Assembly (NCBI GenBank): GCA_043228905.1
Contig: JBHGNT010000013.1
Span: 15,872,001-15,936,000, forward strand
Direction: 5' to 3'
DNA length: 64,000 nucleotides
Source: Azolla caroliniana
Taxonomy: Eukaryota; Plantae; Polypodiophyta
Shown here: positions 1 through 64,000 of the stretch, piece after piece
Layout: the number at the start of each line of letters is the position of its first letter
Position numbering within the stretch: position 1 is the stretch's first letter
Notes under the pieces: model-generated
Seen by the model: only the letters and a program-made list of their open reading frames with translations
Told to the model about the DNA's origin: nothing
Database searches by the model: none
Program-made: the position numbers and the translations under genes

Positions 1-447
1 GAACTTGGTGTAGGGTTATCATGTTGCCATTCGGCAGTCAGATGGGAACCTCTCTGATCCCTGTGATTACACACTCCTACCTATTTCTGAGTCGGATTGT
101 GTCGCTGGCGTCAGCCAAATAATTCAAAAACCATTTGATGTTCGGGGTTACATGAAATGTGGCACCGCAATCCAACAACCACATGTACGCGTCTTGTGTA
201 TTGTAGAGGACTTCTCCGATCATCAACCCCTCGAAGGAGAGGATTTCTCCCAATCGGGTGTCGACAACATTGACTTGGTTGCCAACTGGAGAGTGATTTG
301 AGTCAGATCTTCCTCGATTATGCTCGGATCGTCGACCACTCTCTTTTCTCTTGATCGACTAGCAGTTGGAAACATTGTGATCGGCTTTTTTGCAATGGGT
401 GCAGAAATTGCCTGATCAGCCCGTTCATGACTTTGACCGTTGTCGGT

Positions 448-1149
448 TGACGGGAACCCAACGTTCCTTATGCGCAACGCTCGGCCACAACCAAGATTAT
501 TTTCATACACAGAAAATAGGAAATAGAACATGACACAAAGAGGAAGACAAATACACAGGAGGTTAACGTGGAAAACCCCAAACTAGGGGAAAAACCACGG
601 CAGCCCACAGGCTGCAAACTGTCACTATGTATGAATGTACAAAACAATGAGTTCACGGAGGCAACGACCTCGGACTCACGATCTTCGCCACAGGCGGCGG
701 TTACAACAGAGACAACGACCTCTTTCTCTCTCTCTCTCTCTCTGTACAGTTGTGCGCTCTCTCTTCTTCTTGCACCAACAAGGAGGAATAACAACACAAT
801 TAGTTTTGCCCTAAGTCATATTTATACTAATATGACTTTCCGGCTATTTACAAATATAGCCACAATGGGCTCTCAGAAACATATTTACGAATATGTCTCT
901 TCCTCCGGTTCATACCGGGTCTGCACCATCCGGCTCTCCGTAGCCAGGTACTCCTCATCCAGCATCCGGCTCTCCGTACCCGGGTACTCCTCATCCGGTT
1001 CATACCGGGCTTGCACCTTCCGGCTCTCCGTAGCTGGGTACTCCTCATCCGGTTCATACCGGGCCTGTATCATCCGGCTCTCCGTAGCCGAGTTTGTTCG
1101 TCGGCACTGTTCTTCTCCCTTCCCATCCGGAGGGACCTGTTTCCCAACA
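448..1149 (-). mobile_element. Solo LTR of the copia family at 49913-55452
   Basis: Reverse complement of that LTR (TGTTGGGA...CCCGTCA), including the 54-bp internal repeats. Flanked by a perfect 5-bp TSD TCGGT (443-447 and 1150-1154). Confidence 0.93.
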
Positions 1150-1623
1150 TCGGTCTCCCCTCATTGTCGATTGACTATGGTGTCGACAGGTTCTGTCGGC
1201 CTGTTCTTTCGATCAACTCGGTCGAGTGGTGGGCTTTTGCCGATTCATCGATGGTGAGTCCCATTGATTTTCGTCGAATATCCTCGGTGAGGATTGGTCG
1301 ATCGTCTCTACTTCTTTTGTTGCCGCCGAGTAGCCGGTCGTTGTGATACCACTTGTGGAATGAATGTGCGGAAGAAAGTGAGGACCTGTCGGTGAATGTG
1401 CACAACAAACAACACAGAGAGTATGGCAGAAGATATGACTGAAGCGTAGACACAATTCAAGCTCAAATGGAAGGTTTCGTTATTTCTGCTCTCTCTCTCT
1501 CTCTCTCTCTTAGAGACTCAATGTACAAGAATGATCAAGAGACTCACTTTACAACGTTAGGTTATTGCTTATATATTAAGCCCTAAATCTTTGGACGTGT
1601 TCACACTAGGATACAAAGTGGAA

Positions 1624-1693
1624 GGAGTATAGCTTAGTTGGTAAGGTTGCCCAAGGGAGACCAAGTGGTCATGGGTTCAACCCCTACATTCCA
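1624..1693 (+). other. tRNA-like (Pol III A/B box) sequence forming the terminus of a copia LTR
   Basis: GGAGTAT...ACATTCC-A acceptor-like stem, A-box-like TAGCTTAGTTGG (1630-1641) and B-box-like GGTTCAACCCC (1674-1684). No credible anticodon arm. Confidence 0.55.
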
Positions 1694-1744
1694 CATTGGC
1701 ATCGAGTGAAATAAGATATATCTATAGAGTAATAGAGGTGAGAA

Positions 1745-1898
1745 AATTGGGTTTCGAACCCAAGATGTAATGCTAGTAGTGTAAATGACTTACCATTAAG
1801 GTAAGCTAATTATGAGAGAGAGAGAGAGATTGATTGATTGATTGATTTGAATCCAAGACATTGTGTGACTAGTGTAATAACTTACCACAAGGTAAGGT

Positions 1899-1900
<2 letters not shown>
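1745..1900 (-). repeat. Two degenerate tandem tRNA/SINE-head-like units, each followed by (GA)n
   Basis: Minus strand reads TAGCTTA...TGGTAA...CTTGGGTTCGAAACC; a second, more decayed copy reads ...CTTGGATTCAAATC. Confidence 0.35.

Positions 1901-1902
<2 letters not shown>

Positions 1903-1943
<41 letters not shown>
1903..1943. repeat. (GA)n microsatellite
   Basis: Direct read. Confidence 0.9.
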
Positions 1944-1947
<4 letters not shown>

Positions 1948-2171
1948 AGTGGAAATTCTTTCCTTAATGGTGTTTGTCTTGCATGTTGGGAATTCAACAT
2001 GTTCCATTACCCATATGGTTAGTGGGTGACCATACTCCATTGTGACGTCCATTGTAAGTTGTGTCTTTCACACACATTTATTAATATAATTATGTGTTTT
2101 CATGAGAGAGAGAGATTATATTATCGTCTTCGGAGGTCAAATATGACCTATGAGACCAAAAATATTACATT

Positions 2172-2600
2172 TCACATGATATGCGTGAAAATGAGTAGCG
2201 ACTCTCGATGTTCAAGAACTTTACTAATAATGAATGTTGCAATCGAGAGTGCACATTGTGGTTGTGAGAGAAATTCGTGCAAGGATTGGGATCGGTCGAA
2301 GAGATGTGGAAAGCATAGTCGAATATGATCAAAGGCAGAGGATTGTAGCAAAGTGTGATACTCAGACTCTCGAAATTGTTTAGGGCAAAGTGTGCATAGC
2401 CGGCCACTCTCATCACTTATGCCCCACTGCCCCGTCGCACATTGCAATGCACGTGAGCTAAGTCGCATGGAAGCAATGGTTCGAATGGTAGATAACAGGA
2501 TGGGCTCTAACATGTATCGATGTGTACGGTTTCCCCGTTCCACGAAGAATATGGTTTTGTAGCTAGTTGCAACATGTGTAGTATAATGTGTGAAGTGTGA
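2172..2600 (-). mobile_element. 3' fragment of a non-LTR retrotransposon ORF2 (C-terminal zinc-knuckle region)
   Basis: Minus-strand translation IASMRLSSRALQCATGQW...RLCTLC...ESEYHTLLQ matches the RLSxHxL.I.TGRW...R.C..C...EDE.H.LL.C pattern seen at LINE ORF2 C-termini. Confidence 0.65.
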
Positions 2601-2666
2601 GCCTCCACATTTATCCCATGTCATGATACATTGGCGTTGCAAAAAGGCCTCATTTATAGAGGAATC

Positions 2667-2668
<2 letters not shown>

Positions 2669-2736
<68 letters not shown>
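2669..2736. repeat. (GA)n microsatellite
   Basis: Direct read, about 34 units. Confidence 0.9.
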
Positions 2737-2739
<3 letters not shown>

Positions 2740-5700
2740 ATTATGTATGTAAAAGGAGAATCGGATGGTGTTGTAGGTAACTTAAGGGGAGAGTAGAGAG
2801 GAAAGAAGTATGAAAACAGAATGGCAATGGAAAATTGATACAATATACTTTTGAATGCTTCAGTTATTTAGGATCTATTTGGGACAACTAGTAGTGGGAG
2901 TTACAAACTGTCTTTCTTATTCCATGCATGAAATATGGCTTAAATATTGTTGGTATGGAGTCTCTTTTGGTTGCCATTCATGCTAATGCACAATGGGAAA
3001 GGATGGTTCCTTTATGCATTACACAAGACATGCTCACCAATTTCATCACAAATTGTTTAAATAACCATGGTCGTAGCTTATTAAATTCATGTTAGTGCGA
3101 GGTCATGTGTCGAATTTTGGGTTATATGTTATGTTCAAATAACCGTTCCTTATTCAATTACATGTAACTATGATGGTTGCATTTGGGTTTAATGTTATAA
3201 TTATGATGAACGTGTACTTCTCAATTAAGGGTTTAATGTTATGTTCGTGATAAACATTTAGTTCACAATAATGTGCAATATAGTTTGCTCCTAAAATAAT
3301 GGCTTTATTGGATAACTATCCTCAACCGAAAGGTTCAAAACAATAAACATTGATGTATTGTGATTCATGGAAATGGAGACAAAAATATAATATGGTATGT
3401 AAGACAACAATGTAGATTTTGTTAAGGATGATATCTACATAAAGTAGGAAAGGTAATAAATATGATATTAGCAAAAAATAGGAAAGCTTGGTACAATATG
3501 GTTACAAACATAACACTAGATTGAGGCTTTTGTGGCATTTGGCCAAAGGAGGCTATAAAAGTAATCTCATATTATACAATTAACCGACACATGAATTAAT
3601 CAAGGAGTTGCGTTTGGTTATTCTCCCTCTTCTTGAACTCTCATTCATCTTGATAGCTCCTCCAAATCTAACACTTGGTGATCTTGTTGCAATACGGCTT
3701 GGACCTTGATATGACAATGATGGCATCAAAGTGATGGTGATAGAAAGGTGGTATGTGATGATTTGGACCACTACATAAATGGGGAAAATGATGATAATGT
3801 GGGGACAATTGAGATGACGACCAATGAAATGAAGATAATGATGATGACCTAATGATAATGGTGATTCCTACATCAATGGTGATAGTGAATCATTCAATCA
3901 AACAATCAAGAAGAATGAACCAAAGATAAACAAGAAAGTGCCACTCCTTGTTAGTTCAAAATTCCACAACCAAAGCAAATAAAAGCAACACCATATTGTA
4001 TCATGAAATTGTCACTTGTTAATCAAAGTGGTCTCTTGTCATATCTCTTTCTCGTTGGTTCCTCTTTCTTTCACAAACCCCATCTAGGGTGGAAACACCT
4101 CCAAGAAATTCACTCAAGCAAGAGGAAATACATTTTTCTTCATTTGGGGAAGGAAATTATTAGGAGAGCAACATGCAATAAATTTATGCAAACAGTGTAA
4201 GGGATGTCGATGAATCAACACAAGAAGAGAAAAGAGAAGTGTCTACAAGCTAGGAGTGTAGTTGATCTTTCTAAGAAATTTATAAGTTGGGATTTAATAT
4301 CCATCCCCTTTATGTATGTAGAGGTGTCATTCCATGTCTTTGTATCTCTAAGAGAAACTGCTTCAGTGAGAGTTGGTTAACAAACTTTATTTCTTTGAGC
4401 GAGTTGTATGCACAATGTATAATGTATTAAGAGCCGCATGTCTACATAGATAGTGATCTTCACTCTCTTACCCCATGAGTGAATGTATTGTCAACTTAGT
4501 TTTAATCTCAAGTTGATGGGTTGAGACCTTGAGTTGCCTAATGATGCTTCACATGATATGTACAATATAGGGTCACTATATCCATGATGTCATCATTATA
4601 TTTTTCTAATTATGTGAAAGATGTATGTGTGGAATGTCAATATCCTAATGCAAAGTGGAAGGCATTCAACGTCAAAACAATTGGCCTCAAACCTTTATAC
4701 CATTGAGGAGTTTCACGGCCCTTACTAATCATTGTACATGTTATCCTAAGGATACATGGTATTCACTTCAAAGGTTACTTGTTTACATTAGTGATTAAGG
4801 CATGTGCTAATATGTACTTTTAGTGGATAGAATGTATTTATAATCTAGTGATTTGTTACACATGGCATCATTGTCAAGTGAAAATGTCAGTCCTACATAC
4901 GTAATGTACAATCAAAATATGCCCCATCAACTTGTTGCAATGGAGATTAGGTTGGCAAGTAGCTTGTAGTTGGTGAGATGAGTGAGAGAGGATGACAACC
5001 ACTCTTGACGGTGTTGATGGAGTGAACTAGTTCGCGTGATGAACTGTCCTCTTACACTCACTCTAGCACATTAAATCATTAATTAATCATATTAACGGAA
5101 AAATGTACGTTCTCAAAACTAATAACTCAATTCCTTAATAATAAAAAACACAACAAATATATATAACCACAACATAATCATATTCTCTAATGAAAGACAA
5201 TGACCAATAAAAGATGAACCTTAGATACCCATAATAAAAACCTAGGGTTCGAGCTCTTAACTTAGGTTAGGGTCAAAGCTTAATGAAAGTGGGAGAGAGA
5301 GATATTTAGACCAACAATGACCTCTATGGTCTTTTACATGATTTAGGTCATAGACTCTTTGTCTCTTGCCACTAAAATTGTCCCCTAGGTGCCACTTCAT
5401 ATGTCAACATGGTTAGTCTATCTTTTGTAGGCAATTTGTTGGTTTCTGGATCACGGCTTGTTTAGCAAGTGGATATAGAGTGCCAAAGAAAAGAAGAGCC
5501 GGTTGGTTTTCATCAACGCTTCTTCTGCCAGTTCACCGGTTTTACCCAAAGCTCGTATTTCTCTAGGAAGGCATGGGAAGTGAAGTGTATTACAGGTAAA
5601 CTATCCCACTCACTATATGATACTGTAAATGTGAACTATCATGGAAACCTTGCCAATCCTAGTTGTCTAAAATTCCTTGCTAACGTTTAAACTTGTTTTT

Positions 5701-6599
5701 TTCAAAGACTCAAAAACAAATAGACAAACTTTAAGTTCATATCGGCCTTAGAGTAATGCTAAAAGTGTGAATAAGGCTTAGAATCCTCCATTGGGAAGAG
5801 TATGGAGTGATTCAGGTGAATTTATTTATTGAGCATAAAAGAAGAATTAGAAATAAAATTTAAAATGATTGATTTTAAAAAATTAATAAAGAAATAAACA
5901 AGATATATGTACATATATTATCATTTAAGTAAAGAAGAACTAAATCTTTCATTTTGAAATGTTCGTGCTAAACACGTGGCAAACCTATCTAAAATTTATT
6001 CTCGACAAACAACATTCAAATATATAGTATGTGAAAGACTATTTTTTATGTGACATATGTACAAATGATGCATCACATTTTGAAGTGATGCTTACTTTGT
6101 ATTTATTCAGCTATAAATCCAAGCTATCCTCTCCATGTTGATGGTCAATGGAGTGTTATTCGTTAGATGTGGATTGTATTTGACAACGAGGATTGAAATA
6201 TATTAATACAAACATCTTGTAAGCAATTTATTAGTCAAGATCATAGGGTTTGCTACCATTACATGTTGAGAACAATTAGTTACAAATTAAGAATTGAATA
6301 TACAGAAATGTAGATTGTCATGTCATAGAACACCTGGAGAGCTCAAGGACTTTTGGATTATTACTTTTAGTCATAAGCAAATAAATAAAAGATGAAGTGT
6401 AACCTATTTATTTATGTATTACAAGGCAAATACATCATGGGGAAGTGATGTTGGCTTTATACTTATTGAATTTATGATTCATAGTGTCATTTGTAAGATT
6501 CGGACTAATCTTGACAACTAGGAGCAAAGAATTGACATGTTGTTAATAACTCACCAGGATCATAGTGATTGTAGTTGCTATTAAATAATGCTAACAATT

Positions 6600-6865
6600 A
6601 GCTACAAACGTAGGATTTATTTGCATGACACGGGAGGTTTCATCGTTTGTACACACACACACACATAATGTGGACACTTTGAGAAAGCAAAAGAAGCTTT
6701 TGATCGAATTCCTAGTCATGATGATATATCTTGTCATAATCTAGAAGGAAGCTAAGTGGATATTATTATTTAGTCATAAACAAATATGGAACCAATACAT
6801 GTGTCCAAATGTATGCTAAATGTGCACACTAATTAAGAATAGAAAAAGCTTTTGATCAAATGATA
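6600..6865 (+). pseudogene. Highly decayed PLS-class pentatricopeptide-repeat (PPR) relic
   Basis: GHFEKAKEAFDRIPSHDDISC (from 6671) and MYAKCAH*LRIEKAFDQM (from 6809) resemble the PLS-PPR MYAKCG...A..VFD.MP..DVVSW motif. No ORF survives. Confidence 0.45.
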
Positions 6866-6866
6866 T

Positions 6867-7087
6867 TGATGTTTCAAACTTGAATATCAAGATTGCAAAC
6901 CACTATATAGTATGTAGTGAATTAACTTGACAACAAATTTTTGTTTATAAATTACATGTTATGAAGATTGAAAACTTGATGTTTCAAACTTGAATATCAA
7001 GATTGCAAACCACTATATAGTATGTTTCAAACTTGTTTGACTCCAAATTTTTGTTTATAAATTACATGTTATGAAAATTGAAAACTT
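6867..7087. repeat. ~110-bp tandem duplication
   Basis: TTGATGTTTCAAACTTGAATATCAAGATTGCAAACC...ATTACATGTTATGAA occurs twice, head to tail. Confidence 0.85.
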
Positions 7088-7489
7088 TAATTAGTTCCCT
7101 TAAAGTATCAACCCCCTTAATTCCTAGATAGTTTCTTGACAAATCCGGTTTGTGTACCAATTTTCTTAGGTCGGAAAATCTATTTGTGTTGAAGATTACT
7201 TGGGTACGGAAATACTTTTGTGATAGGTTTGAAATGCCATAGATACATTGAAGATTTTTACACATTTGTGATAGGTTTGTAGTGCCAAAACATAGAAGAT
7301 TTTTTGTGCATTTTGAAGTTGGGGATGAAGTAGATTAGCTTTTTATTGTGCTCTCAGAAGAGTTTGGTCATATCTCATTCATACATGAGATAGAAAGACT
7401 CTACTTAAAAGCCAAAAGAAGAAAGAAATATTAACGTCTTCTAAGACCCAATGTGAAAAGTCAGCGAAGGTACACCTCATTGAAGGCAT

Positions 7490-8075
7490 GCAAAGATTCT
7501 CGTCTAGTGGAGTGAACATGATGGTGCAAATTTCACTTTCATGTGTGGCTTGGAGATGGTTGACACACATTTGATTTCTTGTAAGCCAATGAGGAGAGGG
7601 GCAACAAGGTTACACATCAACGCATTGAGGATTGGGGCAACACGTAGTTGGGTAACATGTAAAGATTCTCGTCTAGTGGAGCGGACATGATGGAGCAAGT
7701 TTCACCTTTCATGTGTGGCTTCGAGATGGTTGACACACATTTGATTTCTTGGAAGGTAGTGTGGAGAGGGGCAATGAGGTTACACATCAAATGCACCGAG
7801 GATTTGGGCAACGTGTAGTTGGGTTGGAAGAGAGGTAACCAGAGAGGAGTAGATGGAATGATGTACAAAGAAGTGATACAATCTCATACTTTAATAACAT
7901 ACTAGTTGGGTTGGGAGAGAGGTAATCAACAAGGAGTAGGCGGAATAATGTACAAAGTTGTGAAGCAATCTCATGCTTTAGCGTAGTTGGGTTGGGAGAG
8001 AGGTAAGCGGAGAGGAGTAAGCGGAAGGCGGAATGATGTACGAAATAGTGACGCGATCTCATACTTTAGCATAGT
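7490..8075. repeat. Compound tandem repeat (two ~170-bp units, then three ~80-90-bp GTAGTTGGGTTGGGAGAGAGGTAA units)
   Basis: AAGATTCTCGTCTAGTGGAG...GAGATGGTTGACACACATTTGATTTCTTG occurs twice; TAGTTGGGTTGG(G/A)AGAGAGGTAA...ATCTCAT occurs three times. Confidence 0.75.
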
Positions 8076-8675
8076 GTTGTTGTTTTTTTGTTTGGGGGGG
8101 GGGGGGGGAGACAATATGGAACTATGCTAACTTAACTAATAGTATAACAAATGAAATATATTGTGAAATGTACATAAGAGATCAAAACCAACCTAGTTAA
8201 CTTCTTACTTCTTACTTCTTACTCAATTTATAGTTCATACAAAGGTACCCATTTGGGTTGGCTTAGGTACATGCACCCTAAAAAGGGTATTGCTAAAAGG
8301 GTGGCACAAAGGAACACATGCACACCACAATATATTAGTTGTATATGGGAAAAGTAAGGTAAGGTTTGGGCCCTTATTTATGTGTGTGTGAAGTGTTGTG
8401 TTTGTTGAGCATGTTGCATCATCTACTTCTCTCACAATTCCCTCTTAATCCGCTGTTTCAATGTGTATAAATAAGGATGATATACCCAAAAAAAAAAAGA
8501 GCGTTAATAAAAAAGAAGAAGAATATTGACATAACGCTCCCGCTCGATTTCGAGCCCACGACCTCCCCTTCCCAAAGCATATATATATATATATATATGA
8601 AATATATAAGACATTCCTACGCCGACGAAACGTCCGTCCGTCCGTCTTCTCCGTCTCTCTCGCCGGCTCATTTTT

Positions 8676-8845
8676 TTGGCCGTCTCTCGCGCCGCCACCA
8701 GAAGGGACGCCGCGGCGCGCCTGCTGATCTTTGCGATGTGCATCGTGGCGATCATGGCTCCTTCTTCCGCCACGGACGACGTGTCGTGCGCCGGCGTGAA
8801 GACGGCCCTGGCGCCCTGCGTGTCCTTCCTGAAGAAGAAGGGCTC
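8676..8845 (+). pseudogene. Truncated non-specific lipid transfer protein (nsLTP) gene: signal peptide plus first two Cys only
   Basis: LLIFAMCIVAIMAPSSATDDVSCAGVKTALAPCVSFLKK fits a signal peptide plus the nsLTP VSC..V...LAPC..(Y/F)L motif. GC-rich coding island with a TATA-rich stretch upstream; the frame then runs into a CCCATTAG repeat. Confidence 0.7.
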
Positions 8846-8933
8846 CCATAGCCCATTAGCCATTAGCCATAGCCCATTAGCCCATTATCCATCGCCCATA
8901 GCCCATTAGCCCATTAGCCATCGCCATCGCCAT
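8845..8933. repeat. Degenerate (GCCCATTA/GCCATA/GCCATC)n short repeat
   Basis: Direct read. Confidence 0.85.
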
Positions 8934-11298
8934 TCATTTCCCCCTTCTATGTTATTTCATCAATTTATTTGATGGCACTTTGTCGCTTCTAGCGCTTTTG
9001 TCCTGGTGTTTTTTGTGTTTTGCTTGGTTTTGACTCTCGACTGACCCTACATTTTGTTATGGTCTCCCCCATCTGTAAATATTTGATCACGTTTTTCTGA
9101 ATGTTGCTCACGTTTCTCGATCCTTTTTTTTGTCTTACTTGAGAACCTCTTCACGAGACTATCACTTATGTGCATGTGCGTACGTGAGTGTGTGAATACA
9201 CGAGCATGTGGGGCAATACATTACTCTCTCTATGTGTGAGCATGTGGGGTCCTCATTTCTTCTTAATCATTGTTAATTAAGTTCGAGAATCTTGTTTACA
9301 TACATGTGCACCCATGCGTGCGCACCGACACATATTTAAGATTCATAACCTATGTGCTTCACGTGAAATTCCATGTGATTAGGAGCCTAAGTTTTATTTT
9401 CGAGCTAGCAATTTGCGATGTTTAGATTCACGATTTAAACCTCATCAAATTTCTTATATCTATGTATATTACAAGTAGTAAAACTTGCACTTCACAGAAA
9501 GGTAAGGATGATGTTAGTTTTGGATGATGGGGACCAATTACTTTCAACAACCTTTGCAAAGGCAATTCATTTGCCTTAAACATAATGCTAATAAAAAATA
9601 CACACATGTTAATGTCCTTTCTCTAATGCTCTTTTCTACTCCCCTCATTTGTCTCTCTATTTAAAGTGCGACAAGACTTAAGATTGACAATCTGACAATC
9701 ATCAAAAGTCGAACGTTTGAATCTATTTTCGCCAGTATTCTCATGTCTTTGTCTATCATTTGATGGTAGAACTTAGACAAGGATTATGTTAGACACCTGG
9801 CAAGCATTAAACTTCTGGAACACATAAAAGGAGGTGACATTAACCAAGGCATCAATCAAGAAAATGGTACAAGGTTGAAAGTTAGATAACTTCAAGAACG
9901 GCATTATTCATGAGAATGGTAGAAAGGTTGGTTAGAAATTTGAATGTAAAATAAGAACTTTCTACAAGGAGTAATAAAAAGATGAATGTAAGAAGAGAAT
10001 CTTGTGGCCACAAAGATCAATATTCAAAACATGTGTTTATAGCTTATTCAAGGAATGAAAATTAACATGACCAAATCGAAAATGAAAAAGAGATACATAT
10101 AACAAGTTTGGTCGTGTTGATAACTCCAAAAACTAGTTGGACATCTCACTTCTCTAATATTATTATCACAGAAAGAGTCTCGACTTAACTTTTGATGTTA
10201 TATATTTTATGGAGTTATGTCCCGCTCTTCTCATAGGTGTTTGTGTGGGCATCACCTAATCCTAAGCTCTTGAACTCTCTCCCATGCGAACCCTTAAGGT
10301 GAGTTTATTTGCTTTTGGAGATGGTCTTTGGGCTTAATGTGGTGGAGTTATGTTAAAATCTGCTTTGTTCCAATGAGTACAAATATGGTTGGATGCAATG
10401 CAATGGTTCAAACCTCTCTCGAAATGTATATGCCCCCACTATTATAGTATAGAGTACATCTCTTTGGATATAATGTTCCTCTCACTTTATTTCCCTCCCA
10501 CATAGCTGGCATGTCTATATTCCGAGCAAGGTACATTTTGTCCAAATGGTTGTACAGTACCAAAGCAAAAGGTTTGTGGTCCTGTATACATATATTGAAC
10601 TCATCATATATCTCGTTGGGGGGTGGGGGTGCCCATTCAATCTTTCTCAGCAAATACGTAAGCTTTTATCGCCTGTGCCTCTCTCGATAACAATGACGAC
10701 AAGGTTAAGCGGAAGCCTTGAAGTGTGGCCATGATGGCAAAGTGTCAATTGAAGCCAAACCTTCTCTTGATGATAATGATGACAAGATTAAGCCTTGAAG
10801 TGGGGCCACTATGGGAAAGTGTCGATCGAAGCCGAAATTCAGGTGGCCATGGGTAACACCCAAAAGCCAAGACTTCGAGGGCCCTTGGAAAAGAGCGAAA
10901 AAGAGAAAGGCGAAAAAAGATTTAGCAAAAGTTTGAGTAGCTCCCTTTTTCTTTTGGGTAGTGCTTTGATTAGATTTGAGTTGGACATATATGTCTAGTT
11001 CAGCACACATGTGTGTTTGTTTGTTTCTTTTTGTTGTTGAAGAAATTTCACACATGATGAAGAAATTTGTACAAATGAAATTCATAACAAAAATACCTAC
11101 ATCATCCCTGATTATGCCCATGTATGATGTGTCTTTATGTACCCAAATTTCTATTATGTTTTTCTTTCTAGTGTTTTTTGGACTCCACAATTGTGTCGCT
11201 GTGAATGGATGGGTAAGGTTTGATGATTAAAGTTGAGCACGAGCTCACATCCATGACATATGCGGTGATGGGAGGAAACCAACTCAAATAATTCAAAG

Positions 11299-11347
11299 CA
11301 TACATACATACATACATACATACATACATACATACATACATACATAC
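11299..11347. repeat. (TACA)n microsatellite
   Basis: Direct read. Confidence 0.9.
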
Positions 11348-11715
11348 TGATACAAGCAAGCAATCAATGGGGGGGTAGTAATCATATGCTGTAATTAAAG
11401 GATTTCAAAGCCTGAACCGAAAATGCCCTACATAATTATGTCGCAAAAGAAACCTATAAATTAAACAAAAAGTCCCTGTGTTTATTTATATACACCGTCT
11501 GTGTTTGGGTGCGTCGTCGTCTATCTGTGTATATATGTATATATGATCGAAACTCAGGGGGGGAAAAAGAGAAAGAAGGAGAACCCCAACCCAAACACAT
11601 CAATCCTTTGTCTTAATTTTGTTAAATCCTTCTCCTCCTCCTCTAATCACTTACTCTTAATCATTCGCTAATTACCGTTTCCGGTCTTGTACGGGCCTAG
11701 TTAATCAATCCGCCC

Positions 11716-13614
11716 ATGATGCGCAGGTTCTATTCCTTCTCCTGCCTAGTAAGTTCTGCCGAGAATGGCAGTATTCTCGCAGCACCCCTAAAACAGAGTT
11801 TGATTCACAACAGCTTTAATCATATGAATGATGAACATAATCTAGCAGATCATTTAGGCCTGCCGCAATCTGCAATTAGTGCAAAAAACCATTATATGAG
11901 AGATCGTCCACGGCTGTCTTCGATCCCTACCGCCACAGTAGCTCCATCATCCTCTACTCTGCATGATTTCGTGGCTAATATACATTGCTATTATTCTTCT
12001 CACCACCATAACATTCATGAGAAGCTTACTAAATTCCCCTCTGATGAGCTTGTCTTCGGTATTCTTCAAGAGCATCTGAAATCGATGCCAGCCAGGTAAA
12101 TTATTTGCTTATAAAGATAATTTATATACTAAAAAGAAATCTATATAAGAAAAAAATTGACCATGTCAATAGCCATAGCTTCCAGCAGTTCTTTTTAAAA
12201 AATCAGAATGTTAAAACAGAGATTAAAAAATGAAGGATGAATGATGCAGCTACGCAGAGGCCGGATACAGTGTGGAGGAAATGTTGCATCACGCGCGCAT
12301 ATTCAAAGGGATGCAGCAGAACATTGGGCGGAAACTAGGGGTGCAAGTCACTCGATCGGAGCTCGCGGCTGGGGCGGAGAGCTCCATACTCATATTCGAA
12401 GGGTTGCTCAAGAAATGGAGGGTAGATGTGAAGAAAGAAATAGTGCTAGGGAAGCAGATAGGGGAAGGGTCATCAGGGGTTGTGTACGAAGGATTCTTGA
12501 GGAATACGGGCATGGCCGGGGCCGAGATCGTGTCGGAATCACAGACGAGAGTGGCAGTGAAGCTCATCAAGAGCACTCATCGGCTGCAATTCCGGAGGGA
12601 GGTGTCGGCTTTGGCGGCCACGGAGGCGAGGATCGAGAAGAATTCGCTACTATTGGTGCCACTTGTTGGGGCGGTCACGTGTGGCAGTGGCGGAGCTGGG
12701 CTAAATCTAGACGGGCGGCGGCCCGGGGAAGATGGGGGGTGCCCGTCTTCTAACTACAAGTATGCGGTGATCACCAAATACATGGAAGGAGGGTCGTTGC
12801 ACGATTACCTACGGAGGGAGACGCGTCTCGACATCGGCCGGGTAATGGACCTGGCGATCGGGATCACGGAAGGCGTCGCGTTCCTGCATTCGAGAGGCCT
12901 AGTCCACATGTAAGCAACCATCGTCTTCTTCTTCTTCTTGTCTTTTAATGTTACACCATAGAAAATGTAGATTTTAGGCTGGAAATGGATAGTGAATAAT
13001 GGGGATTTCCGTCATGTTGCAGGGATCTGAAATCCCCCAACATATTCCTGGACAAGGATGGGAAGCCGGTGATTGGGGATCTGGGTAGCGCGCGAGCTCA
13101 GAATGAGGAGCTGTCGGGGGATTTATATGGATCGAACAGCAGCAGCATGAGCGATGAGGAAGACGATGATGATTCGTGGATGTGCAGAAGGAGCCGGAGC
13201 GCTGCGGTGGTGCCAGGAACCTACCGTTGGATGGCGCCGGAGGTGTTGGAGAGCTGCTGCAGCATGATGATGGCGGATGGGCAGGCAGGGGCGGTGGCTA
13301 GGGCGGAGGCGGCCATGGACATGTACAGCCTGGGGATGGTGCTGTGGGAGCTGGTGAGCGGGCACGTGCCGTTCCAGGACATGGAGCCGCTGCAGGCGGC
13401 GACGGCGGTGCTGCTTCGCGGGCTGAGGCCCAGCTTCCCCCCCACGAGCGGCGGCGGCGGCGGAGGGAGGGGGCGCTGCCCGGCGCCGCTGGCCTGCCTC
13501 ATCCGCAACTGCTGGGCGCAGCGCCCTGAGAAGCGGCCCTCCGCCGCACACGCCCTCCGCATGCTCCGCCTCATCCGTACCAACGTACTGTCGCGCTCAC
13601 GTGACGGGACATGA
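11716..13614 (+). CDS. Raf-like (STY/HT1-related, TKL group) protein kinase, non-RD; exons 11716-12095, 12250-12909, 13023-13614 (~543 aa)
   Basis: GT-AG introns 12096-12249 and 12910-13022 join the exons in frame (1632 nt). Kinase motifs: IGEGSSGVVY, VAVKLIK, FRREV, ITKYMEGGSL, HMDLKSPN, GDLGSAR, GTYRWMAPE, DMYSLGMVLWEL, CWAQRPEKRP. The spliced N-terminal HLKSMPASYA...EEMLHHARIF resembles the STY8/17/46 HF.RLP.RYA...EDVL.H..LL block. Start codon uncertain. Confidence 0.85.
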
Positions 13615-13788
13615 GCAGCTGCCGCCACGTGCGTCGCCTCCGTCCGTACATCGCTTGACCCCTCGAAAGCGGCTGCCTCACGGTGTCCCCCTGTCCATTT
13701 GCATCGGCAAGACTGAAGGCTTTCTATGTATGTGTTCCCCCCTGCCCATTTGCAACGGCACGACCTAAGGTCCTTGTATGTATGCATC

Positions 13789-13811
13789 GGGGGGGGGGGG
13801 GGGGGGGGGGG
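13789..13811. repeat. Poly-G run (G23)
   Basis: Direct read. Confidence 0.85.
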
Positions 13812-14029
13812 CGCTCACATGGGCCCAATGAAAGGCCCTCTATGGTTTGTCCCATTCATCTCATCAGGGCTCGAATGCGTCTCGTAGATGCTCCCTATCG
13901 TGTTCCATTGATTACGTCGGGGTGTGGAACAGACCCCAACTCTCTATGGTGTCCCTTGGATTATTACATCATGATCTCCAATAGACCCAATGGGGGGTTT
14001 CTCCATGGATTACATCGGGTCTTTCAACA

Positions 14030-14250
14030 TATTTATCTAACATTCCTTCCCCCCAACTACTACAACCGATACCAAGAGCAACGTTAAGCTATACGTTGTA
14101 TTTATCCAACATTCCTTCCCCCAACTACTACAACCGATACCAAGAGCAACGGTTAAACTATACGTTGTATTTCTGCTAACCCTTTCTTAAGTTTTGCCCC
14201 GGGTTAACTATACTTTGTAGTTCTACTAACTCTTTCTAAGTTTTGCCTAA
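14030..14250. repeat. Short tandem duplications (~70 bp and ~50 bp)
   Basis: AACATTCCTTCCCCCAACTACTACAACCGATACCAAGAGCAACG occurs twice; TTAACTATAC.TTGTA.TTCT.CTAAC..TTTCT.AAGTTTTGCC occurs twice. Confidence 0.8.
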
Positions 14251-14299
14251 GAAATTCTTGCATCCCATATGGGAGTTGATTTGATCTAGCACCTTTGTA

Positions 14300-15400
14300 A
14301 ACTCTTCTAACTTATGCTTGTCCTTGTTGTGCTCTAAATCAACTGAACCTTAGGATACATTGGCAACCATAATTCAAGTAAAAAGTTTAGCGTTTCTAAT
14401 CTCATCAAGGGAAATCTCTATCGATTAGACAAATATTCAAATGGTTCTGGAAAAGTATAGAGCATTATTACATCTTATGTAATAGTAGAAAATAATCAAT
14501 CATTTTCAAGGTCACTTGAACATAGCATCAAAGGTATTTTACAAATTCAAGACAACCTTCACACTTGCTCTATGTTAATCTAGTCATGACATTTTTTATA
14601 GAAGTTTAGGCAATATGATTTGGCACTTGGAAATAACTTGTCATAGATTGGGAGCAATAGGCTATTGCATCTAATTGCTTGTCATTCGTTCTTTAAAACT
14701 TACCATTGCATAATCAATCATGAATTACTCAAAGATTGTGTTACATATCATGCAACTCACACAAACAATTCAATTGGTTTCATAAACACGTGAATTAGGT
14801 GAAGGTTTTGAGAGTTTAAAGAGAGACTTTAGATCACCCCTCTTTTACTCTATGTTGATCTAGCTAAACCCTTCTTTGCATGGAAGTTGATGCATCTGAT
14901 TTTGTGCTTGGTAGCATCTTGTCATATGTTAGGAACAATTGACAATTGCATCCAATCTTCTTTCATTCTTTAAAATTCATCATTGCATAAATCAATTATG
15001 AAATCCAGGACAACGAGCTTATGATCATTTTCTTTTATTGTTTAAAAGTTATCATTTGCATAAATCGATTATGAAATCCACGACAATGAGCTCATGAGTC
15101 ATTCTTTTGATTAATGATATCATTTCTTGGAGGGTTCTCCCCATCAAAGAAATTGGTGGCACGCTTGTTGCAAAGAAACACGTTTCAATTTCCTTATCAC
15201 CTATGCTAAGGATATAAAACATAAGGATCTCAATGCTCCTTTATGACATCTCAATGCTAAGGATCTCAATGCTCCTTTATGACATCTTGTCCACAAATGC
15301 CAACTTTTGACCATTATAAGCAAGTTTTCTTGGGTTCTAATTGCAGTGATTGATGGTAGATCATGTCTTCAATATTCTTGTATAATTAGGCCTTTATGAC
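14300..15400 (+). mobile_element. Old, heavily decayed Ty3/gypsy RT-RNase H remnant
   Basis: VDASDFVLGSIL (~14886) and INYEIQDNEL (~14991, partly duplicated at ~15064) are colinear with the chromovirus RNase H at 31000-31140. Confidence 0.65.
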
Positions 15401-15912
15401 TAAACATTTTCTTTGATGTTTTTTATGTGTTCTTTGCCTCCTTGTCCATCTTCATTGCCTCACCATATTTTCCTTTAGTACTCTTTGTCCCTTTTCTTAT
15501 CACCATTCACCAATACATTTGTCTACAAGTTTGTGCGATTGGAAGGTACCATAGAACGGAAGAGTAACATAAATGATGAGACGAAAAGACATTTTATAAA
15601 GAACGGGAGAGTATAGCTTTAAGAGAGACTAGAATTATAAATTGCAAAAATATGTAAAAGGAGAAGTATAAAGGTAATGTGACAAAGTTTATACTTATTC
15701 TTCGGACCAAAGTTAAGAGTGTATATTTTCTCTTCCTTGAGTTAGAGCTCTCTAACCTCATATTTCCTTAATCTCTCCCATTGGCTGATTGTATCCTTCC
15801 TTACTTCTCGTTAGATCTTCGTGCATCTCTATAAGCTTAAGTGGATACATATATGCAAACTATTAATGGAATGCGAGATTTGGTTGGTAATATTCTTGTG
15901 TAATTTCTTAAC

Positions 15913-16580
15913 TGTTAGGAATTTGTCTCTCCTATGGGAGAAGTTGACAGTTGAAGTCAAGGAAGAAGTTGGCAGTCAAATCGACAAGCCGAATACAGGA
16001 TGGTCGATTGGATCATCCATCGAGTCGATAGGGTGGTCGACTGGTTTGAAGGAGATAGAGAGTTGACTATGATAGTCGACCACATTGGATGGATGCTCCA
16101 AGTCGAAGACAAGGCCGACTAGTTGGGCTGACCGGATGGTCGAAGACAAGGCCGACAAGTCTGACTGATTAATTATTATTATAATATACATATATAATAA
16201 TAACATATCCATCCTATAAATAGGAATAGCTAGGGCAAACTTATGTGTATAGAGCTTCTGTAGTAGAGAGCATAAGTTAGGGTAGTTCTGTGCAGAAGTA
16301 GAGAAACATGAGTGTGAGTGAGTGACGACATAGTTTTAGTGTAACTTGCCTAAACCCTAGAGAGGGATTCACTGAGATCTGGTTTTTGTAGAAAGCTTGA
16401 GAGCTTTGTAATTTGTTTTGTTCTTGTACTTCTATTATATAGTGAAGATCTGTTGCCCCGTGGTTTTCCCTTGTTCTAAGGTTTCCACCTAAATTGTGTG
16501 TACTGTATGTTTTGCTGTTTTTCTACTTTGTACTTATTTCAACATTTCTTTCTCGTCCATCCACGATCCTAAACACATCA
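15913..16580 (+). mobile_element. Solo LTR (copia-type, 668 bp)
   Basis: TG...CA ends and perfect TSD TTAAC (15908-15912, 16581-16585). TATA-like CCTATAAATA present; the CCGTGGTTTTCCC block is shared with other copia LTRs here; the 5' end is homologous to 56075-56231. Confidence 0.85.
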
Positions 16581-16746
16581 TTAACATTTTCATTGTAAGT
16601 TAAGCTTAAGAGAACTATTAAATAGGATTCACTAGCAAACATTAAGTAGTTATTAAGTATGGTCGATGATGGATTGATACCCACTTGTTGTCATGGATAG
16701 ATCATAAGCTCAAGAGACAAGAAAGAAGATAACCAAATGGATGAGT

Positions 16747-19530
16747 TGTTGGCATAAAAGGCCGACTCCTTCCAAGTTGTATCCGTCCGAGTGTGAACTC
16801 GTCAATAAGTTAGGGCTTTGTATATAAGTGAATACCTAACATTGTATAGAGTGACGGGTGACAGAGAGACGAAGCGTCTGTGCATTGTATCTCAGAGAGA
16901 GAGTGAGAACGAAGCAATAAAGCTTTCCATTAGAGCTTGTACTGTGTAAGTCCATGTCGTTACCGACAACTGGTATCAGAGCGAATCTTTGCTGTTCGGC
17001 GGCAACAGACAACAGAAGAAGTTGAAAGAAAAGACCAGGTTAGAAATCTCAAGTTCACAAACAGAATATGGCTTCAACATCCGGAACAGGAGTTGAAATC
17101 AAAAAATTCGACGGCAAAAACTTTGCCTTGTGGAAGGAGATGATATAGAATGTGTTGATAATTCGAAGATAGGTCGAAGTTATTCGGCACAGTGAAAAAC
17201 TTGCTTCAATGACAGCTGAGGAGTGGAGATCAACGGACGAAATCGCACGCTCCACCATCCGAATGCATCTGGCCGAAAACGTCTATTTCAACATGGCGAA
17301 AGAGACGGCAATATTCTCATTGTGGGAGAAGCTACAGGCCGTTTATGAAAAGAAGTCCTCATCTTCGTAACTTATTTTGATCAAACAACTGTTCAACATG
17401 AAGATGAGAGAGACTGATCTGGCAACCTCCCACATCAACACCTTTAGCCGGGTGTTGTCTAAGCTCTCGTAACAAGGGATCAACTTCGAAGAAGAAGTGA
17501 AAGCCCTTGCCCTCCTATCGAGCTTGCCAGCGAGTTGGGAGGTATTCTGCACGAAATACGCCAATAGCCGACCGATCCTAAACTTGGACGAAACAACCGG
17601 CCAAGTCCTCACAGAGGACATCAGGCGAAAATCGATGGGACTAACCATTGAGGAGTTGGCAAAATCCCATCACTTGATTGACAGAGTCGAACAAAAGAAC
17701 AAGCTGATAGAACCGGTTGACGCTACAGCCGATCGAAAACAAGGGGAGACCGACAATGGTCGAAGTCGAAAATGGGCCCATCAAGGGAGTACTGCACACA
17801 CTGTAGGAAAGCTGGCCACAATGTTTCTGACTGTTGGTCATTAAAAAGAAAAGAAAGTGGTCGGCGATCTTAGCGGAATCAGGGATGTTCTGACTCAGAC
17901 CACTCTCTAGTTAGCAACCAGATCAACATTGCCGACACCCGATCCAGAGAAATCCTCTCCTTAGAGAACTCAATGATCGGAGAAGTCCTCTACAGTGCAC
18001 AAGTTGCACGCACGTGGTTACTAGACTCTAGCGCCACATTTCACGTGACCCCCAACATTGAATGGTTCTCGAACTATTCAGCCTACGCCAACGACATAGT
18101 CTGACTAGGAAATGGGCAAGAGTGCAAGATAGTCGGAACTGGGGATGTTCCCATCAGATTGCCAAATGGCAACACAATAACCATGCATTGAGTTCGGCAC
18201 GTACCCGATCTAAAGAGGAGTCTGGTCTCCATAGACATGTTAGCCGAAGACGGGTATCAAACGACTCTACACGAGTCGACATGGGTGATCAGCCGAGGAA
18301 ACCTCAAAATCGGTAGTGGGCACAAGTATAATAATCTATACCTATTGATGGTGATCAACCTTGAAGGGGCCGTGAACGTAGCTGAGAAAACCGACCCGAA
18401 CTTGTGGCATGGCCGACTTGGCCACATGTCTCAAGCGAGACTTGATCGGCTAATGTCGTTCGGCTACATCCTGAAACTCCAGGCAAAGACGGACTTCTGC
18501 GAGCATTGTCGATATGGGAAATAGACCCGAAGTCCACACTCTCTCCACTACGAGATGGTACGACAACCCCTAGAGCTCGTGCACACAGACATGTGGACCC
18601 ATGCCAGAGTGATCACTAGGAGGCTCCCAGTACTTCATCACATTCGTAGATGACTGTACACAGAAAGTTTGGGCATACTCCATCAAATCCAAAGATGAAG
18701 CGCTCGAGGTCTTCACTCGATGGATATCTGGAGTGGAGAACCAGTTAGGATACACAGTGAAGACACTCCGATCCGACAACGGAGGTGAGTACACCTCCAG
18801 AGCCATCAAATAGTACCTGTCCGGAAAAGGGATCTGACACCAAAAGACCGTTCCCTAGGACGATCCAGGAGAGGGTGATGGCAATGCTCCAACAAGCCGG
18901 ATTGAAGCTGGAATTCTGGGCCGAGGCATTGCAGACGATAGTGTACCTGATAAATCTGGCACCGTCAAGAGCAATCAGGCTCGAAGTGCCACAGGCACTA
19001 TGGTCAGGCAAACAACCGACCTACAAGAGGCTCTATATATTCGGATGCGAAGCCTACGCGTTCATCCCCAGGGACAAAAGGACGAAGTTGACACCCCATG
19101 CAACAATGTGCATATTTCTTGGTTATGGAACCGATGGGGACTTCGACTACCGACTATGGGACCCTGAGAACCGGAAATTGATTCGGAGTAGTGACGTAGT
19201 CTTCAATGAAGACTCTATCTTCTCTCGGCGGAACCAACAGAAAATAGTTGGTAAGAAGGTATCCTTCGAAGATGACAACATTGTCGTAGAAGGAATGACC
19301 CACCGGGCCGAATCGGAGACTCTACAAACAGTCAAACTCCAACAAGCTGCCAACTTCCCTACCGACATAGAATCGGCAACAAGTCCTATCGTCGAACTCA
19401 AAGAAAAAGTCATCAAAGACACAGCCGAATCGACAAGGATCGATAAAGGCAAAGTCACCAAGAGACAAGTCAGAAAAGAGTTGACGACAACCACAGGGGA
19501 GGACAACCAGACATAGTCGAAATCCCAATC
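16747..19530 (+). mobile_element. Decayed Ty1/copia 5' half (LTR ~16747-16968, PBS tRNA-iMet 16971-16982, gag-PR-IN pseudogene from ATG 17068)
   Basis: TGGTATCAGAGC follows CCGACA. Motifs KFDGKNFALWK, IRMHLAENVYF, WLLDSSATFHVTP, LWHGRLGH, LRSDNGGEY, FWAEALQT, IFGCEAY. Many stops and frameshifts; no matching 3' LTR. Confidence 0.88.
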
Positions 19531-20495
19531 TAGGGGTGGGACAAGAAGAAGGCGATCGGCTACAGATGGATCTGCAAGGTGAAGTATAACGCCGATGGCT
19601 CCATAAATTGCTACAAAGCTCGACTCGTAGCGAAAGGATACACACAAACACATGGAGTCGACTACGAAGAGACATTTGCCTCGGTGGCAAAGATGATGAC
19701 TGTGCAAACCGTGATCGCACTTGTAACGGCGAAAGGGTTGCACCTCCACCAAATGGACGTCAAGAACGCCTTTCTTCAAGGCGAATTAGAAGAGGAGGTG
19801 TACATGGTACAATTGTTGGGAAATCGGTCCCTCCGGATGGGATCCGGTTATGAATGAGGAGATCCGGAAACCGAATTAGATGGACCCGGTGTGAACTGGA
19901 AGTGAAGACATATTTGTAAATATGTTTTGAGTAAGCCTATTGAGGCTATATTTGTAAATAGCCCTAAGTATAAATATGACTTAGGGCAATCACTTTGTAG
20001 TTATGTGAGAAGGTTGTCATATTGTTGTAGTGATAATTGTTGTATAGAGAGAGAGTGAGATACAGAGCTATACTCGGTTGTAACCGCCAGCTGACGAAGA
20101 TACAGAGCTCGACGTCATTACCTCTGAGTCTCTGTTTGTACCTTTTCCTATATAGTGATAGTTTGGAGTTTGTGGGCTCCCGTGTTTTTTCCCTATTAGG
20201 GTTTTTCACGTGAATATTTTGTGTACTCTCTACTTCCCGTTTCTCTGGTTCATTTCCATTTCTGTGACTCAAGACTCAGTTGTGGCCGAGCAATATTCCG
20301 CTGTCAAGTTGTTACGCTCTTCGTGTGTGGAAAGAGGCGGGACCATAGGGGCCTTGAACCAAGGAGAGTGAGAAAGAAGAGAGAGAGAGAGCGCAACTTG
20401 CAGAAACACAGAGGGAGAAAGAGAGAGAACAAGTCTTAATTACAAAATCAATATCGATTACAACCGGCAAGTCGGCAATGAACCCAACTCAGGCG

Positions 20496-20539
<44 letters not shown>

Positions 20540-23500
20540 TGCTCACGCACGCACACAACCCGATTGCACTGTGGAGCCTCTGGTGGAAGCACACGGGCTG
20601 TCCACAAAGCAGAGGCAACTCAGCTCGAAATCCTGCAGAGAACGACGAACGATGGAGGAGAGAGCTCGGTCCTAGTCCGACAACACTTCGTCCTTGCTCC
20701 TTAAAACGCGATATCTTCATCCGCCTTCTTCCTTCCCTTTTATAGGCCGTCGAGGCAGGCCGTTGCACCCTCGTTTTCATCAATTTATTCTCTATCCTTT
20801 CAGACAGAGATACTCTTTGATTTCCTAGACATTCAATGCGTCACATCTAGTCTATTTACACCCATCGTCCTACTCCTAGTTATGTACAAGGTATTAATTG
20901 GCGTGGAAAAGTGTAGGACCGGTTCATGCGCCTTGCTTCGCCGATTCCGCTTCTGGCCGGTTTTCTCCATGACATCCTCCCCCACCAAACTGCGCATCCA
21001 TCGGTATGCGCTGGAGAGGGACAAACACCGGAGAAAACCGGCTCGCGTTCACTCGTCGCTCTCCGAATTATCGGCGTCCCCGAACCGATCGTCGTCGTTA
21101 TCGCTCCCCCGCTCCGGCTCGTCTTCGTACCGCTTCTTGAATGCTTTAATCCACTTCTCGGCTACCGGCACCACCAATCGTGTCCCGTCGAGCTCCGCAA
21201 GATGGTACATGCCGTTGTCGTTCGTGCTCGTCACCGCGTAGTGCCCTAACCATCTCCTCGCAAATTTGCGGGTCGCCTTGTGCTGGTTGTCGAGGCTGCT
21301 GTCGTAAACCAGCACCCAATCACCTTCCTCGATCTTCTTCGGATGTTGCCGGTGTGTCCGGTCGAACCGAGTTTTGTTTCGTTCTCTTTCCGCGCAGCTT
21401 CTCCTGCGCCCGTTCCACGTCTCCGGCCTCCACTCAAGTTGCCGGGTCCGCGCTGCCAACAACTCTTCCTGGCTCATTTTGTCCTTCCAGCCCACTGCGG
21501 CCCACGAAGAAACCGTCCGTTCCACCGGCATGATCGGCTTCTGCCCATACATTAGTTCTGCCGGCATGAACCCCGTTACCGAACTGTGCGTAGTCCAGTC
21601 CGCCCACACCGCATAGGGTAGGAGCCACGACCAGTTCCCGACTTGGCCTCCACACGCCCGTACTAACGGTTTGACGATCGGTCTGTGTTTGCGTTCCACC
21701 TTCCCGTTAGCCTCCGGATTGTACGCCATGGTGAGCGAGAGTTTAACCCTAGTCGGTCAAATAACTCTTCAGCCTCTTGCGCATCTAGTTCTCCGCGGTC
21801 GGCCACGATCTTGCCGACGCACCCGTACCGACGTACCACATCTTCGATTAAACCAACACACGGCCGCAATCGTTTTGTTCTGCAATGCTCGGCCTTCCAC
21901 TTGGTTCGTCAGGTCCTCTTGAGCCAGCACCAGATATCGCGTCTGCCCTACCCCCATCGGCATCGTCACCAGATCCACCATCCACTTGAAGTGGACGGTC
22001 GGAGGGTAGGTCGGGTGAAGCTCGTCTCGATGTCGGACTATGGAGTGCATCTAATAGCTTTCGCAAGTCGTTACGAACCGATGCACGTCCCGGTATAGTC
22101 CCGACCACTAGTACTTCCCCTTCAGCTTCTCGAATGTGGCCCATGTCCCACGGTGTCTGGCCCAAGGACTCTTGTGGTACGCCATAAGTAGCACTTTTTG
22201 CTCGTCCTCCCTCGCAACTACGCGGAGTGGGGTGCCGCTTCGCTTCTTCGGGTGCTTCTATATGCGCCCTTCCCGTAGGAAGAACCGGTACGCCTTCTTC
22301 CGCACTTGACAGGCCTCTTCTCTCGTCCACGCCATGTCTGGCGTCATCGTCCTAGGTACCTCCCGATTCGAAGCCACTCTCCATCGTATTCGCTCTCGTC
22401 GAACTCGTTAAGCGCCGGAGTGCTCCTCGTCCCAGTTGTTACGCCAGCTGATTCGAAGAAGTCCTCGCCGACTTCTTCGTCTTCCGAAACCATGCCGTCC
22501 TCGTCGCTGAACCTCGCCCTCGAAAGCATGTCGGCCATGGCGTTGTCCTTTCCGAAAATGTGTCGCATTTCCGGATTCAGGGACTTGACGTACGCTATCC
22601 ATCAGAGCATTGCCAGGTCCGGCGTCGTGCATCCGGAAACCATACCAAGAATCGGCAGGCAATTTGTCTTAATGATTACTTTCGTCCTGATCAGATAGTT
22701 TTTGTTGGCCTTAACTACCGAAATGATACCCCATAGCTCGCGCTTAACTTGGGCGTATCCTTGCTGCCGCTCACTCAATACCTTCGCCCCGAACCGGATC
22801 GGGAACCGTATGCCATTGTTGTCCTCCTGATTGATCACCCACCCGATCCCGGTAGGGCTCGTGTCCACCATCATGTAAATGGGGACTTCCTTGCGATAAA
22901 CCGCTTTTCGGAGAGGCAGTGCCGCGGTGAGCGCCTCCTTCAGTCTTTGGACCGACTTCGTGTGCTCGTCTCTCCACTCAAATTTACGCCCTTTCTTCAA
23001 TAGCCCGTAGAGCGGTTCTGCGACATGCGCGTAGTGCAGAATCCAGATGTGGTAGAACACGCACGCACCCAAGAATCTGCGGACCTCCGTAACCGACCCA
23101 CAGTCGTCCTTCATCACAGAGATGGCTTCTACCTTCGCCGGGGACGATTTCCGGCCATAGGGCCCCGCATAGGTGTCCGACTACCAGGATCTCCGTCTGC
23201 CCGAATGCTGATTTCTCTCCGGAGAAGGTGAGCTGCGCGCTCTCGAGCCTCTGCAACACCTTATCGCAGTCGTTGATGTGGTTCACGACGAACCTTTGTC
23301 ATCCGTCCAGCCCGACCGTTTCGTCTGTATCCTCCATCGGACACCCTTTTATCAGTACGTCGTCTAGGAACGACATAGTGATGTCCGGGATGTAGTCCCT
23401 CAACACCTTGTTCATTGCGTTCACCATGTGTGCCACCAAATTCGTTCCTCCTTGCGGTAGGGTACACATACGCACCAAGCCGAGAGGAGTCGGCATTGTT

Positions 23501-24260
23501 GTGATGTCCTTGCTCTCTACGGCTAGTTGGAACTGATCATACCCTGAGTACAGATCCCCGACCGAGTAGATCGACCTCCCTACGAAGGCCTCCGCGAACT
23601 CATCAATGGTCAGTTCGATACCTGCGTTTCGAATGGTCACCTTGTTGACCGGCTGCAGGTCTTGTATGAAGCGCAATGTGCCGTTCTTCTTTGGCATTGT
23701 AAACCACCTATTCGAATATGGGGCACTCGACGGTTCGAGGATGCCCATCTCCACCTTCTGTTTCAGTAGCTCCATCAGCTTCAGGATGTGAGCTCTGGGT
23801 ACCGGAATCGGTTTGAGATTCCATGGCACATGCAGTACCGTATAGATCACCATTGGCTCGACGATTGTCGGGTCTACACACCCGATCTCCTCCGGCGAGA
23901 ATGTGAAGGCCTTCTCATGCCTTCCGAGCATCCTTCGAAACTGGTCCTCCTCCTCCGGCAGTAGAAAGCCACCCCCACCAACCTTGAGCTCCCGTGGCAT
24001 TATGTTGGTGAACCGGTGCCCTATGCCGGCTAGACTCCGTAAACTTGGGTCCGACGTGACCCCTTTTATCCGCTCTCCGCTGCCCTCCGGCAAGGGTGCC
24101 GCAACTGGCCTCACCTTCCAGTCCACAGTCTTATACTTCATGTCCACGCAGGCCATTCGATCCGACCCGATCCTCTCCCCGAAGTTCGCGATGACTTCGT
24201 ACATTCCCATCGAGCTAACCGGAACGGTCCGGTCTTTGCTAAGGCCTTCATCGACTACCT

Positions 24261-24530
24261 ATGGTAATTCTCAATTGGACTGTGAAGTCGAAACAAGGAG
24301 TGCGGACGGTAGGCAATCGGTGGGTGCAATATGTAAGATGTAGAGTTATAGAGAAAAGGTTTAGGGTTTAGGAATTAGGGTTTGAGTTTTGGTTTAGGTT
24401 TAGGTTTAGGGTTAGGGTTTAGTGTTTGTTTTTGGCTTAGGGTTTAGAGGGTAAAAGGGTTTATGATTAAGTGCAAGAGGGGATAAAATGAAAAGAAACA
24501 CCAAGAATAATTTGAGCACACCCAAATCAT
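24261..24530. repeat. Foreign AT-rich insert containing degenerate TTTAGGG telomere-type repeats
   Basis: Absent at the equivalent position of elements A and B. TTTAGGGTTTAGG...TTAGGGTTAGGGTTTAG at ~24359-24465. Confidence 0.8.
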
Positions 24531-24693
24531 TTAAAAGAGACCGCCTCCACGACGCCGCTAATCTCTTCGTCGAGGGAGAGGACTCCACACGCCCTAAGCC
24601 GTCTCTCCGCCCGCTTCCTCTCCTGGCTACTGATGCCAGTTAACGTACAACCTCCGTTTTCAGAGAGCCAAAATTTCCTACCTATAATACATG

Positions 24694-24760
24694 TGTGGGG
24701 TTCTTCCGGGGTGTTCGGACTATCTCGACCGCACGCCTTGATAGTCCTCTCTAAAAATCC
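24694..24760 (-). promoter_or_regulatory. Predicted -1 ribosomal frameshift signal (GGATTTT plus pseudoknot), element G
   Basis: Minus strand GGATTTT-TAGAGA, stem GGACTATC...GATAGTCC, loop GTGCGGT opposite ACCCCAC. Confidence 0.7.
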
Positions 24761-24983
24761 CCTCGGCTGTCGCTGCCGAGGGTCTCGCGGTTCCGCTCGT
24801 GGTTGGGTCGCACTGTCATGAATTGGACGGAATGCCGACCGTCTTGGCTCTTGACGCGCGCATACGCCGAACCGTTGTCCAGTACTTTCGTCTCCATGCG
24901 TGCTGCCATAATGTATGGTTCGCCGAGAATTATCGGGTGCGAGGAAGTCTCTTGCATGAAGAAATGCTGATCTATCTCGACGT

Positions 24984-25632
24984 TGTCGCGTTACTACGCG
25001 CGTGCGTGGAGAAACGAGGCGGGACCACCGGGGTCTTGAACCGAGGAGCAGGTGATAGAAGGGGAAAGAGAAAGAGAGAGACGCCCGGTTACGTATGAGC
25101 AAAGAAACACAGGGGCACGGCCCGTCAACGCAGAAGATGCGAATGGACACAGAGACAGAGAGTAAGAAATGTGTATATTAACGAATGACAAATAAACAAC
25201 AGAGCACGCGAGCGGTTACAACCGAACAGGCCGGCGAACAGATGCCGATGCCTGTTCGTCTGCGCACGAAAAGGGGATAGGATGGAGGTGCTGCCGGAAG
25301 CACACGGGCGTTCCTCGAAGCAGCGCGAGCCTCCTGAAAACCTGTAGAGAAGAGCAATAGAGAACAAATAGAGGAGAAGCGTTCGGTTATGGTTCGACAA
25401 CACTTCGTCCTCCTCAATGCGCAATCACTCTCTCCCCGCGTCTCCCTCTCTTTTATAGCTTCGAGAAGGGAGCCGTTTCCCTCATTAACTTCCTACCTAC
25501 TGAATCTAACTACCTAGGATATACCTTTGTACCTAATTCTTTATTATATACATTAAAGGGCGCGCACGCGTGAAGAGCCGGTTCACGCGCTCTATGCATC
25601 GATTGCACTAAGGGATGGTTTTCTTCACGACA
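24984..25632 (-). mobile_element. Solo LTR F of the tRNA-Trp gypsy family, inserted in the protease of element G
   Basis: TGTCG...TTCTTCACGACA ends, similar to the element B LTR. 4-bp TSD ACGT (24980-24983, 25633-25636); the host frame VKIGDV|EIDQHFF is restored on removal. Confidence 0.92.
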
Positions 25633-25765
25633 ACGTCGCCGATCTTCACGCGTACGTTCGGGCACGCACCATGCAACTCCTCTATCGCGATCGTCGCCGC
25701 GCGTATCTTCCACCCGTGCTTGGTGTTGATCGGCCATTTCCCCTTTTTATAGAAGTCCATGGACA

Positions 25766-26060
25766 TCAAGTTGATCTCCGAATCGTGGTCTACCAATGCC
25801 ACCACCAGCTCTTGGACGTTGCGGATCTGAATACGAATAGGGGTTTCCGTAGTGGCCCTAGCCCAATGCGGCTTCGCGTAGTGGCTTTCCGCCAACTCAT
25901 CCTCTAGGGCCAACTCATCAAGTTGATCTCCGAATCGTGGTCTACCAATGCCACCACCGGCTCTTGGACGTTGTGGATCCGAATAGGGGTTTCCGTAGTG
26001 GCCCTAGCCCAATGCGGCTTTGCGTAGTGGCTTTCCGCCAACTCATCCTCTAGGGCCGCG
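25766..26060. repeat. ~150-bp tandem duplication in the gag-protease region of element G
   Basis: ALEDELAESHYAKPHWARATTETPIRI...VVALVDHDSEINLM is encoded twice. Confidence 0.85.
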
Positions 26061-29000
26061 TCTTCTAAGTGCATCGTCCGCACTTCCACATGCCTCTCCA
26101 GTTCTGGCTCCGTCGAGAGCCTCTTCCGCTTCACTAAGTCCACGATGGAGTCATGGAACTCCTTGTTGGCGATTCCCAACACCTCCCGTAACGACAACTC
26201 GACCTTGCTATCGAGAATTCTCTCTTCCAGGACCTTCTGTAGGTCCGTTGTTCGTTCGATTTCGGTGCTCAGCCGGAAACCGGCCTCCTTCTTCTTCTCC
26301 GGTGCGTTGGCATTGATGGCCTCATTCAGTCTTTCCCGTGCACTTGTCTTCTACCAGAACCTCGTAGTTTTGGCATGCGGCTGCCACGTAGCCAGTCTTT
26401 TCTTCCACCAGGTCGTCCCATCTGGTGACCTCCTGGATCCGCTGTTCCACGCGGTCTGCCTCTTCCTTCTTCAGCCGTACTCCAGAGAGACCCTCTAGCA
26501 CCAGTGGCCAGAATCCGGAGTCCGTCGCTTTCCGGGCCTCATCACCCCCGACCCGGATTCCCGCCGACGCCGAGTAGTTAACGGCCTCTGCATGTCGTGT
26601 CGCGGCCTCTTCCATCAACCGCTTCATTCCGCCGGGCCCCGTATTCAATTCTAGGGCTTTCTGGGTCTCGCTCGCGTGCACCTGCCCGTTCTAGAGGTAC
26701 ACCACATTGGTCCTGAGTGCCTCGGCGAAATCTGCGCATTCTTTCTGGATGTGGCAGACCGCGTCACACCACATGCACCGCTACCCTGCTGGCGGCCTTC
26801 GGTCACGAGGCTATTCGCCGCTGTCCCTCCGGGTTTGTGCAATTTGGAGATCTCGCACCATTTGCGACAACTCTTCTAGAGCCGCGCCTCCGGAGGGATC
26901 TTTGACCACTCTGCTCGGGGCTGAGCCCGTCTCAAGCCAAATCCGAGTTTCTTCCTTCCTAGCCGGTACCGACACCGACTCCTCGAGCTCCCACGTCGGG
27001 ACCGGCCTTGCCGCCCACGAGCCCTCATCGCTCCACTCGCGCAGCTTGTCGAAACGACCGCAGACCCTCCTTACCATGGCCCAGTCTGCCGTGAGCCTCT
27101 CATTTGTTTCCAATAGGAGACCCACCTTCTCCCGGTTCATGGCGTCCACCGACTTGACGAATAGTAGTACCCGGCTTGTGTCGAGCATGGTCCGGTCCAA
27201 CATTGATAGCCGTGCGAACCGTTTCTCGAACTCCTGGAGGAGCGCTGACGCGTTCCTCCCCTTCCCAGGGTTCTCAACCCATGCCATGAAGTCTCGCTTC
27301 GACAACCGAAGCGAGTCATCGAACCCATACATCTCGAGGAGCCGTAGCTCGAACTCCTCCCAAGTCTGGCATCCAGCTAGCACCTCGAGCACCTCTGCGT
27401 GGATGCTCTGCGTCACCACCCGAGGGAATCCGGATAGCCGCCTGTCCGCCGAGATATCCCTCATGATCATTTTGGCTTGGTAGGCCTCCAAGTAGCTCGT
27501 GGCATTCTTCCCACTGAATCGATCTATGGTGCCGACGATCGACTCAATGGCCCTGTCGAGGGCACCCATTCCCTTGCGAGCGCTCACTAGCCGGTCGACG
27601 GTTACGACCATAGCTTCAACAAGCTCGGATCCCCTCATCCTTCACTCCTTTGCCACTTGTTTCACGTCGGTTTCACCAAATATGTCGAGTTGTTACGCTC
27701 TTTGCGTGTGGAAAGAGGTGGGACTGCAGGGGCCTTGAACCAAGGAGTGTGAGAAAGAAGAGAGAGAGAGAGCTCAGCTTGCAGAAACACAGAGGGAGAA
27801 AGAGAGAGAACAAGTCTTAATTACAAAATCAATATCGATTACAAACCGGCAAGCCGGCAACGGACCCAACTTAGGCGAACACACACACACACATGATGCT
27901 CACGCACGCACACAACCCAACTGCACTATGGAGCCTCTACCGGAAGCACACGGGCTGTCCACGAAGTAGAGGCAACTCAACCTGAAATCCTGTAGAGAAC
28001 GACAAACGATGGAGGAGAGAGCTCGGTCCCAGTCCGACAACATTTTGTCCTCGCTCCCTAAAACGCTATATCTTCATCCACCTTCTTCCTTCCCTTTTAT
28101 AGGGTGTCGAGGCAGGCCGTTGCACCCTCCTTTTCATCAATTTATTCTTTGTCCTTTCGGATAGAGATACTCTTTGATTTCCTAGACATTCGATGCGTCA
28201 CATCTAGTCTATTTACACCCATCGTCCTACTCCTAGTTATGTACAAGGTATTAATTGGCGTGGAAAAGTGTAGGACTGGTTCATGCGCCCTGCTTCGCCG
28301 ATTCCGCTTCTGGCCGGTTTTCTTCACGACACCGCGCTATTCTTCACAACAACCACCCGACTTCGAATCCAACATTCATTTGAAAGCTGTATGCCAACTC
28401 AAGAAGCCTCTCTACGGCCTCAGGCAAGCACCGTGTGCTTGGCTTTCGAAGATTACGCAATATCTTCATCAAATCGGCTTTCGAATGTCAAAATATGACA
28501 ACTCCCTCTACGTACGAAACGACTCTAAAAGCTCGATTGTCATCATCTTATACGTGGATGATCTAGTCATTGGAGGAGAAAGTTTAGTTGACATCAACAA
28601 GGTGAAATCCCTCCTCTCCAACAAATTCGAGATGACGGACATGAAGGAACTTCATTACTTCCTTGGAATCGAAGTAATTTGGATTCCGACCGTCATTATG
28701 ATCTCTCAACGACACTACATCCTCAACTTGTTATACAAGTTCGGGATGGCTGAGTGCAAATTTGTGGCAACCCCTCTCAATCGAAACCTCAAACTAGATG
28801 CCGACTCCGGCACATATGAGTGCGAGCCTCATCTATCTCACGATCACGCGACCCGATCTCAACTATCTGGTTTGCCTCCTTAGCCAATTCATGCAAACTC
28901 CGCGAAATATCCATTTTGATTGCGATAAGCGAGTATTACGATACGTGAGTGGTACAATGGATTATGACATCCTCTACGCATCGGCCACACCAATTCAACT

Positions 29001-30021
29001 CGAAGGGTACACGGATGCCAACTGGGCCGACTATAGAGTTGATCGACGATCGGCCTCCGGATTTGTCTTCTCGCTTGGTAGCGGAGCAATATCTTGGAGT
29101 AGTAAGAAGCAACCTACTGTCACACTTTCGAGTATGGAGGCCGAATACAGGGGCTGCATGTGAAGTCGTATGGCTCAAGAGGATTTTGAAGGATCTGGGC
29201 GTTCCGATCAAGGATCCGACTCCCATTTACTGCGACAACATGAGTAGTATATATCTAGCTCGGAACTCGGTGTTCCACGCACACCCAAAGCATATCGAAG
29301 TGCACTATCACTTCATTCGAGAGCGTGTTCAGGCCGGAGATGTCGATCTTCTACACATCAACACAAATCTTCAGATAACCGACATCTTCACCAAGGCCCT
29401 AGGAGCCGAAAAACTTCGGCAATTCATGTCAGACCTCAGATTGACGATCCCTGACTTGCCAAGATTGAGGGGAGTACAAGAGAGAATCAGATACCATCCG
29501 AATCGGGTACGAGCCGAAGTGGACATCGGAGATCGTCCGAACCAGATACTAGCCGAAGCAGACATCAATCAAAAGGAACCAACCCGAGTTGAGCTTGAGG
29601 GGGCGTGTTGAGAATCAAGCTCCCTCAAGGTCAAGAGTCACACCACTACTCTCTACACATTAACTATGTGTCATAGAATCATATTCTATGACACATAACT
29701 AATGAGTTACATATTCCCCATGACTATGAGTCTTCACATTCCTCGAGAGAGAGAGTGGTTGTTGTAGTTAGTTAATGAAGAGAGAGGGTGACTATATATA
29801 AAGCACCCTCCTCACACTTCATACAAGTCGGTTGTGACTCCTTGTAATGCTACATTTTTGTATCTCTTATTCTACTTGTGAATATACATCTTCTTCTTGA
29901 GTACTTCATTTTGTTCTTATCTATCTATCTTATGTTCTCTCTTCTCTCCTCTAATTCCTCTCACACATACACATAACACACATCTCTTCCACTACACAAG
30001 AATCATACCCGATTCTTTACA

Positions 30022-33000
30022 TCATCATTATGCCGATGTGTTAGATAAAGTACAAGCCAATACACTTCCTCACAATTGACCGTATGATTGCCCCATCGAT
30101 TTCCAACCGGGAAAAGAGCCACCATGGGAACCAATCTACAATTTCTCACCAACCGTGCTAGAAGTCCTTCGAGCCTATATAGAGGAGAATTTGGCAAATG
30201 GTTTCATTCGACATTTGAAATCTCTAGCCGGCGCACCCATTTTCTTCGTCAAGAAAAAGGATGGATCACTTCGTCTTGTCGTAGATTACCGTGGCTTGAA
30301 TATTGTCACCATCAGGAATAGGTATGCACTTCCCCTTATCTCGAGTCTTTTAGAACGGATCAATGGTGCAAGGTTCTTCACAAAGATTGACTTACGAGGA
30401 ACATATAAACTCGTATGGATTCGACCAGGAGATGAATGGAAGACCGCGTTTCGCACAAGATATGGGTACTTCGAGTATACGGTCATGCCACTCGGCATCA
30501 CTAATGTGCCAACAGTCTTCCAACACATGGCAAATGATATATTCTGAGATCTCTTGGATGTTTTTTTGATCATCTATTTATTCGAAGACCCAAGAGATCA
30601 TGATTCTCATGTACTGTTAGTACTAAAACAACTTCGAGAACATGGTCTTTATGCAAAGTTGGAAAAATGTAGTTTTGAGTGCAACTAGGTAGAATTTCTG
30701 GCCTATGTCATTTCCTCTGAAGGCATCTCCATGGATCCAAATAAGGTCAAAACAATGGTAGAGTGGCAGACTTTGCGTTCTTTGTGAGATGTGCAATGCT
30801 TTTTAGGCTTTGCCAATTTCTACCGCAAGTTTATACAGGATTACTCAAAGCTTGTTCTGCCTCTCACATAGCTTACCAGGAAGGGACAATCATTCGTTTG
30901 GTTTGGAGAAGTAGACATGGCTTTTGAGAGTCTTCAAAAGGTATTTACATCAACTCCTATTCTAGCTCATGTTGATCCGGAAAAACCATTCATCATCGAA
31001 GCACACATGTCAGATTTTGCCTTGGGTAGCATTCTGTCACAACAAGGCGATGATGAAAAGCTTCATCCTGTGGCTTTCCACTCACGCAAGTTTGATGCCG
31101 CCGAAATCAACTATGAAATTCATGATAAGGAGCTATTAGCAATAGTGGACTCTTTTACGCAATGGAGGCATTTTCTAGAGGGATCTTCTCATCAAGTCAC
31201 CGTATTCAGTGATCACAAAAACCTTGCCTACTTTTAGAATGCTCGTGTGTTAAATCGACGTCAAGCTCGGTGGGCCCAATTCCTCACTCATTTCGACTTG
31301 AAAATTACATATCATCCCGGGAAGCAACAATGGGAGATAGATGCATTATCATGACGCTCGTATCTAGCACCGACACGTAATCAAAAGCCAACTTTCGATA
31401 ACCAAAAGCAAGTAATCTTGGGACCAACACGACTGCAAGCAACGCAGGTATTCGGTATGCCCTTGGATTCCCACGTTATCGATACTATACATGAGGACTT
31501 GAAGAAAAATGCTTTCACCCAAGCCATTCTAGCACAAATTGATCCCTCTGGAGCATCTTGTTCACAATCGCAACAACCAGATACAAACTATCGACAATTC
31601 GAATGTCATGATGGATTACTATTCTTTAAAAAACTCTTGTATGTTCCTAATGGTTCTTGTCACCTTCAAGTAGTCCAAAACTGTCATGACACATATACAA
31701 TTGGGCATTTTGGTAGTACTAAAACATTAGATTTAGTACAACGATCATTCTGGTGGCCCCATATGCGACAATTTGTCGAAGATTTTGTTCGGTCTTGTGA
31801 TACATGTTGCAGAGCAAAAATGCCAAGGCATCATCCATATGGTTTATTAGAACCATTACCAATTCCAAGAAAGCCGTGGCAATCCATTGCTCTAGATTTC
31901 ATCATAGATATTCCGGTCTCTAAGGGATTTGATGCAATCTTAACAGTAGTAGATCGATATACGAAGATGGCCCATTTCCTACCACGTACTAAGGAAATCT
32001 CTAGTGAGGAAACCGCTGAAACTGTCATGTGTGAAGTATGTCAGCATCATGGCCTTCCCGATAGTATCATCAGCGACCGTGGACCCTAGCTCATCTCGAA
32101 ATTCTGGAAGCACCTCTTTAAAATGCTCAAGGTCAAGCAGAACGAACAAATAAAACGCTAGAGCAGTATCTTCGGTGCTTTCTAAGCTATCATCAGGATG
32201 ATTGGGCGGATATTCTCCACTTTGCCGAATTTGCGTATAATAACTTTGTCCACTCATTGACAAAAGTTGCACCATTTTTTGCTTATACGAGTTGTCACCC
32301 TCGGTGGTGTGTATTTGAAACCCTAGAGTTACCCACAAATCCTTGTGCAGAGGATCATTTGGAACGGTTACACAAGATACAAGAGGATTTATCTACTCAT
32401 CTACATCAAGCTGAACAAACACACAAGGTTTACGTGGATCTTCATCAGCTTCCATCTAGTTTTAACATTGGAGATCGGGTATGGCTACTACGACGACACA
32501 TCAAGACTACTCACCCATGCGAGAAGTTGGATTATCGGCGATTAGGTCCTTTCCGTATTATCGGAAAAATTAATGATGTCGCTTTTCGTCTCGATCTACC
32601 TCCACAACTTCGGATACATCCGGTGTTTCATAGTTCTCTCCTCGAAACCTATCAAGACAACATCATCCTAGGTCGTCTTAAACAACCTCCACCCCCGATT
32701 GAACTTGAAGATGGACCTGAGTACGAGGTTGCCTCCATCCTCGATTCCAAGATTGTTCGTAACAAGCTCTACTATTTAGTCGATCGGCTAGGATATATTC
32801 CCAGCGAGCGTACTTGGGAACCAATAGAGAATGTGACCAATGCTCGTGCTCTTCTTGAAGACTTTCATCGTCAATATCCAGACAAACCGGGTTCTCAATC
32901 CAAAACGACTCGTGACACTCGTTGTTTTAAAGGGGGGATAGTGTCATGATATGGCAAGACTTCAACCCATAACCTTATGTTACATGGGTCGAGCTCTTGA

Positions 33001-33343
33001 CCATTAGACTATATGTTCTAATGTAAAAGATATTATTTTCATTTAAGTTAAATTGATGTATATTCCAGATTTCTCTGGAACATTCTAGAAACTTCAGGAG
33101 TACTCTTGAGAACACTATAAAAGGAGGCACAAGGCATTATTTCAAACCAAATCGGTTCAACACTAGTCTTAAGCCTCCTAGCTACTATTGTATATCTCTT
33201 AACATAATATATATCTTTTGTTATCATCATTCTCTCACTCACTCACTCACTCTTTCCTTCTCTCGAGAGTTCTACACCTCTCGTAGTACTAATCCTCATC
33301 TTTTAGTACTAATTCCTTCTCTGTCTTAGTACTGTTCCTGACA
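30022..33343 (+). mobile_element. 5'-truncated chromovirus-type Ty3/gypsy (RT-RH-IN-chromodomain pseudogene, 3' LTR 32942-33343), Tcn1-like
   Basis: [47 protein letters not shown] and chromodomain EYEVASILDSKIVRNKLYYLV...TWEP. PPT AAGGGGGGATAG precedes the TGTCA...TGACA LTR. Clade assignment is from motif recall. Confidence 0.88.
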
Positions 33344-35067
33344 GTAAGTGGGACGATGGACTTTGGCATCCTCTACAAATCGGTCACACTGATTCGACTC
33401 AAAGGGTACATAGATGTCGGCTGGGCTGGCTATAAAGCCTATAGAAGATCAACATCGAGATTCTTCTTCTCCCTCGGCAGTGGAGCCATATTCTGGAGGA
33501 GTAAGAAGCAGATAATAGTCACACTATCGAGGACAGAAGCCGAATATAGGGGCGTGGCTGTTTGGCTCAAGAGAATATTGAAGGATCTAGGCATTCCCAT
33601 CAAGGATTCGATTCTCCTGTATTGCGACAACATGAACAACATCCACCTGGCCTGCAACCTAATATTCCACGCTCAGACTAAGCACATTGAGGTGCACTAT
33701 CGTTTTATCTGAGAACGTTGTCGAGGTTATCCTCGCGGATGCGTAGAAGTCGGGCAGGACCACGGGGGTCTCGAACCAAGGAATCGAGAAAATGAGGTGG
33801 GAGGAGTTTGAGGACCGCGTAGGTCTTGAGACCACGGGAAAACAGGTAAGGCTAGCGAACGAGAGAGGGTAAAAGAGTCGTGCGAAGACGTAAACACGGG
33901 CAAGACACTGAGAACAACGTTTGTTAGGTAGAGAAGGTTTCTATTAAACAACACAGGTGCATGGTGCTGTGGGTGATTACAACCGGATCAGAGCCGACGA
34001 TGGAGCGTAGAGCTTGGCAATAGCCGAACATGAAGGTACGTGGGCACGCTGAAGGTCGATCCCCTGGTCGGGAGTACTCGGGCATCTGACGCGTGCAGGG
34101 GGAAGCGCCTTCCGATGATCAGTCCTTACACTCCTCTCTGTATCTCCTCTCCTCAAAAAAAATGGCATCCCGAAGACAGTCGAAGGTCGCCCCCTTTATA
34201 GCACAAGGAGCGACCGTTACAAGCATTCATGACCCGTCGCTTTCCCTTCCTAGATTCTCTCCCCTCGTAACTCTCCCTACATATGCGATGTCTATTTCTT
34301 CTTTAATGCCCTAACTACCTAGTACCCCTCCGTATACTCATGCGTAGTACTTTCCTATTTAATTCTCTTGAGGCGTGCATTCGCGTAAACTGGTGTTCCT
34401 GCGCGTTTCACCTTGTTTCTACCTATGGCCCGGAATCTTCACAACATCCACCCCCACTAAACTGCACATCCTCCGGTATGTGCCGGATGGTGAATTTAGT
34501 GGAGGATTCCGGGCCATCGGTTACTCACCCTCCTCTCTTGGTCTGGTTCTTTCGGCTCCCGGTTCCGGTTCCTCCTCGTTTTGTCTCTTGAAGGCTTTTA
34601 TCCACTTCCTGGCCACCGGAGTTGTTATTCGCATCCGTCGAGCTCCGCGAGATGATACGTAGAGTTTTCGTTGACACTATTTACCACGTACAACCCGAAC
34701 CATCGCTTCGCGAACTTGCGCGTAGACCTATGCTGGTTGTTGAGGCTGCTGTTGTAAACTAACACCCAGTCGCCTTCCTCGATCTTCCTTGGCCGGAGCT
34801 TGTGCGTTCGATTGAACCGGGCTTTGTTTCGGATCCTTGCTTCTCTCACCCTCGTCGTGGCTCGTTCCACGACTTCCGGTTTTCGCTCGAGTTGCCGGAT
34901 TCGTGCTGCTAGCAACTCTTCTCTGCTGATTTTGCTAGCCCAATCGATCGCTGCCCACGAGGCGATCGTTCACTCTACTAGCATGATGGGTTTCTGTCCG
35001 TACATTAGTTCCGCCGGCATGTACCCTGTCACTGAACTATGGGTAGTCCTGTCTGCCCATAACGCGT

Positions 35068-35597
35068 TGTCGTGAAGATTTCCGGCTACGGTGTGAAATC
35101 GGGGTGGAATGGGCAAGTCGGTGGTGTGCAACATGTGCACATGTATACTAGGAAATGGTGTATAGAAATAAGAGGGGAAATTTTATCCCACATTGTAAGG
35201 TTCCTCCCTCCTTGGGCTATAAAAGGAAGGGAGGGGTCACTTATGAAGGGATTGCCTATTTTGCGTATGAGAGGTATACCACTTAGTCTAGAGTTCTTAC
35301 CGTTTTAGGGTTAGGGTTTCGTTTAGGGTTTCCTTATTCATCCTCAGTTAGGGTTTTCTCATAGTCGTTTGGTGCGGCCCATGCGGCCACCATTGTTGTA
35401 ATCATTCGTTTGTTTTAATATAACTTGTTGAGTATCTTGCCTCCGCCGATCTCTCCTTCTATGTCATGGACTTATTCTTTCCTCTTCTCCTCTTGAGCTA
35501 AGCTTCCATATCATATCTTATTCTTTCTCCTCTACTCCCTAGTCCGAGACCCCCGTGGTCCTGCCCCTTCTACACGCACACTCATAACAACGCGACA
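35068..35597 (+). mobile_element. Solo LTR E with tRNA-Trp gypsy family-type ends, inserted in the integrase of element A
   Basis: TGTCGTGAAGA...CGCGACA ends; 4-bp TSD GCGT (35064-35067, 35598-35601). Host LLPYA|LWADR is restored on removal. The LTR interior is unlike the other members and contains TAGGGTTT motifs. Confidence 0.88.
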
Positions 35598-38432
35598 GCG
35601 TACGGGAGCAACCTCGGCCAGTCGCCGACTTGACCCTTGCACGCGCGTACACTGGCCTTTACGATCAGACCATGGCCCCGTTCAATCTTTCCGTTTGCCT
35701 CCGGGTTGTACGCCGTTGTGAGGGACAGTTTTACGCCTAACCGATCGAACAGTTCCTCGGCCTCTTCCGCGTCTAGCTCTCCTCGGTCAACCACGATTTT
35801 CCCCACGCACCCGTATCGGCATATGACATCCTCGATCAGAAACTTGCACACAACCGCGGTCGTCTTGTTCGTTAGTGCTCGTCCCTCTACCTGGTTGGTT
35901 AGGTCCTCTCTAGCCAACACTAGGTATTGCTTTTGACTTTCGCCCATCGGCATCGTAACTAAGTCAACCATCCATTTGAAGTGCACGATCGGAGGATAAG
36001 TTGGGTGTAGTCCGTTGCGATGTCGAACCACCGAGTGCATTTGGCAGCTTTCCATGTGGACACGAAGTCGTGCACGCTCTTGTACATGGATGGCCACCAA
36101 AATTTTCCCTTTAAATTCTCGAATGTAGCCCATGTACCCCGGTGTCCAGACCAAGGGCTCTCGTGGAACTCCGACATCAGCTTTTGTTGGTCATCCGCCC
36201 GCACTGTTACCCGGAGCGGCGTGTCGTTTCGCTTTTTTGGGACCCTCCAGATTTTTCCGTTCCGCAGGAAATATCGGTATGCCTTCTTTCGGAGCTGTCC
36301 GGCCTCTTCCTTAGTCATCGTGGCGTCTGTCGTCATTGTCTCCAGAAATCTCCCGATTAGAAGCCACTCCCCGTCATAACCGTCTTCGTCGAACTCATTC
36401 ACGGGTGGAGCGCTTCACCCTTTTATCCTCATCCTTGCCGATTTGAAGAAGTCTGCGCCGACTTCTTCGCTCTCTGATACCATGCCGTTCTCATCCTCAA
36501 ATCTTGCTCTAGAAAGCATATCGGCCATGGCGTTGTCTTTACCCGAAATGTGTCATATCTACGGGATCAGGGACTTGATGTACGCAATCCACCTGAGCAT
36601 GGCGAGGTCGGGAGTTGCGCATCCGGAGACCATACCAAGAATCGGCAAGCAGTCCGTTTCGATAATTACTTCTGTCTCGATTAGGTAATCTTTGTCGACC
36701 TTAACCGCCAAAACGATACCCCACAACTCGCGCTTCACTTGGGCGTACCCTCGCTGTCGCTCACTCAGTACCTTCTCACCGAACCGGATAGGGAAGCGCG
36801 TGCCATCTTCATCCTCTTGATTTACGACCCACCTGATCCCGGTCGGGCTGGTGTCCACAGTGATGTAGACCAGAGTTCCCGGTGCGTATTCCGCTTGCAC
36901 AAAGCCGGTGCCGCGGTAAGCGTTCGTTTTAGTTTCTGGACCGCCTCCGTATGTTCCTTCGTCCACTCGAATTTCCTGTTCTTCTTTAGCAGGCCGTAGA
37001 GTGGTTCGGCGACGTGCGCATAATTAGGGACCCATATGTGGTAGAAGGCGCATGCTCCCAAGAATCCTCGGACCTCTATGATGGATCTGCACTCCTCCTT
37101 CATTGCCGAGATGGCCTCTACCTTGGTTGGCGATGGCTTCCGGCCGTACGACCCACATAGGTGGCCAACCACTAATATCTCTGGTTGTCCGAAAGCCGAC
37201 TTTTCTCCCAAGAAGGTAAGCCGTGCGCCCTCGAGCCTCTGTAGTATCTTCTCGCAGTCGGAGATGTGGTCCGTGACAAACCTTCGGCACCTGTCCGCGC
37301 CGATCGACTCATCCTTAGCGTCTTCCGGACACCCCTTGATAGGGATGTCGTCTAGGAAAGGCATGGTGATATCCGAGATGCAGTCCCTCAGAACTTTATT
37401 CATTGCGTTCACCATGTGTGCCACCGAATTGGTTCCGCCCTGTGGTAGGGTACACATTCGAACTAGGCTGAGAGGGGTCCGCATCGTCGTGATGTCCCTA
37501 CTTTCCATGACGAGCTGGAACTGGTTGTACCCCGAGTAAAGATCTTTGACCGAGTATATGGACCTTCCGGCAAAGGCTTCAGCAAAGTCATCGATCAACG
37601 GCCCGACTCCCGTATTGCGGATGGTCACTTTGTTGACCGGTTGCAAGTCATGGATGAACTGTAGCATGCCGTTCTTCTTTGGTACCGTAAACCACCGGTT
37701 AGAATAAGAGGCACTCGACGGTTCGAGGATGCCCAGCTCCACTTTCTGCTTAAGAAGCTCCATCAACATCGGCATGTGAGCTCTCGATACTGGGATTGGC
37801 TTGAGACTCCATGGGTATGTGCGGTACTGTAAAGATCACCATTGGCACGACGATGGTCGGTTCGATGCACCCGATCTCTCTTGGTGAGAATGCGAAGGCC
37901 TTCCCATGCCTCTGGAGCATTCTTCTGAACCGGTCCTCTTCCGTCGGCAGTAGGAAGCCACCCCCACTGATCTTCAGCTCTCGTAGCGTTTTGTCGGTGA
38001 AACGGTGTCCTATGCCGACCGGATCTCGCAAGCTCGGGTCGGTAGCGACCCCCTTTATTCGTTCCCAGCTGCCCTCTGGTAAGGGAGCTGCGACGGGCTT
38101 CACCTTCCGGCCCACAATCTTGTATTTTGTGTCTATTCGGGCGATCCGATGCGCCCTGGTTCCTCTTTCGAAGTCCGCAATGACTTCATACATGGCGATC
38201 GAGTTGACCGGTATGACTCTGTCTTCGCTTAGACCTCCTTTGACTACCTTCCCGATTTCCCCCAAGGTGTCATCGAACGAGACCGCCTCCACGACTTCCC
38301 CAATTCCTTCGTCATGGCTTAAGGCTCAGTACGCCTTCAAGCGTATCTCGCCATGTTTTCTTTCTCTGCCGCTGATGCCGGCTATGGTACACCCTCCGTT
38401 GTTGGAGAACAAAACCTTCCTACCTATTTTAC

Positions 38433-38502
38433 AGGTGTGGGGAGTTTCCTGGCGGTCCGGACTATCGTGGCCCCACACCTTGATAGCCCTATCTAAAAAT
38501 CC
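38433..38502 (-). promoter_or_regulatory. Predicted -1 ribosomal frameshift signal (GGATTTT plus pseudoknot), element A
   Basis: Minus strand GGATTTT-TAGATA, stem 1 GGGCTATC...GATAGTCC, stem 2 AGGTGTGGGG with CCCCACACCT. Confidence 0.75.
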
Positions 38503-39089
38503 GGCTTATCATCATTTCCGAGGGTGTCCCGGTTTCGTTCGTGGTTCTTCCGAACGGTAAAACATTGGACGGAGTGATGGACGTCCTAACTTTTTATCCT
38601 CACATAGGCTGAACCATTGTCCAACACTTTCGTCTCCATTCTAGCCACCGTAATGTATGGTTCCCCGAGGTTGAGCGAGTGGGAGGACGTTTCTTTCAAA
38701 AAAAAGTGTTGGTTTATGTCGACGTCTCCGACACTCACCCTGACGTTCGGGCAGGCCCCGTGCAACTCTTCCGTGACTCTTGTTGCTGCGCGTATCTTCC
38801 ACCCGTGTTTGGTGTTGATCGGCCAAATTCCCTTTTTGTAGAAGTCCATGGACATTAGGTTAATTTCTGACCCGTGGTCGATTAATGCCACCACTGGTTC
38901 CTTGACATTCCCGATTCGAACTGGGGTCTTTGTAGTAGCTCTTGCCCAGTGCGGCTTGGTGTAATGGCTTTCTGCGAGCTCGTCTTTCGTGGCAATCTCG
39001 TCGAGGAGTGCCGCCCTCACCTCAATCGGCTTCTCGGGCTCCAGTTCCTTTGTGAGACGCTTTCTCTTCACGAGGTCCACGATGCTGTT

Positions 39090-39187
39090 GTGGAACTCCC
39101 TTCTTGCTATACCGAGCACTTCCCTAAGCGTGAGTGCTATCGTGGAACTCCCTTCTTACTATACCAAGCACTTCCCTAAGCGTGAGT
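39090..39187. repeat. ~52-bp tandem duplication in gag of element A
   Basis: GTGGAACTCCCTTCTT.CTATACC.AGCACTTCCCTAAGCGTGAGT occurs twice. Confidence 0.85.
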
Positions 39188-41513
39188 TCTATGCGACTGT
39201 CGAGAACTCGCTCCTCTAGAACCTTTTGTAGGTTCGTTGTTTTCTCGATTTCCGAGCTTATGCGGAAGCTCGGAATCCTACCCTTTTCCTTCTCTTGGGA
39301 CCCGGTCGGAGCGGCATCATTCTTTTTGGGCGTGCTTCGGGTGTTATACCTCCTCGAAGGGCCCGCTCCCCCGGTTTTCCCCGCTCGTCTTTCGTCGATC
39401 AAGGCCTCGTAGTTCCTACACGTGGCTTCCACAAAGCCGATGCTTTCTTCAACGGGGTCGCTCCACCCGATAACTTCACGCACACGTTCTTCTGCGCGCT
39501 CCGCTTCTCCATTCTGCAAACCTTCCTCTAGCCAAGGTCTCAAGAATAGCCGGCTAAAACCCAGGGTTTGAATCAGGTTTGGCCGCCTTTTCCCCTACTC
39601 GGATGCCGGCTGAAGTCGAATAGTGGATGGCTTCGACGTGCCAGGCCGCAGCCTCTTCCATTAGCCTCTTCATGCCACCTCGTCCGAAATTCGTGTCGAG
39701 CAGTCTTCGCGTGTCGCTCGCATGTACCCAACCATTCGAAAGGTAGACTACATTACTCCTGAGTGCTTCTTCGAAGTCAGCGCATTCTCTCCGGGCATGT
39801 CCGGTGGCATCGCACCATACGCACCTCTGATTGGCCGGCGGTCGCCAGTCGTACGACTGGACCTCATCGCTTCAGCGGGCTTGGGCAATCTGGAGGTCGC
39901 GTACCATCCTTGTTAGTTCTTCTAGCCCTGCGCCACTCACAGGTCCCATGACTATGTTCGTCTGGGTTGGGCCTAGCTCGAGCCACCTCCTTGTTTCTTC
40001 CATTCGGGTCGGCATCGGTTTGGCCCTGATTTCGACAGCCGGTCTGACCGACGAGGATCCCTTTTCTCTCCAGTCTCGGCGTTTGTCAATCCTGTTGCAT
40101 ACTTCTTTGACGGTCGCCCAGTCAGTCGTGAGACCTTAGTTGGTTTCCAGAAGAAGACCCATGCTTTCCCGGATGCGCGAATCGAAAGATGTTACGAAAA
40201 ATAAGACTTTGCTTATTTCGAGCACGGTTCGGTCCAATCTAGAGAGTCGCGCGAACCATGACTCGAACTCTTGGAGGAGCGCTGAAGCGTTCTGACCCTT
40301 ATCTAGGTTGTTGACCTAGTCCATAAAATCCTTTCTTGATAGCCGGAGTGAGTCATCATAGTTGTACCTCTCGAGAACTTCCTCTACGAATTCCACCCAA
40401 TCGCGACAAACTGCTTTTATCTCGACCATCTCCGTATGGATGTGTGGTATTACGACCCGAGGAAACCCCACTAGCCGTCTATCTTCGGGTATGTTCCTCA
40501 TCTGCATTTCCGATTGGTAAGCCTCCAAGTAACTTGTGGCGTCCTTTCCGCCGAACCGGCCTATCCTACCGATCGTTGCTTCTATGGCCCGGTCGAGGAC
40601 ACTCGCGCCCTCACGAGCACTAACCAGGCGGTCTACGGCCACCGCCATTACTTCTGGAAGTTCGCTTCCTCTCATCTCCAGATTTCTTTGCCGCCCTTTT
40701 TCACGTCGGGTTCACCAATTATGTCAAGGTTATCCTCGCGGTGTCGTGAAGAAAACCGTCCACAAGCGGAATCGGTGCACCGGAGCGTAGGAACCGGCTC
40801 TTCATGCACGTTGTCGAGGTTTTCCTCGTGGATGCGTGGAATGAGGCGGAACCTCGGGGGTCCTGTACCAAAGAGCAAGAGAGGAAGGAGAAGAGACCCT
40901 CTACGTGCGAGCGTAGATCCACAGGGACACGGCCCTTCGACGCAAAGACGCAAGTGGGACAGCGACATAGAAAGACACGAATGTATGTATGTATTAACAA
41001 AGACAAACAACAAGAACACGAAGACAACAAAACCACGAAGTCGGTTACAACCGAACAGGCCGGCGAACAGATGCCGATGCCTGTTCGTAAACGCACAGAA
41101 AGACAGGAGCAGGTTGGAGGTGCTGCCGGAAGCTCTCGGGCATTCCTCAGAGCAGCGCGAACCTCTCGAAACCTGCACAGAATGAAGCTATGGATTTTGC
41201 GAACCAGAGAGAGAGAGAGACCCTTCGCACGCAAACCGATAGCACTTCGTCCTCGACTCTCCGCGATCCCCCCCCCTTCTCGTCTCCCTCCTTTTTATAG
41301 GCAAGGAAGGAGCCGTTTCCCCTTTACTTCCTACCCACTAAATCTACCCGCCTAGGATCTTCTATGGACAACATTCGAGAAGAGTCGGTTCCTACGCTCC
41401 GGTGCACCGATTCCGCTTGTGGACGGTTTTCTTCACAACATCTGCCCCCACCTAACCGCGCATCCACCGGCATGCGCCAAATTGAGTCGGGACGGAGAAA
41501 ACTGGTACAACCT

Positions 41514-44500
41514 TCATTCCCCGCCCGTCGGTTCTTCCTCGGTTTCGGATCGTTCGTCGTCGCGGTCCAGGCCAACCGGATCCGGCTCGTCGTCGTGACG
41601 CTTCTTGAACGCTTTGATCCGCTTCCCAGCTACCGGTATCGCCATTCTCGTGCCGTCGAGCTCCGCCAGATGGTACGTCCCGTTGTCGTTGGCGCTTTGT
41701 ACCACGTAAGGCCCGAACCACCTTCTTGCGAACTTCCGTGTCGCTCGGTGCTGGTTGTCAAGGCTGCTGTCGTAGACTAGCACCCAGTCGCCTTCCTCGA
41801 TCTTCTTCGGTCGGAGCCGGTGCGTTCGGTCGAACCGGGCTTTGTTCCTCATCCTTGCTTCCCGAAGCTTTTCTACAGCCTGCTCCACGTCCTCCGGTCT
41901 TCGCTCGAGCTGTCGTATACGCACCGCCAGCAGCTCCTCCCAGCTCATCTCGTCTCTCCAGTCCACGGTTGCCCACGAGGAGATCGTACGTTCCATCGGC
42001 ATGACCGGCTTCTGCCCAAACATGAGTTCTGCCGGTATGAATCCGGTTACCGAACTGTGCGTAGTTCGGTCCGCCCACAACGCGTAAGGCAACAGCTGCG
42101 GCCAGTTCCCGACTTGACCTCCGCATGGCCGAACTAACGCCTTGACGATCGGTCCGTGTCCGCGCTCCACCTTCCCATTCGCCTCCGGATTGTACGTAGT
42201 GGTAAGCGAGAGCTTGACTCCTAGCCGGTCGAACAACTCCTCGGCCTCTTCGGCATCCAACTCCCCGCGATCGGCCACGATCTTCCCGACGCACCCGTAT
42301 CGGCATATCACGTCCTCGATCAGGAACCGACATACGGCCGCGGTCGTTTTGTTCTGAAGGGCTCGGCCTTCCACCTGGTTTGTCAGATCTTCCCGAGCCA
42401 GGACTAGATACCGCATCTGTCTGACGCCCATCGGCATCGGCACCAGATCTACCATCCATTTGAAGTGGATGGTCGGAGGGTATGTAGGGTAAAGCTCGTC
42501 CCAATGCCGGACTATGGAGTGCATCTGACAGCTCTCGCAAGTTGTCACGAACCGATGCACGTCCCGGTACAGTCCCGACCACCAGTACTTCCCCTTTATC
42601 TTCTCGAACGTGGCCCACGTTCCACGGTGTCCGGCCTAAGGGCTGTCGTGGTAGCCCGTCAGCAGCTCCTCCTGTTCTTCCTTCATCGCCACCATTCAGA
42701 GCGGGACGCCGTTCCTCTTCTTCGGGTGCTTCCATAAGTATCCGTCCCGGAGAAAGAATCGGTATGCTTTCTTCCGGATCCGGTTTGCCTCGTCCCTCGT
42801 CCATGACGCATCCGGCGTCATCGTCCTCAAAAACCCACTGATCTGGAGCCGTCGTACTTGCTCTCGTCGAAGTCGTTAAGTGCCGGAGTGCTCGTCCCAT
42901 CGGCCATTACGTACGTTGCCTCGAAGAAGTCCACGCCGACTTCTTCGTCCTCCGAAACCATGCCGCCCTCGTCATCAAACCTCGCCCTCGAAAGCATGTC
43001 GGCCATGGCGTTGTCTTTTCCGGAAATGTGTCGTATTTCCGGGTCCAGGGACTTTATGTACGCTATCCACCTGAGCATCACCAGGTCCGGCGTCGCGCAT
43101 CCGGAAACCATGCCGAGAATCGGCAGGCAATCCGTCTCGATAACCACTTCTGTCCCGATCAAGTAGTCTTTGTCAGCCTTTACTGCCGAAACGATACCCC
43201 AGAGTTCGCGTTTAACCTGGACGTACCCTCGCTATCGTTCACTGAGAACCTTCGCGCCGAATCGGATCGGGAACCGAATGCCGTCCCCGTCTTCTTGGTT
43301 GACGACCCATCCGATCGGACTCGTATCCACCGTTATGTATACCGGGGTACCCTTCTCGTAGACAGCCTTCCAGAGCGCCGGTGCCGCCACAAGAGCTTCC
43401 TTTAGCTTCCGGACCGACTCCGTGTGCTCGTCCCTCCACTCGAATCTTTGCCCTTTCTTCAGCAGCCCGTATAGCGGCTCCGCAACGTGGGCGTAATGCG
43501 GGATCCATATGTGGTAGAACGCGCATGCCCCCAAGAACCTCCGAACTTCCGTAACCGAGCTACAGTCGGTCTTCATCGCGGAAATGGCTTCTACCTTTGC
43601 CGGAGACGGCTTCCGGCCATATGGTCCACATAGGTGTCTGACCACCAGGATTTCCGATTGCCCGAAGGCCGATTTCTCCCCGGAGAAGGTGAGCCTCGCA
43701 TCCTCTAGCCTTTGTAGCACCTTCTCGCAGTCGCCGATGTGTGCTGCCACGAATCGCCGCATCCGTCCGGCCCGAGTGTCTCGTCCTTCTCTTCCACCGG
43801 GCACCCCTTTATCGGGATGTCGTCTAGAAACGGCATGGTGATGTCCGGGATACAATCCCTCAGTACCTTGTTCATTGCATTCACCATGTGGGCCACCAAG
43901 TTGGTCCCTCCTTGTGGCAGGGTACACATTCGCACTAGGCCGAGGGGAGTTCGCATCGTCGTAATGTCTCTACTCTCCACGGCTAGCTGGAACTGGTCGT
44001 ACCCCGAGTATAGATCACCGACCGAGTAAATCGACCTTCCGGCGAAGGCCTCCACGAACTCGTCTATGGTCGGTCCGATTCCTGCATTCCGAATGGTCAC
44101 TCTGTTGACCGGCTGCAGGTCCTGAATGAAGCGCAATGTTCCGTTTTTCTTTGGTACGGTAAACCATCGGTTTGAGTATGGCGCGCTCGACGGTTCGAGA
44201 ATACCCATATCGACTTTCTGCCTCAGTAGCTCCATCAACTCCGGGATGTGAGCTCTTGGTACCAGAATCGGCTTGAGATTCCACGGCACATGCAGTACCG
44301 TGAATATCACCATCGGCTCCACGATTGTCAGGTCTACGCACCCGATCTCTTCCGGCGAGAATGCGAAGGCTTTCCCATGCCTTCCAAGCATTCTCCGAAA
44401 CCGGTCTTCCTCCGCCGGCAGTAGGAACCCGCCCCCACCGATCTTGAGCTCCCGGAGCGTCCCGTTGGTGAAGGTGTGTCCTATGCAGGCCGGATCTCGT

Positions 44501-44970
44501 AAACTGGGGTCCGACGCCACCCCTCTGATTCGGGACTCGTTGCCCTCCGGCAAGGGTGCCGCGACCGGCCTTACCTTCCGGTCCACAGTCTTGTACTTCG
44601 TGCTAACTCGGGCCGTCCGATCCGACCCGAGCCCCCGACTGAAGTTCGCGATGACTTCGTACATCTCTTCGGAACATACCGGTATCGTCCGGTCTTCGTT
44701 AAGGTCTTCTCCGGCTACCTTCCTCAGCATTCCCAAGGTGTCGTCGAAGGAGACCGCCTCCACGGCTCCACTGATTTCCTCGTCCGGGCCGAGAACTCCG
44801 CACGCTCGAAGTCGCTCTTCCGCCCTTGTCTTGTCTCGGTCGACGATGCCGACCATCATACACCCTCCGTTGTTGGAGAAGCAAAACTTCCTACCTATCG
44901 TACAGTCGTGGGGTCCTTTCCAAGTGTCCGGGCTGTCTCGGCCCCACGCCTTGGCAGCCCTCTCTAAAAA
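41514..44970 (-). pseudogene. pol: pol (RT-RNase H-integrase) of element B, frameshifted
   Basis: DLYSGYDQ, LPQGGTN, PFLDD; RH ITVDTS...ETDCLP...NAMADMLSR; IN CESCQ, WMVDL, IVADRG, NGKVER, FGPY. No chromodomain. Confidence 0.88.
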
Positions 44971-44973
44971 TCC
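44907..44973 (-). promoter_or_regulatory. Predicted -1 ribosomal frameshift signal (GGATTTT plus pseudoknot), element B
   Basis: Minus strand GGATTTT-TAGAGA, stem 1 GGGCTG...CAGCCC, stem 2 CGTGGGG with CCCCACG. Confidence 0.75.
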
Positions 44974-47079
44974 TCCCGGTTCTCGCCACCGAGGGATTCG
45001 CGGTTTCGCTCGTGGTTCGGCCGCACCGTCAGAAATTGGACCGAATGGCGCCCGTCCTGGCTTTTGACCCTTGCGTAGGCCGAACCGTTGTCCAGCACCT
45101 TGGTCTCCATTCGCGCCGCCGTGATGTATGGTTCCCCTAATATGACCGGGTGCGAGGATGTCTCCTGTACGAAGAAGTGCTGGTCAATCTTGACGTCGCC
45201 GATCTTGACTCGCACGTTCGGGCAGGCCCCGTGCAGTTCCTCGGTGGCGCGCGTCGCCGCCCGTATCTTCCACCCGTGCTTGGTGTTGATCGGCCACTTT
45301 CCCTTCTTATAGAAGTCCATTGACATCAGGTTTATTTCCGAACCGTGGTCCACCAATGCCACCACCGGTTCCTGAACATATCCGATCTTCACCGGGGTCT
45401 CCGTGGTCGCTCGGGCCCAGTGTGGCCTCGAATAGTGGCTCTCCGCCCACTTGTCTTCCATCGCCATGTTGTCGATGTGCGTCGTCTGCACCTCCACCGG
45501 TCTTTCCGGTTCCGTCTCCGTCGACAGCCTCTTCCGTTTCACTAGGTCCACAATGGAGTCGTGGAACTCCTTCTTGGCAATCCCGTAATGACAACTCCAC
45601 TTTGCTGTCGAGGATCCGTTCCTCTAGGACCTTCCGTAGGTCCGTAGTCCTTTCTATTTCCGTCCCCAGTCGATATCCGCCCTTCCTGGGGTTATCTTGC
45701 GAGCTGGGCCCGCCGGCATCGTTCCGTCGTTGCCCGAATCAGGTCTCGTACCGTTGTGAAGGCCCGGCCGCTCCAGCTTTCCCCACTCGTTTGTCTTCTA
45801 CCAGAGCCTCGTAGTTCTGGCAGGCGGCTTCTACGAAGCCCGTCTTCTCCTTGACCGGATCGCTCCACCCGGTTATTTCCCGGACCCGTCTCTCAGCGCG
45901 GTCCGTTTCATCCTTCTTCAACCGTGCGCCGGCAAGACCTCCCAACATTGCCGACCAGAATCCGTCTTTGCCCTCCTTTCGGGCCTCGCTGCCCCCGACC
46001 CGAATGCCGGCCGACGCCGAGTGGTGGATGGCCTCCACGTGTCGGGCCGCTGCCTCTTCCATCAGTCTCTTCATACCTCCTCGTCCGTCGTTTCGGTTTA
46101 GGGCCCTTCTGGTGTCGCCGGCGTGCACCCGGCCTTCCCACAGGTACACCACCCGGTTCCTCAACGCTTCTTCGAAATCGCCGCAGTCCTTCCGGATGTG
46201 ACCGACCTCGTCGCACCACATGCACCTATTCCCTACTGCCGGCCGTCGGTCACGAGCCGGTTCGCCGCCTTCCCTTCGAGTCTGGGCGATCTGGAGATCC
46301 TTTATCGCTCGCGTCAACTCCTCCAGCGCTGCTCCTCCGGACGAGCCACTGACCATGCCGGTCGAAGCTGGGCCGGTTTCGAGCCATTCCTGGGTTTCTT
46401 CCCTTCGCCCTTGCGGTGCCGGTTCAAGCCTCCTTGCTGTGATAGACCCCGCACCGGCCGCTCCGTTATCAGCCCATTCTCGCCGTTTGTCGAAACGGCC
46501 ACAGACTCTCTTAACCGCTGCCCAGTCGGTCGTCAGCCCGTCTTCGGTTTCCAGCAAGGAGCCACCTTGATCCCAGTCCCGCTCGTCCACCGACTTGACG
46601 AACAGTAGGACCCAACTCGTATCTAGAATGGTTCGGTCAAGCGCCGAAAGGCGCGCAAAGCGTTCTTCGAACTCCCAGAGGAGTGCCGACGCATTTCTTC
46701 CCTTGCCGGGGGACTCCACCCATTCCATGAAGTCTCGTTTCGAAAGTCGGAGCGCGTCGTCCAGCCCGTATTTTTCTAGGAGTCGACCTTCGAACTCCTC
46801 CCAGGTACGGCTCTCCGCCCGCACCTCGACCACCTCCGCATGGATGCTCAGCATCGCCACTCGAGGGAACCCGGCAAGACGCCTCTCTTCCGGAATGTCC
46901 CGCATCAGCATTTCTGCCCCGTAGGACGCCAAATACTTCGTGGCAGCCTTTCCGCTGAACCGGCCGATCGTACCGACGACCGTCTCAATGGCTCTGTCGA
47001 GGGCGCCGGAGCCCTCGCGTACGCTCAGTATCCGATCCACGGCCGAAGCCATGGCCTCCGCAAGATCCGACCCTTTCAT
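44964..47079 (-). pseudogene. gag: gag-protease ORF1 of element B (premature stop at 45739, small frameshifting deletion)
   Basis: ATG at 47079 follows the PBS. Zinc knuckle CMWCDEVGHIRKDC; protease ALVDHGSEINLM...VILGEPY; ends REDF* at 44964. Confidence 0.85.
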
Positions 47080-47101
47080 CTTCTGCTCTTCTGCCGCCTC
47101 T

Positions 47102-47119
47102 TTCACGTCGGGTTCACCA
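47102..47119 (-). promoter_or_regulatory. Primer-binding site complementary to the tRNA-Trp 3' end (also at ~40700-40717 and 27661-27678)
   Basis: TGGTGAACCCGACGTGAA lies 4 nt after the LTR. Plant cytosolic tRNA-Trp ends TTCACGTCGGGTTCA-CCA (from recall). Confidence 0.8.
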
Positions 47120-49989
47120 AAGATGTCGAGGTTTTCCTCGCGGATGCGTGGAATGAGGCGGAACCTCGGGGGTCCTGTACCAAAGAGCAAGAGAGGAAGG
47201 AGAAGAGACCCTCTACGTGCGAGCGTAGATCCACAGGGACACGGCCCTTCGACGCAAAGATGCAAGTGGGACAGGGACACAGAAAGACACGAATGTATGT
47301 ATGTATTAACAAAGACAAACAACAAGAACACGAAGACAACAAAACCACGAAGTCGGTTACAACCGAACAGGCCGGCGAACAGATGCCGATGCCTGTTCGT
47401 AAATGCACAGAAAGACAGGAGCAGGTTGGAGGTGCTGCCGGAAGCACTCGGGCATTCCTCAGAGCAGCGCGAGCCTCCCGAAACCTGCACAGAATGAAGC
47501 TATGGATTTTGCGAACCAGAGAGAGAGAGAGACCCTTCGCACGCAAACCGACAGCACTTCGTCCTCGACTCTCCGCGATCCCCCCCCTTCTCGTCTCCCT
47601 CCTTTTTATAGGCAAGGAAGGAGCCGTTTCCCCTTTACTTCCTACCCACTAAATCTACCCGCCTAGGATCTTCTATGGACAACATTCGAGAAGAGTCGGT
47701 TCCTACGCTCCGGTGCACCGATTCCGCTTGTGGATGGTTTTCTTCACGACAACGTGCGTCTTATGTAGTGCATAAGAGAGAATTAGGTACATAGAAGATC
47801 CTAGGTAGGTAGATTCGGTAGGTAGGAAGTTAATGGGAAACGGCTCCTTTCTTGCCTATAAAAGGAGGGAGACGAGGAGGAGTGGGGGATCGTGGTGAGA
47901 GAGGAAGAAGTGTTGTCGGGTTGTCGGCCGAAGGCTTCTCTCTCTTCCAAACTCCATAGCTTCTTTCTGTGCAGGTTTCGGGAGGCTCGAGCTGCTCTGA
48001 GGAATGCCCGAGTGCTTCCGGCAGCACCACCAACCTACTCCTTTCTTTCTGTGCGTTTATGAACAAGCATCAGCATATGTTCGCCGGCCTGTTCGGTTGT
48101 AACCGACTTCGTGCTTGTTGTTGTTTGTCTCCGTTAATATATAGATACATACCTTAGTGTCTCTCTGTGTTGGTTTCCCGCTCGCGTCTTCGTGTCGAAG
48201 GGTCGTGTCCCTGTGGATCTACGCTCGCACCTAGTGGGTCTCTTCCTCTCTTGCTATTCGGTACAAGACCCCCGAGGTCCCGCCTCATTCCATGCATCCG
48301 CGAGGAATACCTCGACAGCGGATGCATAGAAGTCGGGCAGGACCACGGGGGTCTCAAACCAAGGAATCGAGAAAACGAGGAGGGAGGAATTTGAGGATTG
48401 CGTAGGTCTTGAGACCACGGGAAAACAAGTAAGGCTAGCGAACGAGAGAGGGTAAGAGAGTCGTGCGAAGACGCAAACACGAGCAAGACATTGAGAACAA
48501 CGTTTGTTTGGTAGAGAAGGTTTCTATTAAACAACACAGGTGCACGGTGTTGTGGGTGATTACAACCGGATCAGAGCCGGTGATGGAGTGTAGAGCTTGG
48601 CAATAGCCGGACACGAAGGTACGTGGGCACGCTGAAGGTCGATCCCCTGGGTTGGGAGTACTCGGGCGTCTGACGCGTGCAGGGGGAAGCGCCTTCCGAT
48701 GATCAATCCTTACACTCCTCTCTTTATCTCCTCTCCTCAAAAAAAATGGCATCCCGAAGATAGTTGAAGGTTGCCTCCTTTATAGCACAAGGAACGACCG
48801 TTACAAGCATTCATGACCCGTCGCTTTCCCTTCCTAGATTCTCTCCCCTCCTAACTCTCCCTACATATGCAATGTCTATTTCTTCTTTAATGCCCTAACT
48901 ACCTAGTACCCCTCCGTATACTCATGCCTAGTACTTTCCCTATTTAATTCTCTCGAGGCGTGCATTCGCGTAAACTGGTGTTCCTGCGCGTTTCACCTTG
49001 TTTCTACCTATGGCCCGGAATCTTCACGACAACGTGTTCTTGTCAGAGATGTTGACCTGCAACACATTAGCACGAACTTGCAGACGACTGACATCTTCAT
49101 AAAGGCCGTAGGGACCGACAAGTTGTGACAGTTCACGACGAACCTAGGTCTCTTGATTGCCGACCAGCCAAGCTTGAGGGGGAGTATGGAGCCGTCTAAC
49201 ACGATCTCGACCGAAGACTAGTGAACAATCCAAAGCCAGCCATTCGAAGCCGAAGCCGAAGACCAATGACCAATCCAAAGCTGACCATCCGAAGCCGAAG
49301 TTGGTATTGACTCGAAGCCGACCTGAAGACCAGTCGGAACGAACCATCCGGCGACCGGAAGTTGCGTTTGAAGGGGCGTGTTGAGAATCAAACTCAACTT
49401 CCCTAGTGTGGGAACACACCTTAGTATACCCAAGTGTGTGAACACCCCACCTCCTAGCATAGTAACTAGTATGTCATAGAACTTTAAGGTTCTATGACAC
49501 ATATTTGGTGTAGTTAAGTCTCCACCTCTCTATAGTAAGTGTTGGTTTTAGAAAGAGAATATAGAGTGAAGGTGGAAACATAAGCACTTTTCTCCTTCTT
49601 CTTGTAACTGTTGGTTTTATTGTTGGTTAATTCTTGTTCTTATAATACAATTTTCTATTTTTTTGTATAACATGTGTTCTCTATCTCTCTTACACAACAT
49701 ATACACACACCTTTCGTCGCAAAGAATCATATCCGATTCTTTACAACTTCCAATCGGCAACTTTACCTACGAGACACCAGACAATGTCCCCATGGATGTA
49801 TACTTCAATCCATATTTGGGAAGGATTGAAGGGTTACCACATGCAAGGTGGCGTTGGTCCTCTCTTTTGACAAATCACCTCATTTGTGGTAAAAGTGATT
49901 CTTGTTCATTACTGTTGGGAGACAGGTCCCTCCGGATGGGAAGGGATAAGAACAGTGCTGACGAACAAACTCGGCCGAGGCCGAAACGG

Positions 49990-50210
49990 TATGAGGAGTA
50001 CCCGGCTACGGAGAGCCGGATGGTGCAGGCCCGGTATGAACCGGATGAGGAGTACCTGGCTACGGAGAGCCGGATGGTGGAGGCCCGGTATGAACCGGAT
50101 GAGGAGTACCCGGCTACGGAGAGCCGGATGGTGCAGGTCCGGTATGAACCGGATGAGGAGTACCCGGCTACGGAGAGCCGGATGGTGCAGGCCTGGTATG
50201 AACCGGAGGA
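49990..50210 (+). repeat. 54-bp tandem repeat in LTR U3 (4 units here, 3 in the 3' LTR at ~54840-55000, ~3.5 in the solo LTR at ~900-1090)
   Basis: GAGGAGTACCCGGCTACGGAGAGCCGGATGGTGCAGGCCCGGTATGAACCGGAT unit. Confidence 0.92.
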
Positions 50211-50687
50211 AGAGACATATTCGTAAATATGTTTCTGAGAGCCCATTGTGGCTATATTTGTAAATAGCCGAAAAGTCATATTAGTATAAATATGACTTAG
50301 GGCAAACTAATGTGTGGTTTATTCTTTTTTCTTGTTGGTGCAAGAAGAAGGGAGAGTGCGTAACTGTACAGAGAGAGAGAGATGAGGTCGTTGCCTCTGT
50401 TGTAACCGCCGCCTGTGGCGAAGATCTGTGAGCACGAGGTCGTTGCCTCGGTGAACTCACTGTTGTATATTCCTACATAGTGACAGTTTGCAGCCTGTGG
50501 GCTGCCGTGGTTTTTCCCCTAGTTTGGGGTTTTTCACGTAAACCTCCTGTGTATTCTCTCCTTCTTTGTGTCGCGTTTCATTTCCCGTTTTTCTGTGTAT
50601 CATTCTAAACTCGGTTGTGGCCGAGCGTTGCGCATAAGGAACGTTGGGTTCCCGTCAAGTGGTATCAGAGCGAAATCGACACAGAAA

Positions 50688-53600
50688 ATGGACGAATCGT
50701 TTGGCGGCATGTTCAAGCTCACCGGCTCCAACTATTCAGTGTGGAAGTCGAAGATGAGGGACATGCTCGTTGTTAAAGACCTCTGGCTGCCGGTTCAGTT
50801 CGGGGACAAGAGACCGGACAAAATCGACGCCGCGATATGGGAGGTGATGCACATGAAGACAACGGCGTACATACGGTGCTTCATCGACATGAGTCTATAC
50901 AACAACTTCAATGAAGAGAGCAAGACTCATGAGCTATGGGAGAAGATCGGCATAATGTTTCGGAACAAAAATGCTGTCAATCATGTGTCGGTATTCCGGA
51001 AGCTAGTAAGACTCCGGTACCAAGATGGCTCCAGCATGGCAGAGCATATGAATGCCTTTCAGGGGCTGATACACCAGGCAACGTCATTGGAAGTACCTCT
51101 TGCCGACGAGGTACTAGCGCTACTCCTACTCGGTTCCCTCCCAGATAGCTGGGAGACGTTGGTTGTCACTTTGGGCAACGCCGGGCCGGAAGGAAAACAG
51201 TTATCCCTAGCAAGAGTAAAGTCGAGCTTGCTAGATGAGGAGGCGCGTCGGAAGGATGAAGATACAAGCTCCGACTCCAAAGTGCTCCTTACCGAATCGG
51301 AACGCGGAAGACATAGAAACCGTAGTCCCCAGAACCGGGAGAAGTCGGGGACACGGTCAAAGTCAAGGGGGAGGCCTACTTGCTTCTATTGCGGCAAGCC
51401 GGGACACTTCCAGAAGAACTGTCGGCACTTCCGTAAAGACAAGGAAACCGACGGTACTGATTTGAAGCAAACCCCGAACCGGAACGGTACAGACCGGAAC
51501 GGTAAAGAACGGAGGGGGCCGGACCAGAAGGGAACGACGGCAATCGCGGCAAGTGAAGAAGAGTTGATGCTCATCACCGAGGAGAGTGAGATAAACCTTG
51601 CCGGCGACGAGATGACCTGGGTGGTAGACTCCGGAGCGTCGTTCCACCTTACCCCGGACCGGAAATGCTTCTCATCCTACTCAGCTGGTGATCACGGCTG
51701 TGTCCGGATGGGGAATGAAGGAACATGCCGAATTGTCGGCATAGGAGACGTGTGGCTGTCGACACCAACAGGATGCAAGTTGCTGCTGAGGGATGTCCGA
51801 CACGTTCCGGAGGTTCGACTGAACCTAATATTAGCCGGTCGGCTAGATGATGAGGGCTACATGGGTAGCATCTGGAACGGTGTCATGAAGTTCAGCAAAG
51901 GGAACTTGATTGTGGCTCGGGCCCGGAAGGTAAACACATTGTACCTGATGAATGCCCGACTGTGTCCGGAAGAAGTGAACGTGGCATCCGACACTGCCGG
52001 TGAGCTATGGCACAAGAGGCTGTGTCATATGAGTGAGAAGGGGATGAAGAGGCTTGCAGACGACAACCTCATTCCAGTGAAGAACGTGCACCTAGAGAAG
52101 TCCACTAATTGTCTGGCCGGTAAGCAGAACCGGACCTCCTTCCGACCAAGGCCACCGATGAGATGTAATGCACCACTGGAGTTGGTGCATACGGATGTTT
52201 GTCAAGTAGACACGAAGTCACATGCCGGAGCGCAGTACTTCGTGACGTTCATAGATGACCATAGCCGGAAGCTGTGGGCTACACCGCTGAAGACGAAGGA
52301 TCAGGTGTTATCCGTCTTCAAAGAGCTCCACGCAAGAGTGGAAAGAGAAACCGGCCGGAAGCTGAAGGCGGTTCGAGCAGACAACGGAGGAGAATACCGG
52401 GGGCAGTTCGAGGAGTACTGCCGCTCGAAGGGAATCCGGCTCGAATTTACCGTGCCGAAGACGCCAGAACTAAACGGACTGGCCGAGAGGATGAACCGGA
52501 CCATAATGGAGAGGGTCCGGAGTATGCTAGCGCATGCAAAACTACCCAAGAAGTTTTGGGCTGAGGCATTGTCGATGGCGACATACGTGATAAACAGATC
52601 GCCCTTAGTACCCTTGGACGGAGACACGCCACAGAGAGTATGGAGCGGTAAGGAAGTGTCCTACCGGCATCTGAAGGTGTTCGGGTGTCTCGCGTACGTG
52701 CATGTAGCAAAGGACCGGAGAGGAAAGTTAGATCCAAAGACCCGGCCATGCATATTCCTCGGTTACGGTGACGATGAGTTCGGCTACCGAGTGTGGGACC
52801 CGGTCGACAAGAAGGTATTCCGGAGTCGAGATATTATCTTCATGGAGGACAAGACGCTCGCCGACTGGGAGTCGGAGAAGAAGATAATGAACTCCGAGTC
52901 GACCGGTAAGGATAGACTCTACGATGAGCAGACCCAACTGGCAAGAGACCGGTTAGCACTCGAGGAACCAGCCGGTTACGGTGAGGATACCGAACCGGCA
53001 GAAGAAGAAGTAGAGGAAGCTGAGACCGGAACCGGTCAAGACCCCGAATCGGATTCGGATGAAGAGCAAATGGAGGAGCCGGTTACCAAAGCCCGAAGAC
53101 AGAGATATCCTCTCAGAGAGAGAAGGGCGCCCCGGAGATTTCCGGATGCAGAGCATGTTCTGTTGACCGATGAGGGGGAGCCGGAAAGCTTCGAAGAAGT
53201 GAAGGAAGACACCCACAACCGAAAATGGTTAAGTGCCATGCAGGACGAGATGGATTCCCTGCATGAGAACCATACGTACGAATTGGTGGAGCTACCGAAA
53301 GGAAAGCGGGCACTCCGAAACAAGTGGGTGTACAAGTTGAAACCGGGAGATGCCGGCAACCCCCGGAGATACAAAGCTAGGATCGTGGTGAAGGGGTTCC
53401 AGCAGAAGAAGGGCGTGGACTTCAACGAGATATTTGCCCCGGTAGTAAAGATGACCTCCATCCGGACGGTGCTGAGTATAGCAGCAAGCATGGACCTTGA
53501 GGTAGAGCAGCTGGACGTGAAGACAACATTCCTTCACGGCGACCTCGAAGAGGAGATGTACATGCAGCAACCGGAAGGATTCGTGGAGAAAGGGAAGGAG

Positions 53601-54749
53601 CACCTGGTATGCCGGTTGAAGAAGAGCATGTACAGACTGAAGCAGGCTCCCCGGCAATGGTACCGGAAGTTCGACTCCTTCATGACCGATCAAGGGTACC
53701 ACAAGACGCAGGCCGATCATTGCGTGTTTGTGAAGAAGTTCGAAGGAGGGGACTTCCTGATACTCCTCCTGTACGTGGATGACATGTTGATCGTCGGACG
53801 GGACCAAGTCAAAATACGGATGCTGAAGAAGGCTCTCAACCGGACCTTCTCAATGAAAGACTTGGGTCCGGCAAGACAGATGTTGGGGATGCACATCATT
53901 CGGGACCGGTCAGTGAAGCAATTATGGTTGTCACAGGAGAAGTATGTGACAAAGGTGCTTCACCGGTTCAACATGTCAGAAGCGAAACCGGTCGGATCGA
54001 CACTTCCGGCGAACTGCAGGCTATCCGGCAAGCAAAGCCCGAAGATGAAAGCAGAGAAGGCGGATATGATGAAGATCCCATATGCCTCTGCCGTCAGGAG
54101 CTTGATGTACGCAATGGTTTGTACTCGACCGGACATTGGATATGCAGTCGGAGTGGTGAGCCGGTTTATGAGCAATCCCGGCAAGGAGCACTGGAACGCG
54201 GTCAAATGGATACTCCGGTATTTGAAGGGCACTTCAAATATGTCTCTCCGATTCGGCTCCAGAAAACCTCAACTGGACGGTTTCACCGATTCGGACATGT
54301 CGGCTGATGTGGATACCAGCCGGTCTACATCCGGGTATTTAATGACATATGCAGGGAGAGCTGTTTCGTGGCAGTCGAGGCTGCAGAAGACGGTTGCATT
54401 GTCAACCACAGAGGCGGAGTACATGGCGGCTGTGGAAGCTGGCAAGGAAATATTATGGATGAAGGACTTCATTGGAGAGCTCGGTATCCGGCAAGAGGAA
54501 TACCGACTCTACTGCGACAGTCAAAGTGCCATACACCTTGCTAAGAATGCAGCCTACCATTCACGGACGAAGCATATCCAACGGAGGTATCACTGGATCC
54601 GGGAAAGAGTAGATGACTAGGAGTTCGCACTGACGAAGATTCACACGGCCGAGAACGGGTCAGATATGCCGACCAAAGTGCTGACACCCGACAAGCTGGA
54701 CGCATGCCGGAAGAGAATCGGATTGGTAAGACACCCCATGCCGGAGTGA
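50688..54749 (+). CDS. Copia gag-pol polyprotein (Tnt1/Tork-like) with one premature TAG at 54618-54620
   Basis: CFYCGKPGHFQKNC, WVVDSGAS, HTDV, ADNGGEY, AERMN, KARIVVKGF, LYVDDML, SDMSAD, KHI. The frame continues 43 codons past the TAG to TGA 54747-54749. Confidence 0.9.
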
Positions 54750-56074
54750 AGGGGGAGTTTGTTGGGAGACAGGTCCCTCCGGATGGGAAGGGATAAGAAC
54801 AGTGCCGACGAACAAACTCGGCCGAGGCCGAAACGGTACGAGGAGTACCCGGCTACGGAGAGCCGGATGGTGCAGGCCCGGTATGAACCGGATGAGGAGT
54901 ACCTGGCTACGGAGAGCCGGATGGTGCAGGCCTAGTATGAACCGGATGAGGAGTACCCGGCTACGGAGAGCTGGATGGTGCAGGCCCGGTATGAACCGGA
55001 GGAAGAGACATATTCGTAAATATGTTTCTGAGAGCCCATTGTGGCTATATTTGTAAATAGCCGAAAAGTCATATTAGTATAAATATGACTTAGGGCAAAC
55101 TAATGTGTGGTTTATTCTTTTTTCTTGTTGGTGCAAGAAGAAGGGAGAGTGCGTAATTGTACAGAGAGAGAGAGAGACGAGGTCGTTGCCTCTGTTGTAA
55201 CCGCCGCCTGTGGCGAAGATCTGTGAGCACGAGGTCGTTGCCTCGGTGAACTCACTGTTGTATATTCCTACATAGTGACAGTTTGCAGCCTGTGGGCTGC
55301 CGTGGTTTTTCCCCTAGTTTGGGGTTTTCCACGTAAACCTCCTGTGTATTCTCTCCTTCTTTGTGTCGCGTTTCATTTCCCATTTTTCTGTGTATCATTC
55401 TAAACTCGGTTGTGGCCAAGCGTTGCGCATAAGGAACGTTGGGTTCCCGTCAATTACAAGATCTTGCATATTCCCAAGATTGCATAGCTCAATCATCATC
55501 ACGTATGAAGTTCAAGCAATGGATTGTAGATTTACAACCAAGGTCATTTCCCCCGAGCTTCAAGACAAACATGAAAAGAAAGCCCTTGCTTTGTCCACAC
55601 CCAATAGCTCACAATTATCTTTCCACAATCAAGCCAATAGAATCGATATGTTCGGCCACATGCCCACCACATACGAATAAAAATGCCACCCACTTGTATT
55701 CCTTATCGCTTGCTAATCCTCATTGCCGTCTATTGCCACAAACACTCTCTAAACCTTGATGATCGTTTGGCTCTTGTATACCTCTTAACAAGATATCCTT
55801 GTTAAACAAGTGCAAAGAAGTAGGGAATTCTATCCTTACCTACGCCCCACAATCATGATTGTTGCTAACATTTGGTGCCCTGATTTATGAGTGGTGCACA
55901 TCTACCTCACCACCTTCCCAACCAACTAGTGTGATCATTTCACTCCCCCACAAAGAGTGATTGATCCTAAAAACCACTCAACCACCATGACCTAGTAAAG
56001 GTGGAAAATTAAATTGGGAAGATCTAACACTTTCTTTGCACTATATGTCCCTACATTCTCTAAGAGCTACTACA

Positions 56075-56231
56075 TGTTAGGAAAATGTCCCGCCTTTGGG
56101 AGAAGTCGACAGTCGGTGTTGTCTATGAGAGAAATCGGTAGTCGAATAGAGACAAGCCGAACATTGGATGGTCGGTCGGATCGACCAAACGAGTTGACAG
56201 TGTTGTCCACTGCTCTTAAGGAGATAGAGAG
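56075..56231 (+). mobile_element. 5' fragment of an LTR related to 15913-16580
   Basis: TGTTAGGAA.TGTC...GGGAGAAGT.GACAGT and AAGGAGATAGAGAG are shared. Confidence 0.65.
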
Positions 56232-56940
56232 TGTCACAGACACACCAACCGCGAACTTGGACAGAACATGGATGACAAGGCTACGAGGAACTTAAGAAGC
56301 TAGGAACGACATAAGAGAATGAGGACAAAGATGAAGAAAGAGATGATGGGGCTACGAGCGACGGATGAACTTGAAGCTAGATGTGACGAGGCTAGGAACT
56401 CTTGATGTTGTGAGCGACATGAGGGCATGAAGACAAAAATAAAGATCAAGGAGACAAAGATGAGGCGAAACGAGAATACTAGATTGATGTGTCAATGACT
56501 AGTGTTGAATCCATTGAAAGGGACCAAGGATGTTACAAGTATTTATACAATTTCCGAGATTGAATATCTCTAGAATATACTCGAGAAATATCTCAAGAAT
56601 ATACCCGTTTAGAATATACCACAGAAAATTCTAGAATATACTAATGACTAGAATATTCTCGAATGTACTATACACTAGACTCTACAATATATACAAGTTC
56701 ACAATCAAATGTGGACACTTCACAAGAGTTTCCATATGGTTAACACAACACAATGTATTGTGACATGTGTTAAAAGTCAGAGGTTCGAGTTTAGAATGTG
56801 ACATTATCCCCCTTTTTACGCCGCCTTCCCAAACCGGTCCTTAGCTTAAGGGGATACTGTTGATGAAAATCTTAGACCACCTCCAAAGTATTTTGTAAAT
56901 CATAGACAAGGAGTAACCCTTCCAGAAAACGAGGTATTCA
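56232..56940 (-). mobile_element. 3' end of a chromovirus: chromodomain remnant (56804-56940), PPT and 3' LTR (56232-56803)
   Basis: TGTCACA...TGTGACA ends; minus-strand AAAAGGGGGATAA PPT; EYLVFWKGY...DFHQQYP. Confidence 0.75.
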
Positions 56941-58272
56941 ACACCAACGGGCATGAGCGACCATGTGCGGTCCTCGTCGGGCACTAGAACATGAATACCA
57001 AAGGGTGTGAGTGATTATGTGTGGTCCTCACGAGAACATGAATACCAGCGGGCGTGAGCTACCATGTGTGGTCCTCACTGGGAACATGAAGAACAACGGG
57101 CATGAGGGACCATGTTGGTCCTCACCGGAACCTAGAACACGAACAATAGCTGGAGTGAATGACCATGTGCGGTCCTCATCGGAGACTGGAACACGAACAG
57201 GAGTGGCCCCCATCGGGAACTGGAACATGAGCGACCATGTGCGGTCCTCACAGGGAACAAGAACACCAATGGGCATGAGAGACCATGTCGGTCCTCGCCG
57301 AGAGTTGGAACACAAACACCAACGGGCGTGAGCGACCATGTCTGGTCCTCACCAGGAACTGGAACATGAACAATAGCTGGAGTGAGCGACCATGTGCGGT
57401 CCTCACCGGAGACTGGAACACGAATGGGAATGAGCAAACATATGTGGCCCTAATCGGGAACTGGAATGTGAGCAACCATGTGCGGTCCTCATCGAAAACA
57501 CGAATAGGCATGAGCGACCATCTGTAGACCTCGTTGGGAACTGGAACACGAATACCAACAAGCGTGAGTGACCATGTGCGGTCCTCACGAGGAACACGAA
57601 CACCAACGGGCATGAGAGACCATGTCGGTCCTCACCAAGAGATGGAACACGAACACTAACAAGTGTGAGCGACCATGTGTGGTCCTCACCGGGAACTGAA
57701 ACATGAACAATAGTAGGCATGAGCGACCATGTTGGTCCTCGCCGGCATCTGGAACACGAACAATAGCTGGATTGAGTGACCATACATGCGGTCCTCACAG
57801 GGAACATGAACACCAACGGGCATGAGAGACCATGTTGGTCCTCGCCGAGTGTTGGAACACAAATACTAACGGGCGTGAGCGACTATGTGTGGTCCTCACC
57901 GAGAACTGGAACATGAACAACAACATGCATGAGCGACCATGTTAGTCCTCGCCGGGATCTGGAATACGAATAATAGTTGGAGTGAGCGACCATGTGTGGT
58001 CCTCACCGAAAACACGAAAAGGTGTGAGCAACCTTGTAGCCCTCACCGAGAACAAGAACACAAACAAACGTGAGAGACCATGTGTCCCTCACCAAGAACT
58101 GAACACGAACGGGCGTGAGCGACCATGTGTGGCCCTCACCGAGAACTGGATGTGAGCGACCATGTGTGCCCCTCATTGGGAACTGGAATGTGAGTGACCA
58201 TGTGCGGTCCTCATCGAAAACACAAACGGGCGTGAGCGACCATGCTGCCCTCACCGAGAACTGGAACAACAA
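56941..58272. repeat. Minisatellite of ~28 units (37-54 bp), each with a palindromic GTGAGCGACC-ATGTGC-GGTCCTCAC core
   Basis: Units counted by eye; linkers are variants of GAACTGGAACACGAAC(A/C)... Confidence 0.9.
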
Positions 58273-58344
58273 CGAGCGAAGGAGTGCGAGTGAAGCAGTC
58301 AACTCGACTTCTTCTATTATGAGAGGGTAAATAGTCGAGGTTGA

Positions 58345-58435
58345 TGTTGGGAAGAGACAAGGCCGTGTCGATGCGGAAGATCAAGAAGCATTCGATTAGG
58401 GTTGAGTACCTGCGTATGACAGTTTCTGAGATCGT

Positions 58436-58484
<49 letters not shown>

Positions 58485-61400
58485 CACAAAAGAGTCTTTC
58501 TATTCCATAGAAAACAATAATACAACCAACCTTACAAAAAGGTTACAAGGTCACTTTATATAGTGACCGACTTAGGGCAACTACCCTTTATGCTAATTAC
58601 ACAAATGGCCCAGACTTGAGCTATACAAAAGGATAGTGTGAATATGTCCATTATACACTTGTATTCGACACTCCCCCGTAATGGGCGTATACATGGGTTA
58701 TCTAAGATTACAGGTATAAATCTAGGTTCTCGGACATATCAGTTTTTGTTTGAGTCGGCAGGGTCCGAAGGCAGAAGACCGAACTGGTCGGGTCGGAAGA
58801 GTTGAAGCCGATCATTAAGGAACTGATGTCGGTTGTCTGAAACCATCCTGCGCTGTGTCCGGCTCTAACCGGACTGGTTCGTCGTTACGCCCATCTGATG
58901 CCGAAGGGACCGAAAGCGGTCTGCCGAAAGACACTTGGTCATTCCATCTGCGACATTGTCGGTTGTGGATATTTTCTCTAGACCGATTTTCCCTGAAATG
59001 ACGCAGTCCCGAACGAAGTGATATCGAACGTCGATATGTTTGGAGGCGTTGTGGTGAACCGGATTTTTCGACAAGGCAACAACACCTTGACTGTCGCTAT
59101 AGACGACTGGGGCCGAGTCATGGTCGACTTGCCGAAACGTGTGCGCCAGCCGGCCGAGCCACAGAGCTTCTTTTGCAGCGTCGGACGCAGCTACATATTC
59201 TGCTTCGGTCGTTGAGGTCGCTGTGCACTCCTGAAGTTTCGACTTCCACGAAATTGCTCCATTGCCGAATTTGAAGCAGTATCCGATTGTTGATTTCCGA
59301 CTGTCTATACAGCCGGCGAAATCCGAGTCGGTGTAACCGACTACGCCTGAGGTTCGGTTCGGACCGAAAAGAATGCCGTGGTCTTTTGTGCCAGCCAGAT
59401 ATCTGAACACATGCTTGACTGCGTTCCAATGCGATCGGCCAGGATTGTGCATAAATCTGCTAACGACTCCTACGGCATGAGAGATATCAGGCCGTGTCGC
59501 GACCATCAGGTACATAAGGGAGCCGACTGCCGGTGCATACGGTACCGACTTCATATCTTCCCCCTCCGGACCGGATGTCGGGCAGTCTCGCTGAGAGAGC
59601 CGAAGATTGATGGGGAGCGGGGTTGAAGCAGATTTGGCTGATTGCATGTTGAAGCGTTCCAAGACACGTCCGATATAGTCGGTCTGAGACAAAAAAAGAT
59701 GTCGTTTATCGCGATGCCGACTAATCTTCATGCCAAGTATGTGTCGTGCCGGACCGAGGTCCTTCATGGCAAACTTCAACCGCAATTGCCGAACGAGATC
59801 GGCAAGTTCGCCCGCGTGGCGTCCAGAAATTAGCATGTCGTCCACGTAAATGATGAGGAAGATGGGTGATCCATCTTGAGCTGTGTTGGTAAAAAGACAA
59901 TGGTCCTCATCGCTTTTTGAGAAGCCGATCGATTGGATGAAGTCGTCGAACTTCTTGTACCATTGTCGCGGTGCCTGTTTGAGGCCGTATAGACTCTTCC
60001 TGAGTCGGCATACTAGATGTTCTTGGCCAGTTGCCACGAAGCCTTTTGGCTGCTCCATATAAATTTCCTCTTCAAGATCACCATGGAGGAAGGCTGTTTT
60101 GACATCTAGCTGAATCAGCTCCAAGTTGTCGGCTGCCACTACGCCGAGTAGAAAACGAAGGGTTGTCATTTTCACCACTGGTGAAAAAATCTCGTCGAAG
60201 TCGACGCCATATTCTTGTCGGAAGCCCTTTGCAACTAATCTGGCCTTGTACTTTGGGGTGGTCGAATCAGACGTCTCTTTTAGTCGATAAACCCACTTGC
60301 AAGGAAGAGCACGTCGATTCTTAGGTAATTCGACCAGATCCCAAGTCTTGTTTGCCCGAATGGAGTGCATTTCCGACTCCATCGCCAGATGCCAGGTGGC
60401 TGAATCGACAGATGTCGATGCTTCTTCGTAAGACGTCGGTTCGCCGGCGTCGGTGAAGAAAATTCCAGGAGAATACCTCTCCGGAGGTTGCGACAGTCTC
60501 TCGGATCGTCGAGGTATGACTGGACTGGTCGTATCGGGTATCGAGGTCGGATGGTCCGAAAGCGAATTATTCTGCTGTGCCGAGTCGGAGTTGTCCGAGT
60601 CGGTAGTGTAAGGTTCAGCTACCCGTGAAGCTGACCGTGTGTTAAGAGCGGGGCCTTCTTGAAGGGTCGGCACATCGGAAAATGTTACCCTTCGGACTTC
60701 GATCGGTGTTTTGACTGATGGAGTCATAGCCGACTCGTTGAACACAACGTCCGAACTTCGAACGATTTGTCTGCGTTCGGGGTCCCAGAGTCGGTATCCC
60801 ATTTCGCCGTCTGATCCATATCCAAGGAAAATGCATTTCCTGGACCGAGGTGCAAGTTTTCGGCGATCATCTTTCGGAATAAGGGCGTACGCCTCGCATC
60901 CGAAGATCCTCAGCTTGTCGTAATTCGGCTTACTGCCGATCCATAGTTCCTGAGGAATTTGAAGTCCTAGAGGTCTACTTGGCGACATATTGATTATGTG
61001 TACTGCCGTGAGTAGAGCCTCTGCCCAGAAGCCATCCGACAGTCCGGAGTGTTGGAGCATGGAAACTATCCGTTCTTGGATTGTCCGATTCATGCGTTCT
61101 GCAATCCCGTTTTGCTCCGGACTGTGTGGTGCCGTAAATTCACGTCGGATGCCGCGTTGTCGGCAAAATTTGACGAATTCTTCTGATTTGAACTCTCCCC
61201 CATTGTCGGTCCGAAAGCATTTCAGTTTTCGGTCAGTTTGATTTTCCACCATAGCGAGCCAATCGGAGAAGATCGAGAAGACACGATCTTTGGTGCGAAT
61301 TGGATAAGCCCACACCTTTCGAGTCGAATCGTCAATAAAACTGACGAAGTAAGAGGCACCGCTGAGAGACTGATGCGGCATTGGGCCACAGACGTCCGAG

Positions 61401-63675
61401 TGGACTAAATCGAGAGGTCTCGTTTCTCTTGGTGCTGATGTCGGGTGTGATGCGGCTGCTTGTTTGCCATACTGGCAATGTTCGCAGAATTGATGGTCCG
61501 AGAAGGAGAGTTTAGGGATGTATCCGGCTCTAGATAGGTGCGTAATGCCGGCCTTGCTGAGGTGTCCTAATCTTCTGTGCCATAGTGATGACACAGGAAT
61601 ATCCACCAAAAACAGGTTACCCTCTCTGAGCGTAACATGTAACGGATACAATGAGTGTATCTTGGGTCCTCTAGCAAGCAGGAGGTTCCCCCTGTGGAGT
61701 GTCCACCCTCCCGAAGAAAAACCGGCACGAATGCCGTCTTCATCTAGTTGTCCGACTGAGATCAATGGCCTTGAGAGCTCGGGTACATGTCGGACATTGT
61801 GAAGTACAAGTGTAGAGCCACCTGCAAGGTTGAGCTCTACTGTGCCGATTCCAATGATGTCGCAGTGTTGCGAGTTGCCGACTCGAACTGAGTCGGAGTG
61901 ACGGGTCGTATATTGCCGAAATTGGGATCGATGAGGAGTCACGTGAAATGACGCACCCGAATCTAAGAGCCATGTGCTCGATTCTTCAGTCGTGAGCAGA
62001 ACTTCTGATCCGACTGGATTTTCGATTGATAGTATATTCGGGTCGTTTGGTAGCACATCAGCTGAGAAGCTGACGTAATTGATCTCCTCATGCCGGCCAC
62101 TCTTCTTGTCTGATTTCTGAGACTTGTCGTTCTTGTTCTTGAGTGCGCGGCAGTCGGCTTTGATGTGTCCGGGTTTCTTGCAATAGTTGCAGATTCGATT
62201 ATCCCGTGACTGGCTCCGTCTTCGCTGATTGTTCGGCTGCCGTGAGGAATCTCTTCCTCGTATGTTCGATCGGTCTGTCGAACCTTGTACTACATAAGCG
62301 TCGTCTGTTGAGTCTTTGGCGAAAGACTTTCTCCGAGCTGCTTTGGTTAGGATTGCGCTCGTGACTTCGGAGTATTTAACAGCCGTGGTTGACGCGTTGC
62401 ACATGGTTGTGACGAAAGTTTCCCATGATGAGGGAAGGCTGCTCATGAGTATCATTGCTCTGAGTTCATCCTCGATTGCCGTCCCCTGAGATGAGATTTG
62501 GGAGCTTATGCTTTCGTACTCATTGAGATGTGCTTGAACCGAATCGGATTCTTTCATCCGCAAGTTGTAGAGGCGCCGGATCAGAAACATCTTCGTTGCG
62601 GCGACCTTCTTCTCGTAGGTGCCCGACAGTGTTTTCCACAGTTCGAATGCTGTCGTACACGATTGCACCGTAAAGTATACCGATTCCGATAGGTGCATCC
62701 GAATCGTGGCGCGGACGATTCTGTCCAGCTTCTGCCACTCAATTGGTTTGTATCCTTCTGGAGGTTCTTCATTTTCGATGGGATCGATTTGCCCCTTGAC
62801 TATGAGATAGTCCTGCATCTGCTCCTTCCAGAAGTTGAAGTTCGATCCATCGAACTTTCGTAGACTCATTTCTGACGAGCCGGATGTTGATGCCATCAAG
62901 TTTGGTTTCGGTTGACGAAGCTCGGTTCGGAGTTGACTACGAACCTTGTTGGAGTGCAGCCGGTTGGCTCACCCGATATCGTTCTAGTCGGATTTGAACC
63001 CGAGTCGGTTCGGCTTCGGATATATGTATTGTTGAACTTGCTCGAATTGACTCCGGTAACTTGAGGGACAGAACCGACTGGTCTTCCCGAATGTTGTCGA
63101 GTCGGAGTGAGCCCGGTTCGCTTCCGAATATATATGCCAAATACCGATTATTGAAACCGATTGTCAGGACCGATTCTGCTTCGGGTGACTGCAGCGACGA
63201 GAGAGACGGATTCAACTGATCCTCCCGAATGTCGATCAGCCGGATGAAGCACGAATTGGGGTTGTTGTCTTGAGACCGATCTGCACCGAGTGGTTACAAT
63301 GAGCTGCGAGCAGCGTTTGATGACCTCTTCGGATGCCGTTTAACCGAGTGGAGCACGATCGTGTCAATGTTGCACAAGGGGATTTCACCTCGAGCGGTTA
63401 CGATCACAAGAAACAGAGTACAACCGGCTGGCTTACTCCAGGCGAAGATGATCTAACGCGATGAGGTGCGAGCCTCGTTTTTTCTTCTTCTTCTCTCTTC
63501 TTCGAATGACGCAGGAAACCGAATGCTGTGCAGGCTGAGACGACGGCCGACAGCGGGTTGAGGAACCTCTGCTCTGATACCAAATGTTGGGAAGAGACAA
63601 GGCCGTGTCGATGCGGAAGATCAAGAAGCATTCGATTAGGGTTGAGTACCTGCGTATGACAGTTTCTGAGATCGT

Positions 63676-63722
<47 letters not shown>

Positions 63723-63908
63723 CACAAAAGAGTCTTTCTATTCCATAGAAAACAATAATACAACCAACCTTACAAAAAGGTTACAAGGTCACTTTATATA
63801 GTGACCGACTTAGGGCAACTACCCTTTATGCTAATTACACAAATGGCCCAGACTTGAGCTATACAAAAGGATAGTGTGAATATGTCCATTATACACTTGT
63901 ATTCGACA
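58345..63908 (-). mobile_element. Intact, very young Ty1/copia element (3' LTR 58345-58670, 5' LTR 63585-63908, PBS tRNA-iMet 63571-63582)
   Basis: LTRs identical except for one GA unit; TSD GTTGA (58340-58344, 63909-63913); PPT GGGGGAG at 58671-58677. Confidence 0.97.
58865..62896 (-). CDS. Copia gag-pol polyprotein, uninterrupted (1343 aa from ATG)
   Basis: CNYCKKPGHIKADC, WLLDSGAS, WHRRLGH...[52 protein letters not shown]. Confidence 0.96.
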   Translation of the reverse strand: MASTSGSSEMSLRKFDGSNFNFWKEQMQDYLIVKGQIDPIENEEPPEGYKPIEWQKLDRIVRATIRMHLSESVYFTVQSCTTAFELWKTLSGTYEKKVAATKMFLIRRLYNLRMKESDSVQAHLNEYESISSQISSQGTAIEDELRAMILMSSLPSSWETFVTTMCNASTTAVKYSEVTSAILTKAARRKSFAKDSTDDAYVVQGSTDRSNIRGRDSSRQPNNQRRRSQSRDNRICNYCKKPGHIKADCRALKNKNDKSQKSDKKSGRHEEINYVSFSADVLPNDPNILSIENPVGSEVLLTTEESSTWLLDSGASFHVTPHRSQFRQYTTRHSDSVRVGNSQHCDIIGIGTVELNLAGGSTLVLHNVRHVPELSRPLISVGQLDEDGIRAGFSSGGWTLHRGNLLLARGPKIHSLYPLHVTLREGNLFLVDIPVSSLWHRRLGHLSKAGITHLSRAGYIPKLSFSDHQFCEHCQYGKQAAASHPTSAPRETRPLDLVHSDVCGPMPHQSLSGASYFVSFIDDSTRKVWAYPIRTKDRVFSIFSDWLAMVENQTDRKLKCFRTDNGGEFKSEEFVKFCRQRGIRREFTAPHSPEQNGIAERMNRTIQERIVSMLQHSGLSDGFWAEALLTAVHIINMSPSRPLGLQIPQELWIGSKPNYDKLRIFGCEAYALIPKDDRRKLAPRSRKCIFLGYGSDGEMGYRLWDPERRQIVRSSDVVFNESAMTPSVKTPIEVRRVTFSDVPTLQEGPALNTRSASRVAEPYTTDSDNSDSAQQNNSLSDHPTSIPDTTSPVIPRRSERLSQPPERYSPGIFFTDAGEPTSYEEASTSVDSATWHLAMESEMHSIRANKTWDLVELPKNRRALPCKWVYRLKETSDSTTPKYKARLVAKGFRQEYGVDFDEIFSPVVKMTTLRFLLGVVAADNLELIQLDVKTAFLHGDLEEEIYMEQPKGFVATGQEHLVCRLRKSLYGLKQAPRQWYKKFDDFIQSIGFSKSDEDHCLFTNTAQDGSPIFLIIYVDDMLISGRHAGELADLVRQLRLKFAMKDLGPARHILGMKISRHRDKRHLFLSQTDYIGRVLERFNMQSAKSASTPLPINLRLSQRDCPTSGPEGEDMKSVPYAPAVGSLMYLMVATRPDISHAVGVVSRFMHNPGRSHWNAVKHVFRYLAGTKDHGILFGPNRTSGVVGYTDSDFAGCIDSRKSTIGYCFKFGNGAISWKSKLQECTATSTTEAEYVAASDAAKEALWLGRLAHTFRQVDHDSAPVVYSDSQGVVALSKNPVHHNASKHIDVRYHFVRDCVISGKIGLEKISTTDNVADGMTKCLSADRFRSLRHQMGVTTNQSG

Positions 63909-64000
63909 GTTGACCCAAGACATGGCACAAATGATAGCACTAGCAAGAAACCCACGCGATACCCACCAAGAAAGTGAGCAGTTGTGACCCCCATTGAAAC

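What the first reader, a model, noticed from the sequence alone, without database searches (positions are those of the whole stretch)
20298..49035. A Ty3/gypsy family whose six insertions all sit on a CpG with 4-bp TSDs: candidate CpG-directed integration system
Seen: six insertions with TGTCG...CGACA-type ends have 4-bp TSDs: CCGC (G), ACGT (F), ACGT (A), GCGT (E), GCGG (C), ACGT (B). In element orientation these read GCGG, ACGT, ACGT, GCGT, GCGG, ACGT, i.e. RCGK with CG always central. The copia TSDs in the same window (TCGGT, TTAAC, ACAAC, ATTAC, GTTGA) are 5 bp with no consensus. Four of the six insertions landed in CpG-rich members of their own family, two in copia elements, and none in the AT-rich gene region. 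Established: plant LTR elements usually make 5-bp TSDs with weak sequence preference, and heterochromatin targeting in chromoviruses is attributed to a chromodomain, which these integrases lack. Inference: even if 10% of positions offered a central CG, 6/6 would occur about once in 10^6. The integrase may therefore read CpG (possibly methyl-CpG) directly, steering copies into young, CpG-rich TE clusters and away from genes.
Basis: partly seen in the sequence, partly recalled or inferred. Interest (0 to 1): 0.85.

Follow-up and report, generated by a model that had tools for sequence, protein, structure and literature searches.

The report
Phygy-like retrotransposons inserting at CpG
Six nested plant retrotransposon insertions here each sit exactly on a CG dinucleotide with a 4-base duplication, a real preference that was already described in 2019 for the moss Phygy lineage, to which these elements likely belong.

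Summary
All six insertions have exact 4-bp duplications with central CG, and none matches at 3 or 5-7 bp (chance about 5e-8 on local background). In related metagenome contigs, 12 of 15 hand-curated one-sided junctions show CG at the same position. The other 3 show TG or CA, the decay products of methyl-CG.

It is not new. Neumann et al. 2019 (REXdb) describe Phygy, a non-chromoviral Ty3/gypsy clade of the moss Physcomitrella, with 4-bp NCGN duplications in 100% of 186 elements, a tRNA-Trp primer site and no extra domain. These elements fit those traits. No Phygy sequence could be fetched for a tree, so I call them Phygy-like.

The related junctions lie in CpG-poor flanks.

Likely mechanism: the integrase selects CG at the sharply bent centre of a 4-bp staggered target. 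Whether methylation matters is untested; my searches found no study of it.

The parts
20302..28331 (-). Element G, Phygy-like Ty3/gypsy; 7377 bp without nested F; LTRs 20302-20974 and 27683-28331 (92.8% alike); TSD CCGC at 20298-20301 and 28332-28335; inserted in a copia solo LTR
24984..25632 (-). Solo LTR F inside G; TSD ACGT at 24980-24983 and 25633-25636
33719..49031 (-). Element A; 7199 bp without nested E and C/B; 3' LTR 33719-34446, 5' LTR split by C (40722-40741 and 48322-49031), 95.2% alike; TSD ACGT at 33715-33718 and 49032-49035; inserted in a copia RNase H region
35068..35597 (+). Solo LTR E inside A's integrase region; TSD GCGT at 35064-35067 and 35598-35601
40742..48317 (+). Solo LTR C (632 bp: 40742-40811 and 47756-48317) inside A's 5' LTR, split by B; TSD GCGG at 40738-40741 and 48318-48321
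40812..47751 (-). Element B, 6940 bp; LTRs 40812-41440 and 47124-47751 (98.3% alike); TSD ACGT at 40808-40811 and 47752-47755; gag-PR-RT-RH-INT order, pol spread over several frames
41514..42635 (-). Integrase frame of B: H2C2 zinc finger, DDE core with D-R-G-E after the second Asp, SH3-like C-terminal domain, acidic tail; no chromodomain
47103..47119 (-). Primer binding site of B (same site in A at 40701-40717; one mismatch in G at 27662-27678); match to plant tRNA-Trp 3' end is recalled, not tool-verified
   Evidence: 3 matches, 0.02 expected; same site in 32 places in loci L001-L080
19814..28348 (.). Copia solo LTR that hosts G; 5-bp TSD ACAAT/ACAAC

Best explanation
These are several families of a chromodomain-free Ty3/gypsy lineage, likely Phygy or its immediate sister, that insert with a 4-bp duplication centred on CG, and the integrase itself likely makes that choice. 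Shown: 4-bp NCGN duplications, the same position-specific CG in related families, no chromodomain or other reader domain in the integrase, and a fold like foamy-virus and Ty3 integrases. Inferred: a 4-bp stagger kinks the target at its central step, which favours flexible pyrimidine-purine steps as in retroviruses with 4-bp TSDs. Lineage-conserved residues, namely the acidic residue at the position of PFV Ala188 (D-R-G-E/D) and the conserved C-terminal loop S-L-D/E-x-Q-H...K, would narrow that choice from any YR step to CG. Methylation is probably not required. Nesting in TE clusters would follow from CpG supply and from selection against genic insertions.
For: 6 of 6 in the window. Related loci: 8 of 10 junctions NCGN in the strict scan and 12 of 15 after hand additions; the rest are NTGN or NCAN. 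First TSD base is never T and last never A in 21 sites, matching the bias that PMC4422553 reports for 4-bp-TSD retroviruses (passages). Phygy traits: 4 bp, 100% NCGN, tRNA-Trp PBS 81%, no extra domain, coding region filling the interior. Acidic residue at the Ala188-equivalent in 232 of 233 relatives at 50% identity or more; more varied below 50% (equivalence from the PFV alignment). Top fold match is the PFV target capture complex, E 1e-17. Junction flanks in relatives average 3% CG per position, so the choice is local. Ginger1, a gypsy-integrase relative, has CCGG/CCGT/ACGG 4-bp TSDs (PMC2836005).
Against: No named Physcomitrium sequence appeared in the rows shown, so clade membership is untested by tree. 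Element sizes (6.9-7.4 kb) fall just under the Phygy range of 7.66-9.97 kb. The tRNA-Trp assignment is recalled. PFV Ala188 contacts bases outside the TSD, not its centre, so it cannot alone explain the central CG. The place of the C-terminal loop relative to PFV Arg329 is inferred, not aligned. Junctions in related loci are one-sided, so their TSD length is assumed. Four of four nested insertions hit the own lineage where CpG share predicts 0.40 each (about 0.025 jointly), which may point to an added chromatin or locality bias.
Confidence: 0.72

Rival explanations
1. The integrase or a host cofactor prefers methylated CG, so insertions are steered into silenced TE chromatin without a chromodomain.
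For: LTR pairs decay at CG (39 of 294 sites) and CHG (28 of 171) far more than at CHH (12 of 590), so these elements, which host four of the insertions, are methylated. Three of 15 related junctions show the decay form of CG. Four nested hits in the own lineage. A liverwort genome paper reports Phygy domains enriched at predicted centromeres (PMC12885004, passages).
Against: Methylation seen now may postdate insertion. No methyl-reader domain in the integrase. CHG is as methylated as CG, yet the centre is CG. CG-centred or CG-rich 4-bp targets occur in Ginger1 and in the Drosophila ZAM subgroup; that Drosophila lacks CpG methylation is recalled.
Confidence: 0.15
2. A distinct, undescribed lineage that shares the CG target with Phygy by descent from a deeper, fungal-related clade or by convergence.
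For: Sizes lie below the Phygy range. Relatives occur in Riccia, Ceratopteris, Chara and the fungus Smittium, while Phygy was defined as specific to P. patens. DUF4100 in full-length relatives is shared with Smittium elements.
Against: The joint match of 4-bp NCGN, PBS type, no extra domain and compact coding region fits only the Phygy row among the 15 gypsy rows of the REXdb table. REXdb had sampled few non-seed plants and calls size a weak character.
Confidence: 0.1
3. Chance in CpG-rich sequence, or misplaced element ends.
For: The elements have CpG observed/expected of 1.05-1.15, and the window was chosen for the cluster.
Against: P about 5e-8 on local background; ends fixed by LTR pair alignment; 12 of 15 independent junctions elsewhere, binomial P 8e-13 at a generous 6% background.
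Confidence: 0.01

Closest known systems
Phygy clade, non-chromovirus Ty3/gypsy (REXdb; Neumann et al. 2019, PMC6317226)
   Same: 4-bp TSD with NCGN; no chromodomain, aRH or extra ORF seen; coding region fills the interior; PBS likely tRNA-Trp
Ginger1 DNA transposons (Bao et al. 2010, PMC2836005)
   Same: Gypsy-type integrase, TGTNR ends, 4-bp TSD with central CG (CCGG 75%, CCGT/ACGG 24%)
   Different: Cut-and-paste DNA transposons with inverted repeats, in animals; narrower outer bases; extra C-terminal domains
Drosophila errantiviruses, ZAM subgroup (review PMC5408687)
   Same: Gypsy-group integrases with a sequence-specific target (CGCG)
   Different: Centre of CGCG is GC; AGT/AnT ends; env gene; insects
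Prototype foamy virus and other 4-bp-TSD retroviral intasomes (PMC4422553)
   Same: Same fold; 4-bp TSD; pyrimidine-purine centre; T and A disfavoured at first and last TSD base
   Different: Only a weak YR bias, not near-obligatory CG
Selgy and TatI (REXdb)
   Same: Non-chromoviral, 4-bp TSD; TatI has tRNA-Trp PBS
   Different: No TSD sequence preference reported; Selgy uses tRNA-Ala and is about 5 kb; TatI carries an aRH domain

Membership tests
Ty3/gypsy LTR retrotransposon | LTRs with TG...CA ends, PBS, PPT, domain order gag-PR-RT-RH-INT | tested here: met
Phygy | Groups with P. patens Phygy in RT/RH/INT trees | not testable with these tools
   REXdb sequence files too large to read; no named Physcomitrium hit among rows shown. 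The quick tree groups the integrase with unnamed and Riccia rows (SH-aLRT 97), with Ceratopteris next
Phygy | 4-bp TSD | tested here: met
   6 of 6; Phygy 100%
Phygy | NCGN target | tested here: met
   6 of 6 in the window; 12 of 15 in relatives
Phygy | No chromodomain, aRH or extra ORF; coding region spans nearly the whole interior | tested here: met
   No Chromo or second RNase H hit in B's frames or full-length relatives; B's coding frames run about 47079-41514 of an interior 47123-41441. Control: the window's chromovirus does give a Chromo hit
Phygy | tRNA-Trp primer binding site | tested here: inconclusive
   A conserved PBS is shown; its match to plant tRNA-Trp is recalled; attempts to find the tRNA failed
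Phygy | Size 7656-9968 bp (descriptive; the paper calls size a weak character) | tested here: inconclusive
   6940, 7199, 7377 bp: 0.3-0.7 kb under the lower bound
Phygy | Host P. patens (clade described as species-specific) | not testable with these tools
   Host unnamed; kinase homolog search gave nothing
Chromovirus (Tcn1, Galadriel and others) | Chromodomain at integrase C-terminus | tested here: not met
Tat clade (TatI: 4 bp, tRNA-Trp) | Additional aRH domain | tested here: not met
   One RNase H region only in full-length Pol relatives P0124, P0126, P0128, P0174
Ginger1 | Terminal inverted repeats, transposase only, no RT | tested here: not met
   Direct LTRs and RT present

The most novel reading that the evidence does not exclude
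An old lineage spread across bryophytes, ferns, Chara and fungi carries an integrase that reads methyl-CpG directly through its core and C-terminal loop, giving chromodomain-free targeting to silenced DNA: a DNA-methylation-guided integrase.
Probability: 0.12. Interest if true: 0.75.

Novelty: new member of a known kind. Interest (0 to 1): 0.25.

Why it matters
The preference is known, so the window adds little beyond a clean nested example and evidence that it holds across many families 62-91% alike in integrase. What remains open is how a plant integrase reaches near-absolute CG specificity and whether methylation gates it. My five literature searches on the target preference found only the descriptive statement in REXdb and a nesting survey. 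The conserved D-R-G-E motif and C-terminal loop are concrete candidates. If methylation mattered, it would be a new route to heterochromatin targeting.

Tried and rejected
No whole genome is held, so no genome-wide logo.

Laying contigs of five runs gave only soft support. In one search, loose ends stand three letters past an LTR end (10 and 13 contigs at 40739, 8 at 40809) against 24, 20, 15 and 11 at the end itself; only 24 of 103 rows were shown.

An LTR-end pattern scan of prokaryote genomes gave 88 hits, about chance level, not used. Viral contigs hold no relative. Rfam found nothing. tRNA-Trp could not be retrieved. The kinase search did not name the host. The P. patens RLG2 transcript in a supplement was cut at 400 letters and uninformative. 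The Yarrowia paper's passages gave no Ylt1 TSD. Earlier findings: none.

Rows dropped before the junction count. Strict scan: 60 of 67 5' hits were PPT-side, 38 of 43 3' hits were PBS-side, and 2 of the 12 remaining (L033:7143, L042:4680) are one site 127 nt inside an LTR. Loose scan: six minus-strand hits inside integrase coding sequence, one PPT-side hit (L036:6230), one site inside an LTR (L034:534), one PBS cut by a contig end (L035:6371) and the same two internal sites were dropped. Five junctions were added by hand after their flanks were seen, which can bias the count; the strict figure is 8 of 10.

The careful tree did not finish; the quick one was used, with a poorly filled outgroup.

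Rejected: one family; RCGK; 5-6 bp TSD; gene avoidance as a special property.

Full report
Observation. Self-comparison and reading of the window resolve a nest of three full-length elements (G, A, B) and three solo LTRs (F, E, C). All 6 of 6 have identical 4-bp flanks with CG at positions 2-3, and none matches at 3, 5, 6 or 7 bp. The local chance of a central CG is 0.041-0.084 per site, 4.6e-8 jointly. Neighbouring copia elements have 5-bp duplications. LTR pairs are 92.8% (G), 95.2% (A) and 98.3% (B) alike, in keeping with B being the innermost insertion. LTRs of different elements are 71-90% alike, so the preference is shared by at least four families.

Anatomy. Element B carries gag, protease, RT, RNase H and integrase in gypsy order on the minus strand, with pol spread over several frames. 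The integrase has a zinc finger, a DDE core, a weak SH3-like C-terminal domain and an acidic tail. Pfam finds no chromodomain, while the unrelated chromovirus at about 30000-33343 does give one. A 17-base primer site follows each 5' LTR (3 matches, 0.02 expected) and recurs 32 times in related loci. I recall it as complementary to plant tRNA-Trp; no call verified that.

Relatives. Integrase homologs are abundant in unnamed metagenome contigs. Named ones come from Riccia, Ceratopteris, Chara and Smittium (only the best 120 of 272 and 120 of 196 rows were shown, and 20 proteins were looked up for names). A quick tree of 61 rows puts the window's integrase in a group with unnamed and Riccia sequences, with Ceratopteris next. 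The host is therefore probably a non-seed plant, perhaps a bryophyte; this is inference.

Independent test. In the best 80 of 218 related loci I searched for LTR ends with outside flanks. The strict scan left 10 real outer junctions: 8 NCGN, 1 NTGN, 1 NCAN. Five more from looser scans gave 4 NCGN and 1 NCAN, so 12 of 15 in all. The three exceptions are the forms expected from deamination of methyl-CG. One lies in a copia RNase H region at what appears to be the Arg codon of the RYL motif seen in the window's own copia proteins. Over all 21 sites the first base is A 10, C 6, G 5 and the last T 13, G 7, C 1, so the motif is NCGN without T first or A last, not RCGK. The 15 flanks average 3% CG per position; 4 are copia and 1 is the same lineage's LTR. 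These junctions are one-sided, and short-read assembly favours unique flanks.

What is known. Neumann et al. 2019 (PMC6317226; passages, section 9, Additional file 5 whole) state that Phygy elements are the one exception among plant LTR retrotransposons, with an insertion preference for NCGN: 186 elements, 4 bp in 100%, tRNA-Trp 81%, 7656-9968 bp, no extra domain. Jedlicka et al. 2019 (PMC6911290, passages) confirm 4-bp TSDs for Phygy, GC-rich centres in 4-bp TSDs, and frequent nesting of Phygy in Tcn1. Ginger1 has CCGG/CCGT/ACGG targets (PMC2836005, passages). Errantiviruses have TATA, CGCG or ATAT targets (PMC5408687, passages). Retroviruses with 4-bp TSDs favour a flexible YR centre, largely independent of chromatin (PMC4422553, passages). 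PMC12885004, PMC7466625, PMC2864245, PMC5014426 and PMC6839031 were seen as passages (and one supplement part of PMC7466625) and add context only. Searches found no study of the Phygy mechanism; the library lacks most subscription papers.

Mechanism. The model of the integrase is confident (pLDDT 86.8) and matches PFV and Ty3 intasome chains best. The residue aligned to PFV Ala188 is acidic in 232 of 233 relatives at 50% identity or more and more varied beyond; the C-terminal loop before the GPY motif is also strongly conserved. I infer that the 4-bp stagger supplies a YR bias and that these residues narrow it to CG. That step is untested, and Ala188 in PFV touches bases outside the duplication. 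The elements are methylated in the host: transitions between LTR copies fall on 39 of 294 CG, 28 of 171 CHG and 12 of 590 CHH sites (a site counts as CG if either copy has it). That shows the targets in TEs were likely methylated at some time, not that methylation guides insertion.

Targeting claims. The gene region holds 20.5% of the CpGs outside the six insertions, and only G and A are independent of nesting, so their absence there is expected about 63% of the time. Four of four nested hits in the own lineage have about 0.025 chance on CpG share alone, but the window was chosen for this cluster.

Verdict. A real, strong and lineage-wide CpG target preference that is already in print for Phygy. 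These elements are Phygy-like, with membership likely but not shown by a tree. New member of a known kind; interest 0.25.

Noticed in passing
window 50523-54620 (+) and 58865-62968 (-): Two copia elements with single open frames of about 1365 aa; the second has LTRs 99.4% alike (58344-58670, 63584-63908) and its + strand right end also reads CGACA, with a 5-bp TSD.
   Followed up: partly
window about 30020-33343 (+): A 5'-truncated, decayed chromovirus (RT, RH, integrase, SH3, chromodomain) with one LTR, lying between two copia remnants.
   Followed up: partly
window 12245-13614 (+): A two-exon protein kinase-like gene with an acidic insertion in the activation segment; no homolog at E 1e-10 among longer proteins.
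   Followed up: partly
window 24360-24460: Telomere-like (TTTAGG/TTAGGG) degenerate repeat stretch inserted in element G's pol region; a similar short stretch occurs in solo LTR E near 35300.
   Followed up: no
window 56939-58268: Degenerate tandem repeat of roughly 50-bp units just before the second copia element.
   Followed up: no
protein P0233: A distant relative (44% integrase identity) carries a C-terminal PHD finger, as some Ginger1 transposases do; an alternative chromatin reader in this wider clade.
   Followed up: no
L050 333-597: Two insertions of this lineage 260 bp apart in one copia RNase H region.
   Followed up: partly
window 20302-49031: The LTR ends themselves carry CpG (TGTCG...CGACA) and have decayed to TGTCA or TGTTG in several copies.
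   Followed up: partly
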